Shown piece after piece: positions 1 to 64,000 of a stretch of 64,000 nt of DNA; positions within the stretch are counted from its first letter, which is position 1, and every line of letters starts with the position of its first letter. A program made the position numbers and the translations under genes. Under the pieces are notes generated by a model, which saw only the letters and a program-made list of their open reading frames with translations, ran no database searches and was not told the DNA's origin. The stretch lies in assembly GCA_044345405.1 (NCBI GenBank), contig JBIJBE010000019.1, forward strand, positions 1-64,000. Reading direction: 5' to 3'. Source of the stretch: Bdellovibrionota bacterium. GTDB taxonomy: Bacteria > Bdellovibrionota_C > UBA2361 > OMII01.

Positions 1-17
1 ACACAGTGTGACAGCCG

Positions 18-249
18 CCAGTTGTAAAGGAGTTATCGCAGGCTTCGGAGCTCTCGGATTGGAGTTAGGCATTCGAGCTCTACTTGCGGATACAAAGTAA
101 CCCCGTACCAGATCTAATCTATGCAGAGGCAAAGTAACCCCGCACCAGGTTAGCTCCAGTTGTAAAGGAGTTATCGCAGGCTTCGGAGCTCTCGGATTGG
201 AGTTAGGCATTCGAGCGCTACTTTCGGATACAAAGTAACCCCGCACCAG
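18..249. repeat. 94-bp direct repeat, two copies (18-111, 156-249)
   Basis: CCAGTTGTAAAGGAGTTATCGCAGG...CAAAGTAACCCCGYACCAG occurs twice, 138 bp apart, with 3 mismatches. The sub-motif AAAGTAACCCCGYACC recurs at about 94, 131, 232 and 321. Confidence 0.9.
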
Positions 250-392
250 GTTAGCTAGTCCGACAAACCGGGTCAACGCTCAGTAAGAACTGGTATTTTC
301 TCCCCCGCCTCGCGACCGAAAAAGTAACCCCGTACCATTCCCCGACATTACCATTCCCCGACATCTGGCCTTCCGGGGACGTTCGGCTCCCA

Positions 393-1664
393 CTACCGAG
401 ACACCCTCACCAAAACGGTCTCAGGATCTACCGGCGAGCCGTTCTTTCGTATCTCAAAATAGAAGTTCCGCCCCTTGGCATCGGGCGCTGATGTCGTAGC
501 GACAACGTGATCGTGCTCCACGATGTCACCCGTCTTGACGGCGACGGTTCCGAGGCGACCGTAGAGGGAGTAACTTCGGCCCCCGTGCTCCACGACGATC
601 ACCTGATCGTAGCCTGGCATCATTCCGGCGAAGACCACTTTACCGTTCTGAACCACGTGAACATCGCTACCCTCAGGGGTTGAGAACTCGATACCTTTAC
701 TTCGCACCATATCGGCGAAGTTCGTGAGCTTCGAGCGACCGAACGTTTGCAGCACCTCACCTTTCACGGGAGCTGAAACCTTGGCGCTCGAATCGAAGAG
801 GCTCGGATGAACGATATCTTTCGGAGCGACGGGCGGCGGAACGACAACACCATCTGTCGAGTCCTTCACAGGTTCCTCTGGTGGGCTCTCCTCCTCGTCC
901 TCTTCATCAAAATCTCCAGAGGTCAACGAGGCGATCATATCCTCGACTTTTTTGGCCTCACTCTGAAGAAGCGCGAGCGACTCCTGCGCGGCTTTTTGCT
1001 TCGCCACTAACTCATCCGTCACACCCTTAATCTTAGCTGACTCACGCTCTGCGTCCTTGCGTTTCACCGCAAGCTGCTCCCGCAATTTCTCTTCGGCGCT
1101 CAACGCGCTTTCAAGGGCCGAGCGACTCTGCATCAACGCGGCCACAGCGTCTGAGGCATCTTTAAAAAGCCGTGAATCGAAATCCCGCACCTTGCGAGCG
1201 TACAGCGAGAGCCGCTCAAGGTCCCCTCGCGCCGCCTTGCCCGACATCACCGGGCTCATCGACACAGAGGTGTTGATGTACATCGCTTTCAAGCGAGACT
1301 GAATCTTTCGCTGCTGCTCAACCGCTCGCTTTTCCGAAGCGGAAACCTCAGCCGTCAACGTTACAGCCCGTTCCTTCATCTCATAGACCTTGCGTTGAAT
1401 CGCGCGATCCTCGTCTTTGATCTTTTTGAGCGATTCCTCCAGCTGGGTACGTTTGGCAAGGAGCGCGTTAAACTCCCCCTTCATCCGAACGATCTCACTC
1501 TCAGCGCTCTCAACGTCCGCTTTTATCTTTTGCAATTGCGCGGCGAGCTTCTCATCCTCACCGAACGATGACCGAGCACCGACTCCCCACACGACCGCGA
1601 GCACAAGCACACAGACCGCCTTACGCCTCGAACTCCAATACGTGCGCGAGCGTGGAGTCGCCAT
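393..1664 (-). CDS. envC: Murein hydrolase activator EnvC-like (coiled coil + M23/LytM domain)
   Basis: Signal/TM segment, long coiled coil, C-terminal degenerate M23 domain (KGIEF..., YSLYGRL, FYFEIRKNGSPVDP) lacking the Zn-ligand His residues as in EnvC; directly downstream of ftsEX. Confidence 0.85.
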   Translation of the reverse strand: MATPRSRTYWSSRRKAVCVLVLAVVWGVGARSSFGEDEKLAAQLQKIKADVESAESEIVRMKGEFNALLAKRTQLEESLKKIKDEDRAIQRKVYEMKERAVTLTAEVSASEKRAVEQQRKIQSRLKAMYINTSVSMSPVMSGKAARGDLERLSLYARKVRDFDSRLFKDASDAVAALMQSRSALESALSAEEKLREQLAVKRKDAERESAKIKGVTDELVAKQKAAQESLALLQSEAKKVEDMIASLTSGDFDEEDEEESPPEEPVKDSTDGVVVPPPVAPKDIVHPSLFDSSAKVSAPVKGEVLQTFGRSKLTNFADMVRSKGIEFSTPEGSDVHVVQNGKVVFAGMMPGYDQVIVVEHGGRSYSLYGRLGTVAVKTGDIVEHDHVVATTSAPDAKGRNFYFEIRKNGSPVDPETVLVRVSR

Positions 1665-1666
1665 CG

Positions 1667-2659
1667 CTATTGCTCCGCGAGAAACCGGCGAACGGCCAGG
1701 AAACTTCCCCCCATTCCCACCATCGCTCCAGCGAGCACGATACCGCCAAGGATATTCACGGGAAGGAAGTGAAAGGTTGGAAACACCATCTGTAACAATT
1801 CGCTCTGCGCCATCGAGTTAGAGATAAGGAGATACACCGAGAACACGAATCCGATTCCAATAAGGGCCCCAATAACCCCCTGCCCCAATCCCTCTAACAC
1901 ATACGGTGCGTAGATCGAGCCACGACGAGCTCCCACCAACTCCATGATCTCGATCTCCATGCGGTGGTTGTAGAGCGCGAGCTTGATCGTATTGGCGATA
2001 ATGAAGCCGGTAATGATGAGGAGGAAACCCATACCAACCGTTCCACCAACTTCGACGATTCGCAGAAGCTTCTTGAGTTGTTGAACACCACTCCTGCTAT
2101 ATCGAATGCTGTCGATAAAAGTGCTGGAGGCCAACCGCTCTGAGATATCACCAAAGAGCGTATCGGCCTGTTGGGGGTCAGAGATCGTAATGTTGAGCGA
2201 CGCGGGCAACGGATTCTGCGACTCGATCCCCTCCAGCATACTCGCGTCCTCGCCGAGCATCGTCCGAAACGACGAGAGCGCCGCCGTCTTATCCATGTAC
2301 GTGACAGTGAGCCCCTTGGTGAGATCGCCCAGCTCTTTCTTGATATCATCGACATCGATCGGAGTTACCGAATCGCGCAGAAACACCATCACCATCATAT
2401 CGCCACTCTCGCGCTGCACCGATTGAGCACAGTTACCAACGATCAGGGCGAAAAAGCTCAGCACTGAAAGCGCCACCGCAATCGTCACAACCGTCAGTGA
2501 GCTCGTGATGCGGGAACGGCGAAGATTCTCAACGGCCCGGCGCGTGACGTGACCGAACACCGCGAACAGCGAGACCTTTTCAACCCCTTGTCCTTCGCTC
2601 CAGATCGTTTGGAGTCCGATGGTCGATCGTTCCTTCGATGTCGTTGTGTTCGGTGTCAC
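1667..2659 (-). CDS. ftsX: Cell division permease-like protein FtsX
   Basis: Four-TM layout, NPLPAS periplasmic motif, IIANTIKLALYNHRMEIEIMELVGA signature; lies between ftsE and envC. Confidence 0.93.
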   Translation of the reverse strand: MTPNTTTSKERSTIGLQTIWSEGQGVEKVSLFAVFGHVTRRAVENLRRSRITSSLTVVTIAVALSVLSFFALIVGNCAQSVQRESGDMMVMVFLRDSVTPIDVDDIKKELGDLTKGLTVTYMDKTAALSSFRTMLGEDASMLEGIESQNPLPASLNITISDPQQADTLFGDISERLASSTFIDSIRYSRSGVQQLKKLLRIVEVGGTVGMGFLLIITGFIIANTIKLALYNHRMEIEIMELVGARRGSIYAPYVLEGLGQGVIGALIGIGFVFSVYLLISNSMAQSELLQMVFPTFHFLPVNILGGIVLAGAMVGMGGSFLAVRRFLAEQ

Positions 2660-3345
2660 TGGGCCCCCCGGAACGAATTCGCTTGTGAGAAGTCTCCGAT
2701 GATCTTTCCGCGATCCAGTACGATACTTCGCTTGTTGAGCTCCTCGATCATCCCGAGATTATGGGTCGCAACCACAACCGTCACCCCCGCGGCATTCGCC
2801 TCAAGGAGGAGATCGAACACCCGCCGGCTCATCTCGTGGTCAAGGTTTCCCGTCGGCTCGTCGGCAAGAATTAACCGAGGCTTCCGGATGAGCGCTCGCG
2901 CGATAGCAACACGCTGCTGCTCTCCTCCGGAGAGGGTTACTGGATAGGCGTCGGCTCGATCCTCAAGACCCATGGCGTGCAAAAGGAGGAGCGCCAACCG
3001 ACGCCGCTCTCGCACCCCTACCCCAAGCACCTCAAGTCCGTACCCCACGTTGTCGAGCACCGTTCGCCGAGGAAGAAGCTTGTAGTCCTGAAACACCACC
3101 CCAATCTCCCGCCGGAGTGAGGCGATCCCATCCCGTCCGATGGAGGCCATATTCCGCCCCCCAATCAACACTTCGCCCGAGGTGCACTGCTGAGCCCCGA
3201 ACAAGAGCTTCAAAAGGGTGCTCTTTCCCGCTCCGCTTGCCCCGGCGATGAAGAGAAAATCCCCCTCGGAGACCTTCAAATCTACCCCTTTCAGGGCGGT
3301 CTGGTCAGGGGGGTAGAACTTGGAAACGTTGTGCAAATGTATCAT
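2656..3345 (-). CDS. ftsE: Cell division ABC ATPase FtsE
   Basis: Walker A GASGAGKST, VVFQDYKLL, LSGGEQQRVAIARA, LADEPTGNLD; overlaps the ftsX start. ATG at 3345 preferred over GTG at 3375. Confidence 0.93.
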   Translation of the reverse strand: MIHLHNVSKFYPPDQTALKGVDLKVSEGDFLFIAGASGAGKSTLLKLLFGAQQCTSGEVLIGGRNMASIGRDGIASLRREIGVVFQDYKLLPRRTVLDNVGYGLEVLGVGVRERRRLALLLLHAMGLEDRADAYPVTLSGGEQQRVAIARALIRKPRLILADEPTGNLDHEMSRRVFDLLLEANAAGVTVVVATHNLGMIEELNKRSIVLDRGKIIGDFSQANSFRGAQ

Positions 3346-3496
3346 GTAACGTCCATTAGTTACGCCATGTGCCACTTCAGGGGCGCAATCGGGGTTTTAT
3401 CGTCACAATCCGACACGTAAGCGGCCTTAAACCGTTGCGTGTTCTTTCCCCGCTGCGGTAAGTTCAGCCCATTGTAAAAACAGGTGGATAGGTATC

Positions 3497-4060
3497 ATGT
3501 ATCCCGTTTCGTTCCGTGGTGCTAGCACCTCATTTTTATTCCTACTGGCGACCTTGACGGCGTGCTCATCAGGCCCTTCTAATCCGCCCGTTTCCGTACC
3601 CCTCAACCCACCTGAGGTTCGAGAGGTGCAGTGTGAGAAGCAACGCTCCTCACACGGTCCAAACATCTACCAGTGCCAGAGCGAGCTCGGACCGATGTTC
3701 GTTACCACGGTCAAGGACTGCTCCATCCCCGAAAAGTTCACCTTTCAAGCCACAACTCGGCAACTCCTCGTGGGAGTAATGGACCTCACCGTCATCAGCC
3801 AAGAGCCTGAGACCCTCAATTCGGTCAAGACACTGCACTCCATCGTGCACGGAACGATGGATGTCGACCCATTCATCATGTCGATCTACACCTTCCATCA
3901 AAACGACTGCATCACCGACCTCGTCGTATGGCGGGGAGCAGCCCATGGTAAACCATCCGCTAACGAGACAGCGAAGTTCTCTGAGGTAAGCTCCTCTATC
4001 GCGAAAAACCTCGTTGCCACGCTCATCCCAACACAGGAGCAGCCGCGTGCAGAAAGCTAA
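3497..4060 (+). CDS. Hypothetical lipoprotein
   Basis: Lipobox LTAC after a hydrophobic stretch; 3' end overlaps the mlaE start; no recognisable domain. Confidence 0.7.
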   Translation: MYPVSFRGASTSFLFLLATLTACSSGPSNPPVSVPLNPPEVREVQCEKQRSSHGPNIYQCQSELGPMFVTTVKDCSIPEKFTFQATTRQLLVGVMDLTVISQEPETLNSVKTLHSIVHGTMDVDPFIMSIYTFHQNDCITDLVVWRGAAHGKPSANETAKFSEVSSSIAKNLVATLIPTQEQPRAES

Positions 4061-4808
4061 GGAGCTCCTGAACGCGCTCGGCGCCTACGCCCTTCTTCTT
4101 TCGGATGTCATTCGAGACATCCTGAAGCACGGCATAAACGTGCGCGAGGTAAGTCGCCAGATTATCCTGATGGGCATCAGCTCCATCCCGATCGTGCTCC
4201 TCACCGCAGTCTTTACCGGCATGGTACTCGCGCTGCAAACCGCGTACGGCCTCCACCGATTTGGCGCAAAAAACTACGTCGGAAACCTAGTTGGACTGGC
4301 ACTCGCCCGGGAGCTTGGTCCCGTTCTGACCGCCGTGATGGTGTGCGGACGTGTCGGAGCAGGCATCGCGGCCGAGATAGCGTCGATGGTGGTAACCGAG
4401 CAGGTAGACGCAATTCGCGCCCTCGGAGGTGATCCGATTCGAAGACTCGTTACCCCACGAATCGTCGCGGGAACCCTCTCGATGCCCCTCCTTGCGGGGA
4501 TTGCGGTCATTACCGGAATTTTAGGGGGCGCAGTGGTTGCCGTGTTCGAGCTCGGCATTACGTGGCACCAATACTACCGCTCGTATCTCTACGCGGTGCA
4601 GATCCGCGACGTCACCGATGGACTCATTAAGAGCTGCGGCTTCGGACTTATCGTCGCCTCCATCGCGTGTTTCAAGGGTTTGCGATGTCGTGGTGGAACC
4701 GAAGGCGTGGGGCTGACCACTACTGCCGCTGTGGTAACCGGATCCCTTATGGTTTTTATCTCTAACTTCTTCTTTACCAAGCTGCTGATCATCATCAAGT
4801 TCAAATGA
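4047..4808 (+). CDS. mlaE: MlaE-family ABC permease
   Basis: RELGPVLTAVMVCGRVGAGIAAEIASMVVTEQVDAIRALG and GGTEGVG motifs; GTG at 4047 preceded by AGGAG. Confidence 0.92.
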   Translation: MQKAKELLNALGAYALLLSDVIRDILKHGINVREVSRQIILMGISSIPIVLLTAVFTGMVLALQTAYGLHRFGAKNYVGNLVGLALARELGPVLTAVMVCGRVGAGIAAEIASMVVTEQVDAIRALGGDPIRRLVTPRIVAGTLSMPLLAGIAVITGILGGAVVAVFELGITWHQYYRSYLYAVQIRDVTDGLIKSCGFGLIVASIACFKGLRCRGGTEGVGLTTTAAVVTGSLMVFISNFFFTKLLIIIKFK

Positions 4809-5560
4809 CCACAACCGTTCAACCCACCGTCGAGTTTACGAACGTGCATACGCGCTTTGGCGCGAACCACGTCCATCGTGGACTCAACTTCGCGCTACAA
4901 CCGGGAGAGGTTACTACCCTCCTCGGACCAAGCGGCGCCGGCAAAACGATCATCCTTAAACTTATCATCGGACTAGTCCGACAAGCGGAAGGTTCCGTGA
5001 AGGTCATGGGGCAAGAGGTGGTAAACCTCGATGGGCCGGACCTCACCGCCCTTCGAGTGAGCACCGGCATGCTCTTCCAAGGCGCGGCACTCTTTGACTC
5101 GCTCACCGTATTTGAGAATATCGCCTATGGGCTCCGTGAGCGTGGCGAAAAGGACGAGGACAAACTCGACCACATCGTGAAAGAGCGACTCCGCATGGTG
5201 GGATTACCAGGTATCGAGAGCAAACTTCCCTCGCAGCTCTCCGGAGGACAACGAAAGCGAATCGGCCTCGCCCGAGCGCTCGCGACCTCGCCGAAGATCA
5301 TGCTCTACGATGAGCCAACAACAGGCCTCGATCCTACATCCACACGAATGATCGACGACCTCATCATCACCTTCGCGCGAGAGCAGAAGATAACCTCACT
5401 CATCGTTACGCACGACATTCAGAGCGCGCGAAGAATATCAGACCGATGGATGCTGCTCAGTCAGGGCGTCATCGCGGCGGATGGGCCGGTCGCTGAGGTG
5501 GCGGAGAATAATCCACTTGTACGAGACTTTGTCTCAGGTTCATGGAAGGAAGCGGTATGA
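4805..5560 (+). CDS. mlaF: MlaF/Mkl-family ABC ATPase
   Basis: GPSGAGKT, GMLFQGAALFDSLTVFENI, LSGGQRKRIGLARA, YDEPTTGLDP; ATGA overlap with mlaE. Confidence 0.92.
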   Translation: MTTTVQPTVEFTNVHTRFGANHVHRGLNFALQPGEVTTLLGPSGAGKTIILKLIIGLVRQAEGSVKVMGQEVVNLDGPDLTALRVSTGMLFQGAALFDSLTVFENIAYGLRERGEKDEDKLDHIVKERLRMVGLPGIESKLPSQLSGGQRKRIGLARALATSPKIMLYDEPTTGLDPTSTRMIDDLIITFAREQKITSLIVTHDIQSARRISDRWMLLSQGVIAADGPVAEVAENNPLVRDFVSGSWKEAV

Positions 5561-6633
5561 AACTACGAAACGAACTCAAAGCTGGTATCTTCGTATTCGC
5601 CAGCCTCTTTTTGATCGCGGCGCTCATCCTCATCATGGGACGGGAGCGACAGATCTTCGCCAAACAGAGCGAGTTCCACGCCTACTTTAAAGACGTCAAG
5701 GGACTCTCGGTTGGAGCCCCTGTTCGGCTCGGCGGCATCCCTATCGGACGGGTAGCGGACGTCACGTTCGACAAGACTCACAAGGAATACAAGGTTCACG
5801 TTACGTTACTGATTAACGATCGCTACCTCGACCAGGTAAAGGCCGACAGCACCGTGATGATCGACACCCAGGGACTTCTTGGGGATCGATACGTCAGCTT
5901 GACTCCTGGCAACCTTGAGGAGGTCGCGCTAACGGGCACTCGACTACCCTCCGCTGAGATAACGGATTTCGCGCAAATATTGAATCGAGCTCAAGCGGCG
6001 GTGGACAACACCTCCCAAATCACCGAGCGAATTAATAAATCCCTCGATGGGCTCTCCCCAGACACCTTCCGAGATATCGCGTCCGCTTCACGCAGCATCG
6101 CCGAGATCGCGAGCGCCGTTAAGACCGAGAATGGATTCGTTCATCGTCTCATCTACAATGAGACCGATGGAAAGAAGCTCATGGGCAGCGTCACCTCAGC
6201 GGGACAGGATGTAGCGGAGGTACTCAAAGAGATACGCGCGGGGAAAGGACTCCTACACGCGCTTATCTACTCTGACGCAGGCGAAAAGACCGTTGGCGAG
6301 ATGTATGAGACATCCCAAAACGTCTCGGCCGCGAGCCAGAATCTCTCGCTCCTGCTAAAGGAAGCTCGGGAAGGGAAAGGACTCCTTCACGACCTCATAT
6401 ATACCCCAGTTCAACCCGGAACCGTGTCGACTAAGGTCCAAGAGATCCTCGCCTCACTATCGAAGGCGGCGGAGAACTTTAAGGTCACCTCAGACGCCTT
6501 GGCGCACGGCACTGGGACCCTGGGAGCCCTCCTTGTTGACCCTAAATTGTATGACAACCTTGTCGAGGTAACCGATGGGGCGAAGCGAAGCTTCCTGTTA
6601 CGTCAGGCAGTTAGAAGCTCTCTCAACCAGTAG
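5557..6633 (+). CDS. mlaD: MCE/MlaD-family protein with long helical tail
   Basis: N-terminal TM, MCE domain (GLSVGAPVRLGGIPIGRV; TQGLLGDRYVSLTPG), then repeated GxGxLHxLIY helical units; ATGA overlap with mlaF. Confidence 0.88.
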   Translation: MKLRNELKAGIFVFASLFLIAALILIMGRERQIFAKQSEFHAYFKDVKGLSVGAPVRLGGIPIGRVADVTFDKTHKEYKVHVTLLINDRYLDQVKADSTVMIDTQGLLGDRYVSLTPGNLEEVALTGTRLPSAEITDFAQILNRAQAAVDNTSQITERINKSLDGLSPDTFRDIASASRSIAEIASAVKTENGFVHRLIYNETDGKKLMGSVTSAGQDVAEVLKEIRAGKGLLHALIYSDAGEKTVGEMYETSQNVSAASQNLSLLLKEAREGKGLLHDLIYTPVQPGTVSTKVQEILASLSKAAENFKVTSDALAHGTGTLGALLVDPKLYDNLVEVTDGAKRSFLLRQAVRSSLNQ

Positions 6634-6742
6634 GGCAAAAGTTCGAATCCTCGGAGGAGAAAAGGCTATCTTTACACGGGACTAGCTGGGAGAGGCAGTA
6701 TGCGCCCCCCAGTCGTTTTGATAGCAACGGGGTACTCGTTCC

Positions 6743-7288
6743 ATGTTAATGCAAGAGACCGCCTACGGCTCGATGAACTACAACGTTTTGGCGAGCATTC
6801 TAAAGGCCACGAACGTCATTCACTATGGTGCAGGAGCGGAGATCGGAGTTCTGTACGGCGATACATCATTCCATCTCCTCAATGAGTTCCCGAACCTCAC
6901 CCTGTACTCCGTCGATCCCTATCTTCCGTACGACGAGCCAGACCGCACCGCGGAACACATGACCAAGTACGAAGCGGACGCTCGTCGACGCCTCGCTCAA
7001 TTCGGCTCGCGCTCGATCATGATGAAATGTACCTCTGTTGAGGCCGCTCCTGTTGTTACGGATGAGTCCCTCGACTTTGTATTCATCGACGCGCAACACA
7101 CCTACGAAGCGTGCAAAGAGGATATCGAAACGTGGTTCCCCAAGGTACGACCGGGTGGTTTTATTACTGGACACGATTATCGGTGGGATGGCGTCAATCG
7201 CGCCGTCACTGAGTTCGCTGAGAGGATGAATTACCGTGGGCTCTTTACCCCGCAGAGCAGCGACCTGTGGCTCTTTAGAAAACTCTAA
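6743..7288 (+). CDS. Class I SAM-dependent methyltransferase (Methyltransf_24-like)
   Basis: GAEIGVLYGDTS, DFVFIDAQHTYE, VRPGGFITGHDY. Confidence 0.85.
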   Translation: MLMQETAYGSMNYNVLASILKATNVIHYGAGAEIGVLYGDTSFHLLNEFPNLTLYSVDPYLPYDEPDRTAEHMTKYEADARRRLAQFGSRSIMMKCTSVEAAPVVTDESLDFVFIDAQHTYEACKEDIETWFPKVRPGGFITGHDYRWDGVNRAVTEFAERMNYRGLFTPQSSDLWLFRKL

Positions 7289-7298
7289 GCTCTATCCC

Positions 7299-8123
7299 TT
7301 AGCCGAGCGCGGCAGCAACCCGAGCAACGAGCTCCCGAGGAGCTTCGCCCGCGAGTGACCACAGATCAATCGCGGAGACCGTGCCCGTTCCACTTCGTAG
7401 CATGGAGCTATCTACTCGCGGATTCGAATCGGGCACAATCTCTGACGCGTGATGACGGAAGGTTCGGACGGGAGCGCCCGTCTCTTCCTCAAAGCACCGA
7501 CCGTAGCGAGCCTTGCCAAGCGGCGCGTATCGAACGAGAGAGGTATCCGTCAGCTCAAAGGGGCAATTGATATTCCAGGTTATCGGTGTTTTGAGAACCT
7601 CAGCCTTGTGCTCATCACCTAAGAGCACTCCTATCGCTTTGTCCAATATCGCGGTGATCTGTCGATCGAAAACTGCCATCCGACTCTCGGAGATCATGTA
7701 ATCAACCACGTACTCATCACGGGTCGCGACGTCAAACGCCTGCGAGAGCGCGATCGCGGGAATGCCCGCGAGATTCGCCTCCAGACACGCGCCGACCGTA
7801 CCGGATGACAACACAAACCCAAGGCCCATATTAAAGCCGGCGTTGATTCCGGACACAACGAGGTCGGGCTTTTGGTCGAGGAGGTTGTACACTCCCACGT
7901 TCACGCAATCCGCGGGGCGTCCCGACACGGTAAACGCCTTCCGACCGAATAGCTCTATCTCCTGCGCGTGTACCGGCTCGAAACGGGTAACGCACTTACC
8001 GGTCCAACTCTGCTCGTGCAACGGGACCACGATCGACACATCCCCAAATCGCGAGAAATACGAGATGGCGAACTGCAGGAGCGGAGACCGGTGACTGTCG
8101 TCGTTGGTGATTAATATCTTCAT
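7299..8123 (-). CDS. surE: 5'/3'-nucleotidase SurE
   Basis: MKILITNDD, EQSWTG, SGRPADCV, PDLVVSGINAGFNMG..SSGTVGA; ATG at 8123 overlaps the murD stop (ATGA). Confidence 0.88.
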   Translation of the reverse strand: MKILITNDDSHRSPLLQFAISYFSRFGDVSIVVPLHEQSWTGKCVTRFEPVHAQEIELFGRKAFTVSGRPADCVNVGVYNLLDQKPDLVVSGINAGFNMGLGFVLSSGTVGACLEANLAGIPAIALSQAFDVATRDEYVVDYMISESRMAVFDRQITAILDKAIGVLLGDEHKAEVLKTPITWNINCPFELTDTSLVRYAPLGKARYGRCFEEETGAPVRTFRHHASEIVPDSNPRVDSSMLRSGTGTVSAIDLWSLAGEAPRELVARVAAALG

Positions 8124-9610
8124 AACGGGGTTCTCTCCTCGCGACGGAAGCACTCCCGCACGAACGTCTTAAACGCTGCACCCCGGTGCTCGAAGTCTTT
8201 GAACTCATCAAAACTCGCGCATCCTGGCGAGAGGAGCGCGACTCCTCCACCAATCGTCAACGACAAAGCTTGCGCGGTGGCGTCCTGAAGATTACCGGCG
8301 ACGATGTGCTCAACACCCGCGGCACGACAGTGGCTCGCTAAAAGCGCTCCGTCCTGCCCGAAACAAACGAACGATATACGTGGATCAGTCGCTCGAGAGA
8401 GGAGAGGCGCCCACGAACCCGCCTTAGAGAGTCCACCAATCATCAACACAATCCGAGAGGATGCATAGTACTCGCGAACCGTTTCGAGCGCCGCCACCGT
8501 CGCCGCGACGGTCGTCGACTTTGAATCGTTGATAACTGTTTGCCCTCCGACATTGCGAACGACCTCAAGGCGGTGCTCTAAGGGAAGAAATGATTCAAGG
8601 GCAGCTTGCGCGTTTTTTTGAGTGACACCCATGTGACGAGCCACAAGGAGGGCGGCCGCCATATTGTACCGGTTATGCGCGCCAAGAAGGCGCACATGTT
8701 CTGTCGAGTACTCCTCGCGAGCGCCCGCTCGGGATACCGTAATCACGCCGAGCGGATCTTTATCGTAGGATATCCGCGCCCAAGTCGACGACAGTTTACC
8801 AAGATCACTTTCACTGGAGGTGCCAAACACCGCTCTCGACGCGCGACTCCGCTGAGCCATGCTCACGACCATGGGATCATCCGCGTTGACAACCGCGAGG
8901 TCCTCGGCTGTCTGCAAACGAAGTGCTCGTTCCTTCGCTGCGGCGTACCGCTCCAACGAACCGTGACGCTCGAGATGATTCTCGCTGATATTGAGAACAA
9001 CGCTTACGTAAGGCTTAAGGAACGCACTCGCCTCCAATTGATAACTGGACGCCTCAACCACCAGGAGCGAATCATCAGATTGAATCTCTCGAAGGAGATC
9101 TTCGTTCGAGATAACCGGCACCCCGATGTTGCCACACAGGTAGGAACGAAGGCCCGCCCGTCGAAGAATATGATCGATAAGCGATGAGGTGGTGCTCTTG
9201 CCGTTACTACCGGTCACGACGAGCGCCCTGCCGTGATGAAGCTCAATACCCAACTCAAGCTCCGCGACATACGGAACGCCGTATCGTCGAAGAGTTCCAA
9301 CTATCGCGGACTCTAACGGAATACCGGGGCTAAGAACAGCGAGAGCAACGGTAGTCAGATGCGGAGCAACCCGCTCACCATCAACACCGAACACAACCTC
9401 AACGCCAAGGGCTTGAATGCCTGGAAGCTCGGACGCGAATTTTGAGTGCGCGCGAAAATGCGATTCACCGCTCTTTTCGACGACGGTGACCTTGAGCCCC
9501 CGTTTGGCGAGAAAACGCGCGCTCTCGATACCACTAATCCCGAGCCCAACAACAAGGACCCGTTTATCAGCGGCGCGGACATCATCTAACGTCTCTCGGA
9601 GATTCTTCAT
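8120..9610 (-). CDS. murD: UDP-N-acetylmuramoyl-L-alanine--D-glutamate ligase
   Basis: GLGISG, SPGIP, VTGSNGKSTT, EASSYQL, HRLE, NDSKST, LSPGCASFDEFKDFEHRG; ATG at 9610 overlaps the mraY stop. Confidence 0.95.
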   Translation of the reverse strand: MKNLRETLDDVRAADKRVLVVGLGISGIESARFLAKRGLKVTVVEKSGESHFRAHSKFASELPGIQALGVEVVFGVDGERVAPHLTTVALAVLSPGIPLESAIVGTLRRYGVPYVAELELGIELHHGRALVVTGSNGKSTTSSLIDHILRRAGLRSYLCGNIGVPVISNEDLLREIQSDDSLLVVEASSYQLEASAFLKPYVSVVLNISENHLERHGSLERYAAAKERALRLQTAEDLAVVNADDPMVVSMAQRSRASRAVFGTSSESDLGKLSSTWARISYDKDPLGVITVSRAGAREEYSTEHVRLLGAHNRYNMAAALLVARHMGVTQKNAQAALESFLPLEHRLEVVRNVGGQTVINDSKSTTVAATVAALETVREYYASSRIVLMIGGLSKAGSWAPLLSRATDPRISFVCFGQDGALLASHCRAAGVEHIVAGNLQDATAQALSLTIGGGVALLSPGCASFDEFKDFEHRGAAFKTFVRECFRREERTPL

Positions 9611-10686
9611 CGAAGCTTCAGGGATGTAAGCGCGATCATCGCGAGCACGATCGATATGATCCAGAAGCGCACGATAATCTTCGGCTCGGCCCACCCCGCT
9701 AATTCAAAGTGATGGTGAATGGGCGCCATTCGAAAGACACGCCGCTTGGTGAACTTGTAGTAGTAGCGTTGGATAACGACCGACGCGGCCTCCATCACGA
9801 AGACGCCACCGGCGACCACAAGAATGAGCTCCTGCTTCACGAGCACCGCGATAAACCCCAGGGTTCCTCCGAGCGCCATGGATCCGGTGTCTCCCATAAA
9901 GACCTGCGCCGGAAAGGTATTATACCACAGGAAACCGAGCCCCGCGGCGAACATGCTCGACAAGATAATGGTAAGCTCACCCGCCCCACTCTCGTACGCG
10001 ATGCCAAGGTAATCAGCGTACTTCGCGTTTCCAGCGAGGTACGCGAAGATGGCGTACGTGCCAGCAACCGTCATGACCGGACCGATGGCGAGACCATCAA
10101 GGCCATCGGTGAAGTTTACGGCGTTGGACGTGGCAGTTAGAACGAACGAGGCAAAGAGAATAAATCCAACAACGCCAAGTGGAATAACCAAGTCCTTCGC
10201 GAAGGGCACATGAAGATCCGTCGAGAATCCGAGCATGCAGAGGATAAGAGCCGAGCCAGCTCCGAGAGAGAACTGCGCGATTAATTTTCCTCGTTCCGAG
10301 AGCCCCTTCGAGTCCTGCTTCTCGATCTTTCGCCAATCATCAACGAAACCGAGGTAGGCGAACCCGACAAGGATCACTATCGTGAGCCACACTTTGATAT
10401 TGGTGAGGTCGGCGAGTAAGAGGGTTGAGAGGAGCACGGCGCCTACCACAACCATACCACCCATCGTTGGGGTCCCACGTTTTCCTTCGTGCGCCTTTGG
10501 ACCATCTTCCCGAATCGGCTGCCCAGCAACGCCCCGATTCTGCAACCAGCGAATAAAAACCGGCTGCAACACCAGCACGAACACGAAGGCGACGAGAAAC
10601 GCCAACATGCTCCTGAAGGTCTGATACTTGAATACGTTGAGCCAGCTGTAGGTGTCGTGGAGGGAGTACAGAAGATGGTACAGCAC
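9607..10686 (-). CDS. mraY: Phospho-N-acetylmuramoyl-pentapeptide transferase
   Basis: KRGTPTMGG, GFVDDW, NAVNFTDGLDGL, FMGDTGS, MAPIHHHFE. Confidence 0.97.
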   Translation of the reverse strand: MLYHLLYSLHDTYSWLNVFKYQTFRSMLAFLVAFVFVLVLQPVFIRWLQNRGVAGQPIREDGPKAHEGKRGTPTMGGMVVVGAVLLSTLLLADLTNIKVWLTIVILVGFAYLGFVDDWRKIEKQDSKGLSERGKLIAQFSLGAGSALILCMLGFSTDLHVPFAKDLVIPLGVVGFILFASFVLTATSNAVNFTDGLDGLAIGPVMTVAGTYAIFAYLAGNAKYADYLGIAYESGAGELTIILSSMFAAGLGFLWYNTFPAQVFMGDTGSMALGGTLGFIAVLVKQELILVVAGGVFVMEAASVVIQRYYYKFTKRRVFRMAPIHHHFELAGWAEPKIIVRFWIISIVLAMIALTSLKLR

Positions 10687-10942
10687 GTGGGAGAGATCCT
10701 CATGAAAAGTTCAGGTCGAGCGTACCACCCGACTCCTAAACCGTCGAGATCCTTACCGGTTCCAACACCCTTCCGATGCTTTCCTCAGACCTATCCGACC
10801 GCGACCACCTCACTAACCACCTGAAATCAGGAGGTGCACAGGGTCTCTAACAGCACGTTTCTGGAATTTCGAGCATATCACCCCTAGACGCGTCTGTCGG
10901 GCAACGATAGCTCGACGCCTCATCGTTGGTTATAGGGGTTTT

Positions 10943-11815
10943 ATGATTACGACTCGCTCACTACTCGCTCTCTCACTTGCTTTCACCCTCACGGTGGCCT
11001 CGGGCTGCGTCAAAAAAGAGGACGACTCGAGCGATGGCGGATCCGACCAAGCAAAGTTAGAGCCATTCCGCACCGATTGCGGAACCGTGAGCGAAACGTC
11101 TCTCAAGAATCCCGTCGACCCTAAGGGTGGTATGAGGGGACGAGTAACGGTGGCTGGACCGAACCTTCTCATCATGACCCCCACAAAAGGCGGCTCGATC
11201 CTGATAAAATTCCACGCCCTGGGAGTCCCTTACAATGAGGCGCTGCAAAACTCAGCCAAGAAGATCTTGCAGGAGCTCGCGAAAGAGGAGGCGGTGTTCT
11301 TCCCAGCGTCGAAGACGTGCACAACGACGATCTCAACAAGCACCGGTATGGTAGGACAGGTTTTTACCGCAAGTGGTAAGAGCTACTCTGAAACGCTTCT
11401 TAATCAGGGCTACGGACGCGTAGAGGGAGACGGATGTGACGCCTCGCTCATCTATTCGTGCTACTCCGCGCTCCAAGAGAAGGCGGCTCAAAGCTTCGCG
11501 GGAGAGGTTGAAGCGTTCCTGTGGAAGCCGATCTCCGATAGTAACGGCAAGCTCGCGATTCATTCAACTCCAGCGGATACGGTCGTCACCGTAAACGGGG
11601 AAACCGGACAGGACTTCGGACCCGGAAATGGATACGCCAACCTTAATCGATTTTCAAAACCTGGCTGCTCCTACGGCAAGAACGTGACGGTAAAACTCAC
11701 GAACAGCAGCGGCGCGACCTACCGAGTAAACGGGAAGACCACTATCACCATTCCGGATGGGTGCCAACGGTATTGCCTGAAGAATGGGGCTTTGGCGCTT
11801 TGTCCGAAAAGCTAA
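10943..11815 (+). CDS. Cys-rich lipoprotein with possible degenerate thermonuclease (SNase) fold
   Basis: Lipobox ASGC; central pattern IKFHALGVP...AKKILQEL...GQVFTASGKSYSETLLNQGYGRV resembles SNase; C-terminal domain starts FLWKPISDSNGKL. Confidence 0.6.
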   Translation: MITTRSLLALSLAFTLTVASGCVKKEDDSSDGGSDQAKLEPFRTDCGTVSETSLKNPVDPKGGMRGRVTVAGPNLLIMTPTKGGSILIKFHALGVPYNEALQNSAKKILQELAKEEAVFFPASKTCTTTISTSTGMVGQVFTASGKSYSETLLNQGYGRVEGDGCDASLIYSCYSALQEKAAQSFAGEVEAFLWKPISDSNGKLAIHSTPADTVVTVNGETGQDFGPGNGYANLNRFSKPGCSYGKNVTVKLTNSSGATYRVNGKTTITIPDGCQRYCLKNGALALCPKS

Positions 11816-11928
11816 GGGTATCATTTCGCCACGACATCCCTGGGCGCTTACGTCAACGTAGGCGCCGGATGGATAACGTAACCCGATAGACGCAAGCCGT
11901 ACAAGCTCTGCGCGCACGGCTTGCGCTC

Positions 11929-14900
11929 TTAGAAGTTAATCCTCGCTGCAAGCTCGAAGATCGGATCGTTCACAACGATAGCGTTATCGTTGAACACCGC
12001 CTGCTCAAGGACGAAATCCTGCCCAAAGATATTATTGACCCCCGCGGTAATAAAACCGTGTCGGGTCGGAAGTCGGTAGCCAAGAGCGGCATCGAACATC
12101 CAGCCAGCGTCGCTTCCGTTCGGCACACCATCAAGTTCGTACCCCGCGCGATCTTGATACAGGTACGTGCCGCCAGCTTGCGCGAAAAACATATTGGTAA
12201 AGAAGTATCGGCCAAAAGCTCTATTGCGATGCCCCTTGATGAAAGAATCATCAGGAAGGCCCACAGTATTTCGCGCGTACCGATAGTCGTTCCCCAGAAC
12301 AAACCTATCAGTCACGATCTGATAAACATACGCTGAGACCAAATCCTGCTGAACGCTCACATTATCCCGATCTGAGTATTCGACGTCGGTCGAGACGGAG
12401 GCCTCGTTGAAATCAATATCGGCTGTGTAGACCGCAGGCACCCGGGGATCCTCCAACCACCGACGCACCCACTCTCCGCCGATATAGGTCGAGCGCCACG
12501 GCTGAAAGTCGAGACCCGTTCCGAAGTTCTGCGCGATAACGCCGGGATTGATATCCTGGTAGCGCTGCGAGATACCACCGATCAGGGTTGGCTCTACACT
12601 CGCGAGGGCGCTGAACGAGCTCCTGCCGAGGTTCTGTCCGTAGCCAACACGAGCGATCAACGCGCTGGACGGCTGAAACACGATACCTCCCTGCGGCGTT
12701 AACTTAGAGTTCGATTGATCGTCGTTGACAAACGGGGACTCCTGCCGAGCCGCGAAACCAACATGAGAGTAATCTGCTCCCACGTTGAGACTCAGGGAAT
12801 CGGTCGCCCTAACTGTGGCCAGATAATCAACCCCACTCGTCACAACGTTGTTGCTCGCGGAGCTTGAGAACTCGACACCAAGATCATCAAGGATTCCCAC
12901 GTCGTCATTAAGAAGAGTTGAGTGATCGTACGCGTCGAGGTCGTAGTTTGAGTACCGTCCGGTGAGAACCGATGTCACCACGCCGGTCCTATCGATCAAC
13001 TGAAGTTCATTCTCCGCCGCCGATTCGTACTGAGATTGCTTCTGATCGTACCGAGCATCCGTGAATTCATCCAGGGAGCCATCGGGGGAGGTTAGGTGAA
13101 GGCTAGAATTGTTGTCCGGTCGAGTTAATCGATCCTTTCCACGTCGATACGAAGTCTGGGCGATAATGGAGGTCTCCGGTGAGAACTTATGCAGATACGA
13201 TCCGTTGAAGGTGCCACTCGCATAGGTATCGTTCTCGTCGGTCTGATCACTGTCGTAAAACACCCCGCGGATCTCTCCGAGAAGACGATCCCCCCACGTT
13301 GGCTGCACTTGCACCGAGATACCAGCGCGCCCCTCATTGCTTCGAGGATCGTCGATCGCCCCATCACCATGTACCCCACTCGCGGTCAAAGCCGTAAGGA
13401 CATTACCACTCTTGTTCGCGCTCAAGATCCCCTCGACGAATTGATCGTCGTAGCTTGAATAGTTGCCGGTAATCCCGGTTCGCCAACCATCCCGTTCAAA
13501 GAGCGCGGAGTATTCATTGAGAGAAACGTTGGTGCCGATGGAATCAGCGACGTTAATACTGAGTGGAGAGAAGAGATCCGCGATCCTCCGTTCGGAGAGA
13601 GCGCTTGGCGCCGTAAGAACAGCCATATCCGTCTCCGAAAGTAATCGGTGAGCGCTCGCGTTTTGGTAATCATCGTAGATCGCCGAGACCGCTTCTATCC
13701 TCCCTCTCTGGGTGAATCCTAACTCTCGATAGACCCGCGCGAGCGAGGCGCTCTGCGTGGCGCTATCCTCGTCGAGAAGGAATTTAGAGCGATACACATC
13801 CCGCTTATCCGAGAGATCTCTGGCGGCCTCAATGTCACGAAGCGCCTCTACAGGTTTATTCTCCGCAAGGCGCATGAAGCTTCGGTAGAGGTGCGGAGTC
13901 GGATCGTTTGGGTCGAGCTCTATGGCGCGGGCATACTCAGGCTCAGCCGGGTCGTACGAATCCGCCTCGAAGTAGCTCTTCGCCAAATAGCTACGATAGA
14001 GAGAACGCGATGGCTCCAGAACTGTAGCCTTCTCAAACCGATTGCGGCCCTCCTCAAGGTTTCCACGATTCACTTCCACGAGTCCGAGTCCCATCTGAGG
14101 AAGGCCGGCACCCGGCTCCATCTGAGCGGCTCTCGAAAACGCCCCTTCTGCTTGATCGAAGGAGCGATCCCCCATTAACACAAATCCATAGACCGTCTCA
14201 GCGTACCACGAACGCTCGCGCAAGGTTTCAAGGAGCTCGCGAGCCTCTGGTACCCGGCCAAACATGAATAATAGTTCGGCCCGTCTGGCGGTGAGATCCT
14301 CACTGGATGTCGTATCGCTCGTTACCGCGGCCAAGGCACCATCGAGGTCCCCCTTGTCCTGAAGCGCGAAGGAGAGCGCCAGTCGCGCGGACACACTCGA
14401 CGGAGCGAGCGCCACCGCTTTTTGCGCTAACGCGCGAGACTCATCCCCCTGCCCCTGCGCCAGCTTTATGGCCGACAACGTCGAGGCCGCGGCGGCGACG
14501 ACACCGGAATCGGCCCCAGAGGTTACGCACCGCTCAAGCTCACGCACCCCGAGCGCCATATCTCCCCGAGAAACCAGAACACGACCCCGAAGCGCCCCCG
14601 CCATCGTACAGCGAGTCTCCTGACGTGGAAGAAGCGCAAGGGCCTCATCGCTCTTCCCCTCGGAGAGAAGGCGCAACGCTCGGGCGTCGACACCTCCCGC
14701 GAATTCCTCCGGCGCGAAAAGCGGCACAAACGCGCTCCACTGAACCGTTCGTTCCGACTGCATTAACGCGTACACCTCAGGAGCTTTGCCCTTTGAAAAA
14801 CGGGCTCCCTCTCCCGCTCCAAGCGCGGCGACGCCGTTAGAGCTAACACCCTGCACACTTCCACTCATCATCTTGATAGTGGTCGTGCTCGCGTCGGTAG

Positions 14901-15285
14901 TGAGCGAGAACTCCGTTCCTCGAATAGCCGCTGTCACGTGCTCCGTAACAACGGTCGGATGCTGCTCGGAGTGACTGAAGAAATGGAGAGCGCCCTCAAG
15001 GAGGCCGACCTTCTTGTCGGCGGCGGCCAGGGTCAATCGTGAGTTAGACGCGAGCCTCATGTACGAACCGTCCGACATCGCGAGGGCGACTCGTCCTGGG
15101 TCTCCAACCACGATCTCATCGCCCGCCTCCAGCCGCATTCCCTCACTCGCCGGTAACGCGCGCCCCCCTCGTTGGACAGAGGCATCCCCTTGCAACGAAA
15201 AGATTGAGGCCAAGGGCGCCGTATCCGCGAAGGCACGAGGCGAGCAGAGAAGGAGGCAAACCAGGGCGAAAAATAGTTTCTTCAT
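11929..15285 (-). CDS. FecR-domain / TPR / outer-membrane beta-barrel receptor (NsrA-like architecture)
   Basis: Signal peptide (AFA-D), FecR domain (TAAIRGTEF), several TPRs (e.g. YARAIELDPNDPTPHLY), beta-rich C-terminal half ending in Phe (RINF). Confidence 0.85.
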   Translation of the reverse strand: MKKLFFALVCLLLCSPRAFADTAPLASIFSLQGDASVQRGGRALPASEGMRLEAGDEIVVGDPGRVALAMSDGSYMRLASNSRLTLAAADKKVGLLEGALHFFSHSEQHPTVVTEHVTAAIRGTEFSLTTDASTTTIKMMSGSVQGVSSNGVAALGAGEGARFSKGKAPEVYALMQSERTVQWSAFVPLFAPEEFAGGVDARALRLLSEGKSDEALALLPRQETRCTMAGALRGRVLVSRGDMALGVRELERCVTSGADSGVVAAAASTLSAIKLAQGQGDESRALAQKAVALAPSSVSARLALSFALQDKGDLDGALAAVTSDTTSSEDLTARRAELLFMFGRVPEARELLETLRERSWYAETVYGFVLMGDRSFDQAEGAFSRAAQMEPGAGLPQMGLGLVEVNRGNLEEGRNRFEKATVLEPSRSLYRSYLAKSYFEADSYDPAEPEYARAIELDPNDPTPHLYRSFMRLAENKPVEALRDIEAARDLSDKRDVYRSKFLLDEDSATQSASLARVYRELGFTQRGRIEAVSAIYDDYQNASAHRLLSETDMAVLTAPSALSERRIADLFSPLSINVADSIGTNVSLNEYSALFERDGWRTGITGNYSSYDDQFVEGILSANKSGNVLTALTASGVHGDGAIDDPRSNEGRAGISVQVQPTWGDRLLGEIRGVFYDSDQTDENDTYASGTFNGSYLHKFSPETSIIAQTSYRRGKDRLTRPDNNSSLHLTSPDGSLDEFTDARYDQKQSQYESAAENELQLIDRTGVVTSVLTGRYSNYDLDAYDHSTLLNDDVGILDDLGVEFSSSASNNVVTSGVDYLATVRATDSLSLNVGADYSHVGFAARQESPFVNDDQSNSKLTPQGGIVFQPSSALIARVGYGQNLGRSSFSALASVEPTLIGGISQRYQDINPGVIAQNFGTGLDFQPWRSTYIGGEWVRRWLEDPRVPAVYTADIDFNEASVSTDVEYSDRDNVSVQQDLVSAYVYQIVTDRFVLGNDYRYARNTVGLPDDSFIKGHRNRAFGRYFFTNMFFAQAGGTYLYQDRAGYELDGVPNGSDAGWMFDAALGYRLPTRHGFITAGVNNIFGQDFVLEQAVFNDNAIVVNDPIFELAARINF

Positions 15286-15418
15286 GTGCGTCTCGCTCAA
15301 TAGTGAGAATCCCGCCGAGAGTTTAACCCACCAACCTACCCCTCACTAGATGGTAATCAACACCCCAAGCGAAAGAGGGATCTCGCCCAACACCCCCCAC
15401 GAATGATAAGAACCTCTG

Positions 15419-17386
15419 ATGAGGTTTATTACGCGTATCGCCATCGCCCTGGGTATAGGTTTAGTGAGTTCACTGATCCTCTCCACCTCGTTGGTGGACG
15501 ACCTCGAGTTTCGCGTATCCGATCAGTGGATGCGCCTGCGAGGGCTGAAAACACCTCCCTCCAATATAGTCGTGATCGCGATAGACGAGCCGAGCTATCG
15601 GGAACTTAAAGCCTCTTTCGATAAGCCGTGGCCCCGAGCCCTTCACGCAAAACTGCTGCGCAACCTCAAAGAATTTGGGGCTAAGCGGGTCGCCTTCGAC
15701 ATCCTCTTCACGGGAGCATCCTCGGAGGCCGATATCGACAGAGATCTAGCGGAAGCTTTCGGGAGCATCCCTTCGATAATCGCAGTCGAATCGAGTGTGC
15801 GCACCGTTGGAAATCAGGGCGGCGGCTATCAACTTGAGGAACTCGACCGTCCATATGAGCCGTTTCGCAAGGTAGCACAGGAGGCCTTGATAGGACTTCA
15901 AGACCTCAAGGGCACTATCAGGTATTTTCCACACCCTCGCTCTGAGCAGGAGCGACGCTTCCCCACCTTAGCGCAGGCCGCGGCCGGTCTCCGGTCCGAT
16001 GCGCCCAATCTGCCTGGCCCACGTGACCTCATCCGGTACTACGGTCCGGGCCGCACCTTTCCGGTTATCTCCTTCTGGGAGGTGCTCGAAGATCCCCTCC
16101 CCGTCACAAAAGATCTTATCAAGGACGCAACGGTGGTGGTGGGACTCTCCATGCGCTCCGACATCGGTGGCGCTCAAAAGGACTCATATCAAAACCCCTT
16201 TGGCGCGCCGATGATCTTCGGAGTCGAGGTTCACGCCACCGCGCTCGCCAACCTCCTCACCGAGGGATGGATACATCGCCCCTCCCACACTGTCGAGGTA
16301 CTCGCTCAAGGCGCCGCCATAACCGCAGCCTCTCTCATGGCACTCTCCGTCACCCCCGTTATCCTTGCCATAACGTGCGGAGCTTTCGCCGCGGTGTGGT
16401 GTCTCGCGTCGTTTATTCTCCTCGGTCAGGGATTTTTTCTTAGTGGCGCGGCGACCGCTCTCATTATTCTTCCGATCATGGTCTTGGTAAGCGCGCTTAT
16501 CTCATACGTCTCCTCGCGACGAGCCGAGGAGAGCCTCCGCTCCGCGATGTCACTCTACGTGTCCCCTGATATGGTGCCCCGACTACAACAGGAGGGGGGC
16601 GCCCTTAAGCTCGGAGGAGAGAAGATGTGGCTCACGGCGATGTTTACCGACATCGCCGACTTCACCTCAATAACCGAGGAGATGCCAGCCGAGCGAACCT
16701 CTGAGATGCTCAACGCCTACTTTACAGAGGTCATGGAGGTGGTGTTCAAAAACCAAGGCACCCTCCTTAAATTTATCGGGGACGCTATCTTCGCGATTTG
16801 GGGCGCTCCTGTAAAAACTCAAAACCACGCCGAGCTCGCGCTGCAGACCGCTATCGCTATCAACAGAGAGGTCTCTCGCTTCAACGCTACGCAACGGTTT
16901 CCCGCGCTAAAAACTCGAATAGGTGTCCACACCGGGCCTATGTTGGTCGGAAACCTCGGGTCGACGAAGCGATTCGACTACACAGCGATCGGTGATTCCG
17001 TTAACCTTGCCTCCCGTATCGAAGGACTCAATAAATACTTCGGCACGACCATCCTCTTCACAGAAGCTACCCGGAAGGACGCCGGAGGGTTCGCTGGAGC
17101 GGTCCTCATGGGCAGTGTTCGGGTCAAAGGACGGCGAGAGGCTGTTCCCCTCTATTCACTTTTCGACCCCCCTCTTGAGCATCCGGTTCGTGAGGGATGG
17201 GAGCGAGCGCACTCCGCATTCTGCAAAGCTCACTTCGATACCTTTCTACGGGACGCTGCCGAACTCGAATCGAGGGAGTCGCGTTTAAGCACGACCCTCC
17301 GACTCTACCGAGAAGAGTCGCGTAAGTATGCGGATACGCCACCTCCCCAGGGCTGGTCGGGAGAGTTAGACTTTGACCACAAGTGA
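15419..17386 (+). CDS. CHASE2-domain class III adenylate cyclase
   Basis: CHASE2 (IVVIAIDE, PWPRALHA, GVEVHATALANLL), three TMs, cyclase motifs FTDIADFT, LKFIGDA, DYTAIGDSVNLASRIEG; the Lys/Thr pair indicates ATP specificity (class IIIb). Confidence 0.93.
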   Translation: MRFITRIAIALGIGLVSSLILSTSLVDDLEFRVSDQWMRLRGLKTPPSNIVVIAIDEPSYRELKASFDKPWPRALHAKLLRNLKEFGAKRVAFDILFTGASSEADIDRDLAEAFGSIPSIIAVESSVRTVGNQGGGYQLEELDRPYEPFRKVAQEALIGLQDLKGTIRYFPHPRSEQERRFPTLAQAAAGLRSDAPNLPGPRDLIRYYGPGRTFPVISFWEVLEDPLPVTKDLIKDATVVVGLSMRSDIGGAQKDSYQNPFGAPMIFGVEVHATALANLLTEGWIHRPSHTVEVLAQGAAITAASLMALSVTPVILAITCGAFAAVWCLASFILLGQGFFLSGAATALIILPIMVLVSALISYVSSRRAEESLRSAMSLYVSPDMVPRLQQEGGALKLGGEKMWLTAMFTDIADFTSITEEMPAERTSEMLNAYFTEVMEVVFKNQGTLLKFIGDAIFAIWGAPVKTQNHAELALQTAIAINREVSRFNATQRFPALKTRIGVHTGPMLVGNLGSTKRFDYTAIGDSVNLASRIEGLNKYFGTTILFTEATRKDAGGFAGAVLMGSVRVKGRREAVPLYSLFDPPLEHPVREGWERAHSAFCKAHFDTFLRDAAELESRESRLSTTLRLYREESRKYADTPPPQGWSGELDFDHK

Positions 17387-17527
17387 CGGGCGTATAAAGC
17401 GAAAGGCCCCTTCAGCAAAACGGCATATCAGCCGACTAATTGTGTGTGGTCACCGCCTCAATACGATCGTAAACTGCCTAAAGAGATTCCAGCCATTAAG
17501 CTAGGGAAAATTCGTAGAGCGCCATCT

Positions 17528-19291
17528 ATGATCAAACGCATCACTATACGACCACTGCTACTAGCCGGAGTATCACTCTCACTGCCCTGTCTTGTAGCGC
17601 AATCTCAAAGCCTCGTTCCATCCGTTCCAACTCAGATATCGGTCGGACTTGGTCCCGCCGCCTCAAACTCCGAAAGTGACGAGGTGGTAGTATCCCCGAA
17701 CGCGAACATAGTCGCCTTTAAATCCATCGCCTCTAATTTGGTAGACGGCGACACTAACCAGTCCGCCGATGTTTTTGTGCGAGGCACGAGCGGAGTCATT
17801 ACCCGCGTCAGCGTTTCCAGCGAGGGAGCCCAAGGCGACTCGTTTAGTCGAGATCCGTCGATGTCTCAACTTGAGCCGAACGGCGCGTACGGTGTCGCTT
17901 TCGTTTCTCGCGCCTCGAATTTCGCCCAGGGACTAACCCCGCAAGAGTTAGAGTATTCCCAGGTGTATCTCCGATTGCCCCATCTCAACAAAACGATCCT
18001 TGTAAGCCGTGGGTACGAAGGCTCTGGCTTTGTGGCTGGCATGGGCTCCAGCGAACATCCGTCAGTGGTATCACTTGAGGGCGGAGCGAAATTCCTCGTC
18101 GCGTTCCATTCTCAGGCGTACAACCTCGTGCAGGGTGCCCTTCCGCCGGGTGGAATCACCTCGCCTCCCAAGCGAATATTTATAGCGACCGTTAACGCGA
18201 TCACTGGGGCCGTTACCATAGACGTTCTCCGGGCAGGCAACACAAACGATCCGCAGGTGGACTTCCTGGACCCCGTCTTGAATGGCTCCGGAACGAGGAT
18301 CGCGTTTCGCACAAACTCTGAGGAACTCGGATGGACGAACGCCACACGGTTTACCTATCAGGTCGTACTAGGAAGCAAGGCAAACAAGGGAACGTTCGAG
18401 CTCATCAGTCGTAGCCCCGTTGATGGAAGCCCGGGAACAGAGAGTAGCGACTCCCCCTCGATGAGTTTCGACGGAAACGTGATCGCTTTTAAAACGAACT
18501 CCTCAAACATCCTCAGCTCTACCCCGAACTCCCCCTCCCTTGTCGCGTACTCAACATCGACGAAACAGTTCAGCCTCATCAACTCGAACCAGGTGGGAGA
18601 GCGGGGAAATCAGTACGTCCAGGAATCGGTACGACTTGACCCTAAAGGTAGATTCGCCGTATTCACCGATTCCAGTGATAACTACCTTCCCGCCGGTGTC
18701 GATACAAACTCCCGCGGCGATATCTTCGTCAAGGATCTCCTGAAGGGCTCCATCGTTCGGGTCAATGTGGGAGCTAACGGCGTTGAGGAAACGAACGGCT
18801 ACACAGGCGGCCCCTGGCTCGGGACACTCGGTTACAACAGTCAAACCCTTACGGTTGGTTTTCATTCCTCAGGCACCGCCCTCCTCCAATACCCTCACAG
18901 TTCAGGCGGGCTTGTGAGAGAAGTGTATCGCTCTACCCTCTCCTTCCCCCCACCGACCATTCAAAACAACGCTCCGATCGAAACACCTCCCGATGTCACT
19001 CCGGGAGCTCGGAAGGTGTTCCTCGTGTTGCAGAAATTTGATCTATCGACCTCGTTATCGTCCCTAGATGAGATAGGAACGCTCGCCACGAAGGTGACCT
19101 ACGATATTCGTCTCACCAAAACGACCACGAATACCCAGCGAAAGATAACGACCACCAAAAACCGCGTGACCCTTCGAAATATCACTCCGGGAACCTACAC
19201 CGTAAAGTATCGAGCGAGTGGCACGAACTCTAAGGGTAAAAAGGTGACCACGAAGTTCAGTCCGAAACAAACGGTGAAGGTTACTAAGTAA
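17528..19291 (+). CDS. Secreted TolB-like beta-propeller protein with basic beta-sandwich C-terminus
   Basis: Signal peptide; repeats such as VAFKSIASNLVDGDTNQSADVFVR and PSMSFDGNVIAF; Lys/Thr-rich FN3-like tail. Confidence 0.75.
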   Translation: MIKRITIRPLLLAGVSLSLPCLVAQSQSLVPSVPTQISVGLGPAASNSESDEVVVSPNANIVAFKSIASNLVDGDTNQSADVFVRGTSGVITRVSVSSEGAQGDSFSRDPSMSQLEPNGAYGVAFVSRASNFAQGLTPQELEYSQVYLRLPHLNKTILVSRGYEGSGFVAGMGSSEHPSVVSLEGGAKFLVAFHSQAYNLVQGALPPGGITSPPKRIFIATVNAITGAVTIDVLRAGNTNDPQVDFLDPVLNGSGTRIAFRTNSEELGWTNATRFTYQVVLGSKANKGTFELISRSPVDGSPGTESSDSPSMSFDGNVIAFKTNSSNILSSTPNSPSLVAYSTSTKQFSLINSNQVGERGNQYVQESVRLDPKGRFAVFTDSSDNYLPAGVDTNSRGDIFVKDLLKGSIVRVNVGANGVEETNGYTGGPWLGTLGYNSQTLTVGFHSSGTALLQYPHSSGGLVREVYRSTLSFPPPTIQNNAPIETPPDVTPGARKVFLVLQKFDLSTSLSSLDEIGTLATKVTYDIRLTKTTTNTQRKITTTKNRVTLRNITPGTYTVKYRASGTNSKGKKVTTKFSPKQTVKVTK

Positions 19292-19305
19292 CGGCCATTT
19301 CTACC

Positions 19306-19469
19306 ACGTGAACGTGCTCGTGCGCGTAAACGTGAACGTACCCGAGCCCGATCCGCAGTATCAATCCATGGCGTAACTTTGTGCTATTGCCGAGCGCCCT
19401 CGTAAATTTATCAAGGACGAACAATATTTTCGGGTACGTTCACGTTCATGTTTACGAGCACGTTAACGT
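19306..19469. repeat. 39-bp imperfect inverted repeat pair (REP-like) between convergent genes
   Basis: 19306-19344 is the reverse complement of 19431-19469 (CGGGTACGTTCACGTT...GAGCACGTT.ACGT) with 6 mismatches; third copy at 51022-51060. Confidence 0.85.
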
Positions 19470-19533
19470 CCGAACAAGAGCGAGTAGGCTCACACTAAGC
19501 CGGAGCCGACGCAACCACGTGCCGAACCGCTTC

Positions 19534-22500
19534 CTATTCCACCGTCCACACCCGTCCCTCGTTGGTAAGGAACATCTTCCGCATCTCCTCAAGGGTGAAG
19601 GGGCGTGACCCGATACGCCCCATGACACTGACCTGATTGCCGGTTTCGTCGGCCGCACGGTCACGATCAAGCGGCTTAGAGATGGCGAGCGCCGGACCTA
19701 CCGTTCGCTTCTTGGCGATGATCATCGGATTAACGGGAGGAGAAAAGCCGTAGAAACCTGGAACCCGCTCAGGGTCGGTCATCTGGAGCACCACGAGCCC
19801 GTTCACACCATCAGCGGCGTACCCGATTAAGCTCGCGTTCGTTGTGGCCACCTTAACGTCATAGGTATCGTTCAAGGTCCCTTTGCCGGAGAACTTTTGA
19901 TAGAGGCTCGGCTTCTCAGGGCGCTCCACGTCGATGATCACAATCCCCTCTTTTCCACCCCCGATGTAGGCGTACGTTCGAGCGACATAGACACTTCGGG
20001 CATCACTCAACGCGATCGATGCCTCGGGTACACGTCGAGGTTTTTCAGGGAAGGTCATGTCGATAACGTGAAATCCATCAGCGTCGGTCATGAAGGCGTA
20101 GCGGAACTGAACGGCCACACCCGTTGGTTTACGCGCCGACCATGTCGCTTCCACTCGGGGCGACAAAGGATCTTCAAGGCTAAGTACAACTACCTTGTCC
20201 TCGGTTCCAATAAACGCCCGAGCCCCCGCGAGGGCGATGTTCCGCGCGCCGCTGAGCACACCGTCCTCATTCCAGGTAAGCGCGCGCTCCAGGAAGTTAT
20301 TGCGTGGCTCACCATCTTGCAACGTATCCACGTTCACCACGATGAGCCCCTCCTCGCTATCGGTGATAAAGGCGTAGTGGTAGATCGGATGCATCGGGGT
20401 CTCTAGGTTTTCGGGTAGCTGCGTCTTGAAGGGAGCTACCGGCATCGTGGTGGGGAGCGCTAAACCTGTCGCGTTCTTGGAGGGAACATGAATGTTTTGC
20501 CCAAGAGGTGAAACGGAACTCGTCACAATACGCTCGGAAAACCCTTTATTGGCGATGTTCGCGATATCGTACACACGGAAGCCATCAGAACCCGCCGCGG
20601 TGTAGAGATACTCGCCCCGCATCTGAATCGCGTTGGTTCTCTCCCCAACACCGTGATGAGCGTGGCTCTCCTCAAGCTCGAGCCCTCGCTCCTGATGCGC
20701 TTTGTAGTAATCGGGGTAGGCGTACCGATGGAGATAGCTTCCGATAACGGCCTGCGGCTCATCCCATTCGGTGACCTGCACAGCTTCGACCCCACCATCA
20801 GCGGACGCGACCCAGGTGTAGTATCCCATGAAGTTCACGAAATTCGTTCCGAGCGTCATGAGCTGCGCGAGTATCGCGTTGTTGTCGTTCTCTTTCGAGA
20901 GGTGGCAATCCTTACACTCCTTCGTTTCCCTTGCGCGCACGGTATGGGGAAAGTGTGGAGCGAACGCCTGAGAACTATACCCAGCCGAGGATGTCGGTGG
21001 TTGCTGAATATAAATCTTCTGCCGATTGATGTCGGTTGAACTCAGCATGAGCGCGCTTGAGGAACGAACAGGAACGATCTTACCGTTCTTTGCCGGTCCG
21101 TGACGCCCCAGTTGATACATCTCATCCCGCGCGACCTGCGGATTATAGCTCGCCCAGTTACGGGTGATCTTACCTTCGTAGTGATTAGTTTCCTTCTTCC
21201 AGTTTGCCTGAATCGGAAGGTGGCATCCACCACACGCGGTCGTCCACGAGCTGTGACATGCGTAGCACGACATATCTGAGTTCGGATGCGCGAGGTTCTC
21301 CTCGAACTCGGGGTTGGAGGCCTCCTGGGCGGTAGCTAGCGTGTAGGAGTCAGCGCCATCAGCTATCTTTTTGACAAGCTTCGCCTTGGCCGACTTCGCG
21401 TTGTAGTCGCGGTTACCGGGATTCACGGAGTCCTTAACCTGCTTCACTCGCCACTCGAGCCCCTCTGTCACAAGGGAACGTTGATAGAGCCCATCGTCCT
21501 TCCAAACGAACTGACGCTCGCCCCAAGGAGTACGCTTCGTTGTAAGATCCCGTCCCCCATCAGCGGCAGCCGGTCCCGAGGTCTTGAGCGCAGCCCGCTG
21601 AGTCACGTTTCCATGGCAATCGTCGCAAGAGATCTCCACCGCCTGCGCCACCTCGCCGTAGATATTTCCATCACCGTGGGTGTCCTGCGAAAAATGGCAA
21701 TCCACGCACTGCATCCCGAAGTCAACGTGGATATCCTGGAGATGCACCGCCTTCTTGAACTTCTGCGGATCATCGAAGGAGACGATCTTGCCATCCTTGT
21801 CCAAAAGATGCCCTTTGCGATCCCGTTTATAGACGGCGCGGAAGTTCCATCCGTGCCCATGGTAATCAGCGAATTGCGTGGTATTCAGCTTCGGATTGAG
21901 CTCGCTGACCCGCTTGAGGAAGTCGATATCGGTCCACTTACCCCGCATCGCGGCCTCCTCCGGATTGTGCTCCATCGACTTGTAGCTCTCCTCCATCGTG
22001 GGATACTTCTGTTTCTCGGGCCACATAAACGGGGCGTCGCTCTCGTAATCCCACATCGTGTACCCAATATAGGTGTTCACGAACATATTAGGCTGGTGCA
22101 TGTGACACACCATGCACTGGCTCGTTGGGATCGCTCGGGTAAAGAGATGTTTGAGCGGATGCCCCTCCTCATTCTTTGGTATGGTCGGATCAATCGTCTG
22201 AGTTTTGCCCTCATGACCGAACTTCGCGTAGGGACCTGAGTGACGAGGATCCCGGTCGTTCGCGTAGATAGTGTGACACGCCGTACACCCACTACTTCGG
22301 TAATCCCCTGGGTGATCGTTCGTTCCAAGAAAGCTTAGGTGCGGGTCGTTCAAGCGGGTCTTATGAATATTGATAACGGGAACCGCGATACGAGCGCCCG
22401 TGCCCGGTCCACGATTCGACGCCCTAACATCCGGCTTGCCCGGTTCTTCAAGGGGATTCGGCACGCCTATCTCCGCGAACTGGCTCTTCACAAACATGCC

Positions 22501-23256
22501 TCCCCGCTCGAACACGCGGAAAATATCGGCCGGAGGGAGAACCTCCCAGGTCGGAAGTGGCAAGAGCTTCTCAAGGGCGCCCCGCGCTCGCATCTCTTTC
22601 GTGAGTGGGCGTCCATCGTGGACGATACTCGCGGGTTGCCCGTTCTGGGTATAACTCTCCCCAAGGAGATAGTTCTTATACGGAAGGATACCGTTGTTGT
22701 AGGCGGCACCACCCCACAACATCGCCGAGGTGGTCATCAAGCTCTTCTTCACCGCGGTCGTTATCTCTGAGTGACACCCACCACACGCCGCGGGAGCGGC
22801 GCGCAGGTCTCCAGGATTAACGAAACGCGCGAATTCGACAGATTCCTTGAGAAGGTTTGTGTAGGAATGCTTCGGATTGGCTGAGGTGGGCCAGTTCTCA
22901 GGATGTTGAGGAAGGATGTGCGCCGCCTTCTTTCGCTCCGTGTAGAGCGGAGAGCTCTTTGCTACTCCCTGAGCGCGAACGGTAGGGTCTCCCCCGTGAC
23001 ACTCAGCGCACCCGATATGAACCGCGGGATTCTGATGCATGGTCGGCGCGTCGGTTTTGGTGTGACAATCCGTACATCCAAGGCTTGTTGCCTCCATCTG
23101 TTGAGGCGAGCCCCCTGGCCGAATGATATTTTTGTACTCCGCGTCATCAGCAAATCCGTTCCCCATGGTGCCTACAAGGAGCGCGACCAGCGAGAGGAGG
23201 AAACGGAGCGAACCTAGCCGCGAATCTTTCAGTGATGCTCTTTCCTTGATATCCAT
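19534..23256 (-). CDS. Large decaheme c-type cytochrome with C-terminal LVIVD-repeat propeller
   Basis: Signal peptide; 10 CxxCH (CTDCH, CAECH, CGGCH, CTACH, CMVCH, CVDCH, CDDCH, CYACH, CGGCH, CKDCH); LVIVD-type repeats (YAYIGGGKEGIVIIDVERPEKP etc.). Confidence 0.9.
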   Translation of the reverse strand: MDIKERASLKDSRLGSLRFLLSLVALLVGTMGNGFADDAEYKNIIRPGGSPQQMEATSLGCTDCHTKTDAPTMHQNPAVHIGCAECHGGDPTVRAQGVAKSSPLYTERKKAAHILPQHPENWPTSANPKHSYTNLLKESVEFARFVNPGDLRAAPAACGGCHSEITTAVKKSLMTTSAMLWGGAAYNNGILPYKNYLLGESYTQNGQPASIVHDGRPLTKEMRARGALEKLLPLPTWEVLPPADIFRVFERGGMFVKSQFAEIGVPNPLEEPGKPDVRASNRGPGTGARIAVPVINIHKTRLNDPHLSFLGTNDHPGDYRSSGCTACHTIYANDRDPRHSGPYAKFGHEGKTQTIDPTIPKNEEGHPLKHLFTRAIPTSQCMVCHMHQPNMFVNTYIGYTMWDYESDAPFMWPEKQKYPTMEESYKSMEHNPEEAAMRGKWTDIDFLKRVSELNPKLNTTQFADYHGHGWNFRAVYKRDRKGHLLDKDGKIVSFDDPQKFKKAVHLQDIHVDFGMQCVDCHFSQDTHGDGNIYGEVAQAVEISCDDCHGNVTQRAALKTSGPAAADGGRDLTTKRTPWGERQFVWKDDGLYQRSLVTEGLEWRVKQVKDSVNPGNRDYNAKSAKAKLVKKIADGADSYTLATAQEASNPEFEENLAHPNSDMSCYACHSSWTTACGGCHLPIQANWKKETNHYEGKITRNWASYNPQVARDEMYQLGRHGPAKNGKIVPVRSSSALMLSSTDINRQKIYIQQPPTSSAGYSSQAFAPHFPHTVRARETKECKDCHLSKENDNNAILAQLMTLGTNFVNFMGYYTWVASADGGVEAVQVTEWDEPQAVIGSYLHRYAYPDYYKAHQERGLELEESHAHHGVGERTNAIQMRGEYLYTAAGSDGFRVYDIANIANKGFSERIVTSSVSPLGQNIHVPSKNATGLALPTTMPVAPFKTQLPENLETPMHPIYHYAFITDSEEGLIVVNVDTLQDGEPRNNFLERALTWNEDGVLSGARNIALAGARAFIGTEDKVVVLSLEDPLSPRVEATWSARKPTGVAVQFRYAFMTDADGFHVIDMTFPEKPRRVPEASIALSDARSVYVARTYAYIGGGKEGIVIIDVERPEKPSLYQKFSGKGTLNDTYDVKVATTNASLIGYAADGVNGLVVLQMTDPERVPGFYGFSPPVNPMIIAKKRTVGPALAISKPLDRDRAADETGNQVSVMGRIGSRPFTLEEMRKMFLTNEGRVWTVE

Positions 23257-23264
23257 AATTCGAC

Positions 23265-25109
23265 TCAGTACTGAAGAATCAAGTTAGTGAAGGCGTGATA
23301 GTTGGTCTGATTGCCGAAAAGGTTCTCCTGCCCGGCTTCAGGAAGGAGAACCGCCGATCCAACACGAACCAAAACGTTTTGGTTCAAGAATGGTCGATAG
23401 AGGAATCCAGCGGAGAGATCCCACCCGATATTTCTACTGATAGAACCATCCATACGAACCGCCTCGAGGCTCGCCGTCTGATCGAACTGCAGGAAGCTGG
23501 CGTTCGTCACCAGCTTAAGCTCCGGCAAAAGCTCAAAATCCACACCCAAGTTGTAGAGACGGAGGCCGGGATTCACGAAGTTCGATTGCCCCATCTCCTT
23601 CGTGGCGCGAAAGTTCGGAAGAAGGCTGTTACGATTGGTCAAGTTCGTACCGCCGGTTCCAACAAACGGTATCCCCTCACGTTGCCAATACGAAAGATCC
23701 CCCCCAGCGAAGTTAGGCGAGTCGAATATCGCGTCAAAACCGGTGCCCTGGTTGTCCCGAGGATCCTTATCTCCTGAGGCCCACATACCGGACACCCTGA
23801 GCCGGATCCAATCGATGTCGTACGAGAACTCCTGCGCGACCATTCCGGCGTTGATGTCGACCTGTCGCTGCGCTATCTCGTTGTGGCTCTGAGAGCCGAG
23901 CGCATAGTACATCTGCGTGGTGGTATTGATCCTATCGATGTGACCATCCCCACCAACGCCCAAATAGGTGGAGTAGATATTTCCGGGACGCTCATCCCCG
24001 ATCGGAGCCGGTCGCGTGAGGAACCCGTTTTGGTCATACACATATCCTTGATTGCCTGAGGTATCTCCTCGATAGACAACGCTCATGCTCGTCGTGTGCC
24101 CAGGGGCCAGAAGATCCTGCCTATAGGTGTTCGCGACCACGACCGCCTCATGCCGGTTGTCGAAGGTCGAGTTAATTCCCGAGTTCACGTTCTTGTCGAG
24201 CCGATTAAACCACGCCACGTTGAACTGCGTCTTGTTATTGTCGTAGTCACCGAAGAAGCGAACTCCGGGTTGGTTATCGTTGTAGAGAAAGCCTCTAAAA
24301 TCCGCGTTGAATTGTTGAATACCACCACGCATCGAAACGAAGTCGTACCGCTCAGAGAGGTTGGCGAGGTGAACATCGGCGAAGAGTTCCTGGAACCCCA
24401 CGTCGTTGGTGGAGCGGGTATCGCCCCGCGCTGGGTCCGCGAAGAGGATTCCATCCTCCTCTGCTTTGACATAGTTAAAATTAAATATCGGTGCGATACG
24501 CAGCTCAAAATCGGGGGGCTTAAATGAGGTATTCCCCTTAATGAGACCGAAAGACACGATCACATTTTCGCCGAAGATCGTCTGATTCCCATCACCGAAG
24601 GTATCGTTGCTATTCGGGCGCCTCGTTGACGCGAATCCAACGGGAACTGGAACTCGCCGAGCCTCAAAGAAGGTATCGGAGATTACCGAAACTTCGGTAA
24701 ACCAAGGTTCAGCGGGCGAGCCAAAGACAGGGATATCCCCCTTCAACACGTTCTGGTTATAGGGGTCATACCACTTGCCGGCGTAAAACATCCGCCACCG
24801 ATCAGGAACCGGCACGAATCCGGAGGCCGAACTCTCGATAGGCTGCACCGACTCGTAGATCGTTTCAGGGAAGTAATCCGTTTCTCGGCCGGGAAAGGAG
24901 CGCTGAATAAGCTCCTGGGGAACCTTGTGCGATTCAGGGGTGGATACTACCGCAGCCGGTTGAGCTTCACCGTCTTCAGCGCGCGCGGCTACTGAGAACA
25001 CCACAACGAAAATGAGCGCAACGAGGAGAGCGCGAACAGGGCCGAAGGCGGAAGCAAGCTCCCAACAAGCTACCGCGCTCTCCTCCCGCTCTCCTTGGCA
25101 TCCTCGCAT
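23265..25109 (-). CDS. Putative outer-membrane beta-barrel (porin-like) protein
   Basis: Signal-like hydrophobic segment (ARA-E), amphipathic aromatic beta strands, C-terminal aromatic residue (LILQY). Start uncertain (25109 or 25139). Confidence 0.7.
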   Translation of the reverse strand: MRGCQGEREESAVACWELASAFGPVRALLVALIFVVVFSVAARAEDGEAQPAAVVSTPESHKVPQELIQRSFPGRETDYFPETIYESVQPIESSASGFVPVPDRWRMFYAGKWYDPYNQNVLKGDIPVFGSPAEPWFTEVSVISDTFFEARRVPVPVGFASTRRPNSNDTFGDGNQTIFGENVIVSFGLIKGNTSFKPPDFELRIAPIFNFNYVKAEEDGILFADPARGDTRSTNDVGFQELFADVHLANLSERYDFVSMRGGIQQFNADFRGFLYNDNQPGVRFFGDYDNNKTQFNVAWFNRLDKNVNSGINSTFDNRHEAVVVANTYRQDLLAPGHTTSMSVVYRGDTSGNQGYVYDQNGFLTRPAPIGDERPGNIYSTYLGVGGDGHIDRINTTTQMYYALGSQSHNEIAQRQVDINAGMVAQEFSYDIDWIRLRVSGMWASGDKDPRDNQGTGFDAIFDSPNFAGGDLSYWQREGIPFVGTGGTNLTNRNSLLPNFRATKEMGQSNFVNPGLRLYNLGVDFELLPELKLVTNASFLQFDQTASLEAVRMDGSISRNIGWDLSAGFLYRPFLNQNVLVRVGSAVLLPEAGQENLFGNQTNYHAFTNLILQY

Positions 25110-25119
25110 CTCTACCCGC

Positions 25120-27009
25120 CTAGAAGTCCTGACACACATTTTGGTCGTTGTCGCGGATGAACGGCGCCTCCGGACAATTTACGTACCGCAATCGAATCTG
25201 CTCGGGCGTCAGGTTGATATGATCAGCCCGCATCGCCTGAGGGGCGTTGAATCCGAGCTCAGGATCCCCAACCGTGGACTGACCAGCGTAGTTCAAGCCC
25301 GCGCGACTCGATGAGTAGAACGCGACGAGATCATCCTGGTCAATGCCGTCCCCACTAATGCCGATCGCGCCGATGAGGGTGCCCGATCTGTAGAGAGGAA
25401 CCGCGCCGGGGAATATCTGAATACCGTTTCGAGCGCGTCCCCCAAGTCCTGAGCCGGAGGCGCACCCCGATGGTGGGCTTGCTGGATGAGCTATAGAGGC
25501 GATCATCGCGGTCTTCACTATGTCGAGCTGCAAGCCGGTATTGAATGGACTCCACGTGTTTCCAACACCAGGGAATGGAAGTGAGAGCGGCCCAGGCCCC
25601 GTGCCATCGATACCATCCGGCATAAACGGTCGAGCCATATTGCCGATCGACCGCGCGGTGTACGCGTACGAGCCGTTGAGCGGAACGCCGGTAAAGGCGG
25701 TGGTCTCGGCGACGTAGTTACGACTAAACCCCTGCCCGCTCGACAGCACCCCAGCCGCGTCCGTTGAGCTAAAGAGCGCCGCGCCACGCGCTTTTTGAAG
25801 CGATACATCGATACCAAACACCGGCGCGTCTTGCGAACGAACAAAACCAAGAGGGTTACCGAGATCATCAACGACAAAGATCGACACACGCGCGTTTGTA
25901 TCAAGAGGATATCGAATCGCCGCGCGGGTCCGCGACGCGGTGATGATAGCTGAGGTGAGGAGCGCGTCCACCTCTCCAGCTTGAAGTTGCGCTCCGTTGG
26001 CGAGGGGGCGCCCCGCCTTGGTGCCGAACCGCCCCGTAAGGACGGCCGCGGGAACTCCGGCGCGCGAGGTCACGACGATCCCGGACTCCGGGGAGCCGAA
26101 GGTAACACCTGCTCGGATGGTAGCCCCGCAATATCCTGTAACAGCCTTGAGCCCTCCGTTTTCCAATGCATCGAGGGTGTCTGGTGGCGTTATGGCACCG
26201 TAGGAGGTATCCGAGAATCGGAGAGAACGTCCAGCGACTGAGATGTTATCAGCGGTACGCTCCGATGGAGCCTCGAACCCGAGAGAGGCGGCGAGCGCGA
26301 CCTGCTCCTCAGGATCCTCATCCGTGTCCGAGACGACTCTATCTACCGTATACAGCCCATCGAACTCGACCCCAATACCACCGACGATATCGCCGTTCTT
26401 GTAAAGGGGAATGCCACCCGGGTCACCGGAGAGACCGAGAGGAAGTGGTCGGGGACCGGCGGAGCCCGAACCCTTCACGGTCACATCACTACAGGCAAGT
26501 TGCGAAAACTGAACACCAAACAGAGGCCCTCCAGGAGCGTTGTTTTGCCCAGGAACGAAGTGTTCCTGAATGATCTGACTCGCCGTCCTTGTGGTGAAGG
26601 CGTTCCCTTGGCTACTCAGATACGAGCCGGTCCCCGCTTTTGATATCGCGGCGAGTGTTGAAGGTACCACAGCGCCCTCAAGCCCTCCGGCCGCACCGAG
26701 TTGACCGTTGATTGTCGTCGTGGCCGGCGCTCCCGCCATCTGATAGACGGCGAGGACGTTACCAACTCTATCGAGAACCGCGAAGGTTCCCGCCGTCCCC
26801 AATTGCCGCGTAGCGGTTACCGCTTGTTGTAGGATCACGGTAACATCAGCTGGCGTGAGGGCCTGATAGGCACATCCTCCGTCGCAACCGAAGTTCGCTC
26901 CTCCACCACTCTGTCCGCCACCTCCACCGCCGCCGCCCCCTCCTCCACATCCAACGGTGGTAAGGATAAGCGTGGCAACAAGGAAGTGGGCAATCGGGAA
27001 ACGTACCAT
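25120..27009 (-). CDS. Lipoprotein with two GlcG/HbpS-like heme-binding domains
   Basis: Lipobox TVGC plus an 11-Gly linker; two domains: AVLDRVGN...SKAGT...GGIPLYKNGDIVGGIGV and VVDDLGN...QKARGA...GAVPLYRSGTLIGAIGISG. Confidence 0.82.
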   Translation of the reverse strand: MVRFPIAHFLVATLILTTVGCGGGGGGGGGGGQSGGGANFGCDGGCAYQALTPADVTVILQQAVTATRQLGTAGTFAVLDRVGNVLAVYQMAGAPATTTINGQLGAAGGLEGAVVPSTLAAISKAGTGSYLSSQGNAFTTRTASQIIQEHFVPGQNNAPGGPLFGVQFSQLACSDVTVKGSGSAGPRPLPLGLSGDPGGIPLYKNGDIVGGIGVEFDGLYTVDRVVSDTDEDPEEQVALAASLGFEAPSERTADNISVAGRSLRFSDTSYGAITPPDTLDALENGGLKAVTGYCGATIRAGVTFGSPESGIVVTSRAGVPAAVLTGRFGTKAGRPLANGAQLQAGEVDALLTSAIITASRTRAAIRYPLDTNARVSIFVVDDLGNPLGFVRSQDAPVFGIDVSLQKARGAALFSSTDAAGVLSSGQGFSRNYVAETTAFTGVPLNGSYAYTARSIGNMARPFMPDGIDGTGPGPLSLPFPGVGNTWSPFNTGLQLDIVKTAMIASIAHPASPPSGCASGSGLGGRARNGIQIFPGAVPLYRSGTLIGAIGISGDGIDQDDLVAFYSSSRAGLNYAGQSTVGDPELGFNAPQAMRADHINLTPEQIRLRYVNCPEAPFIRDNDQNVCQDF

Positions 27010-27023
27010 CGAAAAATGTCCTT

Positions 27024-28691
27024 CTATCTCGTCAACGTGTGGAGGAAATCGGTGAGGCTTTGTTTTTTCTCTCGGGGAACTTCAAGGGCGGCGTGATAGG
27101 CGTGACACTGAGTGCAATCAGACTCAACGAAACCTGCCTTCGCGCCCTCCATATGACACTCCCGACACACCGCGATCGAAGGCAACAAAAGATCCTTCGT
27201 TTCCGTGGATGTTCGAGTCTTCTCGTGACACGACTCGCACGAGAGCTCCTCGTGCGCCCCGTGATCAAACCGCGCCTTCGTCATCCACACCGCAGGGATG
27301 TTCGGAGCGGTGATGGTGTAGCGAGTCTCATCGACCCGTTGATCGGAAAGGGGCTTCTCCCGATAGGTGTGACAGAGGAAGCATCCTGTTCGAGTAAAAA
27401 CCTCCTCCTCAGCGCGGCGAGCGCTCGATTGGACAAGCATCGCGTCCGGGCTCAGTGGTCGAGACTCGGCCACAGTGTCCCCTCCGCCAGGCAAGATCCG
27501 AGCGCCATCGATAGGCGCTGCGGTCTCCCTCCCTCCATCAAGCAAGAGGAGCTTCGCGTACTCAGCGAAGAGCGTTGGATAGACGTCCGAATCATCTCCG
27601 TGGGGCAACTGTTTATCCGGCAACCGTTCATCGAATCCGAGGCTATGACACGATCGACAGTTTCGATCGAACGATACAGGCAACATCTCTCGTTTATCCG
27701 TGGAGAGCTCATGGCAGGCGTTACACTGAAGGGTCGTAGGTCCTTGCGGGCCCCGAAGCCCCTCTCTCAGATGCACGGCATGGTTCAACTTGATGGCCGT
27801 AGAATCAATCGCTCCTTTTGGATCATCCACGGGCACTCGCTGGGTCCCACCCGCGTTATCAAAAACCGATATTCTAAATTGAGGATGCGTCGCGAGATTC
27901 GCGACATCGAGCGCCCGCCCCTTGTGCCTACTCATCGTCGCGTGACAAGAGACACACTGGCGAGAGTCTCGGAGGATTAAGCCGTGATCTCCATTATGCT
28001 CCATGTGACACTGGGCGCACCGAAGCTCTAGTCCCTTGTGCTTCGAAAGAAAGTCCTTCTCGCCCTCAGCGTGTTGAGACATGACGTGACAATTCAAACA
28101 CTCTCGATCCTCAACCCGCTCAAACGGCGTAAGGTGACACCGCTGACAATCGTTTTCAATCATACGGTGCGCGTTCGAGACAGGACCACTACTCCACTCA
28201 CGGTACCGTCCACTCACAAGGGGATAGGCGAAACATCCAGCGAGCACCAAGAGAGCGGCGACGAAGGAGAGGAGCCGAATTGAGGGAAGGTACGACTCCA
28301 GTTGAAGCTTCCGCGCTCGCCGAGCGACGACCTCAGTATCCGATACACACTCCTGACTGACGGACCGAAGGGTAAGGGTGACCTGGTCGCCCGATATGCC
28401 AACCAGAAGAGAGAGCTCCCCGAGCTGAATAACATCACCAGAGGTAAGCGTGTGTCGAGCCACCCGCGTGTTGTTGACGCGCACGCCCACGAACGAGTCC
28501 ATATCCGCGATAGAAACCCGACCATCTTCCAGATACACCTTCGCGTGAACAAGCGAGAGGGCCGCGTTCGCCAGGACAATATCAGATGCACCACCCCGAC
28601 CGATGAGGACCTCATGTTGATCGAAAGCGTCACTACTCCGCTCAACCGCGCCGTCACCGTTCTCCCTCTCGTGAATGAAGAGTATTCTCAT
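27024..28691 (-). CDS. FHA-domain, membrane-anchored decaheme cytochrome c (c3-like)
   Basis: FHA (IGR..SLVHA), one TM, 10 CxxCH (CQRCH, CLNCH, CAQCH, CVSCH, CNACH, CRSCH, CFLCH, CESCH, CRECH, CTQCH). Confidence 0.9.
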   Translation of the reverse strand: MRILFIHERENGDGAVERSSDAFDQHEVLIGRGGASDIVLANAALSLVHAKVYLEDGRVSIADMDSFVGVRVNNTRVARHTLTSGDVIQLGELSLLVGISGDQVTLTLRSVSQECVSDTEVVARRARKLQLESYLPSIRLLSFVAALLVLAGCFAYPLVSGRYREWSSGPVSNAHRMIENDCQRCHLTPFERVEDRECLNCHVMSQHAEGEKDFLSKHKGLELRCAQCHMEHNGDHGLILRDSRQCVSCHATMSRHKGRALDVANLATHPQFRISVFDNAGGTQRVPVDDPKGAIDSTAIKLNHAVHLREGLRGPQGPTTLQCNACHELSTDKREMLPVSFDRNCRSCHSLGFDERLPDKQLPHGDDSDVYPTLFAEYAKLLLLDGGRETAAPIDGARILPGGGDTVAESRPLSPDAMLVQSSARRAEEEVFTRTGCFLCHTYREKPLSDQRVDETRYTITAPNIPAVWMTKARFDHGAHEELSCESCHEKTRTSTETKDLLLPSIAVCRECHMEGAKAGFVESDCTQCHAYHAALEVPREKKQSLTDFLHTLTR

Positions 28692-28694
28692 GAG

Positions 28695-29513
28695 CTACCA
28701 GAAGAAAAACACCGAGAGTATGTGGATAGCGACCGCGACGCACGTCGCGACTGAACTGGGCACATGAACAAAGAGCCAGAGACGCAAGAGCGCCTTTATT
28801 CGCGCCTCCTCAAGCAACCCGTTCGTCAGGTCGCACTTTTGATCGAGCAAACCAAAGAGGCGGAGCGCCTCATCACGCTCATTCTCTGGAAGGTTTCCAA
28901 GGGCGTCCCCCGCCATCCGTTGATCGATATGAACGAGCTTCGGCGCCCGAATAAGGGTCGCGAGGCTAACCACGAAGGGTGGATTGAGTCGCTCGGCCAA
29001 AACTCGAAACGCATCACTCTTTCCGAGACACATCTGCTTAATTGAAGCGCCTAGCGAACTCAACTGTTCAAGGACCTGCGTCGATTTCACTCCACCTCTG
29101 TGGGACTCGATGCGCGACGCGAGGGTGGTGTAGTTAACTACCCCCCACATTCCGCTTACGATAGTCACGACCATCAGAAAAAACGCGAGAGAGTGCACGT
29201 TCCACCCGAAACTAAATCCGGCGTGAAGGGGCACGAGCGCAAGGAGCCCGGTTCCGATCCACACGTGGGCGGAGAGCCATCCTTGCACGCTGCCCAGGGC
29301 CGAATGATACGCTCTCTTTCGCGCGCCGTAGAGCATGAGCCATATGAGTCCGATGGTCGCGAGTGTACCGAAGGTATATCCGACCGCCGTTCCACCGTTG
29401 CGACCTCCGATCGGGTCATCAACGACGTAGATGCCGCAACACACCGCGACCGCGGCCACGGTGATTACGAGCCATCGATAGTTCCGATATGAGATGAAAC
29501 GTTCCTGCATCAC
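28695..29513 (-). CDS. Integral membrane protein, probable di-heme cytochrome b / ferric-reductase-like
   Basis: About 5 TMs with paired His in two helices (WLSAHVWIG...LVPLHAGF; WLFVHVP...VAIHILSV). Confidence 0.65.
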   Translation of the reverse strand: MMQERFISYRNYRWLVITVAAVAVCCGIYVVDDPIGGRNGGTAVGYTFGTLATIGLIWLMLYGARKRAYHSALGSVQGWLSAHVWIGTGLLALVPLHAGFSFGWNVHSLAFFLMVVTIVSGMWGVVNYTTLASRIESHRGGVKSTQVLEQLSSLGASIKQMCLGKSDAFRVLAERLNPPFVVSLATLIRAPKLVHIDQRMAGDALGNLPENERDEALRLFGLLDQKCDLTNGLLEEARIKALLRLWLFVHVPSSVATCVAVAIHILSVFFFW

Positions 29514-29517
29514 GCCG

Positions 29518-31860
29518 CTATATCCTCTTCGATTGCGCGATTCGAATCAGCTGTTCGGCGTCTACTCGCATCGCTGCCCCCGTTGGACACGCTCGAACAC
29601 ATGCCGGACCACCGGATAACTCATGGCACTGATCACACTTAGCTGCCTTTGCGGGGCCCTCAACGACCTCACCGAATCCGAGCCATGCCAGAAGTGAGTT
29701 CCCCTTCCGAACGTGCTCGTGGGTGATGTGTATGACACCGTATGGACAATTACCCACACAATTACCGCATCCGATACATGAGTCCTTGATAATAACCTCG
29801 CCGTTCGGGAGCCGGACCAGCGCGTCGGGAGGGCAATCGAGCATGCATAACGGGTTCTCGCAGTGACGGCACGAGATAGGAAGCTGAATCGAGGCGAAGC
29901 TCTTGCCACCCCGTCGATCGAGTCGTGAATGCCCACCGTGCGTCGCGGCGCACGCGGCTTCACAATTATCACACGCGACGCAGAGGTCGGAATCAATCAG
30001 AAGAACGTTCTCCGCGTCCGTTAAGCCCTCTGTGGCCATGAAGTCGAGGAGCGATCCTGATTTTTCATCCCAGTTCGTCACCACGTTCTCAACCTTTCGC
30101 TCCTGCGCGATTCGGGATATCCGCTCACGCGCCGCGGGGAAGGCGCGAAGGAGGTCGAGAAAATCCCCCTTCTCAATAAGAATAGTCTCGCAGCCAACCG
30201 CAGCCGTTACCGTGGCAGATCGAGGCATCTCCTTCTCAGAGAGAATAGACATCTCCCCCACATAGTGTCCCGCCGCTATGTACGTTTGCGCGACATCGAC
30301 ACCGGCTCGGTTTCTCCGCGATATCTTTACCGAGCCCTTACGAATAACGTAGAGGGCATCTCCAATATCCCCCTCTTTGAAGAGCGCTTCTCCCTTTTTG
30401 AAACTCTTCATCTTGGCTCGCTTCACCAGCGCCTCAAGGAAGCCACGCTCAACCTCCGGAAATATGGAGGTCTGAAGAGCTCGAAGGATAAACACCTCAT
30501 CCAATGACCGACGCACCGATTTCACCGATGCCATGAGCTTAAGGATCTGTTTCCGTGGCGTCTCAAGGAGGATCGCCCCACGGTCACTCACTCGCGCGGT
30601 AGCGGTTCTGCGCCTCCCGGAGATCAGTCCCATCTCTCCAAAGAAATCACCCGCCTCAAGGGTAACGACTCGATGAGGCGCGACCTCGATCTCAACCGCG
30701 CCCTCGACAACGCTCCAGAAGGTGTCAGTGTGGTCGTTCCTCTCAAACACGACCTCCCTCGGCGATTTTACGTGGAATGTCGAATCGATGATCATTTCGC
30801 GCGTTTGAGGGGCGCTCAGATCCGAGAAGAGCGGGAGACTACCGGTGACCTTTTCGAAGTTTTTTTCGAATCCTCCTGGGAGGCTCTTGAAGCGCTCCTC
30901 CAATAGGGGTTGGTCAGCCGGCTCAACGGCCACACCTCGGATATGCTCGATCACCTCGTATCCTTGGTTGATCGCCTGCTTGATTAAGGGATATCCAATG
31001 AGCGCCCCGAGGATGAAGAGATTGGGAACGTTTGACTCGTAGCGAGCGGACACCCTCGGCACCGCGGTGGATTCCTCACTCGGAAACTCTACCCCGATCG
31101 ATTCCAAAAAACCCCGAGGCAGAACGCAGCCGAGACGAGCGATTACGTGATCACACGGGATAGCTATCTCACCATTCGGTGTCGAGACGGTAAGCACGTT
31201 TGACTCAACGCGAGCGACGACTGAATTGTAATAGCAGCGAATCTTGCCACTCTCTATCGCGGTCAGGGCCAACTTCGCGTTCGCCTCCTTCGCTCGGGCG
31301 AATTCCTCACCCCGGTTGAGTAACGAAACCGTATTGTGAACGCTCAACGCCAAAGCGTTCTCTATGGCCGCGTCGCCAGCTCCCACCACGACGATGTGGC
31401 GCCCTTTAAAGGCGTCCGGATCCGAGAGCGTGTACGCCACATGCGGCGAGTCGCCGCCCGGCGCGGTCACCTTTCGAGGAGAACCTTGAACGCCGATACT
31501 CAGGACAACGTGGGTAGCGGTGCAGATAAAACCGTCGTAGTGAATCTCAAAGTTCTCTCCCACCTTGGAGATCTTCGTGACCTCCCCTTTGACGAGATTG
31601 ACGGAGTGGGAGGCCAGGTCAGACGCGAACTCCTTAAGGATCTTCTCTCTACTCCCCGCCTCGAACCGACACCGCGCGCGAAGGGGAAGCTTGGAAGGCT
31701 CCGCCATAACATGCTTGCGGAGCTGATAGTCGTGAATGGTGTTGGCGATCTCTCCCTTCTCAATGAGGATATGTGAGAGCTTATGGTGGGCGGCGTTTGT
31801 AGCGGCTCCGATACCCGCGGGCCCTGCCCCAATTATCGCGACGTCGAAGTGCTCTGTCAT
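29518..31860 (-). CDS. FAD/NAD(P)H oxidoreductase fused to two cNMP-binding domains and a 4x[4Fe-4S] ferredoxin domain
   Basis: GAGPAG and GAGDAA Rossmann motifs with no TrxR CxxC; cNMP cassettes FGEMGL..RTA and VGEMSI..RSA; four Cys groups CVACDNCEAAC, CRHCENPLCMLDCP, CIGCGNCVGNCP, CDQC..PACVRACP (DmsB/NrfC pattern). Confidence 0.92.
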   Translation of the reverse strand: MTEHFDVAIIGAGPAGIGAATNAAHHKLSHILIEKGEIANTIHDYQLRKHVMAEPSKLPLRARCRFEAGSREKILKEFASDLASHSVNLVKGEVTKISKVGENFEIHYDGFICTATHVVLSIGVQGSPRKVTAPGGDSPHVAYTLSDPDAFKGRHIVVVGAGDAAIENALALSVHNTVSLLNRGEEFARAKEANAKLALTAIESGKIRCYYNSVVARVESNVLTVSTPNGEIAIPCDHVIARLGCVLPRGFLESIGVEFPSEESTAVPRVSARYESNVPNLFILGALIGYPLIKQAINQGYEVIEHIRGVAVEPADQPLLEERFKSLPGGFEKNFEKVTGSLPLFSDLSAPQTREMIIDSTFHVKSPREVVFERNDHTDTFWSVVEGAVEIEVAPHRVVTLEAGDFFGEMGLISGRRRTATARVSDRGAILLETPRKQILKLMASVKSVRRSLDEVFILRALQTSIFPEVERGFLEALVKRAKMKSFKKGEALFKEGDIGDALYVIRKGSVKISRRNRAGVDVAQTYIAAGHYVGEMSILSEKEMPRSATVTAAVGCETILIEKGDFLDLLRAFPAARERISRIAQERKVENVVTNWDEKSGSLLDFMATEGLTDAENVLLIDSDLCVACDNCEAACAATHGGHSRLDRRGGKSFASIQLPISCRHCENPLCMLDCPPDALVRLPNGEVIIKDSCIGCGNCVGNCPYGVIHITHEHVRKGNSLLAWLGFGEVVEGPAKAAKCDQCHELSGGPACVRACPTGAAMRVDAEQLIRIAQSKRI

Positions 31861-32073
31861 GAACCGTGGGCCGTACCGCCTATAAAAACTGATCGGCTGA
31901 ATAGTAGTACGTCCCTAAGGTTTCTTAAAGAATGTTTAGCGTGGTTTTGATCTTCCGGCGTACCTGACCGGCCCGTTCACCTACGAAATCGGGAATTGCG
32001 ATCCGCCTAGTCCTGTGAAGTATACTGGTGCCACTACAAGAGGCCGCACTAACCGATCGCTCACCGCTAACCG

Positions 32074-33366
32074 ATGACACCCACCCTAACGAAACACCTG
32101 TATGCGACCGCTCTACTCCTAGCCGTGGGAATGCTATCCGCTGAGGCCACACCCCAACCTGTAGGGCCCGGGTCATGCTCCTCCTCGAACTGCCACGGGG
32201 CCATCAAGCCCCTTAACTCATCGAATGTACTACAAAATGAATACATTACCTGGAGTCGTCACGACCGACACGCTCGGGCGTACCTTACCCTCCAAAGCGC
32301 CGACTCAAAGAAGATAGCCTCCAACCTCGATATCGGAGATCCAACAAAAGCCCCCCTCTGCCTCTCCTGCCACTCGATGGATACACGGTCACTAGCCTCA
32401 ACGAGCGACAAAGTTCGGGCTGAAGATGGGGTATCCTGTGAAGCGTGCCACGGCCCCGCCGAGAGGTACCTTAAGAGCCACGCCGTCACCGGAGCCTCAC
32501 ATTCAGGGAACGTCGCAAATGGGCTTACCGATCTCTCGAATATCCACACGCGAGCCACCTTGTGCCTCTCCTGTCACTTCGGCACCGAGGATAAAACCGT
32601 CAACCATACCCTCTACGGAGCCGGACATCCCCGACTCACCTTTGAGCTCGATACCTTCGGGGTTCTTCAACCAAAACATTGGGTCGTCGACGCTGATTAC
32701 GAGCGCAGAAAGGGGCCATACATCCCCGCGCGCGCGTGGCTCATCGGACAGCTCCACCACGCGGAGGCCGCTCTCGATGCCCTTGAATCCCCGACTCGAT
32801 CGAGGAACGGCAACCTGCCAGAGCTGAGCCTCTTCGATTGCTATTCATGTCACCACAGTCTGAGCGAACGTCAGTGGAAGAAACGTAACTACGGCGGAAA
32901 GCCGGGTCGACTCAAACTGAACCTCCCTGCGCTCGTGACGGTTCAGGCAGCCACCAAGGCGGTAAATACGCCGCTTGGGGAGGAGCTCACGGAACAGATA
33001 CGCGCGGTGCACGATACGTTTGCTCAGGACTCGGCTCAGGTGGCGATAGACTCTCTTCAGGACACCCTCACAACGAAGGTGGGACCTCTCTTTGAGCGTC
33101 TTACCATCGACCATTCGACCGGCGGTCACATCCTCGCCGGCCTGGCACAGTGTGCCGCGAACACGCAATCACCTACCTTCGAGTTGGCGGAGCAGCTCGC
33201 GATGGGAATGCAGGCGACCGTTGCCTCATCTCCGGAGCTTGCCAAGCGATATGACGCGCCCCTGAAGCAGCTTTTCATCTCACTGAAGAACGCCGAAGCA
33301 TTTAATCCCGAGGCGTTTAGACGCGCGGCGAGCGCCTTTAATCGTCTAGCCTCTCAGGTGCGGTAG
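32074..33366 (+). CDS. Multiheme cytochrome c554-like protein (5 predicted hemes)
   Basis: Signal peptide; VGPGSCSSSNCH (CX4CH), CLSCH, GVSCEACHGP, CLSCH, CYSCH. Confidence 0.87.
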   Translation: MTPTLTKHLYATALLLAVGMLSAEATPQPVGPGSCSSSNCHGAIKPLNSSNVLQNEYITWSRHDRHARAYLTLQSADSKKIASNLDIGDPTKAPLCLSCHSMDTRSLASTSDKVRAEDGVSCEACHGPAERYLKSHAVTGASHSGNVANGLTDLSNIHTRATLCLSCHFGTEDKTVNHTLYGAGHPRLTFELDTFGVLQPKHWVVDADYERRKGPYIPARAWLIGQLHHAEAALDALESPTRSRNGNLPELSLFDCYSCHHSLSERQWKKRNYGGKPGRLKLNLPALVTVQAATKAVNTPLGEELTEQIRAVHDTFAQDSAQVAIDSLQDTLTTKVGPLFERLTIDHSTGGHILAGLAQCAANTQSPTFELAEQLAMGMQATVASSPELAKRYDAPLKQLFISLKNAEAFNPEAFRRAASAFNRLASQVR

Positions 33367-33372
33367 CACGAT

Positions 33373-34086
33373 ATGAACCTCGAGAACCTACCCCTCTCCC
33401 CAACCTGGCAAACGGACGAAGTCCCAAAGTTGTTGCATCAAACCGCTCCAGCTGACCGCTCAAAGTGGCATCCGCTCTGGGAGCGATGTCAGCGCACGTG
33501 GGCTCCCCATTTCCCGGACCACACCTACAAGCTCTGGACGGACGAGGATATCGACGAGTTTATGAGAACTCGATTCCCTCAGTTCTATCCGATGTTCGCG
33601 GGATTTCGATATCAGATACACCGAGTCGACGCTTTCCGGTATTTCTTGCTCTATGAGCTCGGAGGGATTTACGTCGACATGGATTATGAGTGCGTAAAAA
33701 ATTTCGAGCACCTCTTGCCGAAGGGGAAGGTGAGCATCGCCGAGAACATGCACTGGCCGGAGCGTTTTCAAAACGCGCTCATGGCGTCACCACCGAGACA
33801 TCCATTCTGGATTTACACACTGGACGCGTTGCGAACATGCTACACCAACCAGATGGATCCCTCATTCTTTCGAAGCGTTCTCAACACAGCGGGACCGGGT
33901 ATGATTGAGCTAGCGACCCAAAACGCTCCCGCCGAGTACATCAACGCTCTACCCAAGAAACAGTTCTCCTTCTTCGAAAAGGAGCATTCGGCGTTTGAGC
34001 TTGATCGCACCGAACTTACGAGATTAACAGAGAGCGACGTCTACGCCGCGCACCACTGCACCGTGACGTGGACAAAACCATCGTAA
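33373..34086 (+). CDS. GT32 (OCH1/SUR1-like) DxD glycosyltransferase
   Basis: VPKLLHQT, YKLWTDED, DAFRYFLLYELGGIYVDMD, NALMASPPRHPFW. Confidence 0.88.
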   Translation: MNLENLPLSPTWQTDEVPKLLHQTAPADRSKWHPLWERCQRTWAPHFPDHTYKLWTDEDIDEFMRTRFPQFYPMFAGFRYQIHRVDAFRYFLLYELGGIYVDMDYECVKNFEHLLPKGKVSIAENMHWPERFQNALMASPPRHPFWIYTLDALRTCYTNQMDPSFFRSVLNTAGPGMIELATQNAPAEYINALPKKQFSFFEKEHSAFELDRTELTRLTESDVYAAHHCTVTWTKPS

Positions 34087-34092
34087 CCACGT

Positions 34093-34746
34093 ATGCGAGA
34101 CCTAACTCAATTTTCGTCGTATCGAGCTGGCAAACGGAGCTATTCCGAGGCGGGACAAGATCTCTTCGCGCTCTTCATCCTCAACGAAAAACGTGGCGGC
34201 TACTTTGTGGATTTCGGCGCCGGCAACGGCATTCTCAACAGCAACTCCTACCTCCTCGAATCCGAATTCGGCTGGAATGGAATCGTGTGCGAGCCGTGCA
34301 AACATCACCACGTCGATCTTCGCGCCAATCGGGCATGTTCAATTGATCTACGATGCGTCCACACAACCACCAACGCTACCGTTGAGTTCGTGGAGGCGCA
34401 TGATAAGGGCCTCTCAACGATTACGCATTACGTTGAGAGCGATCAGTGGAGCGAGAAGCGCAAAGAGGGAGCCGTCCGATACAGGGTCGATACCGTAACC
34501 CTGAACGACCTCCTCACCCACCACCACGCTCCAGCGGAGATCGACTACCTCTCTATAGACACCGAGGGATCGGAGTTTCATATCCTCTGTCACTACGACT
34601 TCTCACACCGACCAAAGGTGGTAACGATCGAGCACAACAACAACGCCTACCGAGGGGGCATTCGAGATCTTATGGCCCGCCGCGGATACACGCGAGTGCT
34701 GGAGGGGGTTTGCTCGTGGGAGGATTGGTACATTTTCGAAACGTGA
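34093..34746 (+). CDS. FkbM-family methyltransferase
   Basis: YSEAGQD, GYFVDFGAGNG..SNSY, GWNGIVCEP, IDYLSIDTEGSE. Confidence 0.88.
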   Translation: MRDLTQFSSYRAGKRSYSEAGQDLFALFILNEKRGGYFVDFGAGNGILNSNSYLLESEFGWNGIVCEPCKHHHVDLRANRACSIDLRCVHTTTNATVEFVEAHDKGLSTITHYVESDQWSEKRKEGAVRYRVDTVTLNDLLTHHHAPAEIDYLSIDTEGSEFHILCHYDFSHRPKVVTIEHNNNAYRGGIRDLMARRGYTRVLEGVCSWEDWYIFET

Positions 34747-34820
34747 GCTCCCTCTTCATACCGGGAACGGCGAGATTGAGAGAACTCAAAGGAGCTATAT
34801 TCTAGAGATAGAAGAGAGAG

Positions 34821-34864
34821 AAAAGGGACCGGCGGTCTTGGATAAGCCAAAACCGCCGGTCTTT
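34821..34864. terminator. Intrinsic terminator, probably bidirectional
   Basis: Stem GACCGGCGGTcTTGG / CCAAaACCGCCGGTC (34827-34861) with a 5-nt loop, flanked by AAAA and TTT, between convergent genes. Confidence 0.75.
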
Positions 34865-34947
34865 GTGCGAGTGATTCATAGGCGCATGGTGTTTAGGACG
34901 TCATAGGAGGAAACGCTACGCGGGTTCGGAGCGTCTCGCTATCTCTG

Positions 34948-35190
34948 TCAGGACTCGAATCCGGAGAGGAGACACGTCCCCACAATAAGGAATACCGGGA
35001 AGGCCCAGTTCCAGGCATCAGGCCAAAAAGCCGTGACCGCCCAACCGAGCGCGATACCAGCATGCCAGAAGCCCGCTCGCAGGGACTTCTTACTCCCGGT
35101 CACCCTCGCCTTCATGACCGTCACGATGCTCAACACCAGCGACACGATTGCACACGCAATCGTAACCACGAACATTACCTTTGGGTTCAC
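34948..35190 (-). CDS. Small membrane protein (80 aa)
   Basis: Three hydrophobic segments; purine-rich RBS-like sequence upstream; followed by the terminator. Confidence 0.6.
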   Translation of the reverse strand: MNPKVMFVVTIACAIVSLVLSIVTVMKARVTGSKKSLRAGFWHAGIALGWAVTAFWPDAWNWAFPVFLIVGTCLLSGFES

Positions 35191-35407
35191 AACTAACCTT
35201 TCTCTTTAACCTCCGCCTTCATTGACGGAAGCTTCCAACTCACGCTCGAAGCTTCCGTCCGAAGTTCTCTCTTCTACCCCTAGAAAATATAGCGACGAGA
35301 ACGCTAGCAGGGCTCCCTCAGGGAAAAAAGGTAGACTCCTGCACGTAACAGGTTGAAGTAGAGCGTTTAGGAAGGTTTCAAAAACAGGATAGCGGAGAAA
35401 TCTCTCT

Positions 35408-36346
35408 CTAGAGCCACTCGAAACGGGGGCACATCCAACGTGTCGCCTCGCGCTGACCCATAATCATCTTACACTCGAGGGTTGGCTTTCCGAATAGCTC
35501 CCGGAACAACGGAGCCTCAGGATCGCGGAGGCTAATCTCGAGAAGTATGGAGCTCTCCCCGAACCCGTCAGAATGAGATACACACCGAGTGATTACGTCG
35601 TGGCAAACAAAATCGGCAAAGGATTCGCGCTCGCCACTCTCGAGCGATACGCCGACAAACCGCTGCAACTCTCGCGACCAAAGATGATGAAGAAGCGACG
35701 CCTGGGGGCCGCCACGAATGGCCGTTAGAAAGTGCTCTACTATCTCCCGCTCGCACTCTGGCGTGGCGAAGATATCGATCGCTCCCTCGTCCGCGCCACC
35801 AATGAGGAGCACCCTCGCCTCCCCCTCGAAGAATCGCTCATAGCGATCCGCGTCTTCAATCTCTTCGGTAACGCGCGAACCATCATATCGCTCGAGCAAG
35901 GCCAGATTCGGAACCACAAACACCCCTGACGAGGCGTCTTGATAACTCATCCAACCCACAATCTTGCTATCCTCGCTCAGGTATCGAGAGCAGGTCCGCA
36001 GCTCAAGCACTCCTCGATCGCCACCCTCCGACTCCTGAAACGAGTACCTCTCTCCAGCCATCATGACCCCGTGAACCACACCCTGGAGCTCCTCAATCGT
36101 GCGCATCGATCGGGAGGGCCGATCACCAAGCACCATCCGATATTCGCTCGCGAAGAGATCGTCTGGAGATTCTCGAATAGCTTGCGGAGACACAACAGGA
36201 GACACCGTAACATCGGAGAGATCGATCTGCGTTGTATCACAACGGTACGACCCAAAGTCCGCTCCCACTACGGAGCCGGCCGTCACATAAGACACGTTCT
36301 GAAGATCATCTGGAGAGCGCCCAGTGGCGCGATCGTCATGAGGCAT
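35408..36346 (-). CDS. Hypothetical protein
   Basis: 312-aa acidic ORF downstream of murE on the same strand; no recognisable motif. Confidence 0.6.
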   Translation of the reverse strand: MPHDDRATGRSPDDLQNVSYVTAGSVVGADFGSYRCDTTQIDLSDVTVSPVVSPQAIRESPDDLFASEYRMVLGDRPSRSMRTIEELQGVVHGVMMAGERYSFQESEGGDRGVLELRTCSRYLSEDSKIVGWMSYQDASSGVFVVPNLALLERYDGSRVTEEIEDADRYERFFEGEARVLLIGGADEGAIDIFATPECEREIVEHFLTAIRGGPQASLLHHLWSRELQRFVGVSLESGERESFADFVCHDVITRCVSHSDGFGESSILLEISLRDPEAPLFRELFGKPTLECKMIMGQREATRWMCPRFEWL

Positions 36347-36426
36347 GCGTACACTTATAGGGCCCGAAACATTTCGGTCAGCGAAAGCCTAGCGTACTCC
36401 GAAGTCTCAACGGTTCAAAGATTTTT

Positions 36427-37911
36427 TTAGGAGCGGGCCGTAAGCGCCTTACGGGCCTCCTCCTGATCCGAGAAGTGAATCCGTGAAGTTCCGAGTATCT
36501 GGTAGTTCTCGTGCCCCTTTCCAGCGATTACGATGGTATCGTCGGGAGCGGCCTCGTGCGCCACCCGCTCGATCGCGCTCCCTCGGTCGATATCAACTAT
36601 TGCTGGGGTAATACCGGACTCTAAGATATCATTAATAATAGCCTGAGGATCCTCGGTGCGAGGGTTATCAGAGGTAACGACCACCTTGTCCGCGCACGCC
36701 GCCGCGATCTTCGCCATTTCAGGTCGCTTTCCTTTATCTCGATCGCCACCGCATCCAAAGACACACCATAGGGATCCAACGGTCGACACTCGCACGGCTC
36801 GCAACACACGCTCTAACGCGTCCGGCGTGTGAGCGTAATCCACGAACACCCGGGGACTCCCCTCTCCTACCCGCTCAAGCCGACCCGAGACCTGCGGCGA
36901 AACTCGCAGCGCCTCGGCGACCTCAGACTCCGGATATCCGAGCCCTACCAGGGACGCGAACGCCGCGACCACGTTCTCCGCGTTGTGAGGGCCGATAAAA
37001 GGCGCTGACACCACACAGGTGCGCGCGCTCTCCCGCAATCCTATCTCAATTTCCATCGCCCGCGGTGTCTCATCGACACGAAGAATACGGAACGCGGCGC
37101 GCTCATCCCTTCCGAACGAGAGATCCCGTAACCCCATCTCAACGCATCGACGCCACAACGCAAGGCCATACGTATCATCAATGTTTATCACCGCGCCCTT
37201 GGTCGGTTTGTGGCCCGATCTGATAAGCTCAAAGAGATGACTCTTCGCGTTGAAGTAGTGCTCAAATGTCTTGTGATAATCGAGGTGGTCACGGGTCAGG
37301 TTTGTGAAGACACCGATATCAAAGGCGACATCCTCAACACGAGCTTGATCGAGCGCGTGCGAGGAGGTCTCCATCACACACGCGCTGGCTCCCGCAGCTA
37401 ACGCCTCAGCCATCACCTCGTGGAGCGAAACGGGATCGGGGCTCGTGAGCATCCCATCTCGGGTAGCTCCTCCAAGATATTCAGTACCGAGGGTTCCGAT
37501 CCGGAGAGCCCCGGCACCTATCGTGTTGAGAGCGTGATAGATGATCCAGTTCGTCGTGGTTTTGCCGTTCGTCCCCGTAATCCCTATCACCCGCATGAGG
37601 CGGGATGGCTCTCCCCGCAGATAGCTCGCTACGCGGCTTAACGCGAGACGAGAGTTCTTGACGACGATGCCGGGCCGCCCCTTGAGCACTTCCGGGTCCT
37701 CAACGATCGCCACACCCGCACCACGTGTGAAGGCGTCATCCACGAAGGAGTGCCCATCAGCGGCGTTTCCCCGAATGGCGACGAAGATCCGCCCTTGCTC
37801 GACCTGTGCGCTGGACGCTGAAAGGCCTCCAGTGACACGAGTGTCCCCGTTCGTGTTAACGAGGGTGCCATTGACCTGTTCGGCTACCTGCGAAATCGAA
37901 ACCTCAATCAT
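36427..37911 (-). CDS. murE: UDP-N-acetylmuramoyl-L-alanyl-D-glutamate--2,6-diaminopimelate ligase
   Basis: GITGTNGKTT, METSSHALDQ, FTNLTRDHLDYH, VDYAHTPDAL, FGCGGDRD, DNPR (meso-DAP specificity), AGKGHE. Confidence 0.96.
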   Translation of the reverse strand: MIEVSISQVAEQVNGTLVNTNGDTRVTGGLSASSAQVEQGRIFVAIRGNAADGHSFVDDAFTRGAGVAIVEDPEVLKGRPGIVVKNSRLALSRVASYLRGEPSRLMRVIGITGTNGKTTTNWIIYHALNTIGAGALRIGTLGTEYLGGATRDGMLTSPDPVSLHEVMAEALAAGASACVMETSSHALDQARVEDVAFDIGVFTNLTRDHLDYHKTFEHYFNAKSHLFELIRSGHKPTKGAVINIDDTYGLALWRRCVEMGLRDLSFGRDERAAFRILRVDETPRAMEIEIGLRESARTCVVSAPFIGPHNAENVVAAFASLVGLGYPESEVAEALRVSPQVSGRLERVGEGSPRVFVDYAHTPDALERVLRAVRVSTVGSLWCVFGCGGDRDKGKRPEMAKIAAACADKVVVTSDNPRTEDPQAIINDILESGITPAIVDIDRGSAIERVAHEAAPDDTIVIAGKGHENYQILGTSRIHFSDQEEARKALTARS

Positions 37912-37990
37912 GATCACGGTTTTACCCCGTCTTAGGTGAAGGGGAAATACAATGGTGATATTTCACGTAATCCAAGCATATCCGCTCCTC

Positions 37991-40186
37991 TTACGTGGAA
38001 TTTCGCTCCTTCATTCGGCCACATACCCCAGGGATATCGGTGGGGACTCGCTGAGCATAGAGCCGCACGGTTCTCGTTCGCTTAGAAAAACGGGTCGGCA
38101 GACGCCCTCGGGCGACCAGCCTCTCCTGGATAATCGGAATGGTGAGCACGTTCGAGAGGGAGGCGCGTCCCTTCCAGGCGGCGTTGGAGCTCAGAAGGAA
38201 CACCTCAAGATTCTTTCTTTGAAAGTACCCGAGCAAATCGTCTAGCTTGGAGGGATGCGCGGCGAAGTCGTTATACATCACGGTATACACCCGCTTCCCA
38301 AACCCAAGTCGAAGGGGTGTCGAATACGCGTACGCGCCGAAGGCGAGACCTTGCCGGTCGATCAGAAGCACAGAGTTCGCGCCTGTTACCTCATCAATAC
38401 ACTCGACAGCGCGTGAGATCCCCTGCCCCTCTGTCGCTGACATCTTCCCGATCAGCGCCGGCCACACGGAGAGCAACACACACGCCCCGAACACGGGAAA
38501 AAGATAGGCGCCTCTCCAGGGTAAAAACCTCCCAGCAACGTAGAGAGCGACCGCCGCGCAGATACACGCCAACGGTACGATCTCGCTCACAAGGTAGCGC
38601 GCGAAGTAGTAGGTGACCGGGGTCGTCAGCTGTCCAACCAGCAACACCAGTGAGAAGCCGGTAGCTAGGATTGCCAGGGGTGCTAGCGTAGAACGGCGAC
38701 ATGCGGCCGCTCCAACGAGAAATAAACCGGTAACAAAGCCAAACAGCCCCACTGACGAGAGAAGAAGCCTCAGGGTGTTCGCGGAAAGATAGCTCACGGA
38801 GTCCCAACCGTGCCCCGCCATTTTCCAGCGCCGCGCATACCACCGATGATGGTCGTAGTGGTCGGTAAACCCTAATTGATATCCTCGATAGACGCACACG
38901 CCTATCAAGAGAGCCACGATACAACCGCTCACGGCGTATCGGCGCCGGGTGAGGAACTCGGTGAGAAGTCGTACACGTTTGTGACACCGTATGACCACGA
39001 ATCCGAAAATAGCCCACGCGGCTAGGGCACCAAGAAAGAGAGGCCCCGCGTACTGAAGGGATCCTCGCGCTAGACCTAGTTTGCTTTTATAGATATCGAA
39101 TGAGTAGTGAGGCGCGAAGGCGATCCCCCAGTAGAAACTGATCGCGTAGGCGATGATCACTCCGCATCCGGCCCATATCGGCCGGGGATCCCGACGGCGT
39201 AGCGCCATCCATCCAAAGGAAACGAGCAACAACGGGGCGGTTATGAAGCCAGTAATCCGGGTCAGAAAGAGCGCCATCAGTGGGGCAAGAGATCCAAGGA
39301 AGCGCTTGTCGAGGAGAAGGTAGATCGCGGAGAGAAAGAAGAACCCGGCTACGGTCTCGGATACCGGAAAGGTCGCGAAGTAGGCGTGACCGGGATTAAT
39401 CGCGAGAAGAAAGGCCGCGCACAACGCCGGGGCATAGCCGCCCGTGATTTTTCGAGTGATACAAAACGCGCTCAGCACGGTGAGGGTCGAAAAAATAACC
39501 AGTATCCACGATTGAGCTTGAAGGCCGAACACCCAATGTCCGATCGCCAACCACATCGGATGAAGGGCATAGAACTGGAAGTCCCACTGATTCTTCTCCA
39601 GGTTCGTGAGATACACCCCGGGAAGCATATTTCCCACCCACGTATTGGGACGTTTTTCTCTCAGCCGATGCATCGATCGTTTCAGGTAGTACGAAGCGAT
39701 CTCCTTGTTATCTGAAAGTTCCGGGAGGAGCGTATCTTTAAGCTCCAACGAGCCAGTTCGAGCGAAATGGATCGCCATCGCCGAGTACACCCCTGGGTCC
39801 TGTCCCCCATTCAGGAAGGTGGCTGGATTGGAGCGGAAAAATATCGCTATGAGGAGAACCGCGAGGATTCCTAGGTCCCCAAGCCTTAACCTGCCCAGGC
39901 TAGATCGTTTCCTACGAAGCGATACGCAGATCGCCCCACTCACCATGGCAACGAGCACGACGTTCCTCGGAGTGAAGATCCCGATCGAAAGGAGGGTCAG
40001 CGCCAGAAGTGAAAAAACGGACAAGAGGTAGACTAACGCGATGAACAGATTCTCAAGCGCCGATTCTCGATATGGAGGGTTCGTTGGATCTCTCAAAGGA
40101 TATCTAGCCACGGGTACATTGCTAAAACGGTTGAGGTATAACGTAAGACATCTATGCCGTATAGGGGCGTGCGCCCCCTTAAACAA
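37991..40186 (-). CDS. Multi-TM GT-C-type (PMT/ArnT-like) glycosyltransferase
   Basis: About 13 TMs, GGQDPGVY in the first large loop, PVSE and LTRITG motifs, soluble C-terminal domain. Start uncertain. Confidence 0.65.
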   Translation of the reverse strand: MFKGAHAPIRHRCLTLYLNRFSNVPVARYPLRDPTNPPYRESALENLFIALVYLLSVFSLLALTLLSIGIFTPRNVVLVAMVSGAICVSLRRKRSSLGRLRLGDLGILAVLLIAIFFRSNPATFLNGGQDPGVYSAMAIHFARTGSLELKDTLLPELSDNKEIASYYLKRSMHRLREKRPNTWVGNMLPGVYLTNLEKNQWDFQFYALHPMWLAIGHWVFGLQAQSWILVIFSTLTVLSAFCITRKITGGYAPALCAAFLLAINPGHAYFATFPVSETVAGFFFLSAIYLLLDKRFLGSLAPLMALFLTRITGFITAPLLLVSFGWMALRRRDPRPIWAGCGVIIAYAISFYWGIAFAPHYSFDIYKSKLGLARGSLQYAGPLFLGALAAWAIFGFVVIRCHKRVRLLTEFLTRRRYAVSGCIVALLIGVCVYRGYQLGFTDHYDHHRWYARRWKMAGHGWDSVSYLSANTLRLLLSSVGLFGFVTGLFLVGAAACRRSTLAPLAILATGFSLVLLVGQLTTPVTYYFARYLVSEIVPLACICAAVALYVAGRFLPWRGAYLFPVFGACVLLSVWPALIGKMSATEGQGISRAVECIDEVTGANSVLLIDRQGLAFGAYAYSTPLRLGFGKRVYTVMYNDFAAHPSKLDDLLGYFQRKNLEVFLLSSNAAWKGRASLSNVLTIPIIQERLVARGRLPTRFSKRTRTVRLYAQRVPTDIPGVCGRMKERNST

Positions 40187-40469
40187 CAGTCGAGTCAGAA
40201 CGTTAGCTCACGGAGCGAACCTTATCGGAGGGACCGCGGCGACTAGGCGCTGATCCACCGTCGGTCGAGCGTGGCCTCACACACAGAGAGTAGGCACCCC
40301 CTCTCCACTTTTTATTCCCCATCGATCGTACCTAGTTCGATCAGATTCAGCCAGGTATATACGATGAGTAGCGAGCAAATGATTGGTACAATCCCGCGTG
40401 TCGAGTAGTGACGATCGAGAGATTTACCGGCTCGACACACAGTAGCATTCTAATCATACATATCCCCCT

Positions 40470-42197
40470 ATGATTCTAAGTGCCCATATCCAGCCATCGT
40501 CCCTCCCACCCGCGAAGAGCAGTTGGAAAAAAACGACCGTCGATGACGTCGTACGCCTCATCAAACTGATAGAGGGAAGAGACCCCGCCTGGCGTTTCCT
40601 TGAGATTCGACAGATCGATGAGATCCGACGCAATGTGGAGAAATTAGTATCAGCCTCCGATCGCGCCGCCGCGCTCGACGACAAGAGATCAAAGTTTTCC
40701 TCCATCCGAGAAGCGCTCGTCAACTCAGCCTCTCGGGGAGCCCCCCTCTTCGCCTCTGAGATGTGCGTGGCTGAAACCGCTCGCGAGCGACTCACCTTGT
40801 GGGAATCGGGAAAAGCGAAGAAATTCGAGGACGCTCCCCTCGGTCTTCGAGTGCTTATGAACGCGCGGAATCGTCAAGGACATCGGCGTCTGCTCGACAC
40901 GACGAACTCCGCCTGCGCGAAACTGATCACGGACTGCATTCGCATCGCGACGTCGAAGGATTGGCTCTCCGATGACACGTCCGGGATTCCGACGATATCA
41001 GACTCCGCTCGCTCCGGGGTCGTAGGCGCCTTTAAAGCGTCTATGGTGCGCCCCACAGGAGTAGAGGGACTCGCCAAAGCGCTGCGCATCTCTCCCACCG
41101 ATTTCGCGTCAGTGGGAGAGGAGGTTCTTAAGATGGCGCGGGAGGATCTGGCGTATCTCTTCCGTTCTCGAAACAGCGCTCCGCAGCCGATGGACCATGC
41201 AACTGGCGTATCGACCAAGGCACCTATCGTTGAACACGCCATCGAGGTACTCCAGGGCGTGAGCGGCACGCGCGTGACGCGCCAGCAGGTCATTCAAGCC
41301 GCGACGGTGGGGCTCAACGCCTTACAAGATCCATCTGTGAAGGACACCGACCTTCCGGTGACTCTCACACGGCACGTAGCGGAGCGCTGCTTCCCCAAGG
41401 ACGCAACCGAAAGCCAAGCGTTAACAGCGGAACGTTATCTTATGGCGTTGGCTCCACTACTCCGGAACCTTGCATGCGGATATGAGGGCATGTTGCCGTC
41501 GATGCTCGCCTACGCGGGGGGAAGCTTCGCGGAGCGCCAGGGCCGTGAGAGCAGCATCCCTATCCTTCAGCGCGAGGCGCTTTCACTAGCTGGGCACTGG
41601 CTTACGCGAAAAGACCTTTCGGGCGAGTCGCGAGATACCTTAAAAAAGATCCTATTGAAGGCTGTTAGTCCTTATACCCCTCGCTTGTCCGCTGAAGTCG
41701 CGATGCACTGGGTAGTGGTCAATCAGGAACACTTCTCCCCGAAGGAGCTAGAGAAAGCGTTACTCTCTATCCTTGAGCACCACGATCGCGCCTATCTGTA
41801 CCACTCACTCTACATCTCTGCCGACTCCGCTCGCCGCAAGGGAAGGACAGAAAGCAAGGGAGCGCTGGAAGTTGTGCGAGACCTGCTAAAAGCGGGCCGA
41901 TTTGGCGCTGAGGAAGCAGGCCAAGCATATCGAGCGGCTGGACTCTACAGAGTAAGACGAGAGAAGGAGCCGGGCGACGGACTGTGGGCCGCACAACGGA
42001 ATGAGACCACCGCGATCATGCAAGATATTAATGAACTGTGCGGTGGGGAACCGGAGCGACGATGGGGGAGCGAACTTGCTCGCCTTCAGGATTTGCGACG
42101 GACCAATCGAAATAAGAGCGCCCTAACAGCCCGACATCGCAAAGAGCGTATGCTCGATATAGCCGGGGACTTTATCGCGCGACAGACCAACCACTAG
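40470..42197 (+). CDS. Hypothetical helical protein
   Basis: 575-aa open frame filling the gap; no signal peptide or motif recognised. Confidence 0.65.
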   Translation: MILSAHIQPSSLPPAKSSWKKTTVDDVVRLIKLIEGRDPAWRFLEIRQIDEIRRNVEKLVSASDRAAALDDKRSKFSSIREALVNSASRGAPLFASEMCVAETARERLTLWESGKAKKFEDAPLGLRVLMNARNRQGHRRLLDTTNSACAKLITDCIRIATSKDWLSDDTSGIPTISDSARSGVVGAFKASMVRPTGVEGLAKALRISPTDFASVGEEVLKMAREDLAYLFRSRNSAPQPMDHATGVSTKAPIVEHAIEVLQGVSGTRVTRQQVIQAATVGLNALQDPSVKDTDLPVTLTRHVAERCFPKDATESQALTAERYLMALAPLLRNLACGYEGMLPSMLAYAGGSFAERQGRESSIPILQREALSLAGHWLTRKDLSGESRDTLKKILLKAVSPYTPRLSAEVAMHWVVVNQEHFSPKELEKALLSILEHHDRAYLYHSLYISADSARRKGRTESKGALEVVRDLLKAGRFGAEEAGQAYRAAGLYRVRREKEPGDGLWAAQRNETTAIMQDINELCGGEPERRWGSELARLQDLRRTNRNKSALTARHRKERMLDIAGDFIARQTNH

Positions 42198-42222
42198 GCT
42201 CCAGCTGTATCGATAGCGCGCA

Positions 42223-44181
42223 CTAAGGATTGAGTGAGGTCTTGAGTAGCTCGTTCTCGACCTGGGCCAGTTCAGGAGCGGCGGGAAGTTGCGCCTCAGA
42301 GTCCGTAGCGTTCTGGAGTTGGCTCTTGGTAGCCATAAACTTGAAGCTTCGCTCCATTACCTTCTTGAACACGGGAGCCGCAAGGGTTCCACCGTAAATA
42401 CTCTTCGCCTTTGGCTCGTCGATGATCACCATCGTCGTGATGTTTCGAGGAACACCGAGCGGCGTTCCATCAGCGAATCCTACGAACGAGGCGACGTACG
42501 AACCTGCCATGTACCCACGCCCCTTCGGAGAGGCTTTCTGGGCGGTTCCGGTCTTTCCACCAACACGAAGCCCCTCGATCTTAGCGTTGGATCCGGTACC
42601 GTGCTCGTCCTCAACCACACCGAACATCATCTCTCGAGCCGCTATCGCGGCCTTCTCGGAGACAACCCGTTGCCCTGAAGCAGCACCCTGCTCATTCATG
42701 ACGACGGAGAGGGTCGGAAGCACTCCACCGTTGGCTAGGGCGGCGGTCGCCCGAACAACCTGCAGCGGAGTTACCGCCACACCTTGACCGAACGAATGCG
42801 TAGCGACATCGATCTTCGCCCATCCAGAAACATTTCTCAGAATGCCCGCCGACTCACCCGCAAGCCCAAGCTTCGAATCGGTGCCGAACCCGAATCGCTT
42901 GAGATATTGATAGAGACGGTCAGGTCCAAGACGCAATCCGACCTTGGTCATGCCGATATTGGAGGAGCGAACGACAACATCGTAGAAACTTACCGTGCCC
43001 GATGGGTGGACGTCCTTCACGGTGTGCGTTGAGTATTTGAACCGCCCGTTCTCACAATTAATGAGGTCCGTCGGCGTCACTACCCCCGCATCCATCGCCG
43101 CCGCCGCCACTATCGGCTTCATCGTGGAACCGGGCTCAAAGACCGCTTCGACCAGGAGATTTCGCAACGCGTTCTTTGAATCTGTGGCTGGATTATTGAA
43201 ATTAAAACTCGGCGACTGGCTCAGCGCGATGACCTCGCCCGAATCGGAATCGATCATAACGGCCATCGCCTGCTTAGCGTTAGCCGCTTTGCGACCGAGC
43301 TCCAACTCTTCATCCATGATAAGCTGCAGATCAGCGTCGATCGTCAGCTGCAGGGCGTCACCCTTAGGAACCTCAAAGGACCCCTCATCCCCGAGCTGCT
43401 GAACCTGAATCACCTTACCGAAGGCGTCACGGGTTCCCCTGGTCTTCACGTGATCCATGTGGAGCTTCTTCTCGTACAAACTCTCAATACCGGAGAGCCC
43501 CTTTCCATCAACGCCGACCTTTCCGATCAGCGCGCTCGCCGCTTGGTTGTACGGATAGAAGCGCCGAGACTCAAGCACGGTTCCCACCCCGGCTATCTGC
43601 AGGGACGCGACCTTCTCTGCCTGGTAGCGAGGAACCTGCCGCTTGATCCACACGAACGGATGAGTAGTAGAGAGCTTCTCGCGAAGAACCGCGGGCTTCA
43701 TCTCGAGGAGAGCCGCCAACTCGCGCGCCACCAACTCTTTGTCTTTAATCTGCTTGGGACGCACGTACACCGACTCTGCGGGGACTGAGACCGCGAGGAG
43801 CTTTCCGTTCCTATCAAGAACCGGTCCACGCTCTGCGGCGATCTCTACCTCAGCCACGTGCTGCTTAATCGCCCAATCCTGCCAGGTCTCAAAGTCGGAA
43901 ACCTGCAAACTCCACATGCGAGAGAGCAGGAGCCCCGTCCATGCGAGCGCGACGACGCCGATAATTCGGAGGCGCATCGGACGTTGATTCGCTAAGGCGA
44001 GAGACGCCGCGGCGGGGCGTTGCGAGAAGGCGAAGTCGCGCCCTATCAGGCCACGACGCCCAGAGGAGGCCCGGGCTGGACCGTCGGAATTTGCGGGAAG
44101 GTCGCCGCTTCCAAAAAAATCGGCGTTAGCTGGCTCAGATGAGGAGAGGTGGAAATCGGTCTGCTTTCGTCTAGGAAACAT
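42223..44181 (-). CDS. ftsI: Class B penicillin-binding protein FtsI/PBP3
   Basis: RGPVLDRNG, RFYP, GLSGIE, EPGSTMK (SxxK), SSN, KTGTAQ; follows mraZ-rsmH-ftsL. Confidence 0.93.
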   Translation of the reverse strand: MFPRRKQTDFHLSSSEPANADFFGSGDLPANSDGPARASSGRRGLIGRDFAFSQRPAAASLALANQRPMRLRIIGVVALAWTGLLLSRMWSLQVSDFETWQDWAIKQHVAEVEIAAERGPVLDRNGKLLAVSVPAESVYVRPKQIKDKELVARELAALLEMKPAVLREKLSTTHPFVWIKRQVPRYQAEKVASLQIAGVGTVLESRRFYPYNQAASALIGKVGVDGKGLSGIESLYEKKLHMDHVKTRGTRDAFGKVIQVQQLGDEGSFEVPKGDALQLTIDADLQLIMDEELELGRKAANAKQAMAVMIDSDSGEVIALSQSPSFNFNNPATDSKNALRNLLVEAVFEPGSTMKPIVAAAAMDAGVVTPTDLINCENGRFKYSTHTVKDVHPSGTVSFYDVVVRSSNIGMTKVGLRLGPDRLYQYLKRFGFGTDSKLGLAGESAGILRNVSGWAKIDVATHSFGQGVAVTPLQVVRATAALANGGVLPTLSVVMNEQGAASGQRVVSEKAAIAAREMMFGVVEDEHGTGSNAKIEGLRVGGKTGTAQKASPKGRGYMAGSYVASFVGFADGTPLGVPRNITTMVIIDEPKAKSIYGGTLAAPVFKKVMERSFKFMATKSQLQNATDSEAQLPAAPELAQVENELLKTSLNP

Positions 44182-44313
44182 TCGCCCGCTCAATATCCTA
44201 TGAACCCCCTCAAAGGGTTCACAACACCACACGGATGGGGTGAGTAAGTTATTGTTTTAAAATACCCCTTCCCCGAGTGTCGGGGAAGGGTAAAAAAGGA
44301 CGAAAGCGATTAA

Positions 44314-44631
44314 TTAATAGGTCACTTTCAGTGTCTGCCCGAGGCTATTCTCCGCGAGACCGACCTTATCGCGAGCGGCTCGCGAGAGGGAATCTGGGCG
44401 CATCAATACTGAGCGCTGCAGCTCAAGCTCCCGACGCTCCATGTCGAGAGCGACCGTCTTCTGTCGCTCACGAGCCAAGCTATACCCGAGGTCTGTCGCC
44501 TCAAGCTTTGCCCACACCTTGATGCCCAAGAGGGCGAGAAGAACCACAGCACCTACGAGCTGCACCTTTCCCGATACTCGAGTAGCTTCGCGCTTAACGT
44601 AAACCGACTGATACTGCAAACACACTGCCAT
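44314..44631 (-). CDS. ftsL: Cell division protein FtsL
   Basis: Short protein with one TM and a coiled coil ending ARDKVGL; canonical position between rsmH and ftsI. Confidence 0.8.
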   Translation of the reverse strand: MAVCLQYQSVYVKREATRVSGKVQLVGAVVLLALLGIKVWAKLEATDLGYSLARERQKTVALDMERRELELQRSVLMRPDSLSRAARDKVGLAENSLGQTLKVTY

Positions 44632-44717
44632 AGAACCTCAACCCTCTTTAGACTTTGTACAGACAAATTAGTTTTCTGTCGCTACCAAAAGTGACACCAC
44701 TCTCATTTTTTCACTGC

Positions 44718-45653
44718 TCACTTCGAAAAATCTTTTTCAAATTCCAACACACGCAATCGAGCGCTACGCGACGCGGGGTTTCGCTCGATCTCTTCATCGG
44801 ACGGCGCAATCGCCTTTCGATTCACAACGTGTCCGACACGAATCTCGGTGCGCGCGCCACGCCACGACGCTGGATAACTTCCGGCGGATTCCCAGCTCCG
44901 CATGCGATTTGTGACGATCTTGTCCTCGATCGAGTGGAAGGTAATCACGGCGAACCGGGTGCCCTTCTTCGACACGTTCGGCACCGCATGAAGGAAATGC
45001 TCAAGCTGACCGATCTCGTCGTTGATCTTCATTCGAAGCGCTTGAAACACGACCGTAGCCGGATGCACCCTCGACTCACTCTTCTTACCGACATGCGCGT
45101 TCTTAATAACGTCCGCAAGCTGCCGCGCGCTCTCAAAAGGGCGCTTCTCCACCATGATCTTCGCGATAATTCGGGCGTTTTGCCCTACCCCACCCTCAGC
45201 CAGAGCGACATAAAGGTCCCTCTCCTGAGCGGTATTCACGAACTCCTGAGCGCTCATCCCAGAGCCCTCATCCATTCGCATATCGAAGACCCCTTCGTCG
45301 GCGAATGAAAAGCCCCGACCCTCTTTCAGCTGGTCGGTAGACATACCAAGGTCGGCCAAGATCCCATCGAACCCCTTAAAGGAGACCGCCTGCTCGAGGT
45401 CGGCGAAGGGAGCGTGAACCAACTCAAGACGCTCTCCGTATTGAGCCGCTAAGGCGCTCCCACGCTCAATCGCCCGACCATCGCGGTCCATGGCGATAAC
45501 CCACGCGTCAGGGCTCGCGTCGAGGATAGCCTTCGTGTGCCCACCACTGCCAAAGGTGCAATCCAGGAACATTCCACCCTTCTTCGCCTGAAGCGCGTCG
45601 ATAACCTCATCAACCATGATTGGGACGTGAACCCCGATCTTTGTACTGCTCAT
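44718..45653 (-). CDS. rsmH: 16S rRNA m4C1402 methyltransferase RsmH
   Basis: HVPIMVDE, DCTFGSGGH, DLGMS, RGFSF, FQALRM, TFHSIED, NPASRSARLR. Confidence 0.96.
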   Translation of the reverse strand: MSSTKIGVHVPIMVDEVIDALQAKKGGMFLDCTFGSGGHTKAILDASPDAWVIAMDRDGRAIERGSALAAQYGERLELVHAPFADLEQAVSFKGFDGILADLGMSTDQLKEGRGFSFADEGVFDMRMDEGSGMSAQEFVNTAQERDLYVALAEGGVGQNARIIAKIMVEKRPFESARQLADVIKNAHVGKKSESRVHPATVVFQALRMKINDEIGQLEHFLHAVPNVSKKGTRFAVITFHSIEDKIVTNRMRSWESAGSYPASWRGARTEIRVGHVVNRKAIAPSDEEIERNPASRSARLRVLEFEKDFSK

Positions 45654-46210
45654 ATATCCACATCAGCGAAGAGGTCCGGATTCTCTAAGAGCGCCTGCTC
45701 TGACGCCTCAAAGATCGAGTCCCACACCCGCTTATCCCAAATTCTAAAGCCATGAATAGAGGAGGTGAAAACCACATCCCGCTCTAACCCGGCATACGCT
45801 CGAAGGTACGCCGGAACCAAAATTCTGCCGTTGCTGTCGATGGCGCACTCAGATGCGCGACTGAGGTAAAAGTTCTCAAGCCGTTGCAGCTTACTGCTGA
45901 ACCGACTCTTCTCGCGGAGCCGTTCCTCGAAATCCTCCCAGGCATCAAGGCCGAAGCCTTCGATACACCGCGACCCTTCCGAGATGTAATTCGTAAGCAC
46001 AACTCCACGCTGTTCTCGCTCACCGAGCACCTTCCGGAACTCACTCGGAAGGCTCACGCGCCCCTTATCATCGACGGAGTGTACGCAATTACCGCGAAAA
46101 GAGACGTGCAGTGGGCGCTTCGACGCACGACTAGCCTGCGAACGATGCTCCCGTTCGCCAGGATTACCCTGTTGAGGCTTGTCGTTCATGAAGTCACCCA
46201 CCGTCGCCAA
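45650..46210 (-). CDS. mraZ: Division/cell-wall cluster transcriptional repressor MraZ
   Basis: Two DxxGR repeats (VDDKGRVSLP, IDSNGRILVP) and RIWD; alternative ATG at 46189. Confidence 0.94.
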   Translation of the reverse strand: MATVGDFMNDKPQQGNPGEREHRSQASRASKRPLHVSFRGNCVHSVDDKGRVSLPSEFRKVLGEREQRGVVLTNYISEGSRCIEGFGLDAWEDFEERLREKSRFSSKLQRLENFYLSRASECAIDSNGRILVPAYLRAYAGLERDVVFTSSIHGFRIWDKRVWDSIFEASEQALLENPDLFADVDI

Positions 46211-46270
46211 GGAGAACTACAACTACTGCTGTAACCTGAACCAACCGAACTGCAACCCAATGGGACGTCA

Positions 46271-46327
46271 TACCACTACGCCCCACCATGTCCCACAAAC
46301 CTACAGGGTACTGGGAAGATCCGTCAA
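46271..46327 (-). promoter_or_regulatory. dcw promoter with three MraZ boxes
   Basis: Minus strand: TTGACG (46327-46322), 18 bp, TAGGTT (46303-46298), then GTGGGA, GTGGGG, GTGGTA at exact 10-bp spacing (46296-46271), matching the known GTGGG-type MraZ repeats. Confidence 0.8.
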
Positions 46328-46499
46328 TCCACAAAAAACGGTAAACGGCTAAATTTTTTAGCTATTTTAAGAGGCTTAAAGTTACTCTGCTCAATCCCTA
46401 GGGGGAGCGGGTGGTTAGCTGGTGGGAGAACGCCCCACCCTTGAATGTGGCGTCGATACCTCCACCCGTCATACGGCCCGTTAGAACCGGCAACAAAGG

Positions 46500-46664
46500 T
46501 ATTATGCGATACGCCACATTTTCGGCGACCAGGAATGGTCGCCCTCCCGAGATGTCTCCCGGTGATTAGGAGGGCGGTCATTCCTGACCGCCGCGTTACA
46601 ACCCAAAAAGGGTATTTATTATGCGATACGCCACATTTTCGGCGACCAGGAATGGTCGCCCTCC
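46500..46664. repeat. BIME-like cluster of three GGAG-type REP palindromes within 48-bp direct repeats
   Basis: Identical 48-mers at 46500-46547 and 46617-46664, each ending in GGCGACCAggaaTGGTCGCCctcc; an inverted variant GGAGGGCGGTCATTCCTGACCGCC lies at 46569-46592. Confidence 0.88.
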
Positions 46665-46695
46665 GGAGGTGCAACCCGCGAACTGGGAGCCCCCC

Positions 46696-48531
46696 CTACT
46701 CCACCGTCACACTCTTGGCGAGATTGCGCGGGAGGTCCACATCGGTCCCGTTCAACACCGCGACGTGATATGCGAGGAGCTGAAGCGGAATGTTGAGAAG
46801 AATTGGACTCAACTCATGCGACACGAAGGGAACCTGGATAAGTCCCTGGGTCGCGATCCCTTTGATATCCTCATCAGAGGCGTCGGTCACGACGATTACA
46901 CGAGCCCCTCGAGCCTCGACCTCTTTGAGGTTGGAGAGGGTCTTCTCAAAGAGCGGCTTCTCCCGCTGCAACACCATCACGACCGGCATGTTCTCATCGA
47001 TCAACGCGATCGGACCGTGCTTCATCTCGCCAGCGGGATACCCCTCGGCGTGAATGTAGGAGATCTCCTTGAGCTTTAACGCGCCCTCGAGAGCTATCGG
47101 GTAGCAACGCCCACGACCGAGGAAAAGGAAATCCCGCGCCTGGAAGAACTTCTTCGCGACCGCGGCAACGTCAGAATCAACTTTAATCGTTTGTGACAGC
47201 GCCGCCGGAAGTTCAACCATCGCGTGCAGAACGTTCCGCCGAGCCGCGGCCGACATCGTCGAACGGGCCTCCGCGAGGTAGAGCGCTAAGAGCTGAAGCG
47301 CCACCAGCTGCGTGGTGAAGGCCTTCGTTGACGCCACGCTGATCTCTGGCCCCGCATGGGTGTAGACAACCATATCCGCCTTGCGACAGATCGAGGCCCC
47401 GACCACGTTACAGATAGCGAGGGTGAGCCCCTTGCCGGTCGCGCACTCAAGCGCTCCGAGCGTGTCCAGCGTCTCGCCTGATTGCGACACCGCGATGACC
47501 AAGGTGTCCTTATCGATAAGACCGGAGCGATATCGAAACTCTGAGGCGTAATCCACCTCGCACGGAATACCGGCGAACTCCTCAATGAAGAACTTCCCCT
47601 CAAGACAGGCGTGCCATGCCGTTCCACACGCGACCATCACGATCCGCTTCAGTGAGCTCGCCTTCTCTCGCAACAGCTCTAACTCAGGAAGCCTAACCGA
47701 TCCATCGTGTTCAGAGATACGCCCCCGAAGGGTATCCCCCACGACTCTCGATTGATCGTGAATCTCCTTCAGCATGAAGTGCTTGAAACCACCCTTCTGC
47801 GCGGTGATCGGATCCCACGAGATCGTCTCCTCCTTTCGAAGTACCTCCTTGCCACCGTTCTCGATGTAGACAGATGAGGCGGTAATCTCGGCGAGATCGC
47901 CATCCTCCAACACAATGATCCGTCGTGTATGTTGCAACACCGCGGGGATATCGCTGGCGATAAGATTCTCCTCATCTCCCCGACCGATAATGATCGGCGT
48001 TGAGTTTTTCGCAACGAGGACTCGGTCTGGGTGGTGCGAATCGATAGCCAGAAACGCGTAACTTCCCTTCACCTGAGAGCACATGGTGCGCATCGCGTCG
48101 AGGGGTTTAAGACCGTCAGCCAGGAGCGTATTGAGAAGATGCGCGGCGACCTCGGTGTCGGTCTCCGAGAGGAATACGCACCCCTTTTCCTCCAGCATCG
48201 CCCGAAGGGGAAGATAGTTCTCGATGATCCCGTTATGGATAAGGCTCACGCGTCCAGCTGAGTGGGGATGCGCGTTCGTCTCGGTTGGACGTCCATGGGT
48301 CGCCCACCGGGTGTGACCGATTCCGAGGGGCGCGGTTCCCACTCGCTTCTTTGAGGCGAGAACCTTCTTCAGTTCACTCAACTTTCCGGTCGCTCGGGTG
48401 GTTTCTATCTTTCCACCCTCAAGAACCGATACACCCGCGGAGTCGTATCCCCGGTACTCAAGCGACTCAAGCCCCCCAATGATGATCGAGAGCGCGTCAC
48501 GATTACCGGCATATCCAACGATTCCACACAT
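46696..48531 (-). CDS. glmS: Glutamine--fructose-6-phosphate transaminase
   Basis: MCGIVGY, LEYRGYDSAG, GHTRWATHG, SQSGET, EMKHGP, PRNLAKSVTVE. Confidence 0.98.
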   Translation of the reverse strand: MCGIVGYAGNRDALSIIIGGLESLEYRGYDSAGVSVLEGGKIETTRATGKLSELKKVLASKKRVGTAPLGIGHTRWATHGRPTETNAHPHSAGRVSLIHNGIIENYLPLRAMLEEKGCVFLSETDTEVAAHLLNTLLADGLKPLDAMRTMCSQVKGSYAFLAIDSHHPDRVLVAKNSTPIIIGRGDEENLIASDIPAVLQHTRRIIVLEDGDLAEITASSVYIENGGKEVLRKEETISWDPITAQKGGFKHFMLKEIHDQSRVVGDTLRGRISEHDGSVRLPELELLREKASSLKRIVMVACGTAWHACLEGKFFIEEFAGIPCEVDYASEFRYRSGLIDKDTLVIAVSQSGETLDTLGALECATGKGLTLAICNVVGASICRKADMVVYTHAGPEISVASTKAFTTQLVALQLLALYLAEARSTMSAAARRNVLHAMVELPAALSQTIKVDSDVAAVAKKFFQARDFLFLGRGRCYPIALEGALKLKEISYIHAEGYPAGEMKHGPIALIDENMPVVMVLQREKPLFEKTLSNLKEVEARGARVIVVTDASDEDIKGIATQGLIQVPFVSHELSPILLNIPLQLLAYHVAVLNGTDVDLPRNLAKSVTVE

Positions 48532-48870
48532 ATATAAACTCCACAGGACCGATTACTATCGAGGGGACAGTTATACCTTCCAGAAGCGATCAGCACCACC
48601 ATCAACGGGATAGTTTCTGAGAGGCACTCATCGCTTTCAGAGCGGGCAAAACTCAGACATTGTGAGCGAGCCCGAGTTTTTTATCAAAAGCTCGGATCAT
48701 GGTCCTCGCACCGAGCTATCACGGTGGTAGCGAGCACCCGCCCATGCCCCCGACTGCGTCCCTCGCCTAATTACCTCTAATAACCGGCGTTTTCGAGTTG
48801 GCCGTCGGCCCGAAAGAGGGAGTAATTCCGCTTAACTACCAGCATGAACATGCCGATATGAAGACGTAGG

Positions 48871-50811
48871 ATGTACCTTTATCGCCCCCATAACGAGCAC
48901 CGACTCCCCACAGACACCGGCAGGTGCTCGGGCCCCGTACCGCTCCAAACGGTGACGAGGGCGTTTTGGCGCGTGGTCACGCTACTACTCTTGGTCGCGC
49001 TTCATGCGGTAACAGCGTACGGTGAAATTCGAGCCACCACCCTTGCCACGGAGGATCACACCCCCGGACTCTCCCTACTTCCAACAAACGAGGCCGGAGG
49101 GTACGCCACCACCTACTTCACCCCTCCGTGGAATACCACCCAAGCATTGACGATATTCGCCTCATCATCGACGCAAACGGGAAATCTCGGGGGCTTAGAG
49201 GGTGCGCGGACCTTGTGCCAGGGACTCGCGAATGCGGTGCCAGCTCTCGCCGGAACAACCTGGTACCCACTCCTCTCAGACTCCACCTACGACGCATCAA
49301 CCCTAACCGGAAAATCCTCCTCCTCAGCTCCGATTTACAACATCGACGGCTCCGTCATCGCCACCACTCGAGCAGCCCTTTGGAGCGGCGGAACGCTGAC
49401 CACCGGTGTGAAGGGAACCGAAACGGGCGCTATACGGTATGACTCGGTGTTTACGGGAACCACATCAACGGGTGGTAGATCAACGTTGCTGTGCGGCAAC
49501 TGGACAAGCACCTCCGGGAACGGAACGATCGGCGCGACAAACGTAACCTCATCTGGTTGGATCGGAGGATTAATCACCTCGTGCGCGGTCTCATACCGTC
49601 TCTTTTGTATCGGTAACTACGACCCTTATCAGGTAGCGCCCTCCCCTACTCCCTCGGCAACCGTTAGCCCAACGCCGATACACACGAACACTCGCACTCC
49701 GACACCGACGATTACATCAACGCCAACACTAACAAGAACCTCAACATCGACACCAACGCCCGGAAACTCACCCGCGCCGCCTGCGTTTACCTCGACACCA
49801 ACACCTCCTCCTCAGGGCTCGATCCAACCCACTCCCGCAACCGCATCCGTGCGGGTACAGGTTCTCATCGGCGCGACCCCCGTCCCCGCATTCCCGGTAA
49901 AGATCGGCGCCGAGATCATCAATACGGACCTGAACGGCCACGCATCCACAACTGTGTCGAGTAGCACCTTCCTCTCCATTGAAACAGGTTTAGCGGCTAT
50001 AGCCTTCACCCCTCGCACAGGGTATGCGGGCAGCTTCCACGATCGCACCCTCATGATCGATGCCACTCGACTCGTCATACCGAGCCCGGAGATATGTTCT
50101 GTTCTCGTGCAGGGGGTTCCGCACCTCTGGTTCCCCTATTCAAATATCGGTGGTACCTCCTTCCAGATCCCGCTCTCGTGGCATCGATTGAATCGGATAC
50201 TCTCACCCTCCGGTCTCGCGGCACCGGCGGCGATCTTCCCGTCAGGCGGGAGCGGACTTGGGTTCTCACTCCCCCGTTCTCATTTCGAATCGGGCGCCGC
50301 TCTCTCGGGAACGTGGGAGTTTTTAGCCACAAGCGTCTCTGTTCCCGCCGCCCCCCCACAATGCGCCGATAGCGGAGCGCCAGCGCAACCGACACCCACT
50401 CCCCTACCATCGTGCGCGTCCGTAGATCTCTCTGTACTCTTTACCGAGACCAAACGAACCATCGCGAATCTCTCCGAAGCGAGCCTCAAAGCCGCGGCCC
50501 GACGCGAATGGAAACCGAAAGGCAGTATACGGGAGCCGTTCCTACAGGGAGGAGCGCGCGCCCTCAACAAGATGCTCAACACCAAAAAGCAGATGGGGAA
50601 CAACCCACTATCGTGCGCGGTCCCACCAGCATCCGCAAATTGCACCGCAAAGGCCCTCGACAAAGCCACCATCAAAAAGGACTTCACCCTTCTCTTTCCG
50701 AAACACCTCCCCCCAGGTCTCGGTCGAGTCAAACGGCTCATTCCGGCGGAGACCTCCCGATTCGGTCGCATGATCGACGCTCTACCTTCGACCTTGTACA
50801 GCTGTCCGTAG
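48871..50811 (+). CDS. Secreted modular protein: DUF1554/endostatin-like domain, Pro/Thr linker, Cys-bounded C-terminal domain
   Basis: GNLGGLEGARTLCQGLA...LLSDS...VFTG...CGNW...C...RLFCI pattern; long TPTP linker. True start probably later (about 48951). Confidence 0.7.
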   Translation: MYLYRPHNEHRLPTDTGRCSGPVPLQTVTRAFWRVVTLLLLVALHAVTAYGEIRATTLATEDHTPGLSLLPTNEAGGYATTYFTPPWNTTQALTIFASSSTQTGNLGGLEGARTLCQGLANAVPALAGTTWYPLLSDSTYDASTLTGKSSSSAPIYNIDGSVIATTRAALWSGGTLTTGVKGTETGAIRYDSVFTGTTSTGGRSTLLCGNWTSTSGNGTIGATNVTSSGWIGGLITSCAVSYRLFCIGNYDPYQVAPSPTPSATVSPTPIHTNTRTPTPTITSTPTLTRTSTSTPTPGNSPAPPAFTSTPTPPPQGSIQPTPATASVRVQVLIGATPVPAFPVKIGAEIINTDLNGHASTTVSSSTFLSIETGLAAIAFTPRTGYAGSFHDRTLMIDATRLVIPSPEICSVLVQGVPHLWFPYSNIGGTSFQIPLSWHRLNRILSPSGLAAPAAIFPSGGSGLGFSLPRSHFESGAALSGTWEFLATSVSVPAAPPQCADSGAPAQPTPTPLPSCASVDLSVLFTETKRTIANLSEASLKAAARREWKPKGSIREPFLQGGARALNKMLNTKKQMGNNPLSCAVPPASANCTAKALDKATIKKDFTLLFPKHLPPGLGRVKRLIPAETSRFGRMIDALPSTLYSCP

Positions 50812-50969
50812 CGGGGTAGTGAGAACCGATGTAGTTCGACGGTACTGAGGTGCTGCGTCTCTCAGACCTGCCTTTTTCATTAACCGTTTATGGATCTCCC
50901 ACCTGAACGTGTTCGTACCCTAAAAAGCCGCCCTCACATGGCATTGAACATACGGCACCAACCTTGGTC

Positions 50970-51060
50970 GGCACTATGGCTACGGGCACTATGGCTACGG
51001 TTCTGGTCGTCACTCGTCTTGCGGGTACGTTCACGTTTACGTGCAGGAGCACGTTTACGG
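50970..51060. repeat. 15-bp tandem duplication plus a third copy of the 39-bp REP-like element
   Basis: GGCACTATGGCTACG x2 (50970-50999); CGGGTACGTTCACGTTTACG...GAGCACGTT (51022-51060) has 4 mismatches to the reverse complement of 19306-19344. Confidence 0.8.
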
Positions 51061-51189
51061 ATGAACCGGTGAGGTGTGGCCCCGGGAGCCCTCTCTCAAG
51101 ACCCCCTATCCTCTCCCCCGAGTTGGTACGCCTCTTGCTCATGTTTCAGGGAAGTCTGCTGTGCCCCTGTCTGCTAGAGAGTAAACAGT

Positions 51190-51837
51190 ATGAAATTTAG
51201 AATTCCAGACCTCTTAAGACCGCGAAAACCGGCTCCACCAACGGTTACTCCACCGAAGCCGACGACGCCGACAAATCCCACAAAGCCCTCAAGTCCTTCA
51301 AGAAGACCCTCGAAACCAACGGTTGCGCCGGTGGAGGAGCCCCCGAATGAGTTCGGCAAGACCCTTGAGAGCCTGCTAGGCAATAAATACAAGACCAGCA
51401 AGGTCAGTGAAGAGGAACTTTATGCCGCTTTGATCGTTCACCAGATCAAACAGAAGTATGGAGATCGGGACGCGAACGACTGGAAGACCCTCTTTAAGTT
51501 CTCCATGACCGACAAGCCGAAGGGTGAATATAAAGAACCGTCGGCAGAGCGCGCCGCAAACGACGTCATGGATGAATTCTTTGGAAAGAACTCCATCATC
51601 ATCCCGGCGGACGATGCGAAGAAGATCAAGGATACCGCGTTCCGTCTCGCGCAGCTCGACAAAAAAACTGACAAGTTGTGGGATAAGTTCGGTGGGGACC
51701 CTGAGAACACTATCGCGGTAACCTCATTCTCACGGGCGCAAAAATTGGTACAAGAGCGCCTCGACGCGGAAGCCAACACTTCGTCAGCGGCTGTTCGCAA
51801 GAGCGCCAAGATGAAGAAGCTGAGCAAGGTCGGATAA
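51190..51837 (+). CDS. Hypothetical protein, Pro-rich N-terminus, Lys-rich
   Basis: 215-aa ORF with protein-like composition; no signal peptide. Confidence 0.65.
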   Translation: MKFRIPDLLRPRKPAPPTVTPPKPTTPTNPTKPSSPSRRPSKPTVAPVEEPPNEFGKTLESLLGNKYKTSKVSEEELYAALIVHQIKQKYGDRDANDWKTLFKFSMTDKPKGEYKEPSAERAANDVMDEFFGKNSIIIPADDAKKIKDTAFRLAQLDKKTDKLWDKFGGDPENTIAVTSFSRAQKLVQERLDAEANTSSAAVRKSAKMKKLSKVG

Positions 51838-51893
51838 ACAGCGCCCTGATCGCCGTCACTCTGAGACGGCATACCCGGCGGTACGATACGACC

Positions 51894-53264
51894 ATGTCGC
51901 TTTCGATATCCGCCGGCCGCGTGAGGCGTGTCCGCTTCTCAGCGCTCCTTACCGCGTCTCTCCTGATATTCACCTTGGTATCGCCCGTCGAGGCTCGTCC
52001 GCGCCCACCGATCATTCCGAACATCTCAGGATTTGGCACCTCAACGGTGGCCGGGAGTGGGCGACATCTCAAGAACCCAAAGGCTCGCATATACCGCATT
52101 ACCTCGCTCTCGGATCGAGGACCAGGAACTCTCCGCGCGTGCGCCGAGGCCCGAAGCCCGCGCACCTGTCTCTTTGAGGTAGGCGGCGTCATCCAACTCT
52201 CACGCGCAATCACAATATCCTCGCCGTTCATCACGATAGCGGGACAAACCGCGCCACCTCCAGGGATCACCCTGACCAACGCCGGACTCAAGATCGCGAC
52301 ACACAACGTGCTCGTCCAACACATCGCGATTCGGCCCGGGGACGCCAAAGCCGGTGAGAATCCATCGGAACGGGACGGGATATCTATCGGAGCGCAAACA
52401 CCCCGTTCGGCACACAACATCGTTATCGATCACGTATCTTTGACGTGGGCTATCGATGAGAACATCTCTACCGCGTATCCTCGTACCCGAAACATCACTA
52501 TCGCCAACTCAATCATCGCCGAGGGGTTGCATGACTCGATTCATCCGAAGGGTCCCCACAGCAAAGGGATCATGGTTGGTGATGAATCGAGGAACATTAC
52601 GATTCGCGGAAATCTGATCGCCTTTAATGAGGAGCGAAATCCCTACCTCAAGCCAGGCACCTCGGTAGAGTTCATAAACAATCTCGTCTACGGATGGGGC
52701 CCAAAGGGCGGATGGTCTCTCTGTAACCTCACGAACAATACGGAGCGAGATGAACCGATCCTCCTCACCTTTATCGGAAACGTCTACCGGGCCGCCCCTA
52801 CCTCGATCCTCCTTCCGCCGATTTACGCGAAGAGGCTCGACCCACGAAGTGAGATCTACGTCCACGACAATATCGGCCCATCATCCGCGATGACCGCCAC
52901 CATTTCGGCGACTCACGCGTTACCATCGCATCTTAGACTCTTGTCGAAACCACCCGTATCATCACCCCGTACCACACCGCTGCCAGCATACGAAACGACG
53001 CCTCGTGTGCTCAATACCACGGGAAGTCGACCACTGACGCGCGACGCTTACGACGCCCGAATAGTTCGAGAGGTAGAGCTCTCAACGGGAACATTAAAGG
53101 ACTGTACCGAGGGGTGCCCACGATCGACCGGAAAGCTCTCACTTTCCACCCGAACGAGAATCTCTCTGAACATCCCACGCCGACCCTTTAAGGATTCAAA
53201 CGGTGATGGATATACGAACCTCGAGAACTGGCTTCACCACAAGGCGGCGTCCGTAGAGAGATAG
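51894..53264 (+). CDS. Secreted PL1 pectate-lyase-like protein
   Basis: GFG..T.AG, ITSLSDRGPGTLR, ITIAGQTAP, NIVIDHVSLTWAIDE, ERNP, and a DSNGDGYTNLENWL tail. Confidence 0.88.
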   Translation: MSLSISAGRVRRVRFSALLTASLLIFTLVSPVEARPRPPIIPNISGFGTSTVAGSGRHLKNPKARIYRITSLSDRGPGTLRACAEARSPRTCLFEVGGVIQLSRAITISSPFITIAGQTAPPPGITLTNAGLKIATHNVLVQHIAIRPGDAKAGENPSERDGISIGAQTPRSAHNIVIDHVSLTWAIDENISTAYPRTRNITIANSIIAEGLHDSIHPKGPHSKGIMVGDESRNITIRGNLIAFNEERNPYLKPGTSVEFINNLVYGWGPKGGWSLCNLTNNTERDEPILLTFIGNVYRAAPTSILLPPIYAKRLDPRSEIYVHDNIGPSSAMTATISATHALPSHLRLLSKPPVSSPRTTPLPAYETTPRVLNTTGSRPLTRDAYDARIVREVELSTGTLKDCTEGCPRSTGKLSLSTRTRISLNIPRRPFKDSNGDGYTNLENWLHHKAASVER

Positions 53265-53292
53265 CTTCGCCGGGAGATCCCGCAGATGATCA

Positions 53293-54246
53293 CTACACGT
53301 TGGTGCCGAACCAATCGTTGAACTCTCGCATCCCCTGCTCGAAGGAGGTCGATGGAGAATACCCGAGAAGTCCGCGCGCTTTAGAAACATCGGCGTTCGT
53401 CAGCTCCACATCACCAGGCTGTGGCGGATACTGCTCGATGATCAACTTCTTGCCGGTGACCCGCTCAATGATCTCCAGAACCTCGTTGAGAGAGACGGTG
53501 GAGGAGTTTCCGAGGTTGAAGATCTCGTATCCTAACGGCCTATCGACAGCGCTCACGAAACCTTGGGTGAAATCCCGAATGAAGGTGTAGTCACGGCGGG
53601 TCTCACCGGTTCCGAATTTCTTAATCGGCTTACCGTTACGAGCCGCGGCGAGGAATAGCCACGGAGCCATATCTGGTCGACCTCGAGGGCCGTAGACGGT
53701 GAAGGGACGAATCACGTTCACATTCATGCCATAGAGGTGATGATAGGTGTAGCCCATCACCTCTGTCGCCTTCTTGGTCGCGGCATAGGGAGAGATCGGT
53801 CGATCGGTGGCGGAGTCATCCTCCTTAAAGGGGATCTTCGTGGAGTTTCCGTACACCGATGAGGATGAGGTGAGTACGGTGTTCTCGACCTGGTAGCGTC
53901 GAGCCACCTCCAAAAGGGCCAGGGTGCCCGTGACGTTCGCGCTCGCGTAGATGTAGGGATCCTCAATCGAGGGACGAACACCCGCTCGAGCCGCGAGGTG
54001 GGCGACATGGGTAATGTCGTGCCTCTGAAAGATCTCGTCGAGCAACTTCGCGTCCTCAAGCTCACCCTGAACGAAATGAAAGTTAAGATTCTTCTTGAGA
54101 ACCTCAACGTTTCGATTCTTGTAGGCGACGGGGTAGTAGTCGTTGAGGTTATCGATTCCAACGACCGAATCGCCACGCGCGAGCAACGCCTCTGAGACGT
54201 GAGAACCTATGAATCCTGCGGCGCCAGTAACGAGAACTTTTTTCAT
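53293..54246 (-). CDS. NAD-dependent epimerase, UDP-glucuronate 4-epimerase-like
   Basis: VTGAAGFIG, GIDNLNDYY, HLAARAGVRPS, SSSSVYG, YAATKK, FTVYGPRGRPDMA. Confidence 0.9.
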   Translation of the reverse strand: MKKVLVTGAAGFIGSHVSEALLARGDSVVGIDNLNDYYPVAYKNRNVEVLKKNLNFHFVQGELEDAKLLDEIFQRHDITHVAHLAARAGVRPSIEDPYIYASANVTGTLALLEVARRYQVENTVLTSSSSVYGNSTKIPFKEDDSATDRPISPYAATKKATEVMGYTYHHLYGMNVNVIRPFTVYGPRGRPDMAPWLFLAAARNGKPIKKFGTGETRRDYTFIRDFTQGFVSAVDRPLGYEIFNLGNSSTVSLNEVLEIIERVTGKKLIIEQYPPQPGDVELTNADVSKARGLLGYSPSTSFEQGMREFNDWFGTNV

Positions 54247-54415
54247 GGATATCTGTATCCCTTTAACTAACAGGGGGCATTTTGGGGTCAAATGGAGGGG
54301 AACGCAATGTTGACGACGCTATCCGAACCGAAAAAAGAGGAAAGTGAGGGGAATTTCATCTCGGGGAATGACCGAGCGCAGCGTCATACATGGGCTCTCT
54401 TGTCATATTCCGCTC

Positions 54416-55555
54416 ATGACATCCTCTAAGATAACTCCCTTCCCCTGCCGCACCCCACGTATCCTACTCATACTGGTAACGTCTTTCTTACTGTTAGGGT
54501 GTATCAAATATACCCCCTCCCGAGAGGAGCTTGAACACGATCGGGGAGAAAACTCTTCATTACCGGCGAACCTCGGTTCCGAGGAGGAGTTTAACGCGTA
54601 TGAGCGCTCCCTCACGGACCGACTTCAACGCCTCATATCAGACCGTTCGTACCTCCTCACCGCCAGTCAATCGATCAACGGTTACGCCGTGGGACCGGGT
54701 GATGTCATCGGGGTTGATGTCTACGGATTTGGAGATCTTCGCTCCGAGGCTGAGGTATCGCCGCAAGGCACCCTCTCCCTTCCCCTAGTCGGCGAAGTCG
54801 ACGTTAAGGGTCGAGATACAACATCCCTCAAAAAACACCTCACCGCCGTATACTCGAGATACGTTAGAAATCCGCGCATCGATGTGTCGATAAAAAACTA
54901 CCACTCAAATCGAGTGTCGGTGATAGGTGAGGTACAACGCCCCGGTATGTATCCGCTCCGTCGAAATGGACAACTCATCACAGAACTTATCTCTGAGGCT
55001 GGAGGTAAAAACCAGGTGGCGAGCAACCGTATCATCCTCCTTCCCGCGCCGAGGCTCGACTACGTCGCCCACACAGCTCACCAACCCACAGCTCAAACGA
55101 CACCTTCAGATCCCGGTGTTGGGGTGGAGATCGATATAGAAGCGCTGCTCGGAAGGATCGATCAACGCCCTCTTCTCATCCCGCTCGTCGCTGGAGACAC
55201 CGTAGTGGTACCTGAGGCTGGAAACTACGAGGTGGACGGCGAAGTGCAAACCCCCGGGTCTTTCAAGCTGACATCTGGAACATCCGTTATCGGCGCAATC
55301 GCAGCCGCCGGAGGCTTCACCTACTCGGCGAACGTGAAGCAGGTGGAGGTGATTCGAGATATCGGTGGGGGCCGAAAAGCGCTCGCGACACTCGACCTTG
55401 AGGAGGTGGGGCTTCAGGGGGGAAGGGATATTCGGCTTCGCGCCGGCGACCTCGTTCGAGTCCCGAGTGAGCCCGGTCGATTCTTCCAACGACAGGTGGT
55501 TGAGGCGCTCAATAGTCTCTTCAACGGTGTGAGCGTTAATAGACGGTCCAACTAA
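54416..55555 (+). CDS. wza: Polysaccharide export lipoprotein Wza/OPX with SLBB domains
   Basis: Lipobox LLGC, YAVGPGDVI, LPLVGEV, VIGEVQRPG, VDGEVQTPG. Confidence 0.88.
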   Translation: MTSSKITPFPCRTPRILLILVTSFLLLGCIKYTPSREELEHDRGENSSLPANLGSEEEFNAYERSLTDRLQRLISDRSYLLTASQSINGYAVGPGDVIGVDVYGFGDLRSEAEVSPQGTLSLPLVGEVDVKGRDTTSLKKHLTAVYSRYVRNPRIDVSIKNYHSNRVSVIGEVQRPGMYPLRRNGQLITELISEAGGKNQVASNRIILLPAPRLDYVAHTAHQPTAQTTPSDPGVGVEIDIEALLGRIDQRPLLIPLVAGDTVVVPEAGNYEVDGEVQTPGSFKLTSGTSVIGAIAAAGGFTYSANVKQVEVIRDIGGGRKALATLDLEEVGLQGGRDIRLRAGDLVRVPSEPGRFFQRQVVEALNSLFNGVSVNRRSN

Positions 55556-55614
55556 GCGACCGGCTCTAGCGCGCCCCCCGCGGTGGTAACATTTTCAGGA
55601 ATAGAGATAACGGT

Positions 55615-57993
55615 ATGAATCAAACAGGACTCTCAGACAACCATCCCATTCCCTACGCGACTCTGCATCCAGCTCATCTTCATCAGATACTTCAGGCGAC
55701 CTCACAGGGGCTTCCCACCACACAGGAGGAATCCCTCTCCTTTTCGCATTACCTTCGATTAGTGCGAAAGCACCTCTCCCTGATCATCTCGACGTCATGC
55801 GCGACCACGGCGATCGCCGCGCTCTACTGTTTTCTCACTCCTTCCATGTATACAGCGGCGACCACCATCGAGATCAAGGGGTACGCCCCTATCTTGGCGA
55901 CGAGCCAAACCGAGACCCTTTTCGGAAACGATACCCGAAAGATCGAATACCAAAAGACGACGATCGCGAAACTCAAACTAGAGGGACTGGCCGATCAGGT
56001 TCTCGCGAAGAACAGGCTCGCCGAAGACCTCGAGGAATACTGGGAAGCCCGTCGATCGATGCTCGGAAAGCTCATACACAAGGTCCTTCACCCCTTTCAA
56101 ACGACCGCCTCGGCGGCTTCCCTTCAGAGCTCTGATCCTCTCTTCCTGATGAAGCCCTCGGTAGTTGGAAAATATCTGGGTCTTATTCAGATAGCGCCCA
56201 TTCACGAGACAAACCTCGTGAGCATCCAAGCTACTACGGCACAACCGGAGCTCTCACAACGATTGGCGAACGCGCACGCCCTTGGCTTCATCGATCATCT
56301 CCAACGAGAGCGGCAGGAGGTCATCACAACCAATCTTCAACTCCTCCAGCGGCAGGCGCAGGACCTCAAGAATAGAGTCACGGGGGCGGAGCAGCAGCTC
56401 TCAAGCTACGCGGCGAACAACAAGATATTCGCCGTCGGTGACGCCACCGCCCAGATCACAAACTCCCGACAGATCGAGTCCCTCTCTTCACTCCTGGCTG
56501 AGGCCACGGGGAGAAGGATAAAAACAGAAAGCCTCCTCGCTGAGGTGCAGAACAAAAAGGTTGAGGATCTCTCCGTAACCGATGATGAGGGAACCCGGCA
56601 GTTACGCACCTCCCTCCAACAAGCCCAAGCGGAGTACGCGACCCTAGGCAGTAAGGTCACCCCCGCTCATCCCTCCATGATGGAGCTCAAAGCGAAGATG
56701 GACTCACTCAAACAAGCGATCTCGGACGACCGAAAGCGGGCTGTTCGCACCATACAAACCCAATTCTCTAATGAAAAGAGCGCCGAGGGTCGCCTTAAAG
56801 CACAGATCGATGGAGAAAAAGGGCTCGCTCAGGATATGTCCAAGCAGCTCATCCAGTACAATGTGCTCGCGAAGGAGGCGACCTCTCTTCGCGACCTCTA
56901 CCAAGCTGTCTTGAAGCAGGTAAAAGAGATCGAGATCAGCGCTTCGAGCGCGGCGTCCAACGTCTTTATCACCGACTACGCCTCGCTTCCTACCTCGCCG
57001 AGCGCCCCCAAGACAAACCTCATCGTTACCCTCTTCGCCATACTTGGCATAGCGCTTGGTCTGATCATCGCGCTGGTGCTTGAAGCGTTCGACACTACCC
57101 TTAAATCGACAGAGGATGTGCAGGCCGCGCTCGATCTCCCGCTTCTTGGAGCGGTCCCTGAATTCAACGAGCGACAGGACCTACTCGCCTCTGAAGAGCG
57201 ACCGAAGTTGCCTGAGCTTGAGGAGCTCAAAGATGAGAGGAGTCACGAGAGGCCAGCGATTGAAGCGACAACCGAGGATATCACCAAGAGCCCCCAGATC
57301 ATGTCCATCTCCGCACCAAATGACATCGTCTCAGAGGCCCTTCGCACCATTCGGGCGGGAATCCTCCTCTCCTCGGCCGATCACCCTCCACGAGTGATCA
57401 TGATTACGAGCGCGATGAAGGGGGAGGGAAAAACCACGGTGCTCTACAACTTAGCCGCGACCCTCGCTCAGGCATCCCACAAAACGATCATGATCGATGG
57501 AGACCTCCGCGAACGAGGACTGACGAAACTGTTCTGTCGAGAGCAAACTCCCGCGGGAGTAGGACTCTCCGATTATCTCGCGGGCCAAGCGGAATTAGCG
57601 CAGGTCATTCGACCGACGCCGGTCACTGGACTCGATATCCTTCCGGCCGGCAATCGGGCACCGAATCCGGCGGAACTCTTAAGCTCCATCACGATGAGAG
57701 AGCTTGTCGGGGATCTCTCCGATACCTATGACTTCGTGCTAGTCGACTCACCGCCAATCCTCCCCGTCGCGGATGGGTTGACCCTCTCGCGCGTGGTCGA
57801 TAGCGTTGTTCTCGTTGTCCGCAGCCGCACCACTGAGCGAGAACTCGCGCAGGAATCTCGTCGGCGGTTACTTCGTGTTAATGCCCGAATCCTTGGGGTT
57901 GTACTGAATGACCTCGACGTATCAGCCGATGAGCGGGATAGCGTGATGTATGGGGGATATGTCACTGGGGGTGGGGAGAGTGCGTTGACGTAG
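55615..57993 (+). CDS. wzc: Polysaccharide co-polymerase / BY-kinase Wzc
   Basis: Wzz-like N-terminus, coiled coil, second TM, EALRTIR, Walker A GEGKT, IDGDLR, VLVDSPP, GVVLN. Confidence 0.92.
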   Translation: MNQTGLSDNHPIPYATLHPAHLHQILQATSQGLPTTQEESLSFSHYLRLVRKHLSLIISTSCATTAIAALYCFLTPSMYTAATTIEIKGYAPILATSQTETLFGNDTRKIEYQKTTIAKLKLEGLADQVLAKNRLAEDLEEYWEARRSMLGKLIHKVLHPFQTTASAASLQSSDPLFLMKPSVVGKYLGLIQIAPIHETNLVSIQATTAQPELSQRLANAHALGFIDHLQRERQEVITTNLQLLQRQAQDLKNRVTGAEQQLSSYAANNKIFAVGDATAQITNSRQIESLSSLLAEATGRRIKTESLLAEVQNKKVEDLSVTDDEGTRQLRTSLQQAQAEYATLGSKVTPAHPSMMELKAKMDSLKQAISDDRKRAVRTIQTQFSNEKSAEGRLKAQIDGEKGLAQDMSKQLIQYNVLAKEATSLRDLYQAVLKQVKEIEISASSAASNVFITDYASLPTSPSAPKTNLIVTLFAILGIALGLIIALVLEAFDTTLKSTEDVQAALDLPLLGAVPEFNERQDLLASEERPKLPELEELKDERSHERPAIEATTEDITKSPQIMSISAPNDIVSEALRTIRAGILLSSADHPPRVIMITSAMKGEGKTTVLYNLAATLAQASHKTIMIDGDLRERGLTKLFCREQTPAGVGLSDYLAGQAELAQVIRPTPVTGLDILPAGNRAPNPAELLSSITMRELVGDLSDTYDFVLVDSPPILPVADGLTLSRVVDSVVLVVRSRTTERELAQESRRRLLRVNARILGVVLNDLDVSADERDSVMYGGYVTGGGESALT

Positions 57994-58133
57994 GACGTCG
58001 GACGTGAGACGTGGGACGTAAGACGTCGGACGTGAGACGTAGACGTAGGACGTGGGACGTGAGACGTAGGACGTTAACCGTCAACGTCCTACGTCTCACG
58101 TTCTACCGTCGCCGTCCAACGTCATCGTCGACG
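57994..58133. repeat. GACGTNR heptamer array with a 19-bp perfect hairpin
   Basis: About 11 GACGT(N)R units, then ACGTGAGACGTAGGACGTT-aaccgtc-AACGTCCTACGTCTCACGT (58057-58101). Confidence 0.9.
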
Positions 58134-58142
58134 GCTCGCCCC

Positions 58143-58835
58143 CTACCTCGCCCCCGATCCACTCACCACAACCCCTACCGTCTTCAAAGCGATCCACATA
58201 TCAAGGAACACACTCTTCTTCTTGATATACAAAATATCGAGGGCGAGCTTCTGGCGATAGCCGTCGGTATACTCAGGATACCCCTGAATCACCTGCGCGA
58301 GACCGGTTAAGCCGGCTTTGACGCCGAGCCTTCGATGAAACCCTTTTATCTTCTTCTCAAAGTTTTTGGCGAGTTCAGGACGCTCGGGACGAGGACCGAT
58401 CAGGCTCATATCTCCCCTCACGACGTTCCACAACTGAGGGAGTTCATCGAGACGTGTCTTTCGAAGAAAGGAGCCGATGCCGGTAACACGGACGTCATGA
58501 AGCTGCGCCACGACAGCCCCGGTCTCACGCTCCGCGTCCTGGCGCATCGTTCGAAATTTACACAACATGAATTCCCGTCCACCCTCCGTTAAACGCTTCT
58601 GTCGAAAGATCACAGGGCCCGGGGAGCTCAATCGAACCGCGACCGCGACCCCGATCATCACCGGGGTAAGACTAACACCAAGGGCGAGAGCCCCCGCTAT
58701 ATCAACCCCTCGTTTCAAGCAATCGTACCCAGTTCGGGGGCACACGGTAGCGGAGTTTACCGATATATCGGTGTCATCGAGACGTTGAACGAAAGAACGA
58801 TCTTCCCTCGGACAGAGACGGGCAACTGGCTTCAT
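58143..58835 (-). CDS. Priming phosphoglycosyl transferase (Bac_transf, WcaJ/CpsE-like)
   Basis: KRGVDI, SPGPVIFRQ, KFRTM, LRKTRLDELPQLWNV, MSLIGPRPE, GLTGLAQ. Confidence 0.93.
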   Translation of the reverse strand: MKPVARLCPREDRSFVQRLDDTDISVNSATVCPRTGYDCLKRGVDIAGALALGVSLTPVMIGVAVAVRLSSPGPVIFRQKRLTEGGREFMLCKFRTMRQDAERETGAVVAQLHDVRVTGIGSFLRKTRLDELPQLWNVVRGDMSLIGPRPERPELAKNFEKKIKGFHRRLGVKAGLTGLAQVIQGYPEYTDGYRQKLALDILYIKKKSVFLDMWIALKTVGVVVSGSGAR

Positions 58836-59002
58836 AGCTCCTCACGTGCGCAGACATGTGTATGTACATCGCCAGCATCTTCACCCTACCAGCTTGCATC
58901 GTCGAAAGTATCTCCAGCATCCAAGCGACCTAGTAATGGTCACACGCGCGGGAGAGACGATGCGGTATACGAGCTTCTTACTTTGTATTTTCGAGAGATC
59001 CT

Positions 59003-60163
59003 ATGCGTGTAGTCATTCTGTATAACACTTCGTGGTATGTGTACCTGTTGCGCCGAAACCTGATCGCAATCCTACGAGACGCGGGATGCGAGGTGATCGT
59101 TATCGCGCCCCGTGACAATTATACGGAGCGCCTTATCAGTCTTGGGGCCCGACACGTATCGATCCCTCTTGAACCCGGAAGCACGAACCCCCTTACCGAG
59201 CTACGCGCGTTCAACGCGATCCGCAGAACGCTCAAACTCTTGCGACCGGACGCCGTGCTCTCCTTCACCATCAAGTGCAACCTCTACGCGGGGCTCTGCC
59301 GGCGGTTCACTCCGTTCACCCAGGTAGCGAACATATCCGGACTCGGCATCGCTTTTGAAAGACCCGGCCTCATGAGGACTATCGCCACAACTCTCTATAA
59401 ACTCGCTCTTGCGCCAACCGATCACATCTTTTTTCAGAACTCAGACGACCTCAAAAGTTGCTCGCGCGCGCACCTAGTCGCTCCCGAGCGCTCACGGGTG
59501 ATACCGGGCTCAGGGGTGGATCTTTCCGCTTTCATCCCCACTACTCGTAAGCCGGGGCGCCCCCGAACGTTCCTCATGTTCGGCCGCCTCCTTCCCCAGA
59601 AGGGATACGATCTCTACCTCGCGGCCGCGCGAAGATTACGGGAGGAACTCGGGGACCTGGTGAGCTGCTGGATCCTTGGGTCCGCCGATCAGGAACGCCC
59701 AGAGTCCGTCGATCTCCTCCAACGAATTCAAACCGCGCACGCGCAGGGAGAGGTGCGATACCTACAAAGCAGCGATGATGTACGCCCCTACCTTAATGAG
59801 AGCGACGTCGCTGTCCTGCCCTCGACGTACAACGAAGGAGTGCCTCGCTCACTACTTGAGGCGATGGCGAGTGGGAAGGCGATAATCACAACCGATTGGA
59901 AGGGTTGTCGAGAGACGGTGGAACATGGACGTAACGGCCACCTCATTCCACCACACGACGGGGAATCCCTCTATCGATCGATGCGCCACATGGCGACATG
60001 TCCTGATTCAGAACTCGCCTCCTTCGCGAAGGAGAGTAGAAAACGCTCCGAAGAGCTCTTTGATGAACGGATCGTGCTCGAGGCGTATCTCAATGCCCTG
60101 TCGCTACCGCTTCCACCGAGCGGCGAGCAGTGTGATATGAAGCCGACGGGGACGGATGCGTAG
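59003..60163 (+). CDS. GT4 glycosyltransferase (CapM/PglA-like)
   Basis: FTIKCNLY, ISGLG, FFQNSDD, PGSGVD, GRLLPQKG, EGVPRSLLEAMA. Confidence 0.9.
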   Translation: MRVVILYNTSWYVYLLRRNLIAILRDAGCEVIVIAPRDNYTERLISLGARHVSIPLEPGSTNPLTELRAFNAIRRTLKLLRPDAVLSFTIKCNLYAGLCRRFTPFTQVANISGLGIAFERPGLMRTIATTLYKLALAPTDHIFFQNSDDLKSCSRAHLVAPERSRVIPGSGVDLSAFIPTTRKPGRPRTFLMFGRLLPQKGYDLYLAAARRLREELGDLVSCWILGSADQERPESVDLLQRIQTAHAQGEVRYLQSSDDVRPYLNESDVAVLPSTYNEGVPRSLLEAMASGKAIITTDWKGCRETVEHGRNGHLIPPHDGESLYRSMRHMATCPDSELASFAKESRKRSEELFDERIVLEAYLNALSLPLPPSGEQCDMKPTGTDA

Positions 60164-60178
60164 TGAGGGGCGTAAAAT

Positions 60179-60341
60179 CGTTGACGATTACGTCGGACGC
60201 CGACGGCGGAACGTGAGCCGTAAGACGTTGACGGTTAACGTAGTACGTTCTACGTCTCACGTCCGACGTCTACGTCCTACGTCCCACGTCTACGTCCTAC
60301 GTCTCACGTCCCACGTCCCACGTCCACGTCCCACGTCCCAC
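60179..60341. repeat. Inverted copy of the 58.0-kb element plus YNACGTC heptamer array
   Basis: 60179-60240 is the reverse complement of 58072-58133 (54/62 identical), followed by an array of ACGTC(Y)(N) units. Confidence 0.9.
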
Positions 60342-60414
60342 GGTCATCGTGATTCGTCATCCTCATCGTAAAACGTCGTAGAGACCCGTCCAATTCCACA
60401 TCTACCAAGGCTCC

Positions 60415-61905
60415 TCACGACACAACTACACGGCGCTGCCGCACGAGGTTAGTTACAACCGCCCGAACATACGACTTCGTCGCCAAAGGTCCACTGAGAA
60501 ACCATGCCACGATTCCCACGATGACGGATCCGAGCGCAGCAAGACCGAGCGTTTGCCAGGGCGCGATTCCCTCTCCACGAAGTACCGGAAGTGTCCAGCA
60601 GAGGAAAACGCCGATCCAGAGCGCTACCCACGAACCGGGAAGGTGTATCCGCAAAAGGTCAGCCATCGAGACAGCAGCGAGCCTTCCCGCCAAGCGGGTC
60701 ATCAATACATAGTTGACGACAACCCCTCCAACGACGGCGTACGCGACCCCCTGAGTCCCATCGATCCGAGCCCCTATCAAGGAACCGATCACGATAACGG
60801 CGGTGTATACCGCTTGTCGAGCGGCATACGCGTACACATCCCCCTTCGAACGGATCAACACATCGCTGCATTTGTACGCGGCTCGAAAGAACACACCACA
60901 GGAAAGAACGGTGAGTACGGGAATAATCGGTCGCCATACGTCACCGAAAAGAACGAGCACGATCTCTTCCGAGAGGAAATACATCCCAACACTGGTGGGA
61001 ATCGCAACCAGCGCCGATATCTCAAGCGTGCTTAAGAGCCCCTTACGAAGGGTAGGAATATCGTCCTGCTTCTGCGACAGCGCGGGAAAGAGCACTCGCT
61101 CAAAGGCCTGTCCAACATACATCGCCGGAAGTGTCATCGCCTGATAGGCCCTCGTGTACATGCCGAGCGCCTCAGCGCCGAGGAGACGTCCAACGACGAA
61201 GTTGTCTCCTTGAAGGGAGAGGAAGTTAAGGATCTTTCCCAAACTGAATCCGAAACCGGTCGAAAGCAATCTTTTCGCTCGAACGAACGAGAACCGACCG
61301 TGGAGCGAAACCGGACGTGCCCATACAAAGAACGCCGCCTTACTCGCTCGCATGGCGAGGTTCCCCCCAACTAAAGCCCATACTCCAAGACCAACTAAGC
61401 CGAGGGTGACACCGATGACAACCAATCCGAGGATAAAGGAGGCCGTCTCAACTTTTACGATCTCGCGAAACCGAAGCTCTCGTTGCAACAACCCATCTGA
61501 GACAACCCCAATACCATCAACTATAAATCCGAGTGAAAGAATCGCGATGATGAGTCGGAGATCAAGCTCGTGAAAGAAGGTGGCCGCCAGTGGAGCGATC
61601 CCACATAACGCGGCGGCGATAAGACATCCCGACGAAACGGACAAAACAACCGCGGTTTTCAAATCATCCACGTCGACCTCGGCTCGTTGCACGAACGCGG
61701 CCCCTACCCCCACCTGACCAATCCGTTCCGCAAAGCTCGTAAAAATAAGCGCGATGGCGAACAATCCGAAGTCACGAGGAGCTACCAACCGCGCCATGAT
61801 CGCCAGCACTCCAACTCGGAGCCCGACCTGCGTGACGATCCCGATACCGACCCACTGAACACCATGCAGCACGGAGGAGAGAAACGAACGATGAGGAGTA
61901 ATCAT
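60415..61905 (-). CDS. wzx: Wzx flippase (WzxC-like)
   Basis: ARLVAPRDFGLFA, LQRELRFR, DNFVVGRLLGAEALGMYTRAY, VLFPALS; about 12-14 TMs. Confidence 0.9.
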   Translation of the reverse strand: MITPHRSFLSSVLHGVQWVGIGIVTQVGLRVGVLAIMARLVAPRDFGLFAIALIFTSFAERIGQVGVGAAFVQRAEVDVDDLKTAVVLSVSSGCLIAAALCGIAPLAATFFHELDLRLIIAILSLGFIVDGIGVVSDGLLQRELRFREIVKVETASFILGLVVIGVTLGLVGLGVWALVGGNLAMRASKAAFFVWARPVSLHGRFSFVRAKRLLSTGFGFSLGKILNFLSLQGDNFVVGRLLGAEALGMYTRAYQAMTLPAMYVGQAFERVLFPALSQKQDDIPTLRKGLLSTLEISALVAIPTSVGMYFLSEEIVLVLFGDVWRPIIPVLTVLSCGVFFRAAYKCSDVLIRSKGDVYAYAARQAVYTAVIVIGSLIGARIDGTQGVAYAVVGGVVVNYVLMTRLAGRLAAVSMADLLRIHLPGSWVALWIGVFLCWTLPVLRGEGIAPWQTLGLAALGSVIVGIVAWFLSGPLATKSYVRAVVTNLVRQRRVVVS

Positions 61906-62040
61906 GAGGCGGCTACCCTAGCACCTTTGTTCAGCAACGTGACCTAGCCGTTGTCATTGTGCGGTACAACGTGTTGACGTTCTACCGTCGATCGCGCTTG
62001 GGGGGTGGGTCGGAGACGATGACGTCTACGTATGACGTTG

Positions 62041-62347
62041 GACGTAGACGTAGACGTAGACGTAGACGTAGACGTAGACGTAGACGTAGACGTAAGACGT
62101 CTCACGGTAACCGTCAACGGTTTTCGGTGCACGGTTTTCGTATACGTCCATCGTCATCGCTGCGTCTGCGATGCCCACTTGGTGCCGCCGCACAGCCCCC
62201 TTATCTCCCGGTGGATAGAGAGGAAAAGGGGGCTCGACTGCCCTACGACGACGTAGACGTAAGACGCAAGACGTACACGTAGACGCAAGACGTATCACGG
62301 TAACCGTCAACGGTTCTCGGTGCACGTTTTTCGTATACGTCCATCGT
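62041..62347. repeat. (GACGTA)9 microsatellite plus 61-bp direct repeats
   Basis: Perfect GACGTA x9 at 62041-62094; copies at 62094-62154 and 62287-62347 differ at 3 positions and share the core TAACCGTCAACG with the 58.0 and 60.2 kb elements. Confidence 0.92.
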
Positions 62348-62454
62348 AATCATCGACCATCGAACCGACACCATCTGCGCAGCATCATACCCCACACCGT
62401 CTTCATCGATCCCTCGTTGAATCCCCTCCCCGCGACTATTACGATGCCCCACTT

Positions 62455-63720
62455 ATGCGCGCGCTCTCCAAACTAGTGTCTTTCATCGCCGGAATCTACA
62501 TCCTCCTAGTCCTCTCCCTCTTCCTAAGCATCGCCGACCAACCACTCGGACGGCTCGGGTATCTCCCGATCAATCCCACCCTGTGCGCTGTGGCGCTCAT
62601 CGCGCCCTTCGGTGTCATCGCGCTCATTCGCGACCTCGTGAAGGGGTCCAACTCCCGCCTTCTCGCTCCTCTCGTCGCGAATCGGTGGCCATACGCCGCG
62701 TTCCTATTTATCGCGGCGTGCTCACTCATGTTGAGCATCCTCCCGGGCGCTTTTTGGAGCGAAGGTGGGAAGTGGATCTTCCTGATCGTCTACGGGTTCT
62801 CAATATCGGTGCTCGCCCTCTATATCCCCCAATCGGCGTGGTTTTCGAAGCTCTTTCCCTTCTGCGGATTGAGCGCCCTCCTCCTTCTCGGATGGTCGAT
62901 CTACCTCGACATCACCTATCCAGGAACCTTCGCGACCCTGGGACAGCGAGCTGCTGGATTTCCGGGCAACGCTAATTTCTCGGCGCTCGTCGCGGTCATG
63001 ATCTGCGCCGCGACCCTCGACTATCGAAGCCAACAGAGACAGTGGATGAACGTGCTACTCCTCCTGACCACGGGCTTAATAGTTGTCACCACCATGTCAC
63101 GGAGCGGCGGACTGAATTTTCTCTTCTTAGTTGGGATATTTTCATTTGCCCGCATGGCCGAGAACGGCTGGCGTCCACGAGAGATTTTGCGAGTGCTCTC
63201 CGTTACGGGTTTACTCGGCGGTATCTGCGCCGGTGTCGCGATTGCGGCGATCATAACAGGAACGATCTCGGAGCACTCCCGGCTTGGTCGCCTCATGAGC
63301 AATAAGCAGGTCGACGACGGTTCGGCGGCCAGCCGTCTCTTCGCCGTGCGTGAGTCACTCCGACTGATCAACGACTCGCCAATCGTAGGGCACGGAACGG
63401 GACACGCTCGAACGATGCGAGAACTTCCGCACAACCTCTATCTACAACAGTGGGTTAATAACGGCGTAGCGGGTATCCTCGGCCTGGTCGCCTTCTTCGG
63501 GGTGAGCCTCTTCACCTTCGTTCAACGGCGATACCGCCCTGGTCAGGCGTTGATACTCGTCGCTATCCTTGGCGGGGTCTTTAGCCACAATATCCTCGAC
63601 CAACGGTGCTTCTTACTTCTCTTTGGAATACTCCTTGGGCTCTCATATCAAACAACGAGACCCGCCATGGCGAGATATTCGTGGGCCGCGTTGCGAGCAC
63701 CGTACACCGAACGGGCGTGA
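62455..63720 (+). CDS. O-antigen ligase / Wzy polymerase family protein
   Basis: Multi-TM; RAAGFPGNAN, TMSRSG, SAASR, PIVGHGTG, PHNLYLQ..GVAG (Wzy_C pattern). Confidence 0.87.
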   Translation: MRALSKLVSFIAGIYILLVLSLFLSIADQPLGRLGYLPINPTLCAVALIAPFGVIALIRDLVKGSNSRLLAPLVANRWPYAAFLFIAACSLMLSILPGAFWSEGGKWIFLIVYGFSISVLALYIPQSAWFSKLFPFCGLSALLLLGWSIYLDITYPGTFATLGQRAAGFPGNANFSALVAVMICAATLDYRSQQRQWMNVLLLLTTGLIVVTTMSRSGGLNFLFLVGIFSFARMAENGWRPREILRVLSVTGLLGGICAGVAIAAIITGTISEHSRLGRLMSNKQVDDGSAASRLFAVRESLRLINDSPIVGHGTGHARTMRELPHNLYLQQWVNNGVAGILGLVAFFGVSLFTFVQRRYRPGQALILVAILGGVFSHNILDQRCFLLLFGILLGLSYQTTRPAMARYSWAALRAPYTERA

Positions 63721-64000
63721 GCCATCGCCTCAAGCTGTCGAGGCTGGCTGAGCGCTCGCTCAAGCCCCTGGGCGAGCGCCCGCACGTCACCAACCGGCAC
63801 TAAGGTGCCAAAGCGACCACCACACAAGATCTCGGCGGGACCGCTCTTACAATCGGTAGCCACTATCGGCGTACCAAACGCCATCGCTTGTACCAACACG
63901 TTCGGTAGCCCTTCAAACTCAGACGCCAACACAAAAGCGTCCGCTTTACTCATGTAGGCGAAGGGATTGTGCTGAAATCCGAGGAGAGCGACATCGTCGC
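63648..64000 (-). CDS. GT4 glycosyltransferase, C-terminal part (5' end beyond window)
   Basis: Frame open to the window edge: GFQHNPFAYMSKADAFVLASEFEGLPNVLVQAMAFGTPIVATDC..GPAEIL. Confidence 0.88.
   Translation of the reverse strand, partial: DDVALLGFQHNPFAYMSKADAFVLASEFEGLPNVLVQAMAFGTPIVATDCKSGPAEILCGGRFGTLVPVGDVRALAQGLERALSQPRQLEAMAHARSVYGARNAAHEYLAMAGLVV

Follow-up and report, generated by a model that had tools for sequence, protein, structure and literature searches.

This locus raises the question of whether an outer-membrane receptor and an adenylate cyclase, encoded near a multiheme cytochrome operon whose first gene carries tandem cyclic-nucleotide-binding (cNMP) domains, form a local circuit from signal to electron flow, with cAMP acting on the enzyme and not on transcription. 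The window, the whole stretch of DNA that was analysed, is 64 kb long. The explanation that we regard as probable on balance is that the products of the operon form an electron chain across the cell envelope, that a cyclic nucleotide directly controls the cytoplasmic enzyme at its entry, and that the receptor and cyclase are a separate, mobile cassette of NsrA/CyaK type that serves as an interchangeable input.

All genes of the block are real, and the domains named in the sequence-only reading were recovered. Pfam found FecR and TPR in the receptor gene (11929-15300, minus strand, likely start ATG at 15285), with the TonB-receptor barrel domain PF00593 in its relatives, CHASE2 and class III cyclase domains at 15419-17386 (plus strand), and Pyr_redox, two cNMP and Fer4 domains at 29518-31860 (minus strand). 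The six-gene operon occupies 19534-31860, with intergenic spacings of 4, 3, 14, -20 and 8 bp. The distance of about 2 kb previously given between the pair and the operon end is right for the cyclase, which ends 2148 bp from the last operon gene, and wrong for the receptor gene, which is 4.2 kb away. To call the pair "beside" the cNMP enzyme is too strong, since 12,132 bp separate the enzyme gene from the cyclase. A 615-aa gene passed over in that reading (17444-19291, plus strand) lies between cyclase and operon; its product is propeller-like (PD40-like by an Atlas lead, 0.90) and a bystander, with no homolog in a set of 80 GTDB loci, 36 of them near-full. No tRNA or Rfam matches were found, and promoter and terminator scans gave no signal above shuffled sequence.

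The enzyme (780 aa, predicted to be cytoplasmic) has, by Pfam, NCBIfam and an AF2 model, a FAD-NADPH domain of TrxR/Bdr fold at residues 1-310, two cNMP-binding domains at about 341-590, between the flavin and Fe-S domains, and a HydN/DmsB-type domain at 615-770 with 16 Cys, conserved across the aligned homologs, for four putative [4Fe-4S] clusters. The closest fold to the AF2 model (pLDDT 88.5, pTM 0.77) was Bdr/YpdA (Z 33.5, rmsd 2.2 over 305 residues), and a sequence search of solved structures found no protein with the whole domain combination. A dithiol thioredoxin reductase was ruled out by the lack of CxxC in residues 1-310 and a score below the TIGR01292 cut-off. A stand-alone Bdr/YpdA reductase was also rejected (140.7 bits against the TIGR04018 cut-off of 339.9), although the fold is common to both. 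Some relatives lack the flavin domain or have it replaced; in others the same cNMP-FeS core is fused to FHA or PilZ, or joined to another kind of input domain, and split cNMP-FeS forms occur elsewhere.

Sequence matches to PKA/PKG regulatory domains cover both cNMP domains. Among 51 sequences of 40-76% identity, G408, E409 and R418 of the first pocket are present in all, as are G535 and R547 of the second, where E536 is found in 48 and replaced by Gln in three. The ligand contacts count among the best-conserved residues in either domain, and the phosphate-binding cassette G-E-...-R-[ST]-A occurs in each, more weakly in distant representatives. Among 38 such representatives, the pocket Arg is retained in 25 for one domain and 27 for the other, so that binding may have been lost in part of the family. 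A similar pocket sequence, FGEMALIDNQNRSA, is given for Bd1971 in PMC6717892. From this conservation, which extends across phyla, both pockets look functional, and the protein is likely a cNMP-regulated redox enzyme.

The next gene (28695-29513, minus strand) encodes a ferric-reductase-like membrane protein of 272 aa, assigned from alignment, the complex model and an Atlas score of 0.97 to clusters so named; a sequence search found no solved relative. His83 and His97 are invariant and His250 and His264 are kept in at least 90% of 46 aligned sequences, and we infer that these two pairs would ligate two b hemes. The complex of enzyme and membrane protein was modelled with a score of 0.64, against 0.39 for the best control; the mark set for this score was attained by 116 of the 157 solved complexes and by 2 of the 215 mismatched pairs in a calibration from which the present run differs by its own alignments and the ligands riding along. 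Runs share at least 83% of contacts, with a partner pLDDT of at least 78. In the model, enzyme residues 624-630 and 755-762 face membrane-protein residues 66-80, 128-145 and 240-243, an interface adjoining His83 and His250, so that the Fe-S domain would dock beside the inner histidines. The score may stem from likeness to solved Fe-S/cytochrome b pairs such as FdnH-FdnI.

The cytochromes of the cluster have 10, 10 and 4 CxxCH motifs. The first decaheme protein (27024-28691, minus strand, 555 aa) consists of an FHA-like domain, one transmembrane helix by hydropathy and a periplasmic heme part, with 10 CxxCH in 49 of 52 homologs. Phosphothreonine-binding residues of the FHA domain are kept only in part (of 52 sequences, 41 have the Arg, 11 the Ser and 37 the His; an Asn-Gly is not conserved). 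It is followed by a tandem GlcG/HbpS-like protein (25120-27009, minus strand, 629 aa; Pfam PF03928 in two stretches), probably a lipoprotein from its N-terminal lipobox-like Cys and found in 36/36 near-full loci, and by a 624-aa protein (23265-25139, minus strand) present in 78 of the 80 loci. The latter has no family match in Pfam or NCBIfam; its sequence pattern, a signal peptide and an aromatic residue at the C-terminus make it a probable outer-membrane beta-barrel. The last gene (19534-23256, minus strand) encodes an exported 1240-aa decaheme cytochrome c with a C-terminal LVIVD beta-propeller. A sequence search found no solved relative, and fold searches with its AF2 model (pLDDT 79.3, pTM 0.85) matched only propellers and barely tested the heme part. 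The protein is unusually conserved (median identity 57%). In addition, a divergent gene for a tetraheme cytochrome c554-like protein (32074-33366, plus strand; Pfam) belongs to the cluster, beyond the 11929-31860 stretch first described; it is found in 28 of the 36 near-full loci, and 4 CxxCH are present in 50/50 homologs.

On the domains, motifs, conservation and operon structure observed, we infer cofactor binding, ligand, direction of flow, gating and final acceptor as follows. Electrons would pass within the enzyme from NADPH to FAD and the four [4Fe-4S] clusters, then to the b-heme pair in the membrane protein, the membrane-anchored decaheme and, finally, the tetraheme cytochrome and the decaheme-propeller protein, which would lie at the outer-membrane barrel or close to it. 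When cAMP (or cGMP) binds, the domains around the cNMP pair would shift and so gate electron transfer. Since the cNMP pockets are conserved and the Fe-S domain is modelled next to the membrane histidines, allosteric control of electron flow by cyclic nucleotides is plausible. The receptor-cyclase cassette would probably feed the cAMP pool read by the enzyme, as one among several interchangeable inputs and not as a dedicated partner.

Flow in the opposite direction, from periplasmic oxidation inwards, with the module as a redox sensor in surface-signalling islands, would fit a decaheme-propeller whose high conservation suggests a catalyst, and the relatives with an absent or replaced flavin domain, but electron transfer from NADPH to c-type heme runs downhill. 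A different ligand, cGMP or 2',3'-cNMP, would accord with Thr or Ser after the first Arg in 35 of 51 sequences, a residue tied to cGMP use in the available portion of PMC6717892. It would also accord with an SpdA/CpdA-like phosphodiesterase gene that in both Sphingobium loci comes after the enzyme, membrane-protein and decaheme genes, on their strand, and whose best score, below cut-off, is to the 2',3'-cNMP enzyme SpdA. The Lys and Thr/Ser typical of adenine-specific enzymes are, however, present in all aligned CHASE2 cyclases, and an account by other ligand or inward flow is quite unlikely. A putative class II phosphodiesterase in locus L016 matches Pfam PDEase_II (E 9e-14), yet its best NCBIfam hit is RNase Z.

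The receptor and cyclase ORFs, as listed, are divergent and 118 bp apart. The receptor chain holds FecR, TPR and a C-terminal beta-barrel and falls in the NsrA-type length class of about 1100-1200 aa. Its family profile matches a pSymB FecR protein over all three regions (E 1.8e-93; reversed control -11), which makes it homologous, over its full length, to the FecR protein encoded upstream of cyaK, with 27% identity in the best pairwise segment. By its position and size, the pSymB protein would be NsrA; its record says "FecR domain-containing protein". A tblastn search of plasmids with the receptor gave no match, and since the profile detected the homolog that this search missed, misses by a single sequence are weak evidence. 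In class III cyclases, an Asp pair binds metal, Asn and Arg stabilize the transition state, and Lys and Asp/Thr recognize adenine; all are present when the cyclase, 31% identical to CyaK, is aligned with it. By these comparisons the two are true homologs of an NsrA/CyaK-type pair. Their GC and GC3 are like those of other genes, which gives no sign of recent transfer.

The gene cluster is widespread in bacteria, including the culturable genera Sphingobium, Limnobacter, Colwellia and Parahaliea. Of the 36 near-full loci, 35 hold all six operon genes as one group, the enzyme gene directly precedes the membrane-protein gene in 34 of 49, and at least 598 of at least 600 GTDB pattern matches encode the anchor gene. 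Conserved linkage of this receptor-cyclase pair with the operon did not hold: the barrel half of the receptor has no match in the 80 loci, and the close relatives L005, L006 and L007, viewed to 10 kb downstream, lack the receptor and the pair. L006 has a different CHASE2 cyclase 7.5 kb from the operon, rejected as an ortholog at 30.6% identity. Linkage of cyclases in general was borne out in part, with other class III cyclases near the operon in 8/80 loci from five lineages, all near-full, and none within view in 72/80 (28/36 near-full); presence changes state 7 times on a 41-row tree. The enrichment gives P = 0.0002 if one cyclase per Mb is assumed, and P = 0.077 for five lineages at S. meliloti density, both with no matched control. 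These cyclases are about 30% identical to that of the window, no closer than CyaK, and appear various and non-orthologous. A HAMP protein in L064 was discarded as a candidate, with no cyclase domain seen. Ser/Thr-signalling genes are commoner near the operon (16/80). The pair does not belong to the constant components of the cluster, and the window's cyclase is loosely linked to it.

These data bear on a dedicated circuit, in which the receptor of the window would switch on the neighbouring cyclase and the cAMP so made would act specifically on the enzyme of the operon. The three genes lie within 20 kb, in three Limnobacter loci and one Acidobacteriota locus the cluster is immediately followed by a FecR and CHASE2 cyclase pair, and Sphingobium has a CHASE2 cyclase 14 kb from the anchor gene. 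Such dedication is nevertheless unlikely given the distribution of receptor and cyclases described above; moreover, the block lies between murE-like and mraY-like genes (Pfam, window), the operon's neighbours differ in each relative, and PMC9239204 reports horizontal transfer of CHASE2-cyclase/FecR/TPR clusters.

Alternatively, the proximity could be coincidental, with the pair signalling through an unlinked CRP or Clr as in S. meliloti and the cNMP domains being structural. The absence of a CRP-like regulator was confirmed, with none among 45 ORFs by Pfam and no cNMP domain beyond those of the enzyme gene in a six-frame profile search, but little about the whole genome can be learned from a 64-kb window, and the annotation of the S. 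herbicidovorans cluster includes a Crp/Fnr gene. A scan with the CRP and FNR consensus boxes, and with the Clr consensus of PMC5498481, gave no excess over shuffles in the upstream regions of 29 enzyme genes. According to PMC13001267, CHASE2 cyclases are known to signal through Clr, but the conserved ligand contacts and the recurrence of cyclases and phosphodiesterases by the operon speak against this account, the least probable of those considered.

Returning to direct control of the entry enzyme, the available text of PMC13001267 holds that bacterial cAMP acts mainly via CRP-family regulators. If our explanation is true, a PKA-like tandem cNMP redox enzyme at the head of the chain would bring electron flow under second-messenger control within seconds. 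Its fullest form, in which a surface cue acts through receptor, CHASE2 cyclase and cAMP to switch on an NADPH-fed envelope wire without transcription, with different cyclase or kinase cassettes in different lineages and in many bacteria to which extracellular electron transfer is not known to be attributed, is rather improbable. No published proposal of cNMP gating for such a chain was found in a search beyond whose reach most subscription journals lay. Since the operon occurs in culturable genera, the idea is directly testable.

Among known systems, the operon resembles ptdABCDEFG, a putative porin-cytochrome operon scattered across phyla (bioRxiv 10.1101/2023.11.21.568154), for which our explanation would put a mechanism on offer, as for other ptd-like clusters of no known function. 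By its description in the accessible part of the preprint, which has no mention of cyclases or cAMP, ptd groups a porin, FAD/NAD(P) oxidoreductase, tetraheme, cNMP Fe-S protein, ferric-reductase-like protein and decaheme; the tetraheme, ferric-reductase-like protein, decaheme and porin are matched here by heme count and predicted type, the barrel being predicted. There, however, PtdC (FAD/NAD(P)) and PtdE (cNMP and 4Fe-4S) are separate and two Fe-S clusters are described, whereas here one 780-aa chain carries 16 Cys for four; PtdA, a pentaheme carrying a beta-sandwich at its C-terminus, is replaced by the decaheme-propeller, and the GlcG/HbpS lipoprotein is added. Like NsrA/CyaK/Clr of Sinorhizobium meliloti, the locus has a FecR-TPR-barrel protein of similar length adjoining a CHASE2 cyclase, but the genes are divergent instead of co-oriented, the sequences distant, and Clr absent from the 64-kb window. 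Bd1971, a cAMP-sensing Bdellovibrio EAL phosphodiesterase from the phylum of the window's closest relatives, also has a cNMP domain fused to an enzyme, a near-identical phosphate-binding cassette and allosteric control without transcription, which for the present enzyme is proposed; according to the accessible sections of PMC6717892 it has one cNMP domain and phosphodiesterase output, in contrast to the tandem domains and redox output here. The flavin domain shares its fold with Bdr/YpdA and TrxR-type ferredoxin-NADP+ reductases, here with no CxxC, and the four-cluster Cys pattern is that of HydN/DmsB/FdnH subunits. The paired histidines on two helices recall NOX/FRE/MsrQ ferric-reductase domains; here, electrons would go via Fe-S clusters to periplasmic multihemes. 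The chain would work like a second-messenger-regulated chain of NADPH oxidase type.

We lean towards reading the six-gene operon (31860 to 19534, minus strand; intergenic gaps of 4, 3, 14, −20 and 8 bp) as a conserved, probably cNMP-gated electron path from NADPH to the periplasm, the strongest result of the analysis. Residues 1-310 of the enzyme encoded by the first gene (29518-31860, minus strand) are predicted to adopt the fold of Bdr/YpdA and TrxR-type reductases (Z 33.5, rmsd 2.2 over 305 residues; AF2 model of the enzyme with pLDDT 88.5 and pTM 0.77), with an NADPH-type motif and no CxxC. Two cNMP domains follow, as the sequence-only reading had stated, with PKA and PKG regulatory domains among their best solved relatives, while the C-terminal domain carries 16 conserved cysteines in the four-cluster HydN/DmsB pattern. 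In 51 enzyme sequences (the window, 48 GTDB loci and 2 Sphingobium; genes below 740 codons dropped), G408, E409, R418, G535 and R547 were invariant and E536 was kept in 48; among 38 more distant representatives, the pocket arginines were kept in just 25 and 27. The pockets are similar to the one in the Bdellovibrio enzyme Bd1971, which binds cAMP, as described in the accessible text of PMC6717892. Other family members, seen among 16 representatives chosen for unusual length or coverage, keep the cNMP-FeS core with added FHA or PilZ domains or an altered input domain.

The next gene (28695-29513, minus strand) encodes a membrane protein with two histidine pairs, each spaced 14 residues, scoring 0.97 to clusters named ferric-reductase-like. 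Its complex model with the enzyme Fe-S domain scored 0.64 versus 0.39 for the best control. Of 157 solved complexes, 116 reached the mark, as did 2 of 215 mismatched pairs; contacts were at least 83% the same between runs, and partner pLDDT was 78 or higher. In the modelled contact, the Fe-S cluster whose ligands are C627/C630/C758 packs against the residues immediately preceding His83 and His250. The model supports binding between the two, although its score may reflect resemblance to known Fe-S/cytochrome b pairs. The four remaining operon genes, further downstream, encode a decaheme that is FHA-like and membrane-anchored, a GlcG/HbpS-like lipoprotein, a probable barrel and a second decaheme, this one with a beta-propeller (19534-23256, minus strand); a tetraheme gene (32074-33366, plus strand) is divergent from the operon.

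When GTDB was scanned with the decaheme-propeller gene as anchor, at least 598 relatives were obtained among 600 matches listed, the closest of these labelled mostly Bdellovibrionota. The best 80 loci were kept, so the sample is biased to close sequences; flanks extended up to 10 kb each, many loci ending early. Among the 36 loci that span 21 kb or more, 35 contain all six genes, and 28 have the tetraheme as well. Non-core ORFs numbered 403; the 379 with a length of 95 aa or more were grouped into clusters, and Pfam was run on 282 of the 283 cluster representatives, besides six-frame searches with cyclase and FecR profiles. L018, L020, L023, L027, L059 and L076 share a 150-aa gene, conserved and with no Pfam match, between the FHA-decaheme and HbpS-like genes. 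Cytochrome c maturation genes (a CcmH-like cluster, in some loci also CcmB- and assembly-protein clusters) are divergent from the operon upstream of the membrane gene in L016, L038, L048, L055, L061, L077, L078 and L082.

The genes named in the sequence-only reading were all present by ORF listing and Pfam, and its absence of a CRP-like regulator held: neither CRP nor any further cNMP domain was found in the 64-kb window. The receptor gene (11929-15300, minus strand) encodes FecR and TPR domains, and a TonB-receptor barrel is present in many of the 120 homologs listed for it; the cyclase gene (15419-17386, plus strand) has CHASE2 and class III cyclase domains. The stated distance of about 2 kb from the end of the operon fits the cyclase, which ends 2148 bp from the last operon gene and lies 12,132 bp from the cNMP enzyme gene; a 615-aa gene, absent from that reading, separates cyclase and operon. 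An FNR-like palindrome with one mismatch (15347-15360), located where the receptor and cyclase genes diverge, may be a chance occurrence. The entire receptor-cyclase-operon block sits between mraY-like and murE-like genes, with different neighbours in relatives; by Pfam, cell-wall/division genes are split between 8120-10686 (murD-, mraY-like) and 36427-46210 (murE-, ftsI-, rsmH-, mraZ-like). Amid these are three long ORFs (35408-36346, 37991-40186, 40470-42197) without Pfam or NCBIfam match, and 48871-63720 holds a Wzx/Wzy polysaccharide cluster, a pectate-lyase-like gene and an Endostatin-like domain protein.

The proposed linkage of the receptor-cyclase pair to the operon was not borne out, the barrel half of the receptor finding no match in any of the 80 best loci. 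The receptor was absent from three close relatives with 10 kb downstream in view (L005, L006, L007); in L006, seven other genes are followed by a different cyclase. L015, with 4.5 kb downstream, and L010, with 2.6 kb, showed neither gene, and in four other close relatives the downstream stretch was too short to judge. A specific local receptor-cyclase-enzyme circuit is possible and, with no conserved linkage, unlikely.

Class III cyclases occurred in 8 of the 80 loci, equally 8 of the 36 near-full ones: CHASE2-type in L006, L073 and three Limnobacter loci, FHA-fused in two Nevskiaceae loci and Tll0287-fused in L045. The last (L045:2342-3907, Tll0287-like sensor domain) lies upstream of an operon copy with no enzyme gene in view and a multiheme gene split in two ORFs. 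FecR genes were found in 9 of the 80 loci, and in 4 of these a CHASE2 cyclase is immediately alongside. With flanks of 20 kb in view, two Sphingobium replicons have a CHASE2 cyclase 14 kb from the anchor gene and an SpdA/CpdA-like phosphodiesterase following the enzyme's three-gene unit; a third replicon, from Sphingopyxis, had no cyclase in view. Cyclases near the operon in other loci are about 30% identical to that of the window, and the cyclase label requires 7 changes among the 41 rows of a FastTree tree, from which three short loci were omitted. Such a pattern is more in line with cyclases recruited repeatedly than with a single cassette passed on by descent, the tree not separating gain from loss. 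Over 0.54 Mb of non-operon DNA, with no matched control and with genome sizes that we assumed for both densities, the five-lineage cyclase excess had P = 0.0002 at one cyclase per Mb and P = 0.077 at S. meliloti density. The former rate is based on the four annotated cyclases of B. bacteriovorus (accessible text of PMC6717892), the latter on the 28 of S. meliloti (likewise, PMC13001267).

PP2C, tandem-FHA or Ser/Thr kinase genes were found in 16 of the 80 loci. The tetraheme gene is followed, on the same strand, by genes for PP2C phosphatase and tandem-FHA proteins in 11 loci (L022, L028, L031, L037, L044, L049, L053, L054, L057, L071, L083), and one enzyme relative, P0141, has two fused FHA domains; together, these suggest a second, phosphorylation-based input. 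Also near the operon are an MscS-cNMP channel with an MBL-fold hydrolase (L016:17561-20139) and a HEAT-cNMP protein (L064:11235-14417). Flanking two-partner secretion, CHAT and giant cadherin-like adhesin genes (L001:484-14593; L044:19775-23679; L062 and L070 from about 17700) hint at surface-contact islands around the operon in several genomes.

Annotated CyaK was among the best plasmid hits of the window cyclase. With the receptor-family profile, the match to the FecR protein that lies upstream of cyaK extends across the FecR, TPR and barrel parts (E 1.8e-93), which makes receptor and cyclase a pair of NsrA/CyaK type. Clusters of CHASE2 cyclase, FecR, TPR and phosphodiesterase genes are described as horizontally transferred in the accessible part of PMC9239204. 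As far as the available text of bioRxiv 10.1101/2023.11.21.568154 describes ptdABCDEFG, that cluster and the operon are similar overall, but differ in PtdA and in the fusion, and for this reason the operon was not filed as a ptdABCDEFG member.
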